Shown piece by piece: positions 1-64,000 of a stretch of DNA of 64,000 nt. Origin of the DNA: Monocercomonoides exilis PA203. Taxonomy: Eukaryota > Protista > Preaxostyla. The notes beneath the pieces are model-generated. The model saw only the letters and a list, made by a program, of their open reading frames with translations, had not been told where the DNA came from and ran no database searches. Position numbers and translations under genes: made by a program. The stretch spans positions 1,302,001-1,366,000 of the forward strand of contig LSRY02000007.1 in NCBI GenBank assembly GCA_001643675.2, read 5' to 3'. Each line of letters begins with the position of its first letter. Within the stretch, counting starts at the first letter, position 1.

Positions 1-56
1 TGTTTTTGAATTAATCCATAAAATAAAATTTCAGAAATCATTTGATAAATAATTAC

Positions 57-198
57 ATGCCTCAACATCCCGCGCCGTTCTTGACGTTTGAAACAGAACA
101 TATGCAAAAGATAAAGTTGCCACAACAATGATAACTTTTGTCAGAAGGGATTCCTTTCTGGAAGGAGCCAACATTGTTCTATTTCTTATTAAGGGCAT
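57..198 (-). CDS. Probable first exon of a divergently transcribed gene that runs off the left edge; N-terminal membrane anchor (type II membrane protein-like)
   Basis: The minus strand from the ATG at 198 reads MPLIRNRTMLAPSRKESLLTKVIIVVATLSFAYVLFQTSRTARDVEA: a basic N-terminus followed by a hydrophobic helix. It is more GC-rich than its flanks. A GTAATT donor-like site starts at 56 and is followed by AT-rich sequence. Unspliced, the frame stops at 31 (55 aa), below the ORF-track cut-off. Confidence 0.4.
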
Positions 199-357
199 GA
201 AAAAAGATTTTTCTATTTTGCATCACATCATTTTTATCAATTCAAAAACCGTTTTCATTAAATGCCAAAAAGTTTTTAAATAATTAACCATAATTAATAT
301 TATATTTCTAATTGAAGCTGCTCTATTGTCCATTTGTATTTTATACATAAAATAATC

Positions 358-3300
358 ATGGATAGTTTTGTGCGCAAAATTATCAACTATGTTTATTTTA
401 ATGGATATTGGGTAAGCAACAAAGAAAAAATCAAAAGAATAAGAGATTTTTTAAATGCAAACTATCCTTCTGTTTTCATACCATTTTTGAAGCAGTCCCG
501 TTCGCTTCCATCATCAAGCACAAAACCTTATAATAATCAAGTTGTTAATCAACTTGTTATTTTGAATAGGCATTTCCCAGCGAAACCTACAGTTCGTTCA
601 TCTATTATTTTAATGTTTTTCCCGACAAAAGCACGGCAACTTTTCAACGTCATTTCTGCAACTCTTCAAGAATACATATTTCGTCTCGACTTTCCATCAA
701 GCGAATTGTTTTTTAAAAAGCAAGCAAGAATTGAGTTTTCAAAATTTTCCTTTTTTTTGAATGTATGCCTAATAAACAATCAATTATTTCATCATTTCCA
801 CTCAAAACGACTATCAGAGGTGCTTTTAATGTACTATCACAGCAAAAAACCTCAGCAACAAGGATGCTCAATAATATCATCGACAAAACAAATAAATGAT
901 TGGAATAAAGAATTGGATGATATTTCTTCAATAACAACATTTTTCACTCAAAAATTAGTGCGACCACTTTCTCCATTTATATCATTTTTCAGATGCAATC
1001 CAAATGTTTTGTTTGGCCAAGAATTGTATTTTAAAATTGGACCAGCATTACATATGTTTCTCTTGAGCGTTGACGATGGCCAAGGGATTGGCATCAATAA
1101 CTCAATAGGATGGTGGGTTGTTCGACTTTATTTGCTACGTCAACTTCTCGAAGAAGAAAAAACAATGAAACTCGAAAACGTTCACTCCAATGATCAACCG
1201 ACTCCAATAAGTTTTCAAAAATCCACCAAGCCTCAGTTATTTGTATCTTCTTTATCAACATACTCATCTTTGCCCGTTCTTCCTCGCTTGAATTCTGGCT
1301 ATGATGCATCGTCATCTTCTGCTTCTGAGACTTTGCATCATCAGAAAGCAGTATCAAAGTTCGAAGAGGCCAAAGAAATGATGCAATTCTATGAAGCACT
1401 TACGTCAACACAACTGTTTGATATCAGAACACTTTTGCTTGACAAAGAGCGATTAGAACAATTCATGCTCCGATTTATCGAAAAGGGGTTTTCCTCTTTT
1501 CACCTCACCAGAGCGCTTGCAGAATTTGTGATCTTTTCGTGTGGCTACGTATTGACCTTCAGGCACAATGTAGACATTGGGAAAAGAGACACGAATTTCA
1601 ACGGAACGGTCTCTGAGCGCCGTTTCAGCCACTTCCGCAATCCGAGCCAGGGCGAAGGCGAAGGCGCGGGCAGTGTGTTCTGCAACGACCGGTACAGCCA
1701 GCCGTCTCAGCGGGCGCGGCTGATGCTGCAGATCAACCAGCCGTTCCCCGACATCACAGCAGCCGATGCTGAAAACATGCGCAAAGAGGCGTTTCGGAGG
1801 CTGTCCTCCAGCAGCTCGTACCGGTCGCTTCTCTTTGAGCAGTACAGGCAGAAGGAGAGCGAATACATCTGCGCAGGCGATCTGATGTCTGTCTCGCCCC
1901 TCGATGCAATCCTCGAAATAGACAGCGCCCTGTCATTTTTGGACGGTGTTATGGATTTCCTGAAGGAGAACAGCAGGAAAGAGGAGTTTTCTGCGTTCTA
2001 CTCTCTTTCTTCCTCACCCTTGTTCCGCGCTTCTGCCTCTTCCACCACTGTCCCTTCTCCATCCACATCCACCTCGCCCACCACCAGCCCTTTGAGCAAC
2101 CGCATCACTGCTGCCTCTTCTCTCTCCTATTCTTCACAGACTCCTTACATCTCCACACAACCCACTTCTTCTGCCCCGTCTTTCTCGTCTCCGCATCACT
2201 TCACTTTTTCTGGCCTTCTTTCATCGCCTTCTTCAGCCTGCTCTCCCTCAAGCTCATCAGAAATATTCGCAGACGAAGAATCGTCTGTACTTAGTGAAAA
2301 TGTAACTTCCGATCACACAGAACATACAGAACATATTGAAATCACAGAAATCACCGAACACACAACAGATCACATGACAGAGCATATGACAGAGCACTTT
2401 GTAGAACAAGGTGACAGGACGCTTTCCTCGCCCACATCGTCTCATTCCGTCCGCTCGGCGCGCTCTTTGACTTCATCCCAGTCACAATCCCAATCACAGT
2501 CTCAGTCACAATCACCTCCTTTCCGCTCTTCTTCCCAGGCCCATTCGCATTCACTGTCCCGCTCGAACTCTCAGGCCACTTCCCTCACCATCACCCACTC
2601 CCCCTCACAGAACGTGAAGTTGAAGCATCTTTTCCACTCGTTTTCTCATTCTTCGCTTCCTTCTGCGAAGGAGAACAGCATCCGGGATGCAAGTGACAAG
2701 GTGTTTGAAATGGAAGATTCTCCGTTGTCTCCTCAGCAACAGTTGCAATATCAACAACAAAACCAACAAAATCAGCAAAACATACAAAATACACAAAACC
2801 CTCAAATTTCACAGCTTTCACAAATTCCTCTAAGCAGTCAACAGCATCAACAGAATCATCAACAAAATCTTCAACAGCATCATCAGCCACACACTCAGCC
2901 ACAACAAGGCACTCTTTCCTCTCATCACCTAAAGGACTCCAAACTAACTGACTGCACATCTCCACTAGCTGTCAATATTCACAAGCGGTTTCGTTCAAAA
3001 AGTGCGAAAGTGCTGCCACCTGCGATGTCTTCTTCAACTTTGTCTCTTTCGTCGCCAAGCAACATGTTTTATCTTTCTTCTATTTCTGGCTCTTCCCCTT
3101 CTTCTTTCCACAACCAGGGGTCAGACAATTACTTCTCTTCTTACCCTTCTTTTTCCTCCAATTTTTATCCTTATTCGAATTCCCCTTATTCTCCTTCTGT
3201 TTTTGCCACTCCTCCATCCTCCTCCTCCTCATCTTCCTCCTCCTCCTCTTCCTCTTCTTCTTCCTCTTCCTCTCACCCTCTCTCCCTCTCCCGCCTGGAG

Positions 3301-6000
3301 AAGCAACGGAGCCGCAGCGCCAAGCGCGAAGAGGTCTTTTCTGCCTGCCTCACCCGCCAGACGCTGCTCCCGCTCTATTTGGAGGTGCCTGCCCGCATCC
3401 AGCACCGCCTCACTGCCATCCGCTCTCTGTTCGCTGCCCTCAGCTCCTTCAGCCCTGTCCGCATACACAAAGCAGACAACGTGCGCGATTTTGCGCTGCC
3501 TTATTTATCACTTTTGACACGATTGTTAAATTTCCTGAAGCTGATTGTGTGTTTTGACGATGCTGCGTTTCTGAAGCATGTGACGGCGCTGACACAGCAG
3601 ATAGACTATTTGGACCAGAGGTTGATTGAGACTTACCAGGCAGTGCTGAATTTAAGCAAGCAGAATGAGCATAATGAGCAGAACTCTCAGCGGAATTTGG
3701 TTTCTCCTTTGATGTCATCTTCATCATCTTCATCTTCATCATCTTCTTCTCCTTTCCATCTTCCTTCTCAAAGCACCTCCGCCTCCATCATGGCCAATGG
3801 AAATATCAGTGTGACCTCACTAGCTGAGTCCCAATCCTCCGAAAGCGAAGCAATGATGATGATGAACAGCGCTTTTTCTCTCTCTAACAACACAGACAAT
3901 GCAATCGCAGCCACTTTCTCGTCCACTCCCAGTCTGCAGACGCCTGCTGAGGCATCGCCGAGGAATATGAATGGGAATATGAACATGAATATGATACAAG
4001 CGAACGACCCTTCATCATCTTCTCTGACAATCACCACAACGGCTTCGACTGCTACTGTTGCTACAAATACAAGTCCAACTCCTATGCCATCCTCTTCTTC
4101 CTCTTCTTCCTCCTCTTCTTCCTCCTCTTCCTCCTCTTCTTCTGGAGCTTCGACATCAGCTGACTCTGTTGCCTCTACAACTGGATCGATGACGCTATCC
4201 ACAGACAACATTGCGCCACATCTGTCAACCACAAGCTCTTCTTCACCGGCTCCTGAAGGGACTCCAACATATCAGCTGAATTCTGTTGCACTTGCTTCAT
4301 CATCATCATCATCATCATCATCATCGTCTTCTTCTATTTTTCCATCACCTCCTCTACTTTTGCCTTCATCAACAGTAATAACGACAACAACAACCTCTTC
4401 CTCCTCTTCCTCCTCTTCCTCCTCTTCCTCCTCTTCCTCCTCTTCCTCCTCTTCCTCCTCTTCCTCCTCTTCCTCCTCTTCCTCCTCTTCCTCCTCTTCC
4501 TCCTCTTCCTCATCTTCAACCGAACTTCTCGAGCCTCTCAATCTCAATCTCGATCTCGAGAACAACAAGGTTATCTTCCATTCTCCTTCATTTGCTGCCT
4601 GGATCGACTCCACACCCGCACAGTTCCGCGCGAAATGCATCGCTCTTTCTTCTGTTTGGGTGAATTTGGTCAAATCAGCACCGCTTGGACGGCCAATCAT
4701 CAGGAATTACTTCATCGAGACGGCTAAGCGGATCGCCAGTGAGTGGAGAAAGGACATTGAGCAAGTGAACAAGGATTCGCTGGTAGAGACAATAAAGGGG
4801 ATACAAATGTATCGTCCAACAGATGTCTGTGGTGTTTTGCCTGAGGCTCCGTTTCAGCAGTTTTCGGAGCTGATTGGGAGGATTGGGAATGTTTCTTCTT
4901 CTTCTTCTTCTTCTTCTTCTTCTGCTTCTTCTTCCTCTTCTGCTTCTTCTTCCTCTTCTGCTTCTTCTTCCTCTTCTTCATTTGCAATAGCACAAGAAGA
5001 AAGTGATGTTGAGGCTGGAAAATCACAAAAGAGCCAACTGGGCTTATTTAGCAGCAGACAAAGAGGAGAAGGTGATGCAACTGGCAGTTACGAGTTATCT
5101 CCTCAATTTCCACAGAACATATCTGCAATATCTTCTTCTTCTTCATTGACTTCTTCATCATCATCGTCATCTTCTGTTATCATTGAGCCTTCTTCACCCC
5201 CAGCTGCTTCATGCACATTTCACAGCAATGATTTCAGCACCAGAAGGTCTCCTTCTCCTCCTCTTGTCCAACGGAATAAACATGATTCTTCTCAGAAAGC
5301 TGCTTCATCCTCATCATCGACAGAACCCAATTCTTCTGCTTCTTCATCGTCTTCTTCTTCCTCCTCTTTCACCTCCTCTTCCTCCGCCTCTACCTTCATC
5401 CCATCTCTCCCCATCACCCCTGCCTACACCATCGTCAATGATTACTCCACTTTCCTCCCTTCCGTCCACCAAACAGAACAAGAATTTGGCGAATACAACC
5501 GCTCGCCCCGTTTCATCGACGAAAATCAGCAGTCTTCTGTTCCATTGACACCCATGACGGTTCATTCTCAGTCAACAAGCACAATCAAAGGATCAACAGC
5601 TTCTTCTTCTTCTGCTTCTTCTTCTGCATCTGCTGCATCAATAACGAACCAGTCTCAATCGTCTTCTTCAGATTCGCTGGATCATTCGCGCTCTGTGTTT
5701 TCTATTGCACTTAGCAGCAATGGTGGAGTTGGAGGAGGCATCGGAGAAAGCGGAGAAAGAAGAGAAAGAGAAGGAAGCAATGGAAGAGGCGCAGGAACCG
5801 GAATCGGGGCCTTTCCCCAGTCATCTCTTGGAGACGGATCAGAAATGGTTCCCTATCAACATATTGCCGATGTGATGAAGGGATATGCAGTGCCATCAAC
5901 ACACCAGCAGCAGCCGATGACTTCGCAGTCAGGGTATTTGGTACCATCAAGTGGGTATTTGTCAGGTGGAATGCATCCAAGAAGTATGCTTCGTATTTAA
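358..6000 (+). CDS. Exon 1 (N-terminal tail, first part of DHC_N1) of a giant dynein heavy chain-like gene, with long Ser/Gln-rich insertions
   Basis: Long ORF (the track starts at TTG 334; first ATG is at 358). Blocks resembling DHC_N1 occur in the expected order: WWVVRLYLLRQL (about 1111), FEEAKEMMQFYEAL (about 1360), LAEFVIFSCGYVL (about 1516), RIQHRLTAIRSLF (about 3394), FDDAAF..IDYLDQRL (about 3553) and RPIIRNYFIETAKRIASEWRKDIEQV (4690-4767; compare cytoplasmic dynein [23 protein letters not shown]). If spliced, the exon ends at about 5983 or 5992. Confidence 0.7.
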   Translation: MDSFVRKIINYVYFNGYWVSNKEKIKRIRDFLNANYPSVFIPFLKQSRSLPSSSTKPYNNQVVNQLVILNRHFPAKPTVRSSIILMFFPTKARQLFNVISATLQEYIFRLDFPSSELFFKKQARIEFSKFSFFLNVCLINNQLFHHFHSKRLSEVLLMYYHSKKPQQQGCSIISSTKQINDWNKELDDISSITTFFTQKLVRPLSPFISFFRCNPNVLFGQELYFKIGPALHMFLLSVDDGQGIGINNSIGWWVVRLYLLRQLLEEEKTMKLENVHSNDQPTPISFQKSTKPQLFVSSLSTYSSLPVLPRLNSGYDASSSSASETLHHQKAVSKFEEAKEMMQFYEALTSTQLFDIRTLLLDKERLEQFMLRFIEKGFSSFHLTRALAEFVIFSCGYVLTFRHNVDIGKRDTNFNGTVSERRFSHFRNPSQGEGEGAGSVFCNDRYSQPSQRARLMLQINQPFPDITAADAENMRKEAFRRLSSSSSYRSLLFEQYRQKESEYICAGDLMSVSPLDAILEIDSALSFLDGVMDFLKENSRKEEFSAFYSLSSSPLFRASASSTTVPSPSTSTSPTTSPLSNRITAASSLSYSSQTPYISTQPTSSAPSFSSPHHFTFSGLLSSPSSACSPSSSSEIFADEESSVLSENVTSDHTEHTEHIEITEITEHTTDHMTEHMTEHFVEQGDRTLSSPTSSHSVRSARSLTSSQSQSQSQSQSQSPPFRSSSQAHSHSLSRSNSQATSLTITHSPSQNVKLKHLFHSFSHSSLPSAKENSIRDASDKVFEMEDSPLSPQQQLQYQQQNQQNQQNIQNTQNPQISQLSQIPLSSQQHQQNHQQNLQQHHQPHTQPQQGTLSSHHLKDSKLTDCTSPLAVNIHKRFRSKSAKVLPPAMSSSTLSLSSPSNMFYLSSISGSSPSSFHNQGSDNYFSSYPSFSSNFYPYSNSPYSPSVFATPPSSSSSSSSSSSSSSSSSSSHPLSLSRLEKQRSRSAKREEVFSACLTRQTLLPLYLEVPARIQHRLTAIRSLFAALSSFSPVRIHKADNVRDFALPYLSLLTRLLNFLKLIVCFDDAAFLKHVTALTQQIDYLDQRLIETYQAVLNLSKQNEHNEQNSQRNLVSPLMSSSSSSSSSSSSPFHLPSQSTSASIMANGNISVTSLAESQSSESEAMMMMNSAFSLSNNTDNAIAATFSSTPSLQTPAEASPRNMNGNMNMNMIQANDPSSSSLTITTTASTATVATNTSPTPMPSSSSSSSSSSSSSSSSSSGASTSADSVASTTGSMTLSTDNIAPHLSTTSSSSPAPEGTPTYQLNSVALASSSSSSSSSSSSSIFPSPPLLLPSSTVITTTTTSSSSSSSSSSSSSSSSSSSSSSSSSSSSSSSSSSSSSSSSSTELLEPLNLNLDLENNKVIFHSPSFAAWIDSTPAQFRAKCIALSSVWVNLVKSAPLGRPIIRNYFIETAKRIASEWRKDIEQVNKDSLVETIKGIQMYRPTDVCGVLPEAPFQQFSELIGRIGNVSSSSSSSSSSASSSSSASSSSSASSSSSSFAIAQEESDVEAGKSQKSQLGLFSSRQRGEGDATGSYELSPQFPQNISAISSSSSLTSSSSSSSSVIIEPSSPPAASCTFHSNDFSTRRSPSPPLVQRNKHDSSQKAASSSSSTEPNSSASSSSSSSSSFTSSSSASTFIPSLPITPAYTIVNDYSTFLPSVHQTEQEFGEYNRSPRFIDENQQSSVPLTPMTVHSQSTSTIKGSTASSSSASSSASAASITNQSQSSSSDSLDHSRSVFSIALSSNGGVGGGIGESGERREREGSNGRGAGTGIGAFPQSSLGDGSEMVPYQHIADVMKGYAVPSTHQQQPMTSQSGYLVPSSGYLSGGMHPRSMLRI
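4396..4509 (+). repeat. Coding tandem repeat (TCTTCCTCC)x~12.7 encoding poly-Ser
   Basis: A perfect 9-nt unit read directly from the sequence; it lies within a run of about 41 Ser. Confidence 0.95.
4921..4974 (+). repeat. Coding 18-nt tandem repeat (TCTGCTTCTTCTTCCTCT)x3, encoding SASSSS
   Basis: Read directly; preceded by a (TCT)n microsatellite. Confidence 0.85.
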
Positions 6001-6296
6001 TTAAATTTATATTTTTTAATTTTTTTTGTTTTTTTTTCTATCTCTTTTTTATAAATAACATATTGCATTCATATCTTATTTATTTATTTATTTGTTTATT
6101 TTGAATATTGATTCTATTTTTTCTGTTTTTTTTTACTTTTATTTGCATTCTCACTCCTTTTTTTATAATGAAAAATTTGGTACTCTTTCACAATATGCTT
6201 CAAATACCTATTTTACTCACTTCCCCTTCCCAACACAAGATTTCATGGCTTCCAGTCAGATATACTCCACCCAGATGCTTCTATCTCCTCTTTTAG
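5993..6296 (+). other. Predicted phase-1 spliceosomal intron joining the two dynein-like ORFs (alternative donor 5984, alternative acceptor 6239)
   Basis: Donors GTATTT (5993) and GTATGC (5984) are both phase 1 in the upstream frame. Acceptors ...CTCCTCTTTTAG (ends 6296) and ...TACTCAC-TTCCCCTTCCCAACACAAG (ends 6239) are both phase 1 in the downstream frame. The intervening DNA is T/AT-rich, and domain motifs continue across the gap. Confidence 0.6.
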
Positions 6297-9200
6297 ATCC
6301 AAATGCAGCCAGTTCATCAAGCGTGCCTCCAACATCCCCAGTTTCTGTTCCTTATCACCCTCGCCATCATCATCATCAGCCCTTTCCTTCACAATACACC
6401 GACTCTTCTGCTTCAACTTCATCATCATCATCTTCCTCCTCTTCCTCTTCCCTCCCAATCAACACCAACGAATCCACCACCGGCTCTTCTTTGCTTTCCC
6501 CTTCCAACCTCTCTTCTGTCTACATCCCACCCACACTCGAAGTCTGCGAGCTTTTCACATATCGCTTCGTGCCCAACTTAATCAGCTACCGCCTCTCCTC
6601 TCGCCAGTCCCGCTATTCTCTCTCAAACCCATCGCTCTTTATTCGCACTGCTCATAACCTCCTTTTCTACTCTAATTCTGACCAGAGTGTTCCTGTGAAG
6701 CAGTTCCACTTCAAAATGGACGATGATCATTACCTGAACAACAGCGACAGTGCTATTATGTCGCAGTCAATGCAGATTCCGTTGGTCCCTTCTTCTTCAT
6801 CGTCGTCTGTGCTTCCACTCGCCAGCGCACCCGGGAGCAGCAACAGTCTCACATATGCCTCCACTCTGCATTCCTTCAGCCTCCCTCCCACAAACACAGA
6901 GGGAAATCAGCCAGACACACTGCAGCGCTCCCGGTCTTCTCAGCTTTTGGCAACAGTCAACCAATCACTGACGGATCTGAGGTATTTTTATAACTACGTC
7001 GTTGCAGGTATCATGCACTATGAAAGCTCCATCACAAAACATTGGGCTCAGCAGTTTCTATTTGCTTTGGCGGATCTTATATCAACTCCATTACTTAGGT
7101 TTATTGATCACTACAGTAAAAACAATGCAGATAATGCTCAAGGTTCATCTTCATCATCCTCTTCCTCTTCTTCCTCTTCCTCTGTTTATTCCCCCACTGA
7201 GTTCGATTCTTCGCTGCAGGCCTCCCAGTTCACAGAGTTCCACGGCCCGCGCTTTGTGATCGTGTCACCCGGCAACTTCTCCACCACTGTTGCCCACACT
7301 TCCATCGCACAGGCGCTTTCGCTTTCAACCGTCCTTGTCAACATCAGCGTGCAGCAGAACGCATTTCTCGCGGAGTTTCTGAAGCTCATCAAGTTCGGAT
7401 TCGTTAAACCAAGAGATTTTCCAGTTGCTGGCTTCCCCAAAATATCGCATCTGCACTTGTTTGCGAACACCACTTTGATTGTGGTGCAGAAGCTGACGCA
7501 GATTGTGTTCTTTCGTGGACTAATCTACCGTTCAATGCACCCAAACATCATCGCTTTGCTTGTACCCCACGTCAACTTCATTGAAACAAAACTGAAAGAA
7601 CTGGGTTCTGGCTTCAACTGGAGTCGCTTACCATCGAACTCGTATCTCGCACGCTTCATGAAGCTTCTGTCGTTCTTTGCGAATCTTGTACAGCGGATGA
7701 ACGCCTTTGCGCGCTTTGCTGACCAGCACTACCTGCAGGTCAGCCGCATCCGCTTCTTCTGCTTCAAAGAAGGGCTGCCGATGAAGCTTGATGATGTGCA
7801 CGAGTTTCAGCTACGGCATGTGAGGCATGCGAAAGAGCAGATCCAGTTCTGCTCCAAACAGATACGGACGATCATGGCGATTCTGTTTGACGAGGCAGCG
7901 TTGGGTTATTTAGCGTTGACGTCAGAGAATCCTCGCACTCGCTCTTTGTTTGGCTCTACAGGCGCGCTGCATCTGCACACGTTCCAGCTGATGGGCATTG
8001 AGCTGTGCAGTCTGATTTCGCTGAACGAGATGAATGCGAATGCGGGGATAGGGGCATTTGACGACGACATCATCAGCTGCGATGAGAATGACGATATTCC
8101 GCAGGATCCGCTGAATGTGCAGAAGGAACAGTCAAATTCTGAGGAAAAGCAGACGCTTCATTCAGTTTTGAACAACAATGAGAACAATTCTGGGTCAAAG
8201 TTGTCTCACTTTGGAATAAACAAGCCGAATGCTGCTTCTAATTCCGCACAATCGCCAACTTCTGTTTCACCGCTAATCACCTTCCCGTCACTGACATCGT
8301 CAACTTCATTGTCCAACAACCCAAATTCGCTGCACTCAAACGATGCTGCCCACACATTTGTCTTTTGGGGCGATCCAATTGTGTTATTTGAACTGCAAAA
8401 CGCCTTTTTGCATCTGCTTGGCAGAGCACAGAGCATCTACATAGCTTCGCTCCATCATGCGTTGCTGGCTTCAATCAAACAGTTTTCTTCTTTTCTCTCA
8501 AACGCAGAGACTTATTCTATCGCACTGATCAACCAGGCATACGAACAGCAGGCATCAGATGGTAGTGAAGGCGCTTTCAATGATGAAGAGAACCCAGCCA
8601 CATCTGCAAGTTCTGCTGCATTTATTCCAAACAATGAATCATCTCAAGCTCTACCCATCTACAGCAACATCTCCCACCAGCTGCACTTCGACCTGATCTT
8701 CCACGACGGAGTGTTCAAGCTGAACCCGTCTATCAGCCAGCTCAGAGAAAGCGTGCACAAACTGCTTCTGGAGACGTTTGCGGCTGTGAGGGAGATCAAT
8801 GCGTGGGCAGAGGAGGATGTGAAGTCGTGCTGGGTGCTCCCGACACGCCAGATGTGTATCAATGAAGCTTATAGATTCAAATCTTTGACTGGAACAACAC
8901 CCTTTGCGGTCGTGAAGACGATGTCGATGCATCTGTCATCGTCGGGCCAGGCTCCAAAGACTGTTCCTTTCAGAATGAGAGACATTAAGAAATTGAGAGA
9001 GAAGCAAAAACACAATCCACGCACTTCTGTGAAGAATTTGCTGAGTGAACATTTGCCGAGGAACTCAAAACTGGGCAACGATGCTGAAGAGGACAGTAAT
9101 ATTCCAAGAACACCAACTTCAGTTGCACTATCGTTTTCATCTTCGTTGAGTTCTTTGGCGAATGTGGAAGTTACCACTCCTTCTGCATGCTCATCGACTC

Positions 9201-12026
9201 CACACAATTACATCCATTCTCTTCGGTCTTCGAAGAAAGTGCCATCTGTTTGGGTGTTTCTGTCTGATTCTCAGCCGCTAATTGCACAGACGTTCATCAC
9301 TGCTACGTATGTTTCAGAGCCAGACAATCTGACAGCGTGCATAACACACCGCTTGTCACTCATCGACTTCATATTCAACCAAAAACCAGAGTTTGTGTTC
9401 GATGCAATCATCCGCATTGTCGATGGGCTGGGGCTGAACTTGGATCTTCCGACGTTTGCTTTGCCTTCGCGGTACGTTCGCTTCGGGCACACAATGCTGT
9501 ACCCAAGCAGCGAATCTGTCTCATCGAGTGATGGCCAGTTGCTTTCACAGTGGACACTCCACTACACAAACAATTCGTCACGCAACACATTTCGAAATCT
9601 GAGGCTTGAATTGTCTCTGATGGATGATGTTGAGCTGAACGATGTTTCCAAAGACTTTAAAGATGAATTAACCAGCATACCTTCGTTGAATGTGAAGCAA
9701 ACAAAGTCATCCAAACCTAATCGGTATTTCGAGTCAACATCTCCGTTTCCATCTCTCTCTTGTGGGAATGCTATTGCCTTCACTCAAACAAACTCAAAGA
9801 GAAGCTCAAGAATGACTCTGCCTGAAAGGAAATCGACAATGCCTATTGCTCCAAAATCAAGCTTTTACGCAGTCACACTGGGAATCACGCTTCCCAGCAA
9901 GGATTGCGTGATGCCAGTGACGGTGCTGCCTGAAGATTCAATGGACGATCCTGAGCCATACAACTTGTGTGCGTTGTATCCTGTCATTCCACCAGATGAC
10001 ATTTCACCCACAAAGCTCTTTCAACCTGACCCTGAGCCTTATCGCTGCCCGATATGTGGGTCATATTTTGTGTCTGTTGTAACACTGTTCAATCACATAA
10101 ACGTAAATGGTCCGCACTATCAGCCTTCTCAGATCCAACGGTCTCTGTATGTGACACTGCTGAACTATGTCACGAGATCATTGGAGAGGCTAGCTGTGTG
10201 GGAGAGAGCGCTTGAACTGGTAGCAAAACACTCGGCAAAGTCTTATGAAAACCAAAGTAATGCTTTTATGTTTGATGTTCTCACATCAGCTTCTTCGCCT
10301 TTGTCCTCATCATCTGCTCAGATTGCTGGCTCTGCCTCACAAATGGCATCTTCCTCTTCAGCGGCTTATTATCGTTCACAGCCTTATTCATTTGCATATT
10401 CTGATGCACAAACATCTGATATTGTTCAGCAAGATCTGTCATCTGACAAACATTACGGGCGCTTTCTGTCTCGTGCTGTGATTGCGCCTCCACCTCCGCA
10501 GCTTGTTCAAATGCTTGCTGCTTCCTTTTCTCCATTCAAAGTGCACCATTCAATTGTTTTATCCTCATTGAACACAATTCTTCCATTTGCACTCTCACAA
10601 ATAGGCAAATGGATTGATACCCTGTGCACTATCTTGGATCAGATCTCTCATGCATACCTATTCCCACCAATGGATTTGCTGACAAGAGTGAAAGAAGGGC
10701 TGACATCTCAGCTGAAGAGCATTTCTCGAATGCCTCAAAAATCGTCTGGAACAGTGACAGAGTCCACAACGCCATTCACATCTTTGATTCAGAGGGTGTC
10801 TCAACGGAAAGGAGTATCTTTTTCTTTGGCTCTCTCAACTTACCGCACGTTATCTCTGACTGCAAAGACGGGAATTGATCTCTCTGCATTCACCACATCC
10901 TACCTGCAGCAGACGAAAATGTCAACATCCATGAGCGCCAATGCACTTTTATCATCAATCGACTCTGTTGATGAGCTGACAAGGCTATCTGACACATTCT
11001 CAAACTACTGCGATGCCCCTGCTGAATTGGATGTGAGTCTGAATGAAGTTAGTGAAGCTGTGTCTGTGCTCCGCACATTCAGTCCGAATCGAGCACAAGG
11101 ATTGCTTCGGCTGTTATTATCGCTGGTTGACCAAGTAGTGTCATTTGACCAGCTCTCTGCAGACTACTTCAGCTCAGCCGACACGAAGAAGAAGCAGCTT
11201 GCACTGCGTGCGAGGATTGCGAAGGAAAGAGTGTCGATGAGTTCTTCGATTCTTGTTGCACATTCCAAGGCGATGAGGAAGTCGTATGTGCAAAGTGTGG
11301 ACTCTTCACTTCTCTCTTTGGAGATGAAGGCAGAGAACGTGGCGTTGGTTATGTCGCATTTCAAAGAAGTGACTGCATGCATAGCTGATCTCAACCACGA
11401 TGAGCTGCTTTTGAAGCTGCCTCTGTCAGAATTCCCAGCAGTGGAGAAAGAAATGCAGAAGATGAACTATAACTCGCTTTTGTACTCGACATTCTTCAAC
11501 TTCCGCAACTGGAAGACGAAGCTGATGAGCCAGCCGTTTACTAACGAGAACACAACAGCTGCGCTTCAAAGATTGGACTATTTCACACACAAACTGAAGG
11601 ATATTGAGACTATTCGTATTTCAGTGCCATCGAAGAAGATAATGAAAATGAACAAGTTCCAGAAGCTTCTGATATCTGAGATCGACAATCTGAAGGAGCC
11701 ACTGCATCATGTGGCAAAGATCTCACAGAAATCATTCAGAAAGCGCCATTGGGAAAAATTGGCTGAAATCACACAGAACAGAGCAATACTGACAGACATG
11801 GTTGAACTGCAGAACATAAGCCAGATTCAGGACGAGGTGAGGAAGAAGTCGAATTTCCTTGTGATGATGCAGAAGGAGCAAAGATTAAGAAGGAAAGAAG
11901 TATCAGCTTATAACCAAGGAGCTGTTTTGAGTTCAGCATCATCTGCATCTACTGGGGCACAGTCTGCTGTTTCGAATCCGATTTCTTTGGCTACAAATGC
12001 TTTCTTCCATAATTCAATTTCCACTC

Positions 12027-12081
<55 letters not shown>

Positions 12082-15000
12082 GTCGTCATCATCATCATCA
12101 TCATCTTCTTCTTCCTCCGCCTCATCATCATCGTCCTCATCTTCCTCTTCTTCAGGCTCATTCCATTCTTCACTATCTGCACACGACAGAACACTCACCT
12201 CGATGCTAACAACTAGCGACACAGGACTTCTTCTGGGTGAGTATTACCACACGCCCACGCTCGGCACCCTCATCAACGCTCAATTGCAGAGATATGATGA
12301 ACAATTACTAACACTGATTACAACTGCACTGGGAGAGGCAAAAATTGAAGAAGAGGTTATCAGAATTGAGAAGATGTGGGATGAAGAAATAAACATCTCA
12401 TTTCTGGATGGGAATGGAAACGCACTCACAGAGCAAGATCTGAATTCTCAATATTCGCGATATTTGCACAGGAGACAGCAGAAAGAATACGAACAGCAGC
12501 CTTTGAATGTGATTATGGCTGATTTTGATTTCCCAGACAGAAATGAAAGCGAGTCTATGGGGATGGAAGATGAAGGAGAAGACGAAGAGTCACCACTGCA
12601 CCCGATGAATTACATCGCCAGTGAAGCTTCTTGCAACAACGCCATTACTTCAGCCAACAACACAATGTCCACACTGTCTTCATTGGTATATTCTGAGCAC
12701 ATTGATCCATTTGCCTCCAACATTCTGTTCATCTCTGACACGATCAGCATCATCACGCCTCTCATCTCCACATTCATGGCTGCTCAGCGGATGTGGTTGA
12801 TTCTGCGTGATTTGTTCAAGTCAGACGATGTGGGAGCGAATCTGAAACCAGAAGCAAGACTGTTTGCGAAAGTGCGCGATGATTGGCACACGATGCTGGA
12901 CAAGATGATTTCCAATCCAATTGTCATCCATTCATTCTCTCCAGACTCGTTCATTGCTCATGTACTCCCGTCAATCAACAAGCAGCTCACTGAATGCAAA
13001 GAGCTCATAAGACCGTTCATCTTGAGGAAGCAGACAGCGTTCCCTCGCTTGTTCCTGCTGCCTGAGGACGACATCATCAAGATTATCTCAATGAAGACAC
13101 CAGAGACGCTTGGCGGAACCATCTGCCATGTGTTTCCCAACATCACCAAGCTTCACATTGTGTCTGCAGAGAGCGTGCTGCATCACAGAGACAACGAGAA
13201 CCCGAAGCAGTGGAGATTTGTTCCCGAGGAATTGGAGCTGTCTAACAAGCTGTTTGATTCAGAACTTGAAGAAAAACAGGAAGAGGAAAACGAAGCATCC
13301 ATTATGGACGATGAGATTTCGTTGCATTCTGCTTCGCCTTATGCTGAGTCATTGCATCATTCATTCAAATTTCGTCATTCATTTATCTCGCCAACAAGCC
13401 CCAGAGGAAATAACAAAATAACCCGTATTTATTCAAGACGCTCTCGATCTCAGCTGAAGAACAAGTATCGTTCACGGCGAAGAATGCATTCCCACCACTC
13501 AAACGCTTCCAACGAGAAAAGTATCTATCACAATCTCCAGTCAACCAACAACCTGTCCATTGACCAGATGTCTGAACAGTCGCGATCTGATCTCGTTTCT
13601 GGATTGTCGTCGCATGTTCAGGACGAGAGCACCGTTTCAGTCACAGACACGTCGCTTCTGCAGCAGCTGGGCTTGATTCACGACAGCAGCGCCGCTAGCA
13701 AGAGAAGCCACAAAGGAACACACAGCCGGCGGTCACACTCAGCATCTCACAGAAGAGCTTCAACAGCGAAGCTGAAGAGACGCTCGAAATACGATGCCTT
13801 TGAAGGGTTTGGCAATCTGGCAACACCGTTTGATGCCAACCTCACATGCTCTCATTCGCATATTCCACGTGTGGTGAACACTTCGGCTGATGGACACAGA
13901 CCACAATCGCCTTCTCCGCTTGTTTCAGTGCCGTCTGCGAAGTTCCCCTCGGACATTGTATTTAACTCGTCGCACAAGCGGATGAAGTCATCTCCATCAA
14001 AGCGAAGCAGCTTATCGTTTCACACTGCAAAATCTTCCAGACAGCAGCTGGAGATGCTTTCAGGTCAATCCACTGAGTTTGAGCTGTCTATTTCACGTGA
14101 CACAGACTCCGATGGCCTTCTTGGAGTACGGCACAAAGGATCGCGCTTTGACTGGAGTGCAGATAGTGAAGAGTCTGCCACAGCGACGGAGACGACACTG
14201 ACGTCAACCGAATCGCACGTTGAGAGCATGTCGCTCTCTGACGACCAGGCTTCGACGATCAAAGTGGACTCTGCTCTCATCCGTTCGGGCGAGTTTGTGC
14301 GCTCGCCGCACCACTGCCAGTCTTCGATGTCCTCCACCTCCTCCACATCGTCCAGCTACACGACACAGAGCTTCTTCAAAAGCGGGGATTACACCACAAC
14401 TTCCACAGAGGAGGATGTGACTGCCACTGAAACAGACTCTGAGCGGACGAGGAATGACAACAGCAACACCACTCATTCGAGTGTGGATTCATCCACATCA
14501 GTCACACGCCACCTGGTGCGTGTGTCGAGGAGGCTGGCTGCTGCAAACTATGCCAAAAGGAGGCGACAGTTCAGAGGTTCTGTTCACACTCGCACACGGA
14601 CAAGGAAAGCGGTGTTCAGACAGATGACGGATGTTGTCGGGGCTATCGGCATTTTGGGTGAAGATTTGGGATTTCAGCATCACATTGAGTTTATCCAAGG
14701 GCAGGATATTATTCCGTTCCTGATGAGCATCGAGAATTCGATCAAGCAATCGCTTTCTTTGCAATTGACTGATGCTGTTTTGCGGCTTCCTCTCTTCACT
14801 TTCCACAAGTGCTCCATCGTTCGCTTCAACACAAAAGATGTGCAACATTCCGATTTGATGAACATGCGAGATGAAGAGAAAGATGCCTTTTCAGTTTCAA
14901 AGGACGAAGCAGCCATACAGACAGTCACTGGGAAAATAGCAGACTCTGATTTTGACTCATTCTCAGACTCCGACACCAGCAGCACGCTGGGCTCGATGGA

Positions 15001-18000
15001 CGAAGGCTCCGCAGGCTCGTTCTTGTCGAAGAGAGGACCTATGCACACAGGGTATATGCGCAGGAGCAGGTTGACAAGTCCGTTTGGCATGCAGTCAGAC
15101 GAGAAAATATCACAGTTTACGAAAGGAAGCTCACCATTCCATGATTCGACTGTTCTATCTAACGAGACGCTTGCAGACATCCACATCTCTGGCAACCAAA
15201 AGGGCAGCCAAATAAACCCACAAGCCGCTGCTTCATCCACTGCTGGCGAGAAACGGCAACGTCCTTATCAAACCAGCAACATCGTCTCTCAGCTGGCTGT
15301 TCTGCACAACCGCCCTCTTTTCAAGCAGAAGCATCTGAGACAGTTTCCCAGATGCCAACTGTTCATTCGCTCGACTCTATGCCAAGCACTTTATCTGGCA
15401 ATCATCTCTCACAGAACATACAGAATCAAGCGGATAATCATCAATCTTTACAAACTGGCCGTGAAGTGGCAGAGCGACAGGGAGTATTCGTTTTTGGCAT
15501 CTTTCACTGATTCTTCATCGTCTGCTGTCAGCTCCTCGGCCTCGTCTTCTGTAGTTGGAGCATCATCCACACCCCCTTCATCAACATCTGCTTCAACAGC
15601 CTCACCAGCAACTTCAACCACAACACATCTTTCAGTCTCTGCTTCATCTGCTTCTGCAGCATCGTCGTCACTCACTTTCTCCTCTTCAACATCACTCCCG
15701 CCTCCAACTGCTTCATCAGCTGCCTCTTCTTCAACGTCTGGTACCAATACAAGATATCCGTATCAAACATCCTCAGAGCGAGTCTCATCTGCAGCAACAG
15801 CAACAACAACAACACTTCCACATCAGCCTTCTTCTTCTCTCTCGTCCTCTGGCCAAACAACATCTCCAAGTGGAACTTCATCTGAACAGCGCTCAAAAGA
15901 CCAGTCTCCCTTCTCATCCGCTATCAACTTCTTCAAACAACCTGAGGTTGAGGAGCAAATCAACCATCTGAAGGAAATACGCACAGAAGGCACAGTTCTC
16001 ATCAAAACACTCCAGTCGAGTCTTTCTTCGCGGATGACGTCGCTTATTAGATTGAAAACGGAGAATGCCATCTTGGCATATCTGTATTCTTTAAGCATGC
16101 TGAATTTCCTAGATTTGGTGAACACATACCCCAACAGAGTGTTGATGTTTCTGACACAGTCGAATCATCTGGCGTATGTTCCTCATTTCTACTTCCCTGC
16201 CGGCATTGAAACGACACGAGCAATCAAGCAGCTGTATCCACACATCATTGAGCCTGGTGATTTCCCTGAAGATTCTGAATTCATGGCTTCTTCTGCAGAT
16301 CATGCAGCAGCTCAAGACATTTCTATAAAAGATAAATACCCATCTTCACACACTCCAACTGGAGTTCAGATCATTTTTGGATCAACTTCCATTCCGTTTG
16401 GATATGCATACCTGGGACTCACTATCTCTACTCTCTCAAGTTCCCAACTTGTTTTTCCCTTTGCGCCTTCAGTGAATACCAAGCAGTTCTCCATTAAAGC
16501 TATTGCTTCGCCTCGCTTGATAGGCCGTCCGCAGACAAATCTCCTGTCTAACATCGCATCAGCATTTCCTCATTCAATGCTTGTTAACAACGAGGATGAA
16601 CTGTGCCAATTGCAGGCTGAGACAGAAAAAGTGTCTCAACTTCCGATTTCCGAATCAGAAGCAGGAACATATTCGCTACTTGAAGGAGTTTCGCCATTTT
16701 CGATGATGGATTTAATAAAAGAATTGTCTGTGTTGTGTGGTCGCGACGTATTTTCGTTCGCTGCCACTTCTGAATGCACTCCTATTTCACCAATTTTGCC
16801 TTTCATCAGAGGAGTTATTGGGTCCGGTGTGTGGGGTGTGATCGAGAACGTGCTAGAGCTTTCTCCTGATTCGCTTCAAATCTTGGGCATTTTGACAAAC
16901 AAAGTTATTGAGACATCGAGGCAGAACCTGTGGAGATGCCATCTTACTGAAAATACAACTTCTGCACTTGTTCCTGGCTACTCATTCTTTTGCACATCAA
17001 CATGTCATTCAGCAGAATACGAGCTTCCGGATCACTTCCGCAAATGCTTCCGCCCAGTGCAAGTGCAGCTACCTGATCGTTTCCACTCCCTTTTCCTCAA
17101 CCTGATGATCAGCGGATACCAGAACGCTTATGTCATTGCAAAGAGATGCATATCTTTCTGCGAAACATTTGCCAAGACATCTCGACAGAGCTACGACACT
17201 ATTGATGCGGTGCTGAACAAGATTGGGATTTTGGCACCAATTTTCATTAATGTTGCAGTCAAGCAATACTTCAAACCAGCTGCTGAAGATGCATCTGCAG
17301 GAGCAAAACTGCTGGAATCTCCTCTTTTGAAGTGCATGAACGATGAGGATTATGACGAAGACGACACACGATATTTGAAAGACTACGGCTTCTATGGATT
17401 AAGCAGCACCATGTCAACTGAACAAACAATTGTGCCAGAACCAGAATATTCCACTGATTCATCTGAGCAATTGCAAGATAAACAGTCAAGTTTTCTTCCT
17501 CAGATTTCACTGATGAAGTATGCTTTACGCAAAGAAAAGATTCAGTTTCTAATCGAGTGCACAGCAGTGTGCTTGATCCTTTGCCAACACTTGGGCGCAA
17601 TTCTCAATGATTGTAATTCAACTTTCTTTACGACACTGTTACGAGCTACATTTCCAGAAGTTGTTGATGGAATTATCCTTCAGTCACATCTTCCTTATTC
17701 TATTTATGGAAAGCCATCTGCCCAGAAGAATGTGATTGCAGGTGCATCTACAGAGTCCCGAATGAAAGCATTCCTCTATCGATACTTCCATCTTCCTATC
17801 TCCGTTTCCACATCTTCTTCGTACAGTGGAATGAGATACACCACAAATGTGTTTTCAACCATCAAGAGGATTATAACCAGAAATAATGGACTGGAGAACA
17901 TTGGATCCAAAAGCGAGTGGGAGATCTTTCGGTGGTGCGTTGCTGCCTGCACACCAAAGTCTTTAGACAGCTCAAACACTTATGAACAGGGCGGCAACGA

Positions 18001-21000
18001 AAACAATCAAAAATTGCTTTCTGACGACAGAATAAAAGAGAAAAGCTTGGAGTCGTCCAATGGCGATGGACCTCTTGCTGGTGCAGACAGGACAAATGCA
18101 GAAACATCCACACAAGAAACAATGGAGCGTTCATTGGCAGATAGCGTTTCTTCATACTCCACACATTCCAATTCGCTGTCTGGGCTGATGAAGCCCTGTG
18201 ACATGTCTTCAATAACATATGAGATTAGCCACATTGATGACACAGGCAAGGAATATGCAAAGACTTTTCCTCGAAGGGATCAAACAGTTTCGATGCTGGT
18301 TCCGTTCCGCGATGAGTCAGAAGAAGAGGCAAGCAATCTCGAAGCGTTGAATGAAGCAATTGGACCTATCTACCAGCCTGCAGGCCATTTCCCCATTCCG
18401 AATTTTGATCAATCAACCTGCAAAGAGGCACAAGAAGAGTTCATCACAAGTATCATTAGCAAGGTTTTTCAACTGAAGGAGCAACTAACTCCAGTCGGAC
18501 AGCAGTTTTCTGAATCTATTTCAGCTGCCACAATGTCTCGCCCTGTGATTCTGCTTGGGCCTTGCATGAGTGGCAAGTCTATGATTGTGTCTGCCCTTGC
18601 AAAAGCTCAATCAGCTGCTGGCATACACACAGATATTATAAACTATGCTCCTTCTTCTATGAACTTTGCCCAAATGTTTGGCTCCTTTGGATCAGCATCA
18701 AAGAGCATTACTGGAGAAGGCTCTGATTTTTATTTGATCGCACACGACAGGCTGCAAAAGAACAATGCTCCGCTTTTATTTTCTGAGGCTCCAGCTCAAA
18801 GTGACGATGAAGATGCCAATTTCCACTCGTTGAAAGGAAGCAACTCTAAACAGGAAGGAGACTTCAGCAGGGCTCATGCCAATGCCAAATCAAATCTGAT
18901 GATTAAGGAGCCTATTGAAGAGACTGCAATGTCGGCGTTTGCTGGGCTCCTGCGGAACAAGCAGAACACGTGGAGTGATGGAGCATTCACCTCGCTGCTT
19001 AATGATCTCATGCACGAAAAGTCAAGCCAGCTTGCAATGGCTGATCCTCTTCACACAAAGGATTCAGCAACTGCTAACAAAACAGCAGACAACCAAGGAG
19101 GAGTAGCAGCCGCTTCTGCCTCAAATGCACACTCAGAAGTGTTTCTTGTACTGGATCTTCATCCATCTACGCTCCAAACATCAAGATATCATATAACCTC
19201 TGCCTCCTCCATATTTAGCAGTGGGACAGGAGACAGCCCAGCATCAACAGCACTGAGATCATCGACTTCTTCTGCTAATTCACTTGTCAAGTGGATGTAC
19301 TATCTGACAATGATGATGCGACCAGAAACGAGAATGAACACAATTGTGACTGCCGAGCTTATAGAAAAGACGAAAGAGATTGAGCGGATCAACAAAGTCG
19401 GATCGGATGTCCACTTGGTGGATCATTCAGATGCTTCGCAACTGAATTCACTTCCAGAAATAATGGAAGTGCTGACTGGGCAGAGCTTGAAGGATGTGTG
19501 GTACACCATCTTCAGAGGAAAGAAAGCAGAGTGGAAGAAGCACAAGAAAGCCAAGCAGCAGACAGAATGCTCATACAACCTTGCCGAAGCGCTTGCCAGT
19601 GAAGAGTTCTCTCTTCCGCCCAGAGTCTATTGGGAGACTCTTGTTGAGACAGAGCTGATTTCACGTGAAAAGCGGCAGAGACTGAAGAAAACGAAGTCGA
19701 GGCAAGGAAAGAAGGACATTGCGACTGGGGAGTGGATAGAACACTCCAGCGAGTTTGGTGAAGTTGAGGACGATGAAGACGATTTTATCCAATGGATTGC
19801 TGAGCAGATCTCTCATTGTGCTGGAAATCAAATGGATCAGATGCTGTATCCCCCGACCATCGAGCAAATGGAAAGGTCGCTGGATGCGCTGGCTGAATGC
19901 TCGTATGCCACCATGCTACCAAACTTGTCTAGGATTCGTTTTCCAGACAATGTCAAAGTGATTATCGAGACAGACACACTGGAAAACATCCCATCGTGCT
20001 TTATTTCTCAGTGCTCAATCATCAACGTCCCCTTCTCGATGATCGCATCCATCCACCGAATGTCTCTTTGCCATGAGATTTCTCCGTTTGATCGTTCAGT
20101 TAATCTCCTGTTCCTCTACACAGAAAAGAAGCTGCAAACAAACTATCTTGTCCTCCACCCTCAGTTCTCACAGATGGTCACAAACGACAGAACGCTTGCT
20201 TTGATCTTCTTGTATATCCGCAAAGCAGCTCAGATACTGACCTATTGGATGACAGAGGCTGGGGCGTTTATTCGGTCTTTTTTCAATCGAAAGCACCTGA
20301 CGAAGACAACACCACAAAGTGAGGAACACAAATGGCCTGATGCCACATCTGATTTCGAGTCATTGAATTCACCTTCAACATGTTATTCCTCATCTATCTT
20401 TTCATCTTCATCTTCATCTTCTTCCACTTCCACATCCACAATTGGTACATTTGCTTCTGATTCTGCGGCATCATCGACGACAACTTCTTCAGTTGCAATT
20501 GGCATGCCATCAATGACAGTTTCAACATCATTGAGCTCACATCCAAGTTGTTCACTTCATTCAGCTGCTTCAACAACATCTGCTTCAGCATCATCTTCCT
20601 CATCTTCATCAACAACCACGTCCACAGCTGCAACTTCTTCATTATCATCACAATATTCGTATATGCAAGATGACAAGTTGTGTGAAACCACAGAATCTCT
20701 TCTCGGAAAGGGATATCTCCAAAATCCCATCCATGCAAAAACGATGATGATCAACTACTTCGCGAATGTGATGAGCTTATACACAGCTCATCTTAACACT
20801 CTACTTCCATCTTTTGTTGCAACCATATCAGATGACTCACACCTTTTCTCATCCACCGCCACATCTTCATCTGTTTCGTCGACTGCATCACCATCGAATA
20901 TTTCATCTGTTACATCTTCTTCTTCATTCTTTTCGACTTCTTCGGAAGCAACGCTGCCTTCTCAGTTCACCCCGAACAAAACTGATTCATCTTCACCAAA

Positions 21001-24000
21001 AACGGACTCCAGATCTCTCTCTCCAGATACACCGTCTGCTTCATCTTCAGCTTTTGCATCATCATCATCTTCTTCTTCTTCGTCTTCTGGATCTCACCGA
21101 ATTCCAGCAACATCGCCTCAGCTTCCACTGGGAGAGATGACGAAGATCTACAACAACGCAGCATATTCTGTGTTTTGGGGCATGGGCGGTTTCCTCCTTT
21201 CAGACAACACGTTCCACTTGGAGTTTTCCAAGTTCATCTGCTCACTCACTCCATGTCCACCCGCATCTTCTCATTTGCACAAGCCGATCAAACAGACAGA
21301 CAATCCAGCTGTGACTGAGCTTAGCCAGCGGGATCTGCTTCATCTGGAACGCTTTTTTGGCGACAGTCACGAGGATCTCGTGGAGGAGACACTGATGCAG
21401 TACTATGTGGACTTGTCGTCTGGAAAATGGCAGCATATTTCGAAACTGGCGCTGATGAATGCAGAGGAGAAGGAGAAAATGAATGTGCCGTTGCAGAATG
21501 TGAGCAGCAGATCGACACTTCCATTGAGAGGAAGAGGAAAATTCCATCCAGTGATAACAACAGGGTCAAATGTGACAATAGATTCTGGACGCTTCTCAAA
21601 TGTACGCACAAAGGGAGTGACACAACCAGTGCCTTCTGTTTCACGAATGCGCTTTAACACAGCAGCTGCTCCGCAGATGATGGACGACGGGAGAAGCGAG
21701 CTGTCGACACAGGGAAATGAAGATGAAGAAGTTGCATCGATTTCATGGAGTCGCTATCAAATGTACGGAAACCACTCTTATTATTCACATTCAGATACAA
21801 AAACTGTTGAGCAGCAGACATCCAGTTCTCAGCAATATGGACACAGAAGCCTGCTTTCTGAGTCAAATCCGAAATGCGGACCGTTTGAGCATCCTGAACT
21901 CAAAGAAGATATGCTCTTAAACCCTATTCTTCCTGTGCTTCATGTTATGACTCTGTTCTTCCTGGGAGGAAAAGCAGTGATGCTGGCATATGAAGATCTT
22001 CTAACTGTGAAGAAGCTGGTGGATGCTGTTCCACAACTTGCGTTTTCAACAACATTGGGAAGAGAAGGCATGAAGAAAAAGACGAATGTGTTCCAATGTC
22101 CGATCTATCCACATACCCCGCCATTTGTGATGTGGAGAATGATCAACAGAGTCAACTCGCTTCTGGATGAAACACAGCGCTCGCTCAATGCCTATTCAGA
22201 TATGCCCAGCACGTTCAACACACGCAGCTACAACATTTCTTCTGGATCAAAGAACTCGAAAGAGTCAAAGTCTCATCATTCGATGTCTTCCTCCACGTCA
22301 AGCAATGAGCAGTGGCTTGCAACGAAACGGCTGATTCATCCTGGACATGAGCTGGCAAGTGGTACAACTTTGCCTCCTTCAGCTGTTTCTGAGCAGCACG
22401 TCTCTGCGTCTCAGACCCTTTCCTCGCATAATTCTGTTCCGATACTCTTGGCACCTGGAAACCAGAAAGAAGGATCTTTCATCACTCAAAAGGATGCCAT
22501 TGGAGAGTTGCAGACTGCTTCAACAACAATCTTCTTTGACCTTCACACTCCTGTTTTACTTCAGACTCTTGAAGTCCTCAGAACATTTGCTGAAAGAAGA
22601 CAATATTTGACAATTACAAACCCGCCCACAATGAAGAAGACAAAGTCAGGAGTCAATCTTGCTGTCTTACTAACATTGCCAATGATCCATTCGCTTCCCA
22701 TTCGATTTTCACGACAATTTGCCAACATCGCAGTGAGAAAGCTGTCGATGAACGAGCGTCTGTCTCAGCTTACTCAGCTGTGCAACAAGAGGATGGCTGT
22801 TTATTGCAGCACAGCTCATTCTCCACGACCTTCAATCACATCCATCCCGAAGGTTTCGAGCGATCAGCAAGGGATGGATATGGCCACGCTGATCGCAGAC
22901 CCATCGGACATGATGAACAGTGGAGGCGATCAAGACAGCTCTTGCCAGGGACATATTCACCTCTTTAAGAATGAGCTGTTTCCGCTTATTTCTCACTCAC
23001 CTCTTTCTCCGTTTTCTGAGACATCGACTTTATCGCACACGACAAGCGAGATAGAAGTCAACAATTCGATGCAGATTACAACTCCAAAGGCTGATCAGTC
23101 TCAAACTGGATTCTTTCCGACTGTATCGTCAAGCTCTGGAGGATCAAACGAGTTTACGCTTTATTACGATGAAGAGGAAAAAGAAGATAGCGAGCCTTCA
23201 GTTTCATATGATGAATTCAACAATCCATCCACATCTGTATTGTATTCATTTGATGATAATGATGTATTAGACACTCTTTCAGATCCTTCTGAGTCAAGCG
23301 AAGATGGCTATGAAGAAGAGTACGAAGATGAGTACGAAATTCTTGATGGCTCAACATCAATTTCAGCTAAGGATCTTCCTTCCACAATTATTCCATCGTT
23401 GGCTATTCAGCGTATTCCAATCATCACTCTTGCATTCTACCGTCTTTTAGCGTTTTCGCCACAGTCAGATACATTAACTGTGAACCAGCTGAAACTTAAG
23501 AGGAAGCTTTCACAGTTGATGCCTTGTTTTGACACAATACCAATCACATACAATTCAGCGCTGGAGATTATCTTCCAATTTTCGAAGCGAGTTAATGAAG
23601 ATCCAACAATTATCAACAGCACAACCACAATCTCTATTACATGGATAAAGACGTGTCGTGATGTGTTTGCCGATCAGCTTATAACTTGTGAGCTTGCTGC
23701 ATTTGATCAAATAGCTTCTTTCTTTGGATCATATCTTCTAAACGACAATGAAATTGACTTTAACAAATTGGGTGAGTTCATATTGGGATTGTCTTTGGAA
23801 GAGCTTAATGCAAAAGCAGACGAACTTAGAAACGAGGATCTTGACTCAAAACACTTTCATCTGTATAAAGTGATTGTCGAAGATGAAGATTCCAATCTAT
23901 CACGATTCGTCAATGAGTCTAACTTCATCCACTATCCATTCCAGCTAACAGACCAAATGGGAGCGAAAATCATGAAAATTGCTGAGAAAGTGAAGGACTT

Positions 24001-27000
24001 CAACGTATGCTTGCTGGCTCAGCCAGACACGATTTCCACTTCTTTCATCTCTGCAGTCGCAGCTGTGTCGTATTGCACACACATTCATATCAAGATCAAC
24101 ACAACATACCCTTCATTTGTGATGTCTCTTCGCGAGATGATCCAGTTTGCGCTGTTCAACCGATGCCAAACACTCGTCAGCATCTTTGCAAGCGATACAA
24201 CACACCTCACAGAGGCAAGCTCGCTTCACGAGGCCATCCAGCAGAGCTCAAAGGAGTATTCGTTCTTCAACAACGACGACAAATTCGGTAGCGATGCTTC
24301 TTCTGGCAAGCAAAGCGAACCTTATCGGTACAACTCAATAAGACCAGAGACGAGGAAAGGGTGCGAACAGACTCTATTCACAGAGTATCACATTGGCGGC
24401 CACTCACCCATTCTGCAGAATTCAGAGCATGCTCATGCAGATGGGCTAAATGCCTTTGATGTGAGCACATTTCTTCAGTCAGTGATTCAATCACACATGG
24501 CTTTGATGTATCTATTTTCTGAGGAAGAAGTGCAGGCTATGCTGGTTGAAGCGCGGTCAGTGGGTTATTCTGAAGCTGTGGATGATGAATGGATTGTTAA
24601 CCGAATGAAATCGATGATCCGCTTTATTTTTGTGGTTGACTATCTCGGTGCCACTTTCATTCGCAAGCATTCTGACGAAGTGGTGGATGTGTGGAACCAA
24701 AATGTGTATGAGCCATTCTTGCAGAAGAAGATGGATGTGATCAACATTGTACCAAAGGCTGCTGAGGAGCTTGCGAAGCAGCCAGATGTGACCAATGCTC
24801 GCATCTTATCATCTGCTCTGAAACACTCAAACTCGATTCTCAACTTCAGCACTCCCATTCCACCTGACGTGGTTGAGATGCTTATTTCGCTGGGAAATGA
24901 CGAAAAGGCAACAAGCCTGAGAATGATAACTGATGCGACTGATTCAACGTCAACTGCTTCTTCGCAAACAGACAGCAATGCTAATTATTCACAGTCACAG
25001 CCACATTCTCATTTTGCTTCAAGTTCAACTTCAAGCTCGACACAACAAAATTCTCGATCGTCGCGCCATCAACAGCCGCCTTCTGCGAATCTGTATCCTC
25101 CATTCTCCAGTTCTCCCATCCGCGTCTTTCCTGGCTTTTCTGTGTTTTCGTGGATTCCTCAATACTGCGTGTTCGAGACCATAGAAAACGACTCATTTTC
25201 AACACTGCACAATATATGCAGGCAAAACATCATGCCTTCTGTGTTCTCTCAGTCCATCCTTCGCAAGCAGTTGAGAGATCCATATGCCTCAAGTGATGCA
25301 AATCCACTTTTGACATCTGCAAATAAGTCATCTGTGCAAGCATTATCATCGGCTGCATCTTCAGTTCTCTCTTCATCTTCGTCATCTTCTTCATCGCTGC
25401 CTTTGAGCGTACCGAGAAGTGTCGAGCCACAAACCTCTGAATCTTCTCTTCATGCTGCAAATCCTACTGCACATGACTCTAAAAAGAGCAAGCATACTTC
25501 TCCTATTTCTAAACAATACTTCTTTTTGGATGATGATTTGACTGTTCTTGACACAAACTTAGAGTTGATCAAAGGAAACAGCAATGTCACATCTACTTCC
25601 ATTACAACTCAAACATCATCAAGTGCAATTAACATTGATACTGAAGAAGATTCTGCAGTAGCAATGAATTCAACAGGAAATACATCATTGACACAACAGA
25701 ACGGGAAACAGAAACTTCCAGTGGTTCCTCATTTATCTTTTCGAGATATCATTCAACCATCATCGACTTCTGCATCTGCATCTGCATCTGCATCTGCTTC
25801 TGCTTCTTTTTCCGCAGTAGTTGATTCCTCTGCTTCAAATACTTCTCCTTTGCGAACTTTACATTCTCAATCCCAGCAAACAGCCTCATCACTGAATAGG
25901 CAAGATATCATTGCAAATAAAAAACAAGCCAAAGTGCATCGATTCCGCGATGCGCTTCGCTTGGTTGAAGAACAGCCTTTAATCAATGTATCATTGAAAT
26001 CGTCTTCAACTGATTCATCCTCCTCTGTCCATACACACTCTACTCTCTCCACACTCCAGCAATCCAGTGCTCATCCTGCTCCACTGCCAACGCGCCCACC
26101 CAGTCCGTTGCATCACTTTGTGACATTTCTGGTGCCGTTCTCTCCGCGTTGCAAGCCTCGTGCGAGAAGACGGAACTCGGTGTACACGCGGGGGCTGATA
26201 CACTCTGCCCAGCACAGCATGGACAATCTCAGGCCTTCTCCTTTGCTCAGACGGAGGTCAACACTCGAATCTATGAAGGATCTGAGGGTGTCAACTGCTG
26301 TTGATGCAGATGGAGCTGCATTGACGAAGGTGAACAATACAGCTGCTGTATCTGCTTCAGCATCTGCACAAGCAGACCACACATCTACCAGAAAACTTCC
26401 AATTGTACATCCGCCAGTGATTGTCACACAACCACTTATAACTGCACCACATTCTCTGCTTCCTCCTTATTCAATGGCTTCGGGCTACTCCAAACAGCAC
26501 ACGCACAAATTCCTTCCAAAAACACCTGGTCCTCAAAGAAAGATGATTTCAACTGAGAATACAAAAGGGAAAGCTCTTCAGTCACAAATGTCTCCACAGC
26601 CAGCTCCAATCTCTCCACTGCCGCAGCAAATGCAATCGCACCAGCCATCTTCAGAGCCTGTCGCACGCTCTTCTCCGCTGACGGTGCATCCACAATCTCG
26701 TCAAGTGTCATCTGAGCAGCGGAATTCAACATCTCAATCGCAACTGCGCCATGTTGGCTTTTCGCTACAAAGAATACAATCTTTGCGTTCGCTTGAAAAA
26801 CACAAGTACAACATTCATCTATCAGCCAGACTGAAGAGAGAAATCAAGAAGATTCTTTCATCTGTCTCAGCGACTAATTACCAGAAGCAAAGTCAAGATT
26901 CAGTCAATACTCAAAACACTTTCTCGATTGCAAATACACTCTCTTCATGTGACTCACCAGGGCAGAAGCTGGAGATCATCCAGACTTCCGAGTTCTTCGG

Positions 27001-30000
27001 CCAGCCGACTTCAACAAACGCTCACAGCAATGTGTCTCTGGTGAGAACACGCCCGTCAAAGGCAAGGCAGCTTTCAGAGTCTTCCAAGCATGCCATGCAT
27101 ATGCATCAACTGCGCAGCACAAGCACCCTCAGCAAAATCTATTCATGTCTTGTGAGCATCTTCCTCTGCGTAAGAGAACTGAATCAATCATATTCTCGTT
27201 CAGATATGTCACGTGCCTGGTTCATCTTTCGTGTAGTGAGGATAAGCACTCACATGCACGTGCGTTTTGTGCATAAGTTCTCAGACTTGTATTCAAGTCG
27301 CGTCGAGTCGCTCAAGAAACAGAAGGCGCTGGCAACTGCTGTGGTCAAAAAACTGTCTTTGATAAATGTGACGCTTATGTCTCGCAGGGCATTTGTTTCA
27401 GCAATGGTTGGAGTGTTTTATAAACATGACATTTTGAGAAGGAAGATACAGCCTCTTGTGGAAGATGTGAAATTAAGGCTAGCAAAGATATGCATTTTGA
27501 TGAGGACAGTAAAGCAGCTGACGGAGCAATTGCACGAATTGACTGTTCTATCTGAGAAAGAGCGAAAGGAGTCTGAGGATTTATATTCGAGAGCTCTTCT
27601 TTTGCGGCAGCAGAATGCCGAACGTGAAGAACTGTGCAGGCACAAAAAGATTGTCTCAGCGAATGACCTGCTTTGGGCGAAGCGGCTGATGAACCCTCCT
27701 CGCCTTATCAGGTTGGTATTTGATATGATTTTGATTGTGATGAAGAAAAAAGTGAATCCAGTTGAACTGAGGCCATATCAAGTGAGGAGATGCTTGTCAC
27801 CACAAGTGCAGACATTTGATGAGAAATTTAAAAAGCCATCTCCGCTTTCTCTTTCAGCAACAGTCAACGGAATTCCAACTGTGAAAGAGAAGTCGCCAGT
27901 GAACTTGTCACGAATGCTGTCTCCTTCAGCATCTTCTTCATCTCCACGCCATCAGACAACTTTGTCCTCTTCACTTCGAGGGAGCACTCTGAGCTCAGCT
28001 GCTCAAAAGAAAATTGTCTCATCACCTCGAACTCAAAGCCCATTGACTCAGAAGAATCTGTCAAAAACGATCGGAGATCCGTTGCAGTTGTCTCTAAGCA
28101 ATACACCTGCATCAAGAAATACATTTGCATCCACTAAATTAAGAACACAGCTTTCCTCTGACACTCAATTAGCATTGTCTTCTTCAAAGGCCATTAGCAG
28201 AAATCAGACTTCGTTGGGTCTTGTTGATTCTTTCGAAAATGCGAGGGCTGTTCTTTCGCTGCCAACACTTGCGACCGACGTGAAAGTTCTGTCAGGAAAT
28301 TACATTACAGACGAAGAGATTGAGCTTTTAATGCCTTATTTTGAGATGCCGGTCATCAACCGAAAGGACATCAACTTGAACTGTGAGAAGCTTTTGCCTG
28401 TTTTTGACTCAATCGCATCGTTCAAGTGGCTCAAAGATCATCCACAGGAAGAGATACCACCAACGGAATCATTCTGCTTCAGGAAGTCTAAGTTGAAGGA
28501 GATAATCTCCCAACTCGAAGAAAACATGACCGAGATCGAAAACGAGCGCGTGTTTATGACTGACTCGGTGAACAAGCTCATTGTGCTCCTCAACATGAAT
28601 GTCACAACACCAACTGAAGTCGAATGTGCAGTGAGCGACTCTTCATCTGATCACATTAGCACCGAAAGATCAGACAACTCATCTATTTCCTCATTTAGCG
28701 CTTCCACATCATCAGGTTCTGCCAATTTAGCTGCTCCTCTTTCAGCAAACACTTCTTCGTATACAAACGATTCATCTTCATACGAACACCAAACATCAAG
28801 CTGTTTGGATGACATTGATGACGACCACGAAGCCTCCACTGGCTCATCGTTGTCAACCTGGCATTCATCTTCACCATCATCTTCTTCTTCGTTCATGCCT
28901 TCTTCTGCCTCTGCTGCTTCTTCGCCATCACAAGTTGCACCTTCTTCCGTCTCCTCTCTGTCAACATCGTTGTCTCAATCATCAGCCTCTTCCTCTTCAC
29001 AAAATATGGCCAATGCACTTCACACAACAAATCTCGATGCTTTCAATCAAAAATCAGTACATCAGCCAGCTCGTCGTGTCTCCGTTGCATTGTCGCAGTA
29101 TCATCAAGGAGGCTTTGCTTTTGAGTCGCTTGTGATGTGGCAGCTGGAACTTGCACGCATCGAGAGATGTGTCGAGTGTGCGCTTGGCGACTCAATTTTA
29201 GCGGCTGCTTTTGCTGTGTTTCATGCAGCCATCTCGCCTGATGAGTGGCACAGAGCAGTTCTTCTCTGGCGAAGGTTGCTGAATGTGGCGGGCATTTCAT
29301 ATTCTGTCGATCCCAGAGAGGATAAAACCGACCACGAAGATTATCCAGGCATTTATATAAAGTCTCAGCACGTTGCTAACAGCTCCAAAGATGATCCACT
29401 GGGCACAGATCATCTGAAAGAACACGGAAGGGCTGCATGCTCATCCGAGCAAGCACAAGGAAATGCCAATAATACTCAGAAATACGTGGCACCAGATGCA
29501 GGAGTGGAGAATCCAATTTACGAGAACGGATTGATCACTTACTGCAAAGAAGGCAGCTCCGAAGTCGGGCTGATGTACAACCCTGACCAGATCATGCGGC
29601 TTGCCCAGCCGATTTCTCCTTTGATGTTCCCGATATTCACCACACTTGGCGGTCTGCAAATCCTTCCGTCCAATTTGGCTTTCGGACTGTCACCAGACGA
29701 GCAGTCGCTGATGTGCTCAACAATATGGCACAACTGCGAGCCGTCTGTGCCAATCATCTTCTATGACCCATTCCACATCGCACAGATGCATGTGATGAGG
29801 AAAGAGCGCGAACGCACACCGATTATCGTCACTCATATTACTCATTCGCTATTCTTCTTACATGCCATCCGTGCTGCTGTATGCGGGTTCCCATTGATTG
29901 TCGAGTATGTGTCTGTTAGAAAAGAGATGAAGCCTGAAAGAACTTATGATATTATGCAGTTTTTGGATACGCTCGCAACATGCTCGTCGTTCTCGCCCGT

Positions 30001-33000
30001 CCAGTCAATGCTGTTTTGTGGACAGGAATTGAAAATTAAGCCAGGATTTCGATTGTATGTGTTTGTGAACGAGATATTTGCGTTGCTGCCTTATGACGAG
30101 CCATTCCTGGCGCTTTCATCTTCGCAAATGTACAAGTTGAGCATTATTATTAACTGGTCGCCTATTCTTCTTAACACACAGTTCCACTTCCAGATGCTTC
30201 ATGCAGTGGCAGCACCAATGATTATGCCTGATGTCTATGAGCATCAGCTTCAACAAGTATCAATTGTCAAGCGAAATATTGATGAAAGCGAGTTAATTAC
30301 AAAAGAATGGTTGGACTTTGTATTACAGTTGCGCTCTCAAGTGGCAAACCAGTTTTTCACAGTTGGAACAGAATTCTTCAATAAGATTCAATCTGATGAC
30401 GCTGCGGTCAAAGAAGCACTTCAGCAATACGAAGAAGACAAAGAAATAATGCTTTCTCTTTCACCTCTCATCTGCTTGATAAGAGACACTTTCTCTGTAA
30501 CTGTTGCATTCAACACACCGATCATCTTTTCAACTCTGCAAGTATCGTCTCAATACGATCAGATGAGTGTGCCTATCGACAACCATCACAGCCCATCAAT
30601 TGTGGAGTTCTTTTCTCTGATGATGCATTCGCTCAGATATGCTCTTCAGCTGATGGAGAAGCAGAAGATTGCGCAGACTGTTGCTGGAATCAGTGTGTCT
30701 TCATCGTTTGCGGATGGAAGTGGAATGAGCGATGAAAGTGAATGTGATGAAAGCGATGATAGCGCAAGTATATTGGCTGATGAGTGGAGCGATGAAGAGG
30801 AGTGGAAGATTGAAATAGACACAAAACTATCAGAAAAGAAAACGAGATCAAAGGAGATGTCATCTGCAAACACTGCTGAACTTCCACAGAATTCAGAGCA
30901 AGCAAATGAACAATGCATATGGAAGACTGATATCTTTGGAGTGCCTGAAGAGAATAATGAATATATATCATCTCCTCTGCAGCTCATTCATTATCGATTA
31001 AAGCCCTTCTCTTACATGATCTCGGTAGCTTCGCAGAATTTATTAAATATTCGTTCATCTTCTGCTCAAAACAACCAACGTTCACCAATCTCAGAACAGC
31101 AGCAAACAGGCAGTACAAATCAAGGCAAAACGTTGCAACCAACTGATAGCAGCAACTGTGAAAGAACAGTGTCTCCGAATATCTACACGAGACAGTCGCC
31201 GTTTTCTGGGCGAAAGCATACACCTCCGTTGTCAAGGACTGGGTCATTCTCGCCATCTGTGATATCAAACAGCTCTCAGAGTGGATCAAAGTATTTTGTG
31301 TCTCCGCATCAAATAGAAGCTATTATGGAGACTGTTGCAAGCGTCTTTCTCGATCGGATAATTCATTCTTTAGATTTTTCTCCAGATGATGAGCTGTGTA
31401 ATTCTCCAGATCAGAACGGACGTGTTGTGTTTTTGTTTTTGCTATCGATGTGTCTTAATCAGAGAGCTCAGCTAATGCAGCTGGAGCAGAAGGGATTGCT
31501 GCAACAAGTCGGAATCTTTTCTGTTCCACAAACTCAGCAAGCAAATAAGCAAGTTCATTCAGATGCTGCAAATCAATCAGAAACACAAAAATTGTATGAA
31601 AGTAAAGTGAGATGGTTTGATGTGCCGTCTTGGATCGATGTTATTCGCAAGCCCAACTTGGACACAATGTATGACAGGAAACTTGGACTGATTATATCCT
31701 CACTTCATCACGATTACAAGTTATGTGTGGATGTTCTTCTGAACTGTTATGATTCTTCTTCTGTTGCAGCCAGCGATTCATCTCCACTTTCATTTGCATT
31801 GTCAAAGTCATCAACTTCTGCTATTGATGCGCCTGCAAACGTTGAATTCAGTTCAGAATTGAATTTTGGCAAAATGAGCTCATATGGGAAGAGTCGTACA
31901 AGCAACTTCCCTCCTCCTCAACTTTCTCTCGCAAAGCCGCAATTGTCGGCTCCTCCATCCAGAAAATCGCTTTCTCCTTCGCTTTCTTCAAAGCCATTGA
32001 GTCAGCGACGTTCGCTTGGATCTTTGTCTCCTCTTCCTCCAACTTCACCAAATATAACTTCACAAGCCCCACCATCCCCTGCTTCACTGGGGAATGTGTC
32101 TTTGGTTCAATCAAAGCAACCAGCACAGAAGAATTCGTTGCAGGATTTGGTCTCTATCATAAATTCAATGCCAAATACGAATGCTCCTGTTGCATTGGTT
32201 GATGCTTCGTCTTCATCAAAAGTGAATGCAAGACAGCTAATGCCTTCGCTTACTTCGTCGGCTTCTTTGTCTTCGCTGGAGAATCCTCGTATTTCAAACA
32301 GAGAAAAGAATATTCAAGGATCTTCCACAGTTCAGGATAGTGAGCAAGATGTGTTCAGTCTTATTCCTCCAACACTTAGAGATTCTCTTAAGCGGTCGCT
32401 TATGTTGTTTTCTTTCATTGAAAAATACGATAGACAGAGAATTGTTGATGATTGGGGCTCCTTTACAGACTCGATAAACGCTCGCAACCTGACACCTGAC
32501 TGGCAGCTTCAATTGACACCAAGCAGTTTGCTTAGCAACACGACAAAGGCAACAAGCTGCGTGAAGCTGATCATGGACTCTTTGATGACACACACCGCTG
32601 AATGGATAAAATGGGGATCTTCTTCGTGTGTGGAGCTGCTGTCGCTTCCAGACAACTTGGATGCCAAGATCTCACCATTGACTCGACTAGTCATCCTCCA
32701 CAATTTGGCTCCACAGCGCACCGCATTTACGATTATGTACTATGCCTTGTCTACCCTGGGCATGTTCCTTCCGTCGTGCATGCCTGTCGAGCAGCAAGTC
32801 ATCAGGCAGGTTAAATCGTCTCCTCCAAACTTCCCCATCTGCCTCAATTCTCTTCGGGGTGTGTATCAGAGCGACATGTACCTTCGCAGCATCAAGCAGA
32901 CCCTTCGAGCAACAGAGAAAAGCGAATACCCTTCACTGTTGATTCATCATCTTGGTTATATTCCTTCGTATCTTCCATGCTTGATTGTGGAGAAATTTGC

Positions 33001-36000
33001 TCATTTGGGTATCAGCTTTTCAGTCATATTTAACGGGCAGGTGATAATCCCTGAGCAGAGCTTGCGTTCGGTGCCTCAGCAAATTACCACTAATGCTGAT
33101 GTTTCACTGGAGAATTATCTAGTTCAGCAGATATTTGACGATCGCCAGTCAAAATATTGGGGACTTGCTGTGATTCCGAAGTCCTTGGCATCATACTTTG
33201 CAGACGTTTTTGACTCAAACTACTATAAGCGCACTCACTCACTGTCATCTTTGTTTGCGTTTGCTCCTTTGAGATGTGGTCATGATTCTGGCCCACATAT
33301 TTCATCGACAAATGAGGTTTCGTCATTCAATCACCTGCCCAACGATCTATCTCATCCACATTCGCGTAATGCCTCCACATCTATCAGAAATGAGATTAAT
33401 CTTTCTGGTTCGATTCAGTCTCACTCATCTACTGAGCATTCAAACTCCAGTTCTTATCACTCAGATAACTATCCAGTGACGAATATGAACTTTTCTGGTA
33501 TAGATGAAGCTCTGCTGTATCAAGCACATTCACAACCAGCCTCTAAAATGGCTCATTCCGCTTTTTATATTCCTCAAAACATTGATCAGGACAGCGTCAA
33601 CAGATGGACAATCTTCGTGTATCAGACGAACGATTCAGTCACATCTCAGCAATTGCATGAATTGAACCCATCGTCTCAAATGGATGGGTCAACTTCTCCA
33701 ATGATTAGTTACATGCTCAACTCTTCTTTGATATCTCACAGGGGAAATGACTATCTAATTGGCTCTTCCAATTCTCCAGCTGCTGCTTCAATTGGCAGTT
33801 CTTCGGTGGGCTCAACAGTACCTTATTACAGAGTGACATCTCTTGCTGATGAGCAGAACCAGCTGATTCGATCGATGAACATGAGGAGTGCTTCTCCCTC
33901 TCCACCTCCTCCATCTCCTCCCAGTCATTCTCAAACATATATTCATAACCCTTCTGTTTCTCCAAATGCCAATCCTTCATTGTCAACAGGGATGGGGAAA
34001 TCATATGCAGCTGGGAGAGGAGCATCAGCAGGAGCATCAACTGCTGGATCGTTTCCTCTTCGCTCTCCTTCGCTCACCAAAATTGGTGCTGAGCAGCCGT
34101 TTGCGGATGCTCGGCCTTCACTTACAAGACAGTCATCGAGGCAGGCAGAGTATGCTTCTCAAAATGCTCCTCAAAAATCCCTGATGTGTGATGCCTTTTA
34201 TCCAATCTTGCCGAACAACCCACCGTCACTTACTCATTTTCTGATTGAATGTGATTGGTTGAAGCGTTATAATCATTCAAACTCTATTTTATCCACGTTT
34301 TTGAATGTGAAAAGCAGTGACATCGAATTTAACCCGTTTTCGTTCCTGTCTCGTGTTGTCTCTTGGATTCCAGCTGAGCTTGAAATTGTGGACAGCTCGT
34401 TTGTACACTGGAGCGCATTGCTCTTCAGTCTTTGCTATTCCTTTGCAATCCTCCACCTCCGCTCCCGTTTTCTGGTGCTTTTCAACTCAACAAAAATGGG
34501 TCCATTTCCAAGACGAAACAGCAACACAAACACGACTGTTCCATGGAGCATATCTCCAAATGTCTATTCGCAGTCCACATTCATTTCATTGCTCCGATGT
34601 GTTGCTGGCTCAATTAACTTCCTCATATATTACTATCGAGAAAATCACAACCAGCAAAAGCAGCACAGTCGCTCAGACTCAGGGAGAATTCGAATCAATG
34701 AAAATAATGAGACTGAGGCATCACGATTTACACTTGATAACGTTGAGCTTATGACAAGAGAGTTATCCAAACTGCGAACAGATTTACTGTTCACGCTAAC
34801 TCCGCTGATTTCATTTAACGAAAGAGAGATGCTGTTTGTCTACAGAGTGCTTTGCATTTATATCACGCCAGCCATATTTCTACCATCATTTGATTATTGC
34901 CATCCTCCGCTCCCAGACTCTTTGTCTATTTTCTTGGGGGATTCAACTAACTGTGTCTTGAACCACATAACATCTATGAAATCCACAACGTTCTTCTTCC
35001 CAAAGCATCTTCGTGGAATAAGATTCGACAGAGAAAAGATTATAAGTTATGTGTATCAATCTGGAGCCATTGAGCTTGACCCATCAATTCTTGGCCTATC
35101 GCCTTCGGTCATTGATACAGCCAGTTGTGAGCTGTCGCAAAGGATTCTGAGTGAAATGAGCCATCGTCTGAAACGAATTCAGGCGCCTCATCAGGAAAGG
35201 AAAGTGATCATCTTCCAGCAGTCGTCTGAAGAACGAGGCAGCCCCAGCTTGCCGGCTGAGTCTGTCCGCATTTCTGAATCAGAGCTGCTGGGTTTTCCAT
35301 CAATTTACTCGCAACAATTTGAGAGAAAAGAGTTGATTCAAAACTCGCTTGAAAAGGCTATTCGTATCTGTGAGGCATTGCCTGAGCCAATCTCGCTGTT
35401 TAAGAGATTCCATTTCTTCGAGAAAGTGTTCACAAAAGCGGAGCATCCTGTGATAGATATGGTGATTGCAGAGGAATTGGAGTATTTCGACGAATCGATT
35501 GAAGCAATAACAACTCATTTCACTGTGTATTCTCAGATTCTGTTGAAGGATCTTCGAAACGCTTCGGGCGCTTTCAATCAAGTAATTAGCTTGCTTCAGT
35601 CGTTTTCTCCCAACAGCGTTCCGTATTATCTGCACTCTATTCTTCCGATTCCTGCCCATGTCACCATGACTGTGTCTGATTTGACGTCGTGGTTGACGCT
35701 CCGCAGAGATTTCCTTCAGGATTGGGTCACAAACGAACAAAATCAAGTGGGCATCATCCCGCTTTCTCTCTTTATCTCTCCTGTCTCATTCATTTCTTCC
35801 TTTGCCACTGAAGGGCATCTTCTGACGAGGAAGCTTGCTCGTCACATGAGCTCATTGTTTTTTGAAGACGCTTTCATCGGACTCACCCTTGAGCCTGTTG
35901 ATCCACATACTTTTTCTGTTCCACGAAGACATTTTTCATTAATTGATGAAACAGGAGGTGTTTCTATTTTGGTGAGTGGCATATCAATGGCTGGCTTTGC

Positions 36001-37081
36001 GTGGGACTTTGTGAATAGAAAGATTATAAAATCAAACTGCGTTGGCTCTTTACCAAGCACCGCTACTCAGTTTCCCATTGTCAGATTGTCTGTTATTTAT
36101 CCGCGTTATATGGAGAACCACAAAGTCGTTCGTGCATTTGGACTTTCTTCTCCATCTGCGTTACAAACATCATCAAGCACAATAAGCAGGTCTGCTTCAT
36201 CCTCTGTTTCAGCTGCTTATTCACCTCTGCAGCAGCAAGTAGTTTCTTCCAATTTGACTTATTCAGTGCAAAATAATGCACGTGTTGCTTCATCTTCCTT
36301 GAATCCATCGTCATTTGTCAGTGAAGTACCTTCAACTTTTAAAGCCTCTTCGATACAGTACCCTGCTTCACAGTGCTTTATTGACGAGCCAAATATTCTT
36401 CCTATCACAACAAAGTACCCACCGTTTAATATACTCCACACGCGCTTTGTTCAGCTGCTCGCACACAATGGAGCCACTTATGCCAAATCGAAGTCAAAGA
36501 TTGTGCAGCAGCGCATGCACTCAAACTTACCTGAAAAGAATCGCTCTGCAGACAAGGCAAATGCGAGCAAGATGCAGACAAGTGGAACAAGTAGTTATGT
36601 ATTTACAAAGCCTTCTGCTTGCTCTGCATCGCAAAACTCGACAATATCGTCCTTTGACTGCTCACACATTAATCCCTATGCAGATGCACCGTTTGTTTCC
36701 TCTGACACTGCTCTTTCAGGAATAATTGTTCCATTTCAGTCACTTACAAAAAATGAATTATCTGATTATTCATCATCATCATCATCATCATCATCTTCTT
36801 CTTCTTCTTCTTCTACGTTGCCTGCTTCAGCATTATCATCTTCAAGAGGATATTCTCCTCTTCGTAATGTTCCGCATCGAGCACCTACGAAGAATTCTGA
36901 TAAAGAATGTCCTGCTCCGTTTCTTTATCAATCATCCATTTTCTCTTCATCAGCGAAAGACACTGCAGAGGTCACAGTTGTGGTGCTGCATGATGATTTT
37001 GCTAATTGGGAAAGATTGGGCTGCTATTTATTTTTTGATTTTGATAGAAACTCGTTGGAAACAAGTTGCATTCTCAAATAG
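6245..37081 (+). CDS. Dynein heavy chain-like protein, main exon (rest of tail, linker, AAA1-6, stalk/MTBD, C-terminal domain); highly diverged and expanded
   Basis: Stop-free ORF of more than 10,000 codons with dynein heavy chain motifs in canonical order. DHC_N1: VNISVQQNAFLAEFLKLIKFGF (7337), GFNWS (7610). DHC_N2: RKRHWEKL (11738), EAKIEEEVIRIEKMW, AQRMWLILRDLF..LKPEARLF, FPRLFLL (13040). AAA1: YAYLG (16403), GSGVWG, ELPDHFRKCFRPV..PD (17021). AAA2: GPCMSGKS (18557), WSDG. Stalk: NPPRLIRLVFDMILI (27692), LGDSILAAAF. AAA5: YDP, FRLYV. AAA6/C-terminus: LLFSLCYSFAILHLRSRF, GISMAGFAWD, WERLGCYLF (37007). Confidence 0.9.
10040..10117 (+). other. C2H2 zinc-finger-like motif in the dynein-like tail
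   Basis: YRCPICGSYFVSVVTLFNHINVNGPH matches Y-x-C-x2-C-x3-F-x5-L-x2-H. The second His lies at x6, slightly longer than the usual x3-5. Confidence 0.6.
12029..12153 (+). repeat. Compound microsatellite (TCGTCA)n/(TCA)n/(TCT)n encoding poly-Ser inside the DHC_N2 region
   Basis: Read directly from the sequence. Confidence 0.9.
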
Positions 37082-37754
37082 GTAGCTTAAAAATGGAAAT
37101 TTGTTTCTTTACAAAAATGATTCTCTCTTTTTACAATTCTTATTTACAAGTGTTCATTTCATATTCTTCATATCTTTTGTATGTATTATTCGATTAGTGA
37201 TGTTTATCATTGGTCTTTTAATATGTATGTTTTTATTTGTCTACAGAAACTTTATTGATTTTATGTAGTCTTTTTACAAGATATGTTTGGATATTTCAAG
37301 GGAATAGAAAGCCAAAATCATTAGATGGCTTTCCAAGCTTTATGTTGAATCATTTATTTATTGAGACAATTCTTAATTTTTATCTTTTTTTTTTAATTGT
37401 TTTTATGAATAAGATTTTTAAGCCTTCAGCTGCAATTTTCAGTTTCAAATGTTGTTTGTATCGTTTTATTTGTTTGATATTACTTTATCGCACGGTTTAA
37501 TTTTTTGTTTGTTTATTTGTTTGTTTCATTTTTCTTTTGAAATTTTGTGTTCTTTATAATCTTTTTTTTTACAACTTTTTTCATACAATAAATTTTTTCT
37601 TGTAGTTTTTCAACTGCCTTATTTATTAAACATTCATTTCAATTGTTTAGGTTTTTATAAAATACTATTTGAGTTTATATATTTTTAAAAATTCTTATCA
37701 TTTTAGAATTTTTATTTGAACATAAAATTATTCATTGATCCTTCCCAATTTTGC

Positions 37755-40700
37755 ATGAAAATATTACAAAAACTTAAAAGCATATTTTTGACGATTATTA
37801 GAGGATTTATTTCCTTGTTTGCAAATGAAGTTTTTTCTAATTTTACAGGAGGTCTAAGATATTATTTTGAACTTCCAGTTGGAGTGAACATTCTGCTTGT
37901 TATCGTATGGTTATTATTATTTGGGACTTCTGCAATAATTTTTGAATACGGCAAAAACAGTACTGCAACACTTTTTTATCCATCAATTGTTTTCCTTTAT
38001 TCATTTTTGGTTTTGGTTCTTCTTCCGTCACTTCGAAGCATCCTGCAGATATTTCACAACAGATATTCAACAGCTATTCCATCGACAGAAAATGATGGTC
38101 ATATTAAAGAAGCATTTAGAAGTCAAGAAATTTTCATTGACAAAGAAAAAAAAAGTCCATCTCTCGCTTCAACTCATCAAGATTCATTTCAGGCAGATGA
38201 TATGGAACCTCTTCTATCGTCGAATATTCAGGAATATCCAAAGCGATCCTTTATAAGACGTTCAGTTTCATTTTCGCATGATCAAAAGGACAAATTTGAT
38301 ACGGTACTTGGAGCAGTTGCAGAAGATTTTGAACTTGATTCACAGATTTCAATATCCGCACTTTCTGCCCCAACTGTAATTGAGTTCCATGATCAATTGA
38401 GAGATTCATATTCTACAGAAAAGATATCTTCTTATCATGCTGTAACCCAAGATATTTCTTCAATGGATTTTGTTGCTCACGGTCAAGTGCAGCATGATAT
38501 TGGTGAAAGAAACGATGAGCAAACTTCACATAAGCTAATTGACTTGAATGATAAGACTTCTGAACCCATTGTTCCTTTGGTACGCCTGGATTCAGATACG
38601 GAAAATCATTCCAAGCGTCTTACAGATGTTCAATTACCAGATAGCAATTCTGTTTTATCAAATAATAACCAAACGGTTTCAGCAAACGAGAGCCATCACA
38701 GAGAAACTAACAAAAATTCTAGTGGGATTGTTGAACAACTTGCTCAAATGATTCAATCTCTTCCAATTGAGCAAACATTGAGTGGAACGTCATTTTTGCG
38801 ATTGGGATTTTTGCTTCTTTTTTCTATTGCTGTTGTTGTGTATGCAACAACTCTTTTTGATGTTAATTTTCCTGATGCTTACATCGACAATCCAGTTAAC
38901 CGTATATTTTTTTGGATATCAATTACAGCTGCTGTTTTTTCTGTTTTGCATCCAATCATGCGTCCAACGAATTTTCATAATGCAAATCTATTTCGATTAT
39001 CATTCCCCTCTTTTTCGTGGTGGGTATTAAATCCAACCGAACGGAAAAAGAGGATGAACCACCAAACGTCTCATAATACAACGTTGCAGGCTTCTTCTCC
39101 AAGTGCCCCTCAAACCTTGGATTCTGGAGAGGGAGATGCAGCATCATCCTCATCATCTACAGGAACATTCATCGAAGAGCGTTCTCCTGCTCTTCCATCG
39201 CAGACTCTCACAGTTCCACTTGATGAACCTACAAATGAGCAATCACGCTTTAAATTAATTCCCTTATCGCATTCTGTGTTTTCTGTTGATAGAGCAGCAG
39301 TCTGTCTAACGTGGATGATAGTTTCTGCTGCTCTTGCAGCTGTCAGCAGATTGAATCTTTCTCAAACTATGTATAAAGGATATGGGATCGAAGTGTCTGC
39401 AAAGAGGATTGTTCTGCTATTTTCTCGGGCGCTTCATATCATGGTCTGCTATTCGTGCGTTCTGTTTTGCTTTGGTTGGGTACCCACATTTTCTGAAGTG
39501 CTGTGGTGGATGTGCGAACAACTGTCGCACATTTTATTTCATTCAGGCTGGAATAGCACTTTCATCGCAGCACTGTATGAATTTACAAAATCTGCTGTGT
39601 TTTGGATGCTTCTTTATGTGTTTGCTATCGGTTGGATGAATCTTCTTGAATGGAGATTTTCAATGGTCGAAGGAATCATGGTCAGTTTCAGCTACATGTC
39701 ATCGCGCTTCCCGTCAAATGTGAATTTTTTCAGAGAGATTTTCGGAAAGGGGAGGCTGATAATAGAACCTCCAAAGCAATTGCCACCGTTTATTACACAG
39801 GAAACTATAAACGAGGCAATAACAGAAGCACTTCAGGAATATGAGGATGATGAATCTGAGCTTGATGATGATTCAGAAACTGAGGCAGAATTTGCAGAAA
39901 ACAATGCAATTGAAGCAAGTTCAAAAAGAGAGCAAGGAATAAAAGAAGAACGTGAAGATAACTTCAACAATTCATCCAATTTGTTTAGTAGCAGCGATAT
40001 ACTTTTGAATAAACGAATGGAAAACATATTTGCTGAAGGAGAAGATCAAAAAGTTAAAAGAGATGGGGAGCCTGTTCAAAGAAAAGGAGTTAGAATGCAA
40101 CAATCAACATCAAAAGAACATCTAACGAAAAAGAATTGTGCGATTATGAGCAGACACAGTAACAGGAAAGATGCTGCAATATTAAAAGAACAAAATATAA
40201 TCAATGACAATTCAAAAGAAGCGAAAACAAAGGATGAAGATAATATAAGTGCAAACAGCTTTCAGCATGATGAAATGACTGTTCATTATTCCGAGGAAGT
40301 TTATATACCTGCTCCGTTTCGTTCGATTTCAGTTAAACCTTGGAGAAGTGAAGAGATCGGAGCAAAGCCACAATTATCTTCTGCCGTTGCTCAGTCGCGA
40401 ATTCGATCCAGAACAATTGCAGACTTTTTTATTTTTTTCATATTGGTTGTTGTTTTCTCTCTGCTGGCAGCAATTGGGCTTATAAATTGGGTGGAAAAGC
40501 ATTTTGATGCATGCAGGCACTTTCTGATTGTTGTGTCATTTCTCACCCATGGCGTAATTCCATGGATGATGCACACTCCGCTCCTTCCTTCATTTTGGTA
40601 CAAACAAAAAACTACGTCATCGACTCAGTTGCCTGAAGAGTCTTCAATATCGCTTGACATTCCTTCGGCTGAAAGTAATTCTGCTTATTTATCAAATCGG

Positions 40701-43700
40701 CCAAACACATCTGCCACTGAAGACAACAATAATCCCTCATTTGCCAATACTAATTCAGCTTCAGACTATCCTCATGCAACGACTCCCACGCATGCATCTC
40801 GTATCTCATTCTTTTCATCAATCTCAGGACGGTCAATACTATCAACAATATCAATCGTGATTCAGATTGCTGAGCGTTGGGTGTTGTTTCCACTGTTTGT
40901 TCTTGGTGCAGTTTCCGTATCAAAAGGTCAACTTGAAGGGAACATATACTTGAACACTGTGTTTGTGACATTTGGAGCAGCGCTTGTGCTTCGTGCGTCG
41001 TTCGAGGATCCAGCGAAAATGCTTATTCCTCTGCTTGTGAATGAGCTTTTATTTCACATCGACTATATTGATGCTGCTGTATCTCCAATTGTAGATATCG
41101 CCATTTGCGTCATATTAGTGTGGAAAGGGCTTAATCTTCTGGAAAAGGGAAAGTATGTTGTTGCTCACTGGCTTGATTTGTGGAATTCTTCAAAACTTTC
41201 CCAAATGTCTTTCAAATCGTTCTTAGTGAATGTGTTACCACATATCATATCATTTGTTCTTTTGGGTTTTTCAATTGCATTTGTTGGGCTTTCAACAATT
41301 ATAGATGCTCCTATCTATCCAATTCTGGGCACCTCCTTCTTCTGTATGGCAGCTCCTCGCCCTGCACTTTTCTGGCCTCGCGAAAAGTTTCAGCCGTTTA
41401 ACAGGCCACTTTTTTTAACAAAAATGCCTCCTTCTTCTTCGACTTCATCATTATCAAATGAAAATGCTCCTCATTCTTCTTATATATCAGTCTCCTCTCA
41501 AAATTCAACTTCAGATCCTCTTTCACAGACTCTGATGAATGAGAATTCACTCTACATGAACATTTTTTCACATCGCCCCTTTTTTTCTTCTCGGAATTCT
41601 GTGTTTTATGAATCTTTTGCGCAGAGACTGAAAGAAACTATTTGCAGAGATGCGGAGTTAGGAAGCTTTGGTACAATTTCTTCGGGATCGTTTCTGCTTC
41701 TTGTACAGTTGAAAGAAGAAAATAGTGAGCGTAGATTATCACTCACAAGGAGGAGAATTATGCTTGCTGAAAGAAATTGCTATCAAATAGAAAAACAAAG
41801 AGTTAAAAGCAACGAAAGAATGATGAGAAGAAAAATTGAAATTGACAATGACTCAAATTGTGAAAATGAAAGCAATCAATCATCTTTTCATTGCTTGAAC
41901 GAGGATGCAAACTATTTTCAAGAGATCGAATCAGCTACAAGAACAAAAATCGAAAGAGCGTCAAGTCTGCTGCGAACTGGAGATGTAACTGCGACAGATG
42001 AGGAAGGAACAGCATATCTAATCCATATTATATCTTCAGGATTTGGGTATTTGACTTTTACGATACGAGCAGTTGAAATCAATCATTATCCAGTTGCGCA
42101 AGAAGAAATAAAGGAGGCAATGCAATCTTTATATCCTTCCTATGCCGAGACTTTTTCTTCAAAGTTTGACTCAAAACAGAAAATGAGCAAATTCTCTTCT
42201 CGATCTGTTTCTGAGCTGAATATTGGTTCTCTTCCACCTCAATCTCAAAAAAATCAGTTGAATCAAAATTCATTTTTGCTAAAAATGAATTCTGTTGAAA
42301 ATGAGAGATCATTAAACAGCACACAACTGGAGCAGGCAATGTTTCAAAGATTCTGTAGTCGCTTGGTCCTTCCGTTTCGTCTTCGAATTGAGCGACCAAT
42401 CTGCTCAATTGTTTCTCTTCCAACTCATACAATAAATCATACTCAGCTATCTGCACTTTTGTGGTCATTTCATGATCAGCAACTGTTTGTGGGATTATGT
42501 GTGCATTCACTTATTTTTTATGCTGCAACTTCACCCCATCTACAACAGTGGCTCTCTTCAGATGTTGTTCTGAGTGAAATCTGTAGTTGGGATTGGGATG
42601 CAACGTTTGAGGCAATTCGTGAATTCTTAGTTGGTTTTTCACCCGATGTCGATTTACGTACAGTTGATGACTGGATGCGTGGGAAAGGAGAAGATAAATA
42701 TGAGGAGGATGAAGAAATGTGGAGACTGACACATTTTGGAGAGACGAGAGGTGGAATTACAATTTCTTCATTCTATAATCTGTTCGTGGAGTGGATCGGT
42801 GAATGCTTGATGTTAAGACAGCAATCAGCAAAGGTGCCTGTCAGGAGAAAGCATCGACGTGATAGTATTGCTTCGATGAAAAAACGGACTTCTCTTTCTC
42901 AATATGAAACAAATTTAGAAGAACTGGAAGGGCAAAAATCTGATCAATCTTTTGAAGGCGACAGCACACAACAACGAAATGTGGGTGATTTCGAAGCATT
43001 TCCTGAGCGTTCTAGGGAAAGTCCATCTTCAAGTTCATCATCATCTCCTTCAACTTCTTCATTGTCTTCTGATTCATCATTTTCTTCTGAAACATCCCAG
43101 TCATTTTCTGAAGACGATAATTCATCTCATTCTACGACAAACTATTCATCCTTTACAAACAGAACACGACTTGGACCTTCTCTAACCGAAGTGCGACTTC
43201 TGTTCTTTCTTTCAATCGCTCTTAGAAAACTTCTTCTTCAACCTGTCAATAGTTCGCAACTTTCTCTGATGCTGTTAAAAGAAAAGGAGAGAAAAACGAC
43301 AAAGCAGAAAAGCAAACAAAGTGAACATGGTAACAATCTTAAAGCTGAATCATATCCCAAAAAAAGAAGCTCAAATCGATATAAAGAAGAAAGGGGAAAC
43401 GAGAAGTTAGATAATAGTTTAAGTTTTGAATCTTCAGAGAGCAGGGTTATGAGCGAAAGATCTAGCGTTAAAGGAAAAGTTAGTGAGATGACAAGTGATT
43501 TTGCTTTTGACAATGAAGAAGAGAAGGAAGTATATTTGGAAGGAGAGAATGGAAATATCTTCAGTACGCTAACTCCAAAACAGTGCAGAGATTTGCTTGT
43601 TCAAAACATTGTTGATCTCTTTAATGGGGAAACAAAAATAATTGAGAATTCAGGAGACAGAAGCGGGGGAATACTTGGAGATCGAGAAAATGGCCCTTTT

Positions 43701-44423
43701 ACAATAGCAGATAGAATGTGGTTGGAGGACTGGATTAGAAACGACGATTCGCTGTTATCCCTTTTCACAGCAACAGTTCGAACTGCGCTTGTTGTTTTCC
43801 TGAATGTTAAGAGCGAAAAGGGGGGAGAAGCAAAGATGGTTCCTGTACATCCACTTTTGGAGTATTTAACAGAAATAAAACAAAGGTGGGTTGTGTGTTC
43901 TGAAGATGAGGAGCAATGGAGACTTAATGTGATGGTTGGTACTCAACCACTTCTTTCGATAAGAAGGGACGAAGAATGGGAGCTATCAAATAGAATTGCT
44001 TCAATTTCACAAGAACCATTTAATTCGCGTTCGGATAATTTGGAAAACGGAAAAAGCGAAAATTTCCTTCATTCTGGTGAGAACGTATATGTTGTTTCAT
44101 CTTGTATGCAAAATGCCCGTTTTGCCGTTCTCTCCCTAATTCCTGAAATGGTTCGAGGAATTTGGGCACAAAGGGTCTCAGACGTAATGTTTTTTGGGGA
44201 GAATCTCGATTTTGAGCGAGATAATGAAGCTTTCCCAAAAAAAAAGAGAATTTTCTTCTCAACAAAGCCATCAACATACCCTCTTCCTGCAGTTTCCAAT
44301 GCTTCTCCGTCATCTCGCATTCTAAATACAACATTATCTTTATTTTGTGATCCACCATTAGGGCACCCTGCTTATATCAGTCCTGTGCTTACAAGTTACA
44401 GCAACATTATTGCCATGCCTTGA
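37755..44423 (+). CDS. PCNX: Pecanex-like multi-pass membrane protein
   Basis: ORF with first ATG at 37755 and many hydrophobic helices. C-terminal blocks match the pecanex family: PIYPILGTSFF..APRPALFW (41352), NSVFYESFAQRLKETICRDAELGSFG (41595; compare [26 protein letters not shown]), LIHIISSGFGYLTFTIRAVE, IFYAATSPHLQQWL, EQWRLNV..LLSIR, EMVRGIWA, and CDPPLGHPAYISPVLTSY (44346; compare CDQPIGYPIYVSPLTTSY). Confidence 0.88.
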   Translation: MKILQKLKSIFLTIIRGFISLFANEVFSNFTGGLRYYFELPVGVNILLVIVWLLLFGTSAIIFEYGKNSTATLFYPSIVFLYSFLVLVLLPSLRSILQIFHNRYSTAIPSTENDGHIKEAFRSQEIFIDKEKKSPSLASTHQDSFQADDMEPLLSSNIQEYPKRSFIRRSVSFSHDQKDKFDTVLGAVAEDFELDSQISISALSAPTVIEFHDQLRDSYSTEKISSYHAVTQDISSMDFVAHGQVQHDIGERNDEQTSHKLIDLNDKTSEPIVPLVRLDSDTENHSKRLTDVQLPDSNSVLSNNNQTVSANESHHRETNKNSSGIVEQLAQMIQSLPIEQTLSGTSFLRLGFLLLFSIAVVVYATTLFDVNFPDAYIDNPVNRIFFWISITAAVFSVLHPIMRPTNFHNANLFRLSFPSFSWWVLNPTERKKRMNHQTSHNTTLQASSPSAPQTLDSGEGDAASSSSSTGTFIEERSPALPSQTLTVPLDEPTNEQSRFKLIPLSHSVFSVDRAAVCLTWMIVSAALAAVSRLNLSQTMYKGYGIEVSAKRIVLLFSRALHIMVCYSCVLFCFGWVPTFSEVLWWMCEQLSHILFHSGWNSTFIAALYEFTKSAVFWMLLYVFAIGWMNLLEWRFSMVEGIMVSFSYMSSRFPSNVNFFREIFGKGRLIIEPPKQLPPFITQETINEAITEALQEYEDDESELDDDSETEAEFAENNAIEASSKREQGIKEEREDNFNNSSNLFSSSDILLNKRMENIFAEGEDQKVKRDGEPVQRKGVRMQQSTSKEHLTKKNCAIMSRHSNRKDAAILKEQNIINDNSKEAKTKDEDNISANSFQHDEMTVHYSEEVYIPAPFRSISVKPWRSEEIGAKPQLSSAVAQSRIRSRTIADFFIFFILVVVFSLLAAIGLINWVEKHFDACRHFLIVVSFLTHGVIPWMMHTPLLPSFWYKQKTTSSTQLPEESSISLDIPSAESNSAYLSNRPNTSATEDNNNPSFANTNSASDYPHATTPTHASRISFFSSISGRSILSTISIVIQIAERWVLFPLFVLGAVSVSKGQLEGNIYLNTVFVTFGAALVLRASFEDPAKMLIPLLVNELLFHIDYIDAAVSPIVDIAICVILVWKGLNLLEKGKYVVAHWLDLWNSSKLSQMSFKSFLVNVLPHIISFVLLGFSIAFVGLSTIIDAPIYPILGTSFFCMAAPRPALFWPREKFQPFNRPLFLTKMPPSSSTSSLSNENAPHSSYISVSSQNSTSDPLSQTLMNENSLYMNIFSHRPFFSSRNSVFYESFAQRLKETICRDAELGSFGTISSGSFLLLVQLKEENSERRLSLTRRRIMLAERNCYQIEKQRVKSNERMMRRKIEIDNDSNCENESNQSSFHCLNEDANYFQEIESATRTKIERASSLLRTGDVTATDEEGTAYLIHIISSGFGYLTFTIRAVEINHYPVAQEEIKEAMQSLYPSYAETFSSKFDSKQKMSKFSSRSVSELNIGSLPPQSQKNQLNQNSFLLKMNSVENERSLNSTQLEQAMFQRFCSRLVLPFRLRIERPICSIVSLPTHTINHTQLSALLWSFHDQQLFVGLCVHSLIFYAATSPHLQQWLSSDVVLSEICSWDWDATFEAIREFLVGFSPDVDLRTVDDWMRGKGEDKYEEDEEMWRLTHFGETRGGITISSFYNLFVEWIGECLMLRQQSAKVPVRRKHRRDSIASMKKRTSLSQYETNLEELEGQKSDQSFEGDSTQQRNVGDFEAFPERSRESPSSSSSSSPSTSSLSSDSSFSSETSQSFSEDDNSSHSTTNYSSFTNRTRLGPSLTEVRLLFFLSIALRKLLLQPVNSSQLSLMLLKEKERKTTKQKSKQSEHGNNLKAESYPKKRSSNRYKEERGNEKLDNSLSFESSESRVMSERSSVKGKVSEMTSDFAFDNEEEKEVYLEGENGNIFSTLTPKQCRDLLVQNIVDLFNGETKIIENSGDRSGGILGDRENGPFTIADRMWLEDWIRNDDSLLSLFTATVRTALVVFLNVKSEKGGEAKMVPVHPLLEYLTEIKQRWVVCSEDEEQWRLNVMVGTQPLLSIRRDEEWELSNRIASISQEPFNSRSDNLENGKSENFLHSGENVYVVSSCMQNARFAVLSLIPEMVRGIWAQRVSDVMFFGENLDFERDNEAFPKKKRIFFSTKPSTYPLPAVSNASPSSRILNTTLSLFCDPPLGHPAYISPVLTSYSNIIAMP

Positions 44424-44688
44424 GAAATATTTTTCATAAAAAGATAATGAAGTTAAACAACTCTATGAAAAAGCTAAAAGTTTCAAAATTTTTAAAAGCA
44501 ATTTATGAAGATTCAATTGTTCCAAATGAGCATTTTAATTCTGTGAATTATTGTTTCAATTAATTCAGGTTTTATGTTTTATAATTTGAAAGTTCGAGCA
44601 GCTAATGAGAAAAATCAAAATTTGTTGAATGCAATTATGCTTTTATAAATAAGTCGGGATAAGATTGAAGAGAGAAGGCTATCAACAA

Positions 44689-44702
44689 TTTTTTTTTTTT
44701 TT

Positions 44703-44740
<38 letters not shown>
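44689..44740. repeat. Poly(T) tract of about 50 nt (poly(A) on the minus strand) with one AC interruption
   Basis: Read directly from the sequence. Confidence 0.95.
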
Positions 44741-44743
<3 letters not shown>

Positions 44744-44959
44744 TCATTAAGAGTAGTTTTTTGATAATCGTTTGAAAATGGGTGAAGAATCTTTACCAAT
44801 TTTTAAAAACATATTTTTCTCTTTCAAAATTTTCAGTTTGAAAATTCGTATTGAATAGTTAAAAAAAATGAACACTAAAAAGTAATAATTCTTTTTCTTG
44901 ATTATTTTGTCACGAATCATCTCAAACATTGGTTTTGAAGAACTGCATTAATACATGTC

Positions 44960-45592
44960 AAATTTTTTTTGAAAAGTTCCTTTAGTTTAATTTTCAAATA
45001 GAATAATAATTTCATACTTCGATGAAATTTCTATTTCCACTCACCAAATTTTGCTATTACAAAAATAAAATTTCGACAATGTACAGATATCGCATAAAAT
45101 ACCGGACATCGCACAAAATACCGGACAAGATCGATTTCACGATAACTACAGGAGGAATAATTCTGACAATTTTCCTCAAAATGTTTCTCATTAATACAAA
45201 CTCATTTTATATGCAAAACTTTCAAAACAGCTTCATTTGTGCTCAGAAAAAAATAATTATTAAAAGCTCGGAGAAATAGGATTTTGAGTTTCTCCGAGAT
45301 TTCGATATTAATTTCTCCTGAGCACAAATGAAGCTGTTTTGAAAGTTTTGCATATAAAATGAGTTTGTATTAATGAGAAACATTTTGAGGAAAATTGTCA
45401 GAATTATTCCTCCTGTAGTTATCGTGAAATCGATCTTGTCCGGTATTTTGTGCGATGTCCGGTATTTTATGCGATATCTGTAATTATTTTCATTTTTGTT
45501 AAGTTTCGTGAGTGGGAACAGAAATTTTATGGAAAAAAGAAATATTTATTTTATTTGAAAATGAAACTAAAAGAACTCTTCAAAAAAAATTT
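44960..45592. repeat. Older degenerate inverted repeat (outer arms about 44960-45080 and 45483-45592) enclosing the MITE
   Basis: Left AAATTTTTTTTGAAAAGTTCCTTTAGTTTAATTTTCAAATAGAATAA aligns with the reverse complement of right TTATTTTATTTGAAAATGAAACTAAAAGAACTCTTCAAAAAAAATTT. Left ATGAAATTTCTATTTCCACTCACCAAA aligns with the reverse complement of TTTCGTGAGTGGGAACAGAAATTTTAT. Both have scattered mismatches. Confidence 0.75.
45084..45480. mobile_element. Non-autonomous foldback element/MITE, probably Tc1/mariner-pogo superfamily; TIRs of about 163 bp and a TA target-site duplication
   Basis: 45082-45246 is the reverse complement of 45318-45482 with no mismatch seen. The ends read TA|CAGATATCG...CGATATCTG|TA. 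Each arm carries a 19-bp direct repeat, ATCGCA(T/C)AAAATACCGGAC x2. The 71-bp spacer holds an inner hairpin (CTCGGAGAAA 45267-45276 / TTTCTCCGAG 45289-45298). There is no transposase ORF. Confidence 0.75.
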
Positions 45593-45899
45593 TTTTTATC
45601 AAATAATTAGAACAATAATTATATATGCGATGAAAAATCACATTCGATATTAAAAAACATAAAAAAAAGCAATAATTTCGATGTATTTCACCAAGATTAA
45701 TCTGAAAATCGTCGTTTCTGAAAATTGAAAAATTATTTGTGTTATTAAAAAATTGTGAAAAACAAGAAACTGAAGCATATTGTGAAAGAAAAATCGAGAA
45801 TTATTGTAATTTTCAATTATTATGGAATGAAAAGAAACTCAACTGCAAGTTTATTGTTTCGTGTTGCTTGTGGCAGAAGTTCAAAATAAACCAGTATTC

Positions 45900-47960
45900 T
45901 GTCGATGTTAATTTTTCCCCAATCACCTCCTTTTGTTGGTTAGGTTTTGTTTTCACAAAACAGTTGCAATGATTTGCCATTCCGCTTCACAAAATCAGTT
46001 TCTTTTTTTGTACTTTCTCACAATATCTGGGCTCAAGTAGGAGTTTAGTGAAAATCATTCACAAGTCCATATTCTCAAATGCTCAAAAAAATATTATCTG
46101 ATGAAGATTCATATAAAATAGCATTCGTTGAAATATGAAAAAGTTGTTCAACGCTGTCGTGTGTTGAACCCGACCAAACCTGTTGAATTTGAAGCTTCCA
46201 AAGAGAGAAAATTGATAAATCCAATGACTGAAGCAAATGTGTTCCATTCGGAGATTAATAAAAAAGAAAAACAATTTCATTAACAAATTGAGTCATAAGG
46301 TTATCTGATAAGTGAATTCTGCAACCATCGAGTATTAACACTGCTTGTCCATTCATTTCTTTAATAATCATTCTTCAAATGTTAATATGAAAAATGAAAA
46401 CTCACTTTATCCAGTTTTCAAATAATTCTGTTGAAAAACATGATGAACTTCTTATTTCAACATGACAACACACTCAGATATGGAAGCCAAATGATCGAAG
46501 GGATAAAATATTGAAATGCTTTTGAACCAAAAAAACAAGACAAAGCATTTGTTCCAACAAGAATAATTCAATGGAGCAATGCTAACTTTTTCTCACCTGT
46601 ATCAAAAAGTTCATAATCAGTTTCAATATTTTTATTTGTTCCGATTAAAAGTGAAAAAAATATTTAGAAATCTTCATTAGAATGACAACATGATTCTCCG
46701 AACTGGAAAATAATTGATGAATATTTGCCAATCATATTAACAAAAAAATTTTTTAAAGCAATGATGCTTTGCTCATGAATTTTCAAACTTTTTTCGATTC
46801 TCCAGCTTGAAGAGACAGCCATCAATTCTAAATGGTGAAAATTGATAGAAGATGCATGAAAATTGTGGGATGGTGTTTTCCGACAAACTTTTGCAACAAC
46901 TGATCAAAGTGATTTCTGAATGATTTGCTTTCTTTTATTTAAGAGAAAAGATGAGCTTTCCCACTTTTTTTGACCAAAGCACAAAAAATTGTTTCACTCA
47001 TTGCTTTATTTCAGTTTTTCAGTTTTTGATTAACTTGAATTTTCAAATATGTGAACTTGTTTCATTGACATAATAGAACAATTTTGTGAAAAACACTTCA
47101 AATACGAAAAAAAGAACGAGTTTTGTTCACATCTTTTGATCACTAATAATTTTTCCATGATGTTTAATTTTTCCATGAAAAAATTTGCATCAACATTTTT
47201 TCCCCATTTCTCAAATTTTTCTGAATTTTCTTTTCTTGTTTCATATTATTTCCGAGTTATCAACATGTTCTTTTTCAAAAAAAAAGTTTTTTTTTTAAAT
47301 TTTTTAATTTTTGAAAATGTTTCTTATTTGAATCTTGCAGATAAGACAAGGAGTGCGGTTGAGTGTTTTTTGTATCTGTATGTTTGAAGGAATTATGACT
47401 TTTCTCATTTTGCATGCCTCGAAGAAGGAACAAATTCATGAATCTTTTGTTTAAGAAGCGTGAAAAGATAAGTTGGATAAAATGAAGTGCCAGTCAATTT
47501 TTGAAAGAATCCTGTCAGAAATGTTTCAAATGAAGATGAACTGAAAGTTGATTATACGAAAGGCATTTCCAATAAAAAGAAAGAAAGAATTTGTTTTTCT
47601 GAAACAACCTGGGTGATTATTTTTGAAATCATAACTTTTTTCGGAGTGTTAATTTTTCGAAGGTTATTTGTCATTGTGATGAAATGTTGAATTCAAATGC
47701 TGAATTCATCACGATAGTTTCAAAAACAAATGTATGAACTCAAATAAAGATGATGATCTCTTGAATATGCCTGTTCACTTTTCAGTGTTCATCTTCTAAT
47801 ATTCATGGACATTTTTTGAATCGAAAATGATGAATGAAAAATTATGTTTTGAAAAATAATTTAGGATCTTTATAATTAAAATGATTTATGCAAGAAACAT
47901 CCAGTTTATTGATTAAGTGGAGAGTGAATGTTCTCCATTTATTTCACAAAAGCATTTGAA
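45900..47960 (+). pseudogene. Possible heavily decayed hAT-family transposase remnant
   Basis: Frameshifted fragments: VPTR-[AT]-NSMEQC (46551-46582; compare hAT V-x-TRWNS), WKIIDEYLPII about 46 codons later (46704; compare EWxxLxxLxxxL), and VE-(R)-MFS (47917-47936; compare SxxxERxFS). There are many stops and no intact ORF, so the boundaries are approximate. Confidence 0.3.
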
Positions 47961-48575
47961 TTAATAAATAATTAACATAAAACTTTTAATTATTTTGTGT
48001 CTGAATTCAAAAATCAAGTTGCATTCCGGTTTTCATTCGAAGCTTATAAAAGGTCAAAAAAAATATATAATTAATAAATTTTGTTTTAACTTAAAACATC
48101 CAAAATTTTTCAGACATAAAACAATTTTCTCCCTTTTTTATAGCAAATGAAACAAACTACTGTTTCTGATAGATATGAATCTGAATATATATTTTAAGTC
48201 CTAATTGGACAAAAATTCAACTGCATATGAAAAAATAATAATAATAATATAAATTTTCTTCAAAAAAAGCAAAAAGGCAGCTCTTTTGTGAGTGCCATTT
48301 TTTGATCAACGAGATGGAACATATATATATAAACGAAAACAAGAGCAATATTATACAATCCACGCACAAATAATGAAATGATATACCAACAGCATAAATG
48401 AAATATTCTGTATTATTGTTAATTGAAAATTTTCAACCTGTGATTATTGAATGAAACAATTTCATCTTGACAAAAGAAAAATTGCATAACTATTCTATCA
48501 ATAAATAATAATTTGGACGATGCACATTCCTTCAGTTTATCATCATCATATTTTTCTCAATTCAAAAAATTCACT

Positions 48576-51500
48576 TTAAAAGTACCCACTTTCATCAATT
48601 TCAACATTTCCTCTTTTGGTAATGTCTTCATCCCCAGAAGAATCAGCCAAATCAACAGCATCTGATATTGTCATCATAACTGTTCCATCCGGAAAGCGCT
48701 GAATAAATTCACGCTTTAGCTGTGAAAGAGGTGGGCGATCATTTGCTGAGGCAGAAAGACAGTTCTTTGTAACTTGCTCAAATGTGTTCCCTTCAACAAT
48801 CTTCAAATCTGGCCTCTCCCCATTCACTATCTTCTGCCCTGCAACCTCTGCCTCATATTCTCCAAATGGGATCTGGAGTGTCAGACACTCCCACAGCATC
48901 ATCCCAATCGAGAATGAGACTGACTCCTTTGTTGCTCCCATCTTCTTGTTCATCTGCAGCTCAGGCGCCTTCCACCTCAGACACTCCTTTTTGTTATCAC
49001 TATCATCCTCAAAGGCAGATGAGGGTGGTGGTGAACCTCGACCATTCCTGTTGGCAGTTGAGAAATCAGAGGAAGATGTGATGATGGTGGAGGCGGAAGA
49101 GATGGATGAGGAATCTGAATCATCTGAAGAGAAGTCGGAGTGCTTGGCAATGCAGATGATCATGTGCTCTGAGAACAACACAATGTGAGGACTCAGATGG
49201 GCAAGAGATGACAGCTCGTCTTCTTCATTCTCAAATGAGTGGAGCGCTCCATTCGCCACCCAGAACAACACCTGAGCAGCTGTGTGCTCTCTCTCCTTCA
49301 GAGTGCCAATTGCCATCTCCTTCTTCTCGTTCCTCCCATGAAGCAGCATGAACAGTGAATCTCTCAGATCCACAATCAGCTTTTCAAACACTGATGAACA
49401 GGCAATTGCATCAACCAGATTCGACATGGATGAAGTGGTTGGACACAAACTCTCTGATCGAACAAATGTGGATTCGGTGTCTGAAGTGTCTGTGGTTGAA
49501 GTGGATGAAATGGAAGGTGATGGAATTCTCTTTCTTGTTTCTTCCTCTTCTTTCTCATCAACCTTCTCCAGCATCCATTCAGGAATCTTGTCTGAATCTC
49601 TCCCAAGGATGTATTCTGTTGAGCCACTCTCAGATAATAAATGCTCCGATGACTCTGAATGTTCCATATTCGAATCATAGACCCTCTTCTTGATCCTTTC
49701 TTCATTCTTCTTCTCTGCCTCCCTTTCTGCTCTTCGCCACTGCTCCTCAGGTGACATCTCCATCGTCACCATTTCAAATGCCTTCGGTTCCTTTCTGATG
49801 TTATCATTCACAATCTCTCTCAGATCTTTGTTCTCGTTCTTTGCTTTTCTCCATCGAACAATGAATATAATTGATACAATCAGAACAATCAAAAACAACA
49901 TAACGAAAATGAAAATGACAATCAAAGCCCACGATGAAACAGTTCCGCTTCCTTCTTTGGCCAGCTTTCCATTTGCGTTTGTCTGAGGCTCGCTTTTGTT
50001 CTTCAGTACGAATGATTGCGTTGACAAAGGTCGCTCTTCGTCACCAAACAAGATACACACACTCACCTCAGCTTCACTTGGAGCATCTTTGACCAAAGAT
50101 GATTGGATGTTTGTGACAACTTCAGATTCGTTCACATATTCACTATCTTCGAACTTGTTGGTATGCAACAATTTCTCTTCATTTAGTGTTGTTGTAACCC
50201 GGAACTGCAAGCTACAGGGCATAAGCAAATTTCCTATGAACTTCAGTTTTATTTCTGCTCCTGCTTCTTCTTGTTCAACTCTCTCCAAATGAGGAATAAA
50301 CAGCACAGACGTTCTTTCCAAAGCAATTCCTTCCATTTCGCAACCCTCATTCAAAATCCACATCGATGAGTTCGGAAGCAAGCCATCTCCTCCTTTAAAG
50401 CTCATCACATCCACAATTCCCCCTTCATCACATATTATATTTCTTCTTGCTGAAGGATATCGTTCAATTGATGGATTATTTCCCTCAAACATTCCCATTT
50501 CTATTGTCAATCTGCCCTTTGAAACAGAAATTCCTCCTTTTGATGAGTTTGCAACTGTTGTATCTTTCATGTAACTGGTGCAGCTTGTGAGACAAATTAA
50601 TGACCCATTCCAATGGCACACATCTTCAATTGCTGAATTTCCAATAACAGTTGAATCATTTTGATATCCTTCAAATAAACAAAATGTAAAATTCAATTTT
50701 GAACAGGAGCCGAACGATGCAAGCTTTCCATTATATTTTGGAAGATTGCATTCTTTGAATGTGCAGTTACTGAAACTGATTGGACATTCATTTTGAGCTG
50801 ATAATACCGATATAATGCCCATTTCAGAGCAGTTGAGATTCTTAAAGGAAGTCAATGACAAATCAATTGATCCACTTTTTCCATTATAACTTGTTTCAAC
50901 ATCACAAACAGAACAGAACTCACAATTTGGAATGCAAATATCGAAAACCTCCAGACATTTGCAATAACAATTTCCAGATAGTGGAATCTGTAAAACACTA
51001 TGAGTTGAAACAAATGAAAGTGAAGATATGGTGAGGTCAGATAATTCCAATGTTCCTCCAATTTGTTCAATCAGAGAAAATGATATTTCACACATTGAAG
51101 CATCTCCTATGTCTTTTCCTTCAAAAGAACAATCCTTTATAAAACATCTTTCAGCCGTTGTTTTTATGAGACACTCATGAGATGAACTAGTTTGTGAAGG
51201 AAATACAAAATTGAGAAGCTCCATCTGCACTCTCTCAGAGCAAAAAATTAATTCATCCCTGGAAGCAGTACCTGACGGAACCACACTTAAAGTGGCTGTT
51301 GAATGCACTTTCGATCTCAAAGTCAGATTGTCCAGATCAAACTCATCCTCAATGATACATTCCTTGTCCACATAAAGTCTGGAATCGAAATCAGATAGGA
51401 TATGGTTCAGACCATAATCAACGGAATAACATGGACTATCGCTTTTCCCGCAATTGCGGAAGTTCCTGCTGTCTGAATGAACTGAAGAGACAATAATTGT

Positions 51501-54500
51501 GGTTGACTGATAAGTTGTGATGTAATCCATCAAATCAACATCCTTTCCCAACGTGCTATCTCTTCCCCAAATTGCATTAGCTCTGATGAATTCTTCTGGT
51601 CGGAGATCAAATCGAAACTGTGTTTCATTGATTTGATTTTCAATACTGAAACACTCCACAAAGATATCCCGACCAACAAATGCAGCATTCCCAAGAAGAG
51701 ACATTTGATGAAAAATGAAATCAACTTCCCCACTTGTTGTACAATGCAGATAGACGCCTCCGCCTTTTCCAGAATTTTCGTTGCAGCAGGACTCAATTAT
51801 TTCGCTATTTGTCATCTTCAGCCATCCTCCTTCATTCAGAGCAAAGAATATTGCTCCTCCTTTCTGTGACGATTTTGCGTGATTGGTGATAAACGACGTT
51901 TTATTCACGCTCAACTGCACGCTCTCTGTTGAAATGCTGGAGATGGCACATGACTCTTCTCCATCACCTGTCAAAGTTCGAAATGTTGATTCGTTGATTG
52001 CCACTCTTGTTTCATGAGATGAATGTTCTTCCGTTTTTTCCTCAATAAAGACAAGCCCAGAAGTGCTCATATTTATAGCATCGAAGGTCATTCTTTGAAA
52101 TGAACAAACAGATCCGCTCATAATATTTATCAAACATTTCCCTAATGTTATTCGTTCAATTTGAAGGCTGGATGCAAAAAGTTCTCCACTTTTCATAAGA
52201 ATGAAGCAAAATAATGTTTCAGTGTTGCCAGCTGTATGACATTCGAGAATGCAATAATCAAGACTCAGATATCCTTCCCCATTGGAAATTACTGTTGTTT
52301 GGCTGTCCCCTCTTGCTTTTAATACACAAAATCTAATGGAAGAAAAAAGAAGTGTTTCTGAATTGGAAAGAATAGAACTGATACTATCGTTAACGCCAAC
52401 ATCTATTGTGAGATTTGATAATGATGAAATGTCAATCAAAGCATCTGCCGAAGCAAAATTGCGTGTTGTTGATGATGGTGAAAAATCAGAATGAACAGAA
52501 AATGAATCCAAGTCAAAGTGGTTTTGGATCAACGTGGAACCATGAATGATAATTTCTTTTGAAATAGATTCATCTTCAACATGATAGAAACCAGTCAAGA
52601 ATGAAGAGCATGGATGGGAATGGTCACCGCAGCCAGCAATATCAAATCCATCAGTCGATACATAAACCGTTGGGCTGTTGAAAGGAACGAGAAGAAGAAG
52701 AAGATCAATCATTCCAAACTGCTCATTTTCTCCAAAAAAAGGATTTTCATCTGTTATATAAGATGCGTAATCGAATGAAAACGAATTGTTATTCACTGTG
52801 AAATTCAAGTCAGATCCAAATATGTAAATATTTGAACCATGTGCTGCTTTGTTTGAAGCAAACATTGTATTATTGAATGAAAATGAGTTTGCGTTTGAGA
52901 TCTGCAAGCAATCCAGAAATACAGCTCCTCCTTTTCCTTCTGTTCCTGAACATATGCAATGATTCATGCTACAATTATGCAAACTAAACCGATTTAGGTC
53001 TTTCAATGCTGCGCGAATATGTCCTCCTTTAAGGATTGTGCTTCCTCCAATCCCTTCGAAATTACATTCTTCCATTGTTGCAGAAGATGCGAATAAAATA
53101 TTGAACGGGGAGGCATTGTGAATTATATGTGAAACTTCACAATTTTTCATCAAAAAAGTTCCACCATTAATCAAAATTAAGTTATAAGAACACTCGTTAT
53201 CACTTTCTTTAGTGAATGAACTGCTTTTAAATGATAAAGTCCCAGAAGATTCAATCACTGATTTCATTTCATTTACAAAAATATCTGGCAGATCAAAAAT
53301 CATATCTTCTATTAAAAGAATTCCTTTGTTGTTCAACAAGCTCATTGAATCACTTGCAGGTATTTCTTTGCTGATTGAAATTATCGATTGTGTCCCGGAA
53401 GCTGTTGATTTAACTGTGAGATAATCTATTTCAAAATGACTATCAATAACTGTATTGTTAACAATCTGCAATTCTTTATCTTCTGAATTTTCAACCAAAT
53501 TCCGATAACCTCTCCAAAAAGAACAGCAAGGATAAAGATTCGTTCCACATCCAATCATATCGTATCCATCTGCTGACACACAAATCACCTGATCCAACCG
53601 TTGCTCAAGGAATAGACTCAGATTGACTGGCTCATCCACGAACTTCTCTCTGTCCAGGCCTTGCATTTTGACTTCAAGAATTTCTTCGTTTGTATTTAAA
53701 CCTTGGAAATGAGAAGCGGAAATGGATTTATTTAGGCTTTCACATTCAATGAATACATCCATTCCATATTTTGCAACGTTGTCATGAATTTTCATGTTTT
53801 TCAAAACATAGTTTCCAAAGAATTCTCTTTCAAGCAGAAGATACAATCCTCCTCCCTTTCCAGTGTTTACATTAGCCGAGCAAAATGTCACACAACACTC
53901 CTCCAGAGTCATTTTCCCATTATCAACCAATTGGCAGTAAATACCACCTCCATCTGTTGATAAACATGAGCATTCATCGATTTGACTTTCTCCTCCAATC
54001 GTGAGCGCTTCAATTCCCCTTGCGTTTATGACACTCCATTCAGACACACAATTCTTGAAAGAACTTCCGTTTAACAAAATTTTAGAATTCCCACATCCAA
54101 CAACCAATCCATTATGTGCTTGTTCGATACCATTTAAGTATTTATTTTCATCATAAGACTGCATGACAGAAGAAACATTGGAATATTCGAAAGCAAGCAT
54201 TCCATTCGAAACAGCACAAATCCCTTTGAATCGGCTAAATAAAACGTTATTGATGCTGAAAAACGAAAACTTAACTTCTCCTGTTCCAGAGACAATGGAA
54301 GCTCCACTCTTTTGTGTTGGTCCAGAAGAGCTGCCACATTCGCAGCTGCTTATCACAACCCGCCCAACTGTAATTGCAATTAAACTTGAAACATCGTCTG
54401 TTGGATTCTCTGACAAAATGAAGATGATTTTGTTGAATGCAAGTGTCGTATGAGCATCTCCTGTTTTTTGTTCAAAACATCCTCCTTCACTCACATTCAA

Positions 54501-57500
54501 ATAGGACTTCTCATCATTTCCTCTGATTGAAAGTGACAAGTTGGATCTGCTCAATCGTTGTTCAAGAAAAATTGATTCATTGATATGGATTGTGCTCATC
54601 TCATCTGTCATCTTCCCCAGTCCAAAAATCATATCTCCACATGGATAATCAAAGGCTCCACACTGATTGTTATTTGTTCCTCCAAATTTTACAAATAGCA
54701 CAGACGTGGGCTCTGGAAAGAGATATGGCTTGATTGATTGATTGATGGAGCATTCATCCAGTAAATCCATAACCCAAAAATTTTCACTGTTCGACGACTC
54801 AAGCACTGTACCATCCCACAAATCTGCTTGAAGCACCTGCCGTGGAGCAGCACTGAGAAGAAAAATATCACTTCCATATTTTGCTGAGTTTTGAGAAAAT
54901 TGAATTGATCTCATAGTGTACTTGGCTGAAGGACTTTCCAGAGAGAAATAGACTCCTCCTCCATATCCCTGCTGTCCATTCACTGAACATTCACTGATGT
55001 TGTTTGACTCAAAATAGAACCCACCGTCATTACCAACATTGACAAATACGCATCCACCTAGAGAGTTTGTTGCAAGACATCTTATTCCAATGAATGACGA
55101 ATTCTTTATTTCAATTGTTTTCCCGTTTCCTACAATCCCAGTCAATCCTCCTCCATTTCCTATTTTTCTGGTCAAATTCTTCAACGATGAATTTATCATC
55201 TTCATCCCACTTCCATTTTCGCAGTAAACAGCGCAGCATTTTTCAAAAATAGATTCTCTTATTGTGCTATTAACCTCTTCAAAATAGCATCCATTTGAAA
55301 CAAAAATTAAACCGCTGCTTGAATCGCTTTCAACTTCATTAAATTCCGAAGCATTCATAATCCCTCGTCCATCGTTTCCTCTAATATGCACAGCGCATGT
55401 ATCACCAAACTTCACAGCATAAAAACTAAAATTATACAAGTGTGCTTCTCCATTCACGACTTTAACAAAGCTATACTCAATTTTTCCGACTCCGCCTTTA
55501 AGCTGCGCAGAACACTTTTGAAGTGTTAATATTGATGAAGAACAAAGGAACAAGCAAATGCGCTCCACAGCAAATTGAGAAGGCAAGGAAAATTTTATGC
55601 AACTGAATGAAACCACATTTCTTGTTTCAATAAGCCCATCAGCAACTCCAGTGCCATCTTCTTCAATCACAGTTTCTATTCCTTCCATTTCACTTTCAAA
55701 GCAAGCTGAATATGATTCAATTACAAACGCATCTTTGATTGAATAAGAACTAGTGAAAATGATTTCTGCTGTTGTTGAAGAGATTGTTTGGAAGCGCCTT
55801 TTCAGCAAATGAGGAACTGTTCTGCATGGATAAGCTCTCAACCCACAGCCTGAATGATCAAGACCTTCACCATCTCCGCTCACAAATCCTTTGACTTCAA
55901 ACGGAGTCAGAAATGCACCAAGAAGAAGTTCAACACTGCTGCTTGTTGTGCTTCGTTCAAAGCCCATCAGATCCTTTTCATCTAATTCTGCCCATTCGAA
56001 TAAAAATCTTTCCTTTTTAATCAAGATGCTCAAATTGTTTCCATCCACAAACACGCAATCACCTTTCCACCCCGAACAACCATGAAACATAACTTTATTC
56101 AAAGAAAGTTCTGTTTCATCATCAATTGCATAAACATATAACCCTCCACCAATACCTTTTCCATTTGCTTCGCTTTCCGATGAAGGTGTCTTGCATTCGT
56201 CAAACATTGTATTCTGAATGCTTATAACTCCGCTTTGCAGTGAAGCAAAAATGCCTCCTCCTTTCAGACTGCTTCCTTCCGCACATTCGCCTGAAACAGT
56301 GCAATTATCCAAAAAAACTGATGTAGGTGTTGGAATTTGCATATTCACAGAAATGCAACCTCCACCCCCGTTGTACTGCTTCACTCCAATAAGCGAACAA
56401 TTGTTGAGATTGCTGACTTGTTCGTTGCAGATCTCAATCGCAGATCTTCCTGAAAATAAGAATATTCCTTTGAATAATGCGTCTGACATTGTAAATTTTC
56501 CGCCCATAACTCGAAGGATTCCAAATTGTCGAGATATTGACTCATTAATTGAAACAAACGAAATGGAAATCAATGATAGTGTTGATGAGCTCTCGAGAAT
56601 AGAAATGTGTTTTTGCTGCAGTGTATCTGGCAATAAAAGCTCAAGATTAGATATCTCTACTGTAGAATTTAATTCGCAGACAATGAGCGCTTCACAGTTT
56701 TTGTCACCCTTATCATCAAATGAAACAGATGCTTCTGAAGTTTGCGATGTTAGACAGAAATGACAATTCATCGCAACGAGCTCGTTGCTAATAAAGCTTG
56801 TTGAATCAACATCAATTTCATTCACCGAAGAACTAATTCTATTTTCAAAACAGTAATCAATTGACTTACACATAAATCCCTTAAATCCACAGAATGGATG
56901 ATCTGTTCCACCATCTCCATCTGTGAAAATAGAAGACACCAATGTACAAAAATATACAAATATTGGAATTAATGGTTCATCTTCTCCATTTTCCGTTCCA
57001 CTCATTTGATTCAGATCATCAGGTTCCATGGAACTGTCAAAAAACAGAAGTGATTCGAAGTTAGTCTTCTCTTTTAGAAAAATTCCAGTTCCACAGGAAA
57101 TGAACAAATCTTTTCCGAAAGTAGCATTGTTTGCTTTGCTCTGAGAGAAGAGCACGTTTTCTCCAAATGCGAACGAAGCAGACGCATCGCTAACTGAAAT
57201 CATCACTGCTCCTCCCTTTCCTGTATCGTGTTCCACACAAGCTGTGAGGCATCCATCGAATGTTGTTGAACCATTAACAATGAGCTTCTCATTTTCTTTC
57301 AACTCAACAAACAATCCTCCGCCACACGCATTGTTGCTGCAAGCTTTGCAACTGATAAAGGTGCAGTTATCAACAATAATGTTGCAAGAATAGTTTCCTT
57401 CAATTCTTCCTGTTGATTCAAAGAATCCTCCGTTTCCATTTGACTTTTCAACTTCTGAAATGGCACAGTTATTCATATTCACATTGCAGCCATTTCTCAA

Positions 57501-60500
57501 CATTATCATGCTATTCGAGGCAAATGATAGTTGTGTGTTAACGGTGAATGTATTCAGAACCAACGTTGAATGAGAAGCTCTCACAAAGTCATATTCCAAT
57601 TCGCTGCTTCCACTGCTGCTCAGCTTTGCTCCGCAGTTTTTCAGTTCGAGGGATTCTGCTGAGCATGCGATCAATGTTGAGGTGGAAAGCAAGGATGCAG
57701 GGAGACAGAACGAAATATTGCTCATCTTTGTGGCTTTTGTCACATGAATCATTCCAACAGCAGGGACTTGACCATTTCCTTGAATATTAATCTCAGTCCC
57801 CATAATCCCACATTCAATAGTCCAATTATTTTCATTGAGCTCCATTGATTCTTTGAAGATAAATCCGCTGTTCAAAATAATCGTCTTCGGAGCACCAGAA
57901 TATCTGAGTGAGGCAGCATAGCTAATTGTTTCACATGGATATGATGAAAAGCCGCATGCACTGAAATCTCTTTGTTGAGAACCGCCAACGCGTGCTTTCT
58001 CGTTTAGTCTCATCAAATATGGAGCTAAAGGAATCGGAATGTCTCTGAATCCTTCTTCAAATCCCATTGCCTCAGTGTTTTTTGTGCTATCTGATGACAA
58101 AATTATTTGAAATGTTGTTGACGTGACAACTGAGCTCAATTTTTGTGAATCAATGAAAATGTTTTTTCCTCCTAAATCTGCTTTGTTTTCATTTCCTCCT
58201 GTACCAAAAGTCAAGTTCTGTATAACAAAATTTGTTCCTCCTCTTTTTGTATCGAAAAACAACGCCCCTCCAAATCCTCCAATTGAGTTATTGACTGTTG
58301 CTGTGCATCCAGAAAACATTGTCATTTCACTATTCTTCCCGATAATTACCTCTCCTCCACTTTCAACGCTTAGCCAGACACAGCCACCACTTCCCTTTAA
58401 ACAAATGCAATTGCTCGCATTCATTCCATAAAATGTCACAACTTCATTTCTTTGAATTGTTTTTTCAAAAACAGCTCCATTTCCTTCATTTCGAACAATT
58501 GAAATGAAATCAACTGAGTGGAATACTAGATTCTCAGAAGATTTTGCATCAATGGCAATCGCAGAAACAGAGATGAATTTCATCGATTTGAATTTCACAT
58601 CTGAAAATGTCATTGCTCCACAAGAAAATGAAAACAAAGAAGTTGCGAATGGATTATGATTTGTTGCTTCTGCAGTAATTATGCAATCACTGACATTCAA
58701 TCGTCCGCTTGACTGTGTTATTGAAAATAGTTGTGTGGAGATTGATGCTGAAGAATTCCGGACAATTGTCAATTTGCTCAACGAAGCAGAACCAGTTGAT
58801 ATCTGAAATAAAGTAATTATCGATGAAGAGATGCTTGTTGACTGATTGCTGGCTCCACAAAAGTTCATTGTGAGATTATTAACGTTCATTCCTTCTTCAG
58901 TGTACGCTCCAGCAGCGATATCCACGCGAGTGGTTAATCCTGAGATGTGATCAGCCACCTGAATTGTGTACTCGATCGTTTTGCATGTGGGATAAGGGTA
59001 ATCACTTGATCCATGACCGCACATTCTATTATTTTCTCCATGCACAACATCCACTTTCAAAGTGTTAAATCCTTGAGGAATCCATGTGCTGCAGTCAGAC
59101 GTTCCGATCATCACACGCGGTTTTGTTCCTGTTGAAAGTGACAGGCAGAAGATCACATCTTCTTTTTGTAAACAATTCACACTTGCATTATCTGTCAATA
59201 CATCTGACGAAGCATCGCCAACATTTTTCTCGAAAAAACAGAAAAACAGTTTGCTGTGAAGATTTGTTGTTGAAGAAATGCCAACTGCTGATGCATTTGA
59301 TCTTGAAGAAATATTTGAAAAATAGCACTCACAAACGCATGCCCCTGTATCATTCATCAGCGAAAGTGCACCTCCTCCTGTATTTGTTGAAGAGTAAGGT
59401 TTTCCATTTGTGAACACGCAACAACTGATCTGAACAGGATTTTCAGTGTTATCAAAATGGAGTGCAAATGCTCGATGTCCAGCTTCCCCATCACTGAAAT
59501 TCGATTGAGAACAGGAAAAAGAATTGCACTGAGTCCAGAATGCTCCTCCAGATTGCATGCAAGAGCAATTATCAAAAAAAGATGATTCAACTGTTACTGA
59601 GCTCCTTCCTCTTATGAAACACACTGAACCTGATCCTATAGAAGAAGTGCAATCTTTTCCAATGCAACTGAAAAGTTGAAGTATTCCTGTGGATTTAAAA
59701 TAAATTGCATGATCTGTAAAATTTGAAAACCAGCAATCTGTACAAATCATATCTCCTGTTAATATTGTGTGATTTTCCATTGAATGATTATTGTTGAAAT
59801 TCTCATTTGACATTCTGAAATATGAATCAAAGGAAGTGTTGCTTATGTATTGGGAATTATGACCTCTCAGTCCATGTATTATTCCCCCATCATATGGAGA
59901 AGCAACGTTCGTGAATTCACTAGAGCTGATTGAAGATGCACTGGAAGTTTTACATGGGGTGTTTGATAGTTCTTTTGAACGAGATATATTTATAAAAATG
60001 GATTGGTCGATGCTGCTTCGTAAATTTGGAGATGACACAAAAAGAGGAAAAGGAGATATCGCATCAAATGATGAAAAATAACAATTTTTCATAAATGCAC
60101 CACAGTTTTGAATCGAAGGTTCCGCTGCTGGACAATATTCAATAATTGTTGAAAATGACTTTCTAACCTCTCTAAAAAACAGTGACATATTTTGAACACA
60201 AGCAAAGCCGTTTGACAAGCTAATTGGACTTTCTGCTGTAAATGGTTGTGGAAAAACTACAATTGATTCCAATGTAAGAGATGAGTTGCGATTCAAAACA
60301 AACAAATGACTTCTTTTGAGTCGTGTTTGAATCTCGGAGCATATGCATGATGAATTATCCAAAAGTATGTTTGTTACCAGAATGGACGGAAACAATTTAC
60401 AATTCTTGATTGTTAATGCTTCAATAATATCCATTTTTCGGTCACATTTCGAGGATTGATTTGCTTTTTCGCAAAAATTGTGCTTTGCAAATTCTTTCAT

Positions 60501-60617
60501 AAACAGACCATCTTTAATTGCATGAACAGTGTTAACTTCTTTCTCAATTCGGACTGTCTCGATTTTTAACGAACAAATATATAAAGCAACAAAATAACAC
60601 AGCGAAAATATTTTCAT
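48576..60617 (-). CDS. Giant receptor-like surface protein: signal peptide, about 8 Cys-capped beta-helix (pectin-lyase/PMP-like) modules, one TM helix, cytoplasmic tyrosine-kinase-like pseudokinase
   Basis: 4013-aa ORF. The hydrophobic N-terminus is MKIFSLCYFVALYICS. Recurring motifs are CG-x5-PC-x-(T/S), GG(A/G)(I/L/V)(F/Y) and N-x-A-x-x-G-x-(D/N)-(I/V)-(F/Y). The TM helix WALIVIFIFVMLFLIVLIVSIIFIV (about 49858-49931) is followed by RWRK. Kinase C-lobe motifs are RWKAPE, SFSIGMMLWECLTLQIPF, GERP and CL..DRP (about 48705-49370). Confidence 0.88.
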   Translation of the reverse strand: MKIFSLCYFVALYICSLKIETVRIEKEVNTVHAIKDGLFMKEFAKHNFCEKANQSSKCDRKMDIIEALTIKNCKLFPSILVTNILLDNSSCICSEIQTRLKRSHLFVLNRNSSLTLESIVVFPQPFTAESPISLSNGFACVQNMSLFFREVRKSFSTIIEYCPAAEPSIQNCGAFMKNCYFSSFDAISPFPLFVSSPNLRSSIDQSIFINISRSKELSNTPCKTSSASSISSSEFTNVASPYDGGIIHGLRGHNSQYISNTSFDSYFRMSNENFNNNHSMENHTILTGDMICTDCWFSNFTDHAIYFKSTGILQLFSCIGKDCTSSIGSGSVCFIRGRSSVTVESSFFDNCSCMQSGGAFWTQCNSFSCSQSNFSDGEAGHRAFALHFDNTENPVQISCCVFTNGKPYSSTNTGGGALSLMNDTGACVCECYFSNISSRSNASAVGISSTTNLHSKLFFCFFEKNVGDASSDVLTDNASVNCLQKEDVIFCLSLSTGTKPRVMIGTSDCSTWIPQGFNTLKVDVVHGENNRMCGHGSSDYPYPTCKTIEYTIQVADHISGLTTRVDIAAGAYTEEGMNVNNLTMNFCGASNQSTSISSSIITLFQISTGSASLSKLTIVRNSSASISTQLFSITQSSGRLNVSDCIITAEATNHNPFATSLFSFSCGAMTFSDVKFKSMKFISVSAIAIDAKSSENLVFHSVDFISIVRNEGNGAVFEKTIQRNEVVTFYGMNASNCICLKGSGGCVWLSVESGGEVIIGKNSEMTMFSGCTATVNNSIGGFGGALFFDTKRGGTNFVIQNLTFGTGGNENKADLGGKNIFIDSQKLSSVVTSTTFQIILSSDSTKNTEAMGFEEGFRDIPIPLAPYLMRLNEKARVGGSQQRDFSACGFSSYPCETISYAASLRYSGAPKTIILNSGFIFKESMELNENNWTIECGIMGTEINIQGNGQVPAVGMIHVTKATKMSNISFCLPASLLSTSTLIACSAESLELKNCGAKLSSSGSSELEYDFVRASHSTLVLNTFTVNTQLSFASNSMIMLRNGCNVNMNNCAISEVEKSNGNGGFFESTGRIEGNYSCNIIVDNCTFISCKACSNNACGGGLFVELKENEKLIVNGSTTFDGCLTACVEHDTGKGGAVMISVSDASASFAFGENVLFSQSKANNATFGKDLFISCGTGIFLKEKTNFESLLFFDSSMEPDDLNQMSGTENGEDEPLIPIFVYFCTLVSSIFTDGDGGTDHPFCGFKGFMCKSIDYCFENRISSSVNEIDVDSTSFISNELVAMNCHFCLTSQTSEASVSFDDKGDKNCEALIVCELNSTVEISNLELLLPDTLQQKHISILESSSTLSLISISFVSINESISRQFGILRVMGGKFTMSDALFKGIFLFSGRSAIEICNEQVSNLNNCSLIGVKQYNGGGGCISVNMQIPTPTSVFLDNCTVSGECAEGSSLKGGGIFASLQSGVISIQNTMFDECKTPSSESEANGKGIGGGLYVYAIDDETELSLNKVMFHGCSGWKGDCVFVDGNNLSILIKKERFLFEWAELDEKDLMGFERSTTSSSVELLLGAFLTPFEVKGFVSGDGEGLDHSGCGLRAYPCRTVPHLLKRRFQTISSTTAEIIFTSSYSIKDAFVIESYSACFESEMEGIETVIEEDGTGVADGLIETRNVVSFSCIKFSLPSQFAVERICLFLCSSSILTLQKCSAQLKGGVGKIEYSFVKVVNGEAHLYNFSFYAVKFGDTCAVHIRGNDGRGIMNASEFNEVESDSSSGLIFVSNGCYFEEVNSTIRESIFEKCCAVYCENGSGMKMINSSLKNLTRKIGNGGGLTGIVGNGKTIEIKNSSFIGIRCLATNSLGGCVFVNVGNDGGFYFESNNISECSVNGQQGYGGGVYFSLESPSAKYTMRSIQFSQNSAKYGSDIFLLSAAPRQVLQADLWDGTVLESSNSENFWVMDLLDECSINQSIKPYLFPEPTSVLFVKFGGTNNNQCGAFDYPCGDMIFGLGKMTDEMSTIHINESIFLEQRLSRSNLSLSIRGNDEKSYLNVSEGGCFEQKTGDAHTTLAFNKIIFILSENPTDDVSSLIAITVGRVVISSCECGSSSGPTQKSGASIVSGTGEVKFSFFSINNVLFSRFKGICAVSNGMLAFEYSNVSSVMQSYDENKYLNGIEQAHNGLVVGCGNSKILLNGSSFKNCVSEWSVINARGIEALTIGGESQIDECSCLSTDGGGIYCQLVDNGKMTLEECCVTFCSANVNTGKGGGLYLLLEREFFGNYVLKNMKIHDNVAKYGMDVFIECESLNKSISASHFQGLNTNEEILEVKMQGLDREKFVDEPVNLSLFLEQRLDQVICVSADGYDMIGCGTNLYPCCSFWRGYRNLVENSEDKELQIVNNTVIDSHFEIDYLTVKSTASGTQSIISISKEIPASDSMSLLNNKGILLIEDMIFDLPDIFVNEMKSVIESSGTLSFKSSSFTKESDNECSYNLILINGGTFLMKNCEVSHIIHNASPFNILFASSATMEECNFEGIGGSTILKGGHIRAALKDLNRFSLHNCSMNHCICSGTEGKGGAVFLDCLQISNANSFSFNNTMFASNKAAHGSNIYIFGSDLNFTVNNNSFSFDYASYITDENPFFGENEQFGMIDLLLLLVPFNSPTVYVSTDGFDIAGCGDHSHPCSSFLTGFYHVEDESISKEIIIHGSTLIQNHFDLDSFSVHSDFSPSSTTRNFASADALIDISSLSNLTIDVGVNDSISSILSNSETLLFSSIRFCVLKARGDSQTTVISNGEGYLSLDYCILECHTAGNTETLFCFILMKSGELFASSLQIERITLGKCLINIMSGSVCSFQRMTFDAINMSTSGLVFIEEKTEEHSSHETRVAINESTFRTLTGDGEESCAISSISTESVQLSVNKTSFITNHAKSSQKGGAIFFALNEGGWLKMTNSEIIESCCNENSGKGGGVYLHCTTSGEVDFIFHQMSLLGNAAFVGRDIFVECFSIENQINETQFRFDLRPEEFIRANAIWGRDSTLGKDVDLMDYITTYQSTTIIVSSVHSDSRNFRNCGKSDSPCYSVDYGLNHILSDFDSRLYVDKECIIEDEFDLDNLTLRSKVHSTATLSVVPSGTASRDELIFCSERVQMELLNFVFPSQTSSSHECLIKTTAERCFIKDCSFEGKDIGDASMCEISFSLIEQIGGTLELSDLTISSLSFVSTHSVLQIPLSGNCYCKCLEVFDICIPNCEFCSVCDVETSYNGKSGSIDLSLTSFKNLNCSEMGIISVLSAQNECPISFSNCTFKECNLPKYNGKLASFGSCSKLNFTFCLFEGYQNDSTVIGNSAIEDVCHWNGSLICLTSCTSYMKDTTVANSSKGGISVSKGRLTIEMGMFEGNNPSIERYPSARRNIICDEGGIVDVMSFKGGDGLLPNSSMWILNEGCEMEGIALERTSVLFIPHLERVEQEEAGAEIKLKFIGNLLMPCSLQFRVTTTLNEEKLLHTNKFEDSEYVNESEVVTNIQSSLVKDAPSEAEVSVCILFGDEERPLSTQSFVLKNKSEPQTNANGKLAKEGSGTVSSWALIVIFIFVMLFLIVLIVSIIFIVRWRKAKNENKDLREIVNDNIRKEPKAFEMVTMEMSPEEQWRRAEREAEKKNEERIKKRVYDSNMEHSESSEHLLSESGSTEYILGRDSDKIPEWMLEKVDEKEEEETRKRIPSPSISSTSTTDTSDTESTFVRSESLCPTTSSMSNLVDAIACSSVFEKLIVDLRDSLFMLLHGRNEKKEMAIGTLKEREHTAAQVLFWVANGALHSFENEEDELSSLAHLSPHIVLFSEHMIICIAKHSDFSSDDSDSSSISSASTIITSSSDFSTANRNGRGSPPPSSAFEDDSDNKKECLRWKAPELQMNKKMGATKESVSFSIGMMLWECLTLQIPFGEYEAEVAGQKIVNGERPDLKIVEGNTFEQVTKNCLSASANDRPPLSQLKREFIQRFPDGTVMMTISDAVDLADSSGDEDITKRGNVEIDESGYF

Positions 60618-61394
60618 TATTCCTGCGAATAAAAATTCATAACTTGATCTAACCTTTAAGTTATTTATTTTATGATATTTTTGTAAATTAATCGATTAGA
60701 TGGAGAAAAACAATATGGTTCGAAAGTTATTCGAACAACGCATTTGCGAAATTTTATCAGCAGCTTTTCGTTCAAGCATACCACTTGATATTATTCTTTC
60801 AGAGGGTGCTTTATTTCATTTTGAGCGAGCTGTAATGCTTGTAATAAGAATGAGATATCAAGATGTTAGCATAATGTATGTTATTTATATTGAATTGTTA
60901 ACTCATGTATGGTATCTCTGCTGTTGATTAAAAATTGAGATTATTTCAGAACCTGTAAAACAGAATCTTTTTTGCATGCAGTTGAACAGTTAACTTATTT
61001 TTGTTCGCGTAGCAGTGTATTTGAAGAGAATCCTGAACTTAAGGTTTTCTTTTGAACTTAAGCAATTTCTATATTTTTTAATTTTGATCTGTGATCCAAA
61101 AAATATTTACGTTTCATTTATTATGTTTTTTTTCCGATATTTTTAAAAGAATCTTACTGCCATTCCAAAGCCTCAATCATTCAAACTTAATCCAAAAACA
61201 TTTTGTATGACTTATTTACGCACTTTTGTTCTTGTTGTTATTATCCTTCTTTTTTTTTCACATTATTTGAAATAGTTTATTTTTCGGTAATTGGAAGATG
61301 CTCATTTTCAAAAGTTATAATTGAAATATCTGTTTTAAGAACTTTTACGCAATCTCAACGAATCCCCGAATCTTTCATTGCTCCACCTCCAAGG

Positions 61395-63119
61395 ATGAAA
61401 AGCACAATAAAAAGATCTTCATCCATTGATTCGCAGAACGACGATGGAATTCCTCAAGCCGTTCCCATCAGCCCACAAGGCGATAAAAATATCAGAAGCA
61501 CCACTCCGTCCCCAAACGCATATCCATCGTATTTTTCATCGACAATGGCATCTCCTTCACAAAGCTTTGTAATGTTTTCTCCAGGCAGAGATGCTTCATT
61601 GCATTCTTCTTCTTCTTCTTCTTCTTCTTCTTCTTCTTCTTCCACATCGTCCACTGTTACTTCATCCACGCCTGCTTCTGTTTCTGTAATTGCATCTTCT
61701 TCTTCTTCTTCAACGACTTCTTCTTCTTCCTATCCTCAGTTATATCTTCCACCTCGCTCTCCTTCCTTTTCTCCATCTGCAACTTCTCCTTTCTCACATG
61801 CATCTATTGGCCTGTCTCCTTCCAAACTGTCGCCTGAAAAGCAGACGCTTACACAAGGTGCAATGGATAATATCGTGCCGAATCTTCCGTCTTACTCATC
61901 AGCTGCGCCTGTGCTGCGGGTGTTTGATGAATCCCAGCCGCGTTCTCCTCCTTTCTCTTTTTCGCTTCACCCGTCTGCGCCATTCAATTCATCTTCTTTT
62001 TCTCCTTCAGGCTCTTCAAACACTTCAAGCTCTTTAAGCTCTTCAAGCACTTCTCCCGCGTTGGCACAGTGCTTGTCGCCAGCGTCGCCTGCCTCTTTTG
62101 CTGCTTCGAAACTTGTTTCTGATGCGAAATTCAGCCATTCCATTTCACAGCAGGATTCTCCGAAGCCTCTTGTACCAATTGATTTTTCGCCTATTGCAGC
62201 AGCAAGTGCGGATTCCAATGCTTCGCAGCTGTCGTTCTCTGCTCTTGTGAGTTCTCGAAGAAATCCACAGGAAGGAGAAGAGAAGGTTCTCTTTGAAGGA
62301 AAAAGAGATACTTTGAAAGAGATCGAAAAAATAAACGAACAAGAAGAGAAAAGAAATAAAAGAAGATTTTCTGATGATAAACAGATGGACAGAAATGAAG
62401 GAAAAATTGAGGTGAGAAAAATGATTGATTCAGAAGAGAAGGAAAAAACAAGTGAAGAAAGAAATAAAGAGATTCCTATGAAAAAGAATAATGATTATGA
62501 AGATAAAGGCGCTTTGTTAGGAATGCATTCACCAGGAATCTGTAATGAAGAATTAAACAAAGAAGAAGAAGAAGAAGAAAAACTGAAAGAAGAAATTAAG
62601 CTGAAGCAGTCTTTGTTTGTTCGAGATGAAAGTGGGGTGATTGATTTCTGTTCTCTAATGGAGCATCCGCTATATATTCAACAGCATTCACACAATGAAC
62701 AATTTTTTGATGTTTCTTCGCATGAACTGTCTTCAAAGAACGATCAAAATCATTCTTCTGCTGCACCTTCTAGCTTCGAATCAGCATTTCATCCACCTTT
62801 TGCAAGAGTTGCTGGAATTCCGTATTCAACTTTGCCTTTTTTCACTTCACAAAATTATGTTGGATTGCATTCACAATCATCATCTATATCTTCTCAATCG
62901 GTTCCTTTGGCTAATCATTCTGTATTTCCTTCAGCAGAAACTGATAAAAATAATTCACCAATAAGTTCAATGTTCACAGATGGATTGGATAAGCAATTGA
63001 ATGTTGATAAAACTGAAGGAAAACAAATTGAATTTGACAAAGGCACTTCTTTTTCTTCATTTTCTTCATTTTCTGACTTGTTTGAAACTGTGCAAGCACA
63101 TTTTGATTCTTTTGGTTGA
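61395..63119 (+). CDS. Hypothetical Ser/Pro-rich, largely disordered protein with a central Lys/Glu-rich segment
   Basis: The ORF track starts at TTG 61203, but the sequence upstream of about 61350 is T-rich and looks non-coding; first ATG is at 61395 (574 aa). Composition matches the neighbouring genes. No domain was recognised, and extra exons cannot be excluded. Confidence 0.65.
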   Translation: MKSTIKRSSSIDSQNDDGIPQAVPISPQGDKNIRSTTPSPNAYPSYFSSTMASPSQSFVMFSPGRDASLHSSSSSSSSSSSSSTSSTVTSSTPASVSVIASSSSSSTTSSSSYPQLYLPPRSPSFSPSATSPFSHASIGLSPSKLSPEKQTLTQGAMDNIVPNLPSYSSAAPVLRVFDESQPRSPPFSFSLHPSAPFNSSSFSPSGSSNTSSSLSSSSTSPALAQCLSPASPASFAASKLVSDAKFSHSISQQDSPKPLVPIDFSPIAAASADSNASQLSFSALVSSRRNPQEGEEKVLFEGKRDTLKEIEKINEQEEKRNKRRFSDDKQMDRNEGKIEVRKMIDSEEKEKTSEERNKEIPMKKNNDYEDKGALLGMHSPGICNEELNKEEEEEEKLKEEIKLKQSLFVRDESGVIDFCSLMEHPLYIQQHSHNEQFFDVSSHELSSKNDQNHSSAAPSSFESAFHPPFARVAGIPYSTLPFFTSQNYVGLHSQSSSISSQSVPLANHSVFPSAETDKNNSPISSMFTDGLDKQLNVDKTEGKQIEFDKGTSFSSFSSFSDLFETVQAHFDSFG

Positions 63120-64000
63120 AATTCATTCGTGCTTACGTGAAGAAAAATTAATTTAGAAATAGAGAAAGAAATTATTATTTCATGAATATGTGGATATAAA
63201 GCAGATTTATGCAATATAATTTATGACAAATGTTGGTTTTTTGCTTTTTTTCACCAAATTCTTTCAAATTTTTATGTTGTTTCAAAAAAAGTATGTGATT
63301 GTTCATTTTTGAGTTAATCTTTTCGTTCAAGTTTTGTTCAAACTACTTTTCTCAATTTAAAAGTCATTCTTTTCTTCAAAATAGAAGATTTTTTTATCAT
63401 TTTCAAGCTCCTACGAAAATTTTTTGGATTTGTTGCATTAAGAAAATGTTATTGATCAAAGCTCATACAAAAGAATGTTATAAAGGGGAATAAGCCACAT
63501 CGTTTTTTTGTTTGAAAACATAATTTGAAAAGTGGGATTGTTCTTTTACGTGCAACCAGACATGTTTCTTTTATCAAATTGTCCAAAAAGAAATATAGTC
63601 AGCAAACTAATAAAAAATGTCATTCTCAGTATTTATTGCGTAATTGTTTAGCAAAAGATTCATATTTCTAAATTCACTTTTATGTTCAAAACCCATTAAT
63701 AAAATTATTTTTGACAGGAAATGTAAATTTCATGTGATTTCTAACTGTAAAAAAACTGTATAATGATGCATTTTAATTAGCTCACCTAGTATTGCGTTAA
63801 CATGCTATCTAAGATACTTTTTGTACTTATACTTTTATTTGAAAGTAAAACTCATGAAAAACCTGTCTCATGTGAGAATATGCCTTTAACGTTGAACTCT
63901 CAAGTGTTTAAGCATTCAAGCTCAAAACTTAGAGTAAAGCTGACTCTTAATTGCCCACATGATTATTCTTTTCATTCTGTTTTCATTGCTCTTCCAAAAG

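Follow-up and report, generated by a model that had tools for sequence, protein, structure and literature searches.

A transcribed and spliced dynein-built giant of Monocercomonoides exilis, probably motor-dead and a likely microtubule scaffold

The window analysed here is a 64,000-nucleotide stretch of the Monocercomonoides exilis genome. We are fairly confident that it contains a single two-exon gene, transcribed and spliced, whose product is an oxymonad-specific giant built on the dynein plan, dead as a motor and likely to serve as a static microtubule scaffold. The coding sequence (358-5983 joined to 6240-37081, within 1,302,358-1,339,081 of contig LSRY02000007.1; this and all other features lie on the + strand) specifies 12,155 amino acids, or about 1.34 MDa, and the protein would rank among the largest of any unicellular eukaryote. 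It is assembled from two giant open reading frames, ORF1 (334-6000, 1,888 codons, with its earliest ATG at 358) and ORF2 (6092-37081, 10,329 codons), both of which are present as a sequence-only reading had described them. That reading joined them into a single gene for a dynein heavy chain-like protein of some 12,150 amino acids, a proposal now supported by an in-frame GT..AG joint in RNA from four runs.

Dynein modules of the second exon

By sequence comparison, we regard the similarity of ORF2 to dyneins as real. In Pfam, the DHC_N2 family matches with an E value of 1.3e-35 and, at 123 bits, lies well above its cut-off of 31.9, and AAA_6 is matched in part (E 2e-8). The Pfam check proposed earlier was borne out for these two families; Dynein_C fell just under its cut-off (24.4 bits against 25.7; E 2e-5) and DHC_N1 had no match anywhere in the protein even at E<=10. 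When ORF2 was compared with the PDB, dynein chains were the only matches among those listed. Profile-profile comparison (hhalign) gave about 17 colinear matches from the linker to the C-terminus, of which 10 have probabilities of 88-99%. The second half of ORF2 could be mapped only by such comparison and with the aid of a family alignment; phmmer found no matches to that half in the PDB, and phmmer against one Giardia dynein aligned the linker and AAA1 only.

The modules follow the canonical order of linker, AAA1, AAA2, AAA3 remnant, stalk/MTBD, AAA5, AAA6 and C-terminal domain. The earlier claim of a full domain order holds in that the run from linker to C-terminal domain is colinear, with AAA4 undetected. 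The linker (10943-13159), which has a poly-Ser insert within it, is recognised by Pfam (E 1e-35), by hhalign (96-99%) and by PDB dyneins. It is followed by the AAA1 module (16364-17479; AAA_6 in part, hhalign 97.8% with the P-loop region unaligned) and by AAA2, whose start (18137-18700) is placed by a PDB alignment and an hhalign match of 97% and whose lid (21155-21451) is weakly matched (Dynein_AAA_lid E 0.003-0.004; hhalign 57%). The AAA3 remnant (22562-22756), which is without a P-loop, is also weak (hhalign 34%) and is colinear. A family-conserved block (23372-24646; 75-92 bits to paralogues in Blattamonas) occupies the position expected of the AAA3 lid and AAA4; colinear hhalign matches within it were non-significant and AAA4 was undetectable. 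AAA5 includes the post-stalk GDxxLxAAF motif (29138-30655; hhalign 93-97%), and beyond it lie the start of AAA6 (32564-32863; custom dynein HMM iE 1.6e-9, hhalign 91%) and the AAA6 lid with the dynein C-terminal domain (34346-36043; hhalign 94%, with Dynein_C below its cut-off). Taken by module, hhalign maps AAA1, AAA2, AAA5 and AAA6 at 91-98% and AAA3 at 34%, AAA4 being non-significant. Inserts, some family-specific and some of low complexity, separate almost all of the modules and measure 150-1,000 amino acids between most mapped blocks; the dynein build would seem to tolerate insertion between nearly every pair of its modules.

The stalk (27230-28603) comprises CC1, MTBD and CC2, identified by hhalign (92% and 88%), a sequence alignment, AF2 and Foldseek, and a Ser-rich disordered insert of 150 amino acids lies inside the MTBD (27770-28222). 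The AF2 model of this region has a pLDDT of 70-95 in its helical parts, and its top Foldseek matches are all dynein stalk or MTBD structures (E from 3e-4), although the model is biased to the dynein fold because canonical dyneins were in its alignment. Among the features of the dynein superfamily, the protein has a linker before the AAA ring, a stalk with an MTBD, and a C-terminal domain. Midasin/Rea1, the other giant six-AAA protein, lacks a stalk and MTBD and carries a C-terminal MIDAS domain; it was excluded as an identity for the giant, which has the stalk/MTBD, DHC_N2 and Dynein_C and gave no MIDAS or VWA match.

The likely role of such a protein is that of a passive, microtubule-bound scaffold. 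The conserved stalk tip would bind microtubules, the long and partly disordered tail would anchor the protein to a second structure, and the whole would serve as a static cross-linker, spacer or scaffold of megadalton scale, possibly in the oxymonad microtubular cytoskeleton (axostyle, preaxostyle and pelta) and in the axoneme. A different placing, which we consider possible if on balance doubtful, makes it a DNHD1-like structural component of the axoneme, replacing or standing beside a dynein arm in a stabilising capacity, and keeps it out of the axostyle and the cytoplasmic arrays. The closest canonical relatives among the 60 PDB chains listed are indeed axonemal, of the outer-arm and DNAH1 types; the score of dynein-2 is much poorer, and those 60 chains do not include cytoplasmic dynein-1. 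Furthermore, aberrant dyneins with alignable tails have been argued to be axonemal (Kollmar 2016, PMC5100056). Yet a multi-copy giant family, with seven models in Blattamonas, exceeds the obvious need of an axonemal repeat, and, apart from the end of DHC_N1, no docking region specific to a dynein class can be recognised in the tail. The broader scaffold reading, in which the axoneme is one site among several, is the one that we carry forward.

Loss of the ATPase motifs

AAA1 is the ATP site that drives every known dynein, and its hydrolysis is required for motility. In the M. exilis giant, the AAA1 Walker A motif (GPAGTGKT in canonical dyneins) is absent or unalignable, its expected site being about 16658-16711, and the Walker B motif at 16829-16855 has EN in place of DE. 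The AAA3 region shows no GKT in the family alignment, and a motif scan detected no P-loop motif at the expected AAA4 position. That scan left a single bona fide P-loop in the 12,155 amino acids, the GPCMSGKS of AAA2 (18557-18580), which is kept in all family members; a second pattern match falls within a stretch of low complexity at ORF2 aa 8340 and was discounted. A functional motor would have a catalytic site at AAA1 and nucleotide sites at AAA3 and AAA4, and none of these was found. With the AAA1 motifs lost, AAA3 devoid of a P-loop and none at the AAA4 position, AAA1 is predicted to be catalytically dead and the protein to be incapable of running the dynein ATPase cycle. The catalytic death of the motor was no part of the earlier reading and is added here.

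Could the protein still be driven by ATP, through AAA2 or an unrecognised site, either as a motor of unconventional kind or as a clamp on microtubules that ATP gates? The AAA2 P-loop is conserved throughout the family as GPxxSGK[ST], and the linker and C-terminal domain, both of which take part in the mechanical cycle, have been retained. Nevertheless, we think this improbable: AAA2 in canonical dyneins binds nucleotide and does not hydrolyse it, the Walker A motif and catalytic Glu of AAA1 have gone, and there is no other P-loop in the protein. The scaffold reading assigns no motor activity to the giant. A dynein retained without its engine offers a natural test of the parts that count in non-motor roles, which in this case are the tip of the stalk, the nucleotide pocket of AAA2, the linker and the C-terminal domain.

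Gene structure, transcription and the tail

The gap between the two frames (6001-6091) and its flanks are T-rich on inspection, and phase-matched splice sites, as had been pointed out, can be seen there directly: GT at 5984 and 5993 and AG at 6238-6239 and 6295-6296, all in phase 1. RNA contigs from all four runs join 5983 to 6240, in frame and with GT..AG ends, and match the genome over 163-255+ nt on either side of the joint with zero mismatches. No contig in any of the four runs covers the intervening 5984-6239, a T-rich spliceosomal intron of 256 nt and phase 1 (GTATGC...CACAAG) with a consensus-like GTATG donor. The RNA check that had been suggested from 5984/5993 to 6239/6296 was answered by these contigs. 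It went against the splice pair first favoured, 5993/6296, for which the arithmetic was correct (12,139 amino acids) but whose sites are not used, and in favour of the alternative sites, credited with up to about 12,160 amino acids, which include the pair used in RNA and yield 12,155. All four RNA runs belong to a single study, which bears the label 'synthetic metagenome'; their assembled contigs were compared over 650-6649, and contigs of this kind are blind to transcript ends, isoform ratios and rare unspliced forms. Exon 1 (358-5983) is covered from <=650 to 5983, with gaps at repeats alone. Further apparent joints at 3095-5375, held by 21-34 nt on one side within Ser-codon repeats, were set aside as repeat artefacts.

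Translation would start at ATG 358, chosen as the earliest in the open frame, and exon 2 (6240-37081) ends with the stop codon TAG at 37079-37081; at the C-terminus, conservation with the paralogues in Blattamonas extends as far as ORF2 aa 10319. A scan for extra intron-like segments (in-frame, AT-rich, GT..AG) produced 412-492/495 as the sole candidate, the RNA comparison having covered 650-6649. The first 700 nt are AT-rich, with GC as low as 0.22 and an expected stop spacing of about 13 codons. The absence of stops over about 36 kb had been remarked upon, and the frame is in fact open over 36.5 kb with this AT-rich stretch included; an open frame so long cannot have arisen by chance. Rfam and tRNA scans gave no matches. 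The public M. exilis gene call has 11,874 amino acids and shares the stop at 37081; it exceeds the coding capacity of ORF2, so ORF1 sequence is needed to make it. The prediction that annotation might split the gene failed for this unsplit call and came true for the Blattamonas paralogues. The public model is 281 amino acids shorter than the 12,155-residue frame and no downstream ATG fits that shortfall; with the intron at 5984-6239 supported by RNA, the gene model can be corrected.

ORF1 begins with an all-helical orphan region of 540 amino acids and continues with about 1,300 that are mostly Ser-rich and of low complexity, interrupted by short helical islands; low complexity accounts for 52% of ORF1 and 14% of ORF2. 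The peptide blocks quoted in the earlier reading were all found, at ORF1 aa 1445 and ORF2 aa 317, 333, 416 and 489. Their description as DHC_N1-like did not survive in ORF1, where there was no HMM or profile match, and in ORF2 found support only around aa 481-599 (7532-7888), which match the C-terminal end of DHC_N1 and a stretch beyond it. This tail block reached a probability of 72-76% (E 2.4e-5) in hhalign against a profile of 20 dynein tails, and it aligned to residues 754-872 of P0113, in which Pfam places DHC_N1 at 216-791. Searches of ORF1 itself returned little. Pfam at E<=10 found no DHC_N1 in ORF1 or in ORF2 aa 1-1750, a word-index search for homologues of ORF1 aa 1-540 found nothing, the best ESM-atlas feature score of 0.77 was noise, and the islands matched two dynein profiles in hhalign at E 0.16-0.99 only; a single-sequence AF2 model had a pLDDT of 35 and was uninformative as a fold test. 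Judged by these comparisons, ORF1 is an orphan, with no dynein or other homology detectable. Further along the tail, which is about 3,400 amino acids long, lies a family-specific block (9215-10261; ORF2 aa 1042-1390) that is preserved in each of the seven models of the family from Blattamonas and contains a C2H2-like zinc finger (10043-10120), for which weak zf-C2H2 Pfam matches were obtained here and in the relatives.

These features of ORF1 leave some room for two genes, one for a Ser-rich protein and another for a dynein-like protein starting at ATG 6245, with the spliced RNA as minor read-through. That ATG is in frame and just 5 nt past the acceptor, ORF1 has neither similarity to dyneins nor a counterpart in the Blattamonas paralogues, and contigs do not reveal isoform ratios. 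We hold this division to be very unlikely, given that each run yielded the spliced contig only and none entering the intron, and that the joint is in frame behind a consensus-like donor. The end of DHC_N1 at ORF2 aa 481-599 also means that most of a dynein tail is to be expected upstream, and the public model draws on ORF1. A single gene is the reading adopted in what follows.

An oxymonad family and its place among dyneins

The search for relatives that had been recommended was successful in Blattamonas nauphoetae, where proteins named 'putative Dynein heavy chain, N-terminal region 2' (KAK2952531.1, KAK2958275.1, KAK2962130.1 and four shorter models) match ORF2 colinearly from aa 1042 to aa 10319 over 12-13 blocks (E 1e-127 to 1e-172). 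Identity is about 20-35%, and some 6,260 of the 9,289 ORF2 residues from aa 1041 onwards align to at least two of three paralogues; nothing similar to ORF1, or to the greater part of ORF2 aa 1-1040, occurs in them. The Blattamonas models are of 6,500-7,000 amino acids or are split into two or three gene models. Three of the relatives share the AAA1 lesions, having no Walker A motif and EN or DN at Walker B, and, like the M. exilis giant, the relatives retain the AAA2 P-loop; the C2H2-like finger of the tail and the MTBD motifs are also held in common. From their sequences, these proteins may be either paralogues or fast-evolving orthologues of the giant. Their shared lesions, in colinear proteins, suggest that oxymonads possess a family of giant dyneins that are dead as motors, and the M. 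exilis protein has the tail block, linker, ring, stalk, C-terminus, AAA1 lesions and finger of that family. A search for giant relatives of 5,500-17,500 amino acids gave a Giardia dynein as its single result and also missed the 11,874-residue M. exilis product itself, although the gene calls of this genome are in the collection.

The open 36.5 kb and the blocks conserved with the paralogues support the view that the gene has been kept under selection, and the occurrence of both lesions and conserved blocks in the paralogues points to an old loss of the motifs in genes that have been retained since. That we are dealing instead with a decaying 'ghost' dynein on its way to a functionless pseudogene, as the lost catalytic motifs and the low-complexity bloat of both frames might suggest, and as the label of ghost genes given to aberrant dyneins (Gibbons 2012, as cited in PMC5100056) would have it, is scarcely credible for a stop-free gene that is transcribed and correctly spliced and that has its lesions, its MTBD and its AAA2 P-loop in common with several Blattamonas paralogues. 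A dynein scaffold, it would appear, can stay under selection long after its engine has been lost.

To our knowledge, the microtubule cross-bridges of oxymonad arrays, seen by electron microscopy since the 1970s, lack molecular identities. Those of oxymonad axostyles include dynein-like and non-dynein types (PMC2108841, PMC2114570), and the giants are candidate genes for them. A speculative and rather unlikely extension of the scaffold reading is that the oxymonad giant dead dyneins are the axostyle and preaxostyle cross-bridges: fixed, length-defining struts in which lattice spacing would be fixed by the inserts and the 3,400-residue tail, and for which the multi-gene family would supply the different types of bridge.

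Canonical axonemal heavy chains (outer-arm alpha, DNAH1 type) have about 4,200-4,700 amino acids and share with the M. exilis giant the linker, the AAA modules that could be mapped, the stalk with MTBD and the C-terminal domain, in the same order. The giant differs from them in its length, which at 12,155 amino acids is about 2.7 times that of any characterised dynein, as had been estimated, in an AAA1 that is apparently dead and in having no P-loop at AAA3 or at the expected position of AAA4. Its tail of about 3,400 amino acids compares with 800-1,500 in canonical dyneins (PMC5100056) and, unlike those of canonical axonemal chains, has a DHC_N1 that is detectable at its end only. A further parallel is provided by the aberrant or orphan dyneins of Kollmar 2016 (DNHD1/class 11 and classes 10 and 12-16; PMC5100056) and the 'ghost' dyneins of Gibbons, which resemble the giant in being divergent: their motor modules are altered, and they have gained low-complexity sequence and extensions peculiar to each class. 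None of the Kollmar classes is described at the size of the giant (PMC5100056). Compared by description and not by phylogeny, class 12 dyneins are without a typical MTBD whereas the M. exilis giant keeps one. The lineages of the aberrant classes are metazoa, chytrids and oomycetes; the giant belongs to an oxymonad.

One spliced transcript across both reading frames

ORF1 and ORF2 are joined in one spliced transcript. An ORF scan of the window places these two very long plus-strand frames at 334-6000 (first ATG at 358) and 6092-37081, with a T-rich stretch between them. The GT dinucleotides (5984, 5993) and the AG dinucleotides (6238-6239, 6295-6296) share phase 1, and the frame therefore survives whichever two are paired. 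The frames, the phase-matched sites and the peptide blocks quoted in the earlier sequence-only reading were all located where that reading had put them, and the RNA spliced across the gap that it had sought is present. Of the words sampled from 4800-7600, 87% occur in four RNA-seq runs that come from one study and are labelled synthetic metagenome or metatranscriptome. Contigs assembled from these runs and aligned to 650-6649, where they show zero mismatches to the window, join 5983 directly to 6240 in all four runs, with flanks of 163-255 nt or more on each side; transcript ends and isoform ratios lie beyond the reach of such contigs. The joint omits 256 nt with GT..AG ends, and none of the assembled contigs enters this intron (5984-6239). 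The splice is in frame, with AAT as the split codon, and is one of the pairs that the sequence-only reading had listed as alternatives to its preferred 5993/6296. From the first ATG the coding sequence comprises 5,626 + 30,842 nt and encodes 12,155 aa (~1.34 MDa); length, frame and mass were computed on the joined exons, and homology searches and folds were made exon by exon.

RNA covers exon 1 from 650 or earlier to 5983, with breaks at Ser-codon repeats only. One of these, at 4394-4517, is a near-perfect 9-nt tandem repeat (CCTCTTCCT, 13.8 copies) that encodes a Ser run. The remaining RNA joints in exon 1 have one flank of just 21-34 nt, lie within Ser-codon repeats and were taken for artefacts. 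Low-complexity sequence, mainly Ser runs, makes up 52% of ORF1 as against 14% of ORF2. Exon 1 is AT-rich over its first 700 nt but stays open there, and near its start, upstream of the RNA-examined interval, lies a candidate intron-like, in-frame AT-rich GTAAGC..AG segment (412-492 or 412-495; 81 or 84 nt), which could be a second intron.

The public gene call that precedes the Pecanex-like gene stops exactly at 37081; its product of 11,874 residues has no recorded Pfam hit. ORF2 alone can supply at most 10,329 aa, so this model must include ORF1 sequence and the gene is unsplit in the M. exilis annotation. The possible split by annotation raised in the sequence-only reading is absent here, but several relatives in Blattamonas nauphoetae are divided into two or three adjacent models. 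The public product falls 281 aa short of the full open frame, a difference that no downstream ATG accounts for. It was missing from two large protein searches, although the neighbour's product was found among the database proteins; a length limit in the protein libraries may be responsible. That neighbour, a Pecanex_C-like gene (38202-44423, plus strand; weak Pecanex_C match, E 3e-10), matches its public product of 2,073 aa (database protein P0173, encoded on LSRY02000007.1 of assembly GCA_001643675.2) at 100% identity; its open frame begins further upstream, at 37716. The window itself is identical to positions 1,302,001-1,366,000 of this Monocercomonoides exilis PA203 record. Beyond the Pecanex-like gene, a low-GC stretch of ~4 kb (44424-48575, GC 0.28) with zero ORFs of at least 100 codons separates two convergent giant genes. 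The second is a minus-strand ORF of 4,013 codons (48576-60617; public product 3,449 aa), in which Pfam found a Tyr/Ser-Thr kinase domain at the C-terminal end and nothing elsewhere. A plus-strand ORF of 638 codons without a Pfam match follows at 61203-63119.

An oxymonad dynein family and its domain map

The protein belongs to a family of oxymonad dyneins. When ORF2 aa 1801-3000 was searched exhaustively with HMMER, the best long matches came from Blattamonas nauphoetae, also an oxymonad, with identities of about 30%; ordinary axonemal dyneins ranked next. Over ORF2 aa 1042-10319, three Blattamonas models (6,500-7,000 aa) show 12-13 colinear blocks, with E-values between 1e-127 and 1e-172. From aa 1041 on, about 6,260 of 9,289 residues can be aligned with two or more of the Blattamonas paralogues, so much of the extra length is family-conserved and does not consist of simple repeats alone. 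The database names of these relatives derive from DHC_N2 alone. Two paralogues in GCA_033064195.1 (locus L001, 10001-29264; locus L002, 9250-28202) are each annotated as two or three adjacent models; at L002 the annotated start is preceded by further similarity, and the models differ in frame.

Pfam identified DHC_N2 (E 1e-35) and a partial AAA_6 in ORF2, and in 1,000-aa pieces additional weak matches to Dynein_AAA_lid and Dynein_C. A PDB sequence search with ORF2 returned dynein heavy chains only, with axonemal chains scoring highest, over the linker, AAA1 and the AAA2 P-loop; aa 5001-10000 had no match. With hhalign we set 400-aa windows of the family alignment (ORF2 and the three Blattamonas models) against ten aligned canonical dyneins, using the Pfam domains of the reference dynein P0113 as a ruler. 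The best matches were colinear all along: linker (ORF2 aa 1618-2356, probability 96-99%), AAA1 (3425-3796, 98%), AAA2 (4016-4203, 97%) and its lid (5022-5120, 57%), AAA3 (5491-5555, 34%), stalk CC1 (7047-7221, 92%), MTBD/CC2 (7375-7486, 88%), AAA5 (7683-8188, 93-97%), AAA6 (8825-8924, 91%), and the AAA6 lid with the C-terminal domain (9419-9984, 51-94%). From linker to C-terminal domain the order claimed from sequence is recovered, weakly at the AAA2 lid and AAA3 and with the exception of AAA4, for which hhalign gave non-significant colinear matches only, with a family-conserved block (aa 5761-6185) at the expected place. Mapped blocks are spaced 150-1,500 aa apart, against about 10-450 aa in canonical dynein. 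Modelled with AF2, the stalk region shows long helices of high confidence, an MTBD that is also helical and a disordered insert of 150 aa. The leading Foldseek matches of the model are all dynein stalk or MTBD structures; it was built from an alignment that included canonical dyneins and is biased towards the dynein fold.

DHC_N1-like blocks had been assigned to ORF1. Even with the threshold relaxed to E<=10, Pfam detected no DHC_N1 in ORF1 or in ORF2 aa 1-1750; none was detected in any Blattamonas relative either. Profile comparison with 20 canonical tails aligned the end of DHC_N1 and the following segment to ORF2 aa 481-599 (probability 72-76%, E 2.4e-5), including the G..(L/F)(T/N)W motif and one of the quoted peptides; the remaining quoted peptides of ORF2 lie within a match that is colinear but not significant. 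For ORF1, no match emerged from Pfam, profile-profile comparison, a homologue search, the atlas or tblastn against two Blattamonas loci, and its single-sequence AF2 model was all-helical and unusable (pLDDT 35). Judged by colinearity, the remaining tail is predicted to lie upstream of aa 481, in ORF1. The tail also contains, about 450-500 aa before the linker, a C2H2-like zinc finger (10043-10120) that is conserved in each of the seven Blattamonas models of the family.

Loss of the AAA1 and AAA3 nucleotide motifs

The nucleotide motifs of AAA1 and AAA3 have been lost, while the AAA2 pocket and the MTBD are retained. At the position of the canonical AAA1 GPAGTGKT, the sequence of ORF2 and of the three long Blattamonas proteins is unrelated to that motif, and the Walker B DE is EN in the window protein and EN or DN in its relatives. 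No P-loop was found in AAA3. The sole bona fide P-loop of the whole protein is GPCMSGKS of AAA2, present in all family members; one further match to the pattern, at ORF2 aa 8340, is within a low-complexity stretch. The AAA1 lesion is common to two genera, and the genes are open, transcribed and block-conserved, so the loss is old and the proteins are maintained. We infer that the protein is very probably unable to cycle as a motor.

Possible role and place among known dyneins

The stalk tip would bind microtubules and the protein would act as a passive cross-linker or scaffold, a proposal to which we give slightly better than even chances. The main alternative would be a structural axonemal role like that of DNHD1. 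Microtubules of oxymonad axostyles are linked by bridges, some dynein-like and some of other kinds (PMC2108841, PMC2114570). Our literature search did not turn up any account of oxymonad dyneins that are giant or AAA1-dead; on dyneins, the M. exilis genome paper says that the axonemal set is nearly complete, and no more (PMC6759080). Kollmar (2016) distinguished 17 dynein classes plus orphans, with tails of 800-1,500 aa, and described aberrant classes whose AAA5 regions, stalks or low-complexity extensions are unusual (PMC5100056). Canonical dynein tails are without a C2H2-like finger, whereas the window protein and its Blattamonas relatives possess one.

Follow-up and report, generated by a model that had tools for sequence, protein, structure and literature searches.

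Is the giant dynein-like gene in this window of 64,000 nucleotides from Monocercomonoides exilis still a gene for a motor, or even a gene in use? The main frame runs over 10,329 codons without a single stop, compared to 393 to 602 stops in each of the other five frames, and a stop-free run of this length is not possible under neutral persistence. Judged by its coding sequence, the window carries one real, maintained oxymonad gene, intact over more than 10,000 codons. An earlier, sequence-only reading had proposed a non-motile dynein derivative, and all strings quoted in it were found in frame, at the positions given, within this single open frame. The chain is inflated approximately 2.7-fold by serine-rich inserts, and low-complexity insert makes up about half of its length. 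Upstream lies a probable first exon, which was searched separately from the main frame. The putative intron linking both frames (Table 1) is one choice among several, with thirteen alternative in-frame GT-AG pairs also possible; the mean intron G+C content in the M. exilis genome is 27.6% (PMC8767320).

HMMER, profile, and AlphaFold comparisons identify the protein as derived from a dynein heavy chain, with the linker, AAA1 to AAA6, the stalk with its microtubule-binding domain, and a putative C-terminal domain in full canonical order. The hhalign runs, performed on chunks, gave a collinear map onto one of this genome's canonical heavy chains, and the four giants of this genome were aligned with FFT-NS. 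The six AAA+ modules lie in a single chain in canonical order, AAA5 and AAA6 being the weaker ones (hhalign probability 68 to 93). The best matches among solved structures were the axonemal outer-arm dyneins 8glv_Cn and 7k5b_A. A phmmer search with the C-terminal 3,340 amino acids gave no match to solved structures; the C-terminal half is recognizable through profiles and paralogues only. The family profile of AAA5 had one weak dynein match among solved structures (DNAH1, E 0.0024); within the family, the AAA5 block reached E values of up to 9e-89 in Blattamonas (hmmsearch). Canonical dyneins were part of both AlphaFold alignments, which may bias the models toward the canonical fold, and some paralogue rows were partial.

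Table 1. Features of the giant dynein-like gene, in positions of the window
Feature	Position	Strand	Basis or remark
Probable first exon, family-specific N-terminal region	358..5992	+	~1,878 codons from ATG 358; stop-free frame 334-6000
Putative phase-1 GT..AG intron linking both frames	5993..6239	+	247 nt, 20% G+C; frame check of junction
Main open frame, giant dynein heavy chain-like	6092..37081	+	10,329 codons + stop; first ATG 6245; Pfam DHC_N2, AAA_6, Dynein_AAA_lid, Dynein_C
Linker region (aa ~1468-2669)	10493..14098	+	Pfam DHC_N2 (PF08393) at 12623-13180, E 2.2e-35, above cut-off; hhalign probability 99.5 and 97.8 to canonical linker
AAA1 module, predicted catalytically dead	16409..17371	+	Pfam AAA_6 E 1e-8, match begins past P-loop; phmmer to solved dyneins
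AAA1 P-loop deletion site, LEGVSPFS	16679-16702	+	alignment
AAA1 Walker B remnant, IENVLE	16841-16858	+	alignment; ENVLE at 16844
AAA1 sensor I region	16988-17011	+	alignment
AAA1 sensor II region	17192-17218	+	alignment
AAA2 module, large inserts	18449..21436	+	alignments; weak Pfam Dynein_AAA_lid match
AAA2 Walker A, GPCMSGKS	18557-18580	+	intact
AAA2 Walker B strand, VFLVLDLHP	19139-19165	+	Asp kept, catalytic Glu absent
AAA2 lost arginine finger, CFISQCS	19997-20017	+	
AAA2 lid	~21161-21436	+	
AAA3 module	21899..23686	+	hhalign, AlphaFold secondary structure, Foldseek
AAA3 P-loop position, VMLAYEDLLTVK	21977-22012	+	P-loop lost
AAA3 Walker B remnant	22523-22555	+	
AAA3 arginine motif, PIRFSRQF	22697-22720	+	kept
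AAA3 lid	23510-23686	+	
AAA4 module	23924..24691	+	alignments, AlphaFold
AAA4 P-loop position, VCLLAQPDTISTS	24005-24043	+	P-loop lost; LLAQPDTISTS at 24011-24043
AAA4 Walker B strand region	24170-24202	+	
Stalk	27059..29311	+	CC1 27059-27691; microtubule-binding domain 27659-28438; CC2 28463-29311
Disordered Ser-rich insert in microtubule-binding domain	27809-28180	+	tip of beta-hairpin flap; ~125 residues
AAA5 region	29519..30721	+	best-conserved block within family; BLAST 29-30% identity to paralogues; hhalign probability 68 to canonical AAA5
AAA6 region	32549..33241	+	hmmsearch with canonical profile E 3e-7; hhalign probability 93
Putative C-terminal domain, Dynein_C-like	35342..36037	+	Pfam 20.5 bits vs curated cut-off 25.7, E 3.2e-4; hhalign probability 84

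In dyneins, AAA1 is the site that drives the linker movement and the power stroke. The sequence GVSPFSMMDL, taken in the sequence-only reading for a substituted Walker A, is in frame at 16685 (aa 3532). The loss of Walker A stands, but not as a substitution: alignment with six of the genome's canonical heavy chains (MAFFT) placed an 11-residue gap opposite GPAGTGKTET, that is, a deletion, which leaves the conclusion unchanged. The same alignment confirmed that the sensor I Asn and the sensor II Arg are absent, and phmmer against solved dyneins paired FDEFNRI with IENVLEL and ATVSRCG with CFISQCS, in agreement with the reported changes of Walker B (DEFNR to ENVLE) and of the arginine finger that serves AAA1. 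An in-frame intron or hidden exon concealing an intact AAA1 P-loop (GxxxxGKT), which would have overturned the earlier reading, could be ruled out, as none of the forward frames of 15000-18500 contains a Walker A. Proteins of 4,900 to 15,000 amino acids gave no match to the AAA1 region in a search limited by its word and length settings. Lacking the P-loop, the Walker B acids, and the sensor residues, AAA1 would neither bind nor hydrolyze ATP. It is thus well supported that the predicted protein is non-motile, with an AAA1-driven power stroke not being possible.

The P-loops of AAA3 and AAA4 had also been read as lost, and both losses hold. The AAA3 alignment is weak by sequence alone (hhalign E 0.043) yet collinear, and the AlphaFold model agrees with it, the strand VMLAY being followed by a two-residue loop (ED) and a helix. 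In AAA4, GVGGSGRQS lies opposite AQPDTISTS, and the matching flanks are ungapped. The top Foldseek matches for AAA3 and AAA4 were all dynein motors, down to an E value of 9e-6.

AAA2 GPCMSGKS is the sole conserved Walker A in the whole protein; it was located in frame, as was PIRFSRQF in AAA3, and both are intact, as had been claimed. AAA2 of canonical dyneins does not hydrolyze and has no Glu after the Walker B Asp. Having a Walker A and no catalytic Glu, AAA2 of the giant protein fits a predicted non-hydrolyzing nucleotide site.

Within the microtubule-binding domain, the NPP motif of H1 and helices H3 to H6 align with dynein, and the core of the domain was modeled with a pLDDT of >90 (AlphaFold). 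Its predicted structure matched 6l4p_B (outer-arm dynein gamma) with a VIA-align Z of 15.1 (rmsd 3.2, 136 of 138 residues); ten further dynein stalk or binding-domain structures followed at Z 10 to 12.7, after which Z fell to 4. The prediction, made with high confidence, is a fold like that of solved dynein domains. Furthermore, two paralogues matched the canonical stalk profile at ~1e-38. Inserts are present in both the microtubule-binding domain and CC2 of this copy and of its sister paralogue, and CC2 is broken by the second Ser-rich one (~170 residues). Either insert might make microtubule binding weaker or interrupt the signal path along the stalk; similar inserts in the sea urchin heavy chain DNAHX have been interpreted as disrupting microtubule binding (PMC11785096).

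At the other end of the chain, the first-exon region is collinearly similar to the N-terminal parts of three giant paralogues and has no Pfam domain. For the DHC_N1 tail, there was no Pfam match in either exon, and the hhalign probability was ≤0.4 before aa 1468. A protein Atlas search with the N-terminal region gave no usable match.

The losses are not peculiar to this copy. The same pattern, together with the kept AAA2 P-loop, was found in three collinear paralogues sampled among the giant dynein-like frames of this genome (10,716 to 13,776 aa, 22 to 48% identity), in eight proteins of Blattamonas, and in one of Streblomastix, giving a family of 13 members in three oxymonad genera. In all 13, the AAA1 P-loop is deleted, DEFNR has become ENVLE, both sensors are lost, and exactly one conserved Walker A, always that of AAA2, is present per protein. 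In 10 of the 13, an AAA2 Walker B strand that closes with Asp was identified; the next residue is L, V, T, or M, never E. The RFxRxF arginine motif of AAA3 that faces AAA2 is kept in seven of eight family proteins. Among 1.84 billion representatives searched, 11 family matches (E 5e-56 to 2.5e-19), the named ones being from Blattamonas and Streblomastix, were separated by a gap from the canonical dyneins at 8e-11, and no animal proteins ranked with the family. These nearest relatives fit an oxymonad source, as guessed earlier. A 1:1 Blattamonas orthologue of this copy was not found, identities all being 23 to 29%. A phylogeny, suggested earlier as the route to the parent dynein class, was calculated for the linker; it recovered the oxymonad family as one clan (support 100), its long branch standing apart from every canonical chain sampled. 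The pattern being common to the paralogues, Blattamonas, and Streblomastix, the loss is old and the genes are maintained and not decaying. Hence, the proposal of a change of function rather than random decay is borne out by the same losses in 13 members of three genera, the intact frame, and the retained microtubule-binding domain. We found no description of a giant dead-dynein family of oxymonads in the literature searched.

In sum, the data agree with the idea of a non-motile dynein derivative, the AAA1 P-loop being deleted, its Walker B and sensors lost, and the P-loops of AAA3 and AAA4 gone. With three of four ATP sites lost and the structural site and the microtubule-binding tip kept, the protein is most likely a fixed microtubule-bound strut or regulator rather than a motor. 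We consider it probable that this giant dynein paralogue is a motor no longer and that its role on oxymonad microtubule arrays is a passive one, as a strut, spacer, or brake. In our model, the AAA2 nucleotide would be permanently bound as a structural cofactor that stabilizes the dead ring, ring and linker would form a rigid body, and the stalk tip would sit on the microtubule with no ATP-driven release. The long family-specific N-terminal region may anchor the protein to a second microtubule or another structure, the whole molecule then acting as the passive element; this region has no detectable similarity to the dynein tail or to other proteins and, therefore, the second attachment is purely inferred. 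A more specific version, in which giant dead dyneins form regularly spaced microtubule bridges in the axostyle or preaxostyle with the ATP of AAA2 as a permanent structural cofactor, seems unlikely at present.

Other roles have to be weighed against the strut. The protein might be a regulatory partner in the manner of DNAHX, a non-motile chain in which AAA1 is degenerate and disordered inserts are numerous and which heterodimerizes with a second heavy chain (PMC11785096). It would then pair with an active heavy chain and inhibit it, template its transport, or anchor it, with no microtubule bridging of its own; approximately 18 canonical heavy chains of this genome could be partners, and the inserts in the binding domain and CC2 of this copy would fit. 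However, heavy chains pair through the dynein tail, to which no homology was detected; stalk and binding domain are what two paralogues conserve best relative to canonical dyneins, indicating microtubule binding as the kept function, and DNAHX holds ATP at AAA1, where the oxymonad P-loop is deleted. We regard such a partnership as doubtful. It is imaginable that the protein is still an ATP-driven machine with AAA2 or an unrecognized site as the working ATPase, as most family members keep the AAA2 Walker A, the Walker B Asp, and the neighboring arginine motif, but the residue after that Asp is never Glu, no other conserved Walker A exists in the protein, and AAA1, the driver of linker movement, is gone, all of which makes this very unlikely. 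A decaying or functionless "ghost" gene, open by chance or under weak selection, might be suspected from the extreme divergence, the share of low-complexity insert, and the fact that the gene is known from sequence alone. The unbroken frame is incompatible with such a fate, the conserved blocks are collinear in paralogues and in other genera, and motifs such as the AAA2 P-loop are invariant; we therefore regard functionlessness as extremely improbable, and the stop counts led us to reject a pseudogene.

Canonical outer-arm heavy chains share with the oxymonad protein the domain order, the linker, the AAA1 core past the P-loop, the AAA2 P-loop, and the beta-hairpin flap of the microtubule-binding domain, but their AAA1, AAA3, and AAA4 sites work, they carry a DHC_N1 tail, and they are ~4,500 aa long. 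The ring of RNF213 also mixes competent and inactive AAA modules and appears scaffold-like, a likeness by analogy only: RNF213 has no DHC_N2 linker, stalk, or microtubule-binding domain and is not a dynein heavy chain. It is described as a giant E3 ligase whose core of six AAA modules is dynein-like (PMC7311170).

Among the non-motile dyneins, DNAHX resembles the oxymonad protein in its degenerate AAA1, in disordered inserts throughout the chain (stalk and pre-H3 part of the microtubule-binding domain included), in exceeding the canonical length, and in being judged non-motile (PMC11785096). DNAHX has 5,272 aa, retains a near-complete AAA1 Walker A (Thr to Val) with ATP held at AAA1, branches from the outer-arm alpha chains, and is reported to be absent from protists (PMC11785096). 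In contrast, the oxymonad family has no AAA1 P-loop, its AAA3 and AAA4 are dead too, its members reach 10,000 to 14,000 aa with a conserved microtubule-binding fold, and it stands as a clan of its own in the linker phylogeny, a tree without a named DNAHX sequence. The animal "orphan" or "ghost" heavy chain DNHD1 is divergent, has inserts and an AAA1 without catalytic Walker B residues, and whether it functions at all was long debated (PMC8754002; PMC11785096). It is of normal length, whereas the oxymonad family is multi-copy and lineage-specific; DNHD1 was set apart by its description. There is no sign of descent from DNAHX or DNHD1, both compared by description, and the oxymonad family is the more extreme.

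Non-motile dynein heavy chains have been recognized only recently, through DNAHX in 2025 and a new assessment of DNHD1; the oxymonad family appears to be another, separate case, and it is the most extreme one. It represents a natural experiment in which the AAA1 engine was deleted, two regulatory sites disappeared, and the length doubled or tripled while the AAA2 P-loop survived in all 13 members found, which supports the view that the AAA2 nucleotide is structural and indispensable to the ring. It also provides a candidate family for lineage-specific microtubule structures in oxymonads, for which few cytoskeletal components are known. If microtubule bridging were true, a dynein ring would have been turned into a lattice-building structural protein, showing what remains of a dynein when selection is on architecture and not on motility, and it might mark a static counterpart to the motile axostyle bridges of other oxymonads.

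AAA1, AAA3 and AAA4 of the giant dynein heavy chain-like protein lack the requirements for nucleotide binding. A sequence-only reading had called these three sites dead and the AAA2 site kept, and the motif strings on which it drew were all found in frame at the positions assigned to them. All motifs of the dead motor lie inside one main open frame (window 6092-37081, + strand, 10,329 codons, first ATG at 6245) that has no stops, whereas 393 to 602 stops interrupt each of the five alternative frames over this interval. The Pfam matches in this frame include DHC_N2 (E = 2.2e-35) and AAA_6 (E = 1e-8), the latter beginning at profile position 49, just past the P-loop. A phmmer search against solved structures gave 83 matches, of which the 60 listed are essentially all axonemal or cytoplasmic dynein heavy chains; it pairs the AAA1 Walker B sequence FDEFNRI with IENVLEL and ATVSRCG with CFISQCS. 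Aligned with six canonical heavy chains of Monocercomonoides exilis itself, the protein shows an 11-residue deletion in place of the AAA1 P-loop, and AAA1 has neither the Asn of sensor I nor the Arg of sensor II. Hence, the site is dead, as claimed, but because the loop is deleted, the one-to-one pairing of GPAGTGKTET with GVSPFSMMDL is slightly off. Furthermore, an intact motif does not hide behind an intron, since Walker A is absent from every forward frame of window 15000-18500.

By its motifs, AAA2 is equipped to bind nucleotide but not to hydrolyze it. The canonical GxxGxGKT of AAA2 is paired by phmmer with GPCMSGKS, the sole conserved Walker A of the giant protein; a second regular-expression match, at aa 8340 (aa numbers count from window position 6092), sits in low-complexity sequence. 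The Walker B strand VFLVLD is kept and is followed by Leu, and therefore, the catalytic Glu is lacking. AAA3 aligns clearly over its Walker B region and over the RFxRxF arginine motif, which is intact, as had been noted. The P-loop side of AAA3 gives a weak sequence match (hhalign E = 0.043) that is yet collinear, and the AlphaFold model of aa 5262-6260, whose input alignment included canonical dyneins, has strand VMLAY joined to a helix by a loop of two residues, ED (pLDDT of ~80 to 90), indicating that the phosphate-binding loop is absent. AAA4 has ungapped flanks with AQPDTISTS opposite GVGGSGRQS, and the same model agrees with the loss of its P-loop (strand VCLLA, loop QPDTIS, helix). Every Foldseek match to this model, down to E = 9e-6, is a dynein motor domain.

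Chunked profile comparison with one Pfam-mapped canonical heavy chain gave a collinear map of the whole architecture (see the table), in which no likeness to a dynein tail was found before aa 1468. From the linker to the end, the protein is ~2.7 times as long as a canonical dynein heavy chain. Low-complexity inserts rich in Ser account for the extra length (the protein is 16% Ser), and about half of the chain can be aligned to the nearest paralogue.

Dynein architecture of the giant protein as mapped by profile comparison
Feature	Position (aa)	Strand	Basis
Linker	~1468-2669	+	profile comparison
AAA1	3440-3760	+	profile comparison
AAA2	4120-5115	+	profile comparison
AAA3	5270-5865	+	profile comparison
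AAA4	5945-6200	+	profile comparison
Stalk and microtubule-binding domain	6990-7740	+	profile comparison
AAA5	7810-8210	+	profile comparison
AAA6	~8820-9050	+	profile comparison
C-terminal domain (probable)	9751-10042	+	profile comparison

The microtubule-binding fold is retained in the predicted structure. The canonical stalk profile matches two paralogues (2.2e-39 and 1.3e-37), and in the giant protein itself, the H1 motif (LMNPPRLIRLVFDMILIV) and helices H3 to H6 are present. For aa 7150-7560, AlphaFold predicts a core with a pLDDT of >90 and a beta-hairpin flap, from the tip of which a disordered insert (aa 7240-7363) projects. In VIA-align, the model superimposes on the binding domain of outer-arm dynein gamma (6l4p_B), with a Z of 15.1 and an rmsd of 3.2 Å over 136/138 residues; ten further structures of dynein stalks or binding domains follow at Z 10 to 12.7, before a drop to Z 4. 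CC2 is broken by a second Ser-rich insert in the giant protein and its sister paralogue.

The gene probably extends further upstream. Directly 5′ of the main frame lies another frame (334-6000, 1,888 codons, in a different frame) that resembles the N-termini of the three paralogues in collinear order. An AT-rich interval of 247 nt (5993-6239, 20% G+C) with phase-1 GT..AG ends would join both frames in frame, and the resulting two-exon model would have 12,158 codons from the ATG at 358. Since 13 other in-frame GT-AG pairs are possible, this junction is putative, with frame 334-6000 as the probable exon 1. In the searches, the two exons served as separate queries. Each of the canonical and giant dynein genes of the M. 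exilis assembly is one uninterrupted frame of 12 to 41 kb, a striking scarcity of introns in the longest genes compared to the genome average of 1.95 introns per 2.7-kb gene (PMC8767320). Codon-phased tandem repeats are present at window 3209-4979 and 12027-12154, for example, a 9-mer in 13.8 copies with 99% identity (4394-4517). The + strand is C-rich, with strong negative GC skew at window 2000-8000. Replication slippage may be the origin of the Ser-rich inserts. Two further frames of the window were noted: one of 2,235 codons (37716-44423, +) with a Pecanex_C match near the C-terminus (E = 3.1e-10), and one of 4,013 codons (48576-60617, −) whose sole Pfam match, at the extreme C-terminus, covers the C-terminal half of a protein kinase domain (E = 1.8e-7).

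The M. exilis genome encodes ~18 heavy chains of canonical type as well as more than 10 giant divergent ones. Three of the latter (13,776, 10,716 and 11,068 aa) show end-to-end collinearity with the giant protein, in blocks of 22 to 48% identity. When a profile built from AAA1 of these giants was run against 1.84 billion representatives, 11 matches (E = 5e-56 to 2.5e-19) were followed by a gap and then by ordinary dyneins at 8e-11. The named matches are all oxymonad proteins, eight from Blattamonas nauphoetae and one from Streblomastix strix. The Blattamonas models bear automatic dynein names only. Every family member has exactly one Walker A, always in AAA2, and in none were the P-loop, Walker B or sensors of AAA1 found. 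Every member examined has lost the AAA4 P-loop, and 11 of 12 have lost the arginine finger by which AAA2 would act on AAA1; seven of eight retain the arginine motif of AAA3. A tree of the linker groups all 12 giants into a single clan (SH-aLRT of 100), in which the giant protein pairs with its 13,776-aa paralogue (support of 99), and another subgroup unites two M. exilis copies and one Blattamonas copy. These shared losses, together with the mixed subgroup, indicate that the motif losses are older than the split of these genera and that the genes have been maintained since.

At least 10 more giant frames (5,634 to 9,622 codons) lie on contigs 1, 5, 10, 14, 16, 25, 30, 43, 50, 51 and 91 of the assembly, with weak DHC_N2 or AAA_6 matches, the latter starting past the P-loop in several (contigs 14 and 16). 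The family AAA1 profile had no match to them; they may be additional dead-dynein lineages. Likewise, three normal-length heavy chains from environmental assemblies (P0012, P0025 and P0109) have degenerate AAA1 P-loops and may represent non-motile lineages outside oxymonads. Two pairs of canonical loci with identical Pfam scores (C80:371387 and C80:515284; C65:19692 and C81:35146) are recent duplicates or assembly duplicates.

Non-motile heavy chains are already known from animals, DNAHX and DNHD1 (PMC11785096, PMC8754002); our literature search found no description of an oxymonad giant dynein family. DNAHX, of outer-arm alpha chain origin, has 5,272 aa with inserts throughout and a degenerate AAA1 that still holds ATP, and it is reportedly missing from protists (PMC11785096). 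By analogy, the giant protein could be a DNAHX-like partner of active heavy chains, which is the main rival explanation (PMC11785096). The oxymonad family differs from DNAHX and DNHD1 in that the P-loop of AAA1 is gone and the AAA3 and AAA4 sites are dead as well, its members are two to three times the normal length and multi-copy, and the canonical binding-domain fold is, according to the models, retained.

In dyneins, the linker swing is driven by hydrolysis at AAA1, and the nucleotide in AAA2 is structural. As the more probable explanation, we propose that the ring of the giant protein is rigid and stabilized by nucleotide, that the stalk would hold microtubules without an ATP cycle and that the N-terminal region may serve as the attachment. 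Combined, these properties would make the protein a strut, spacer or brake.
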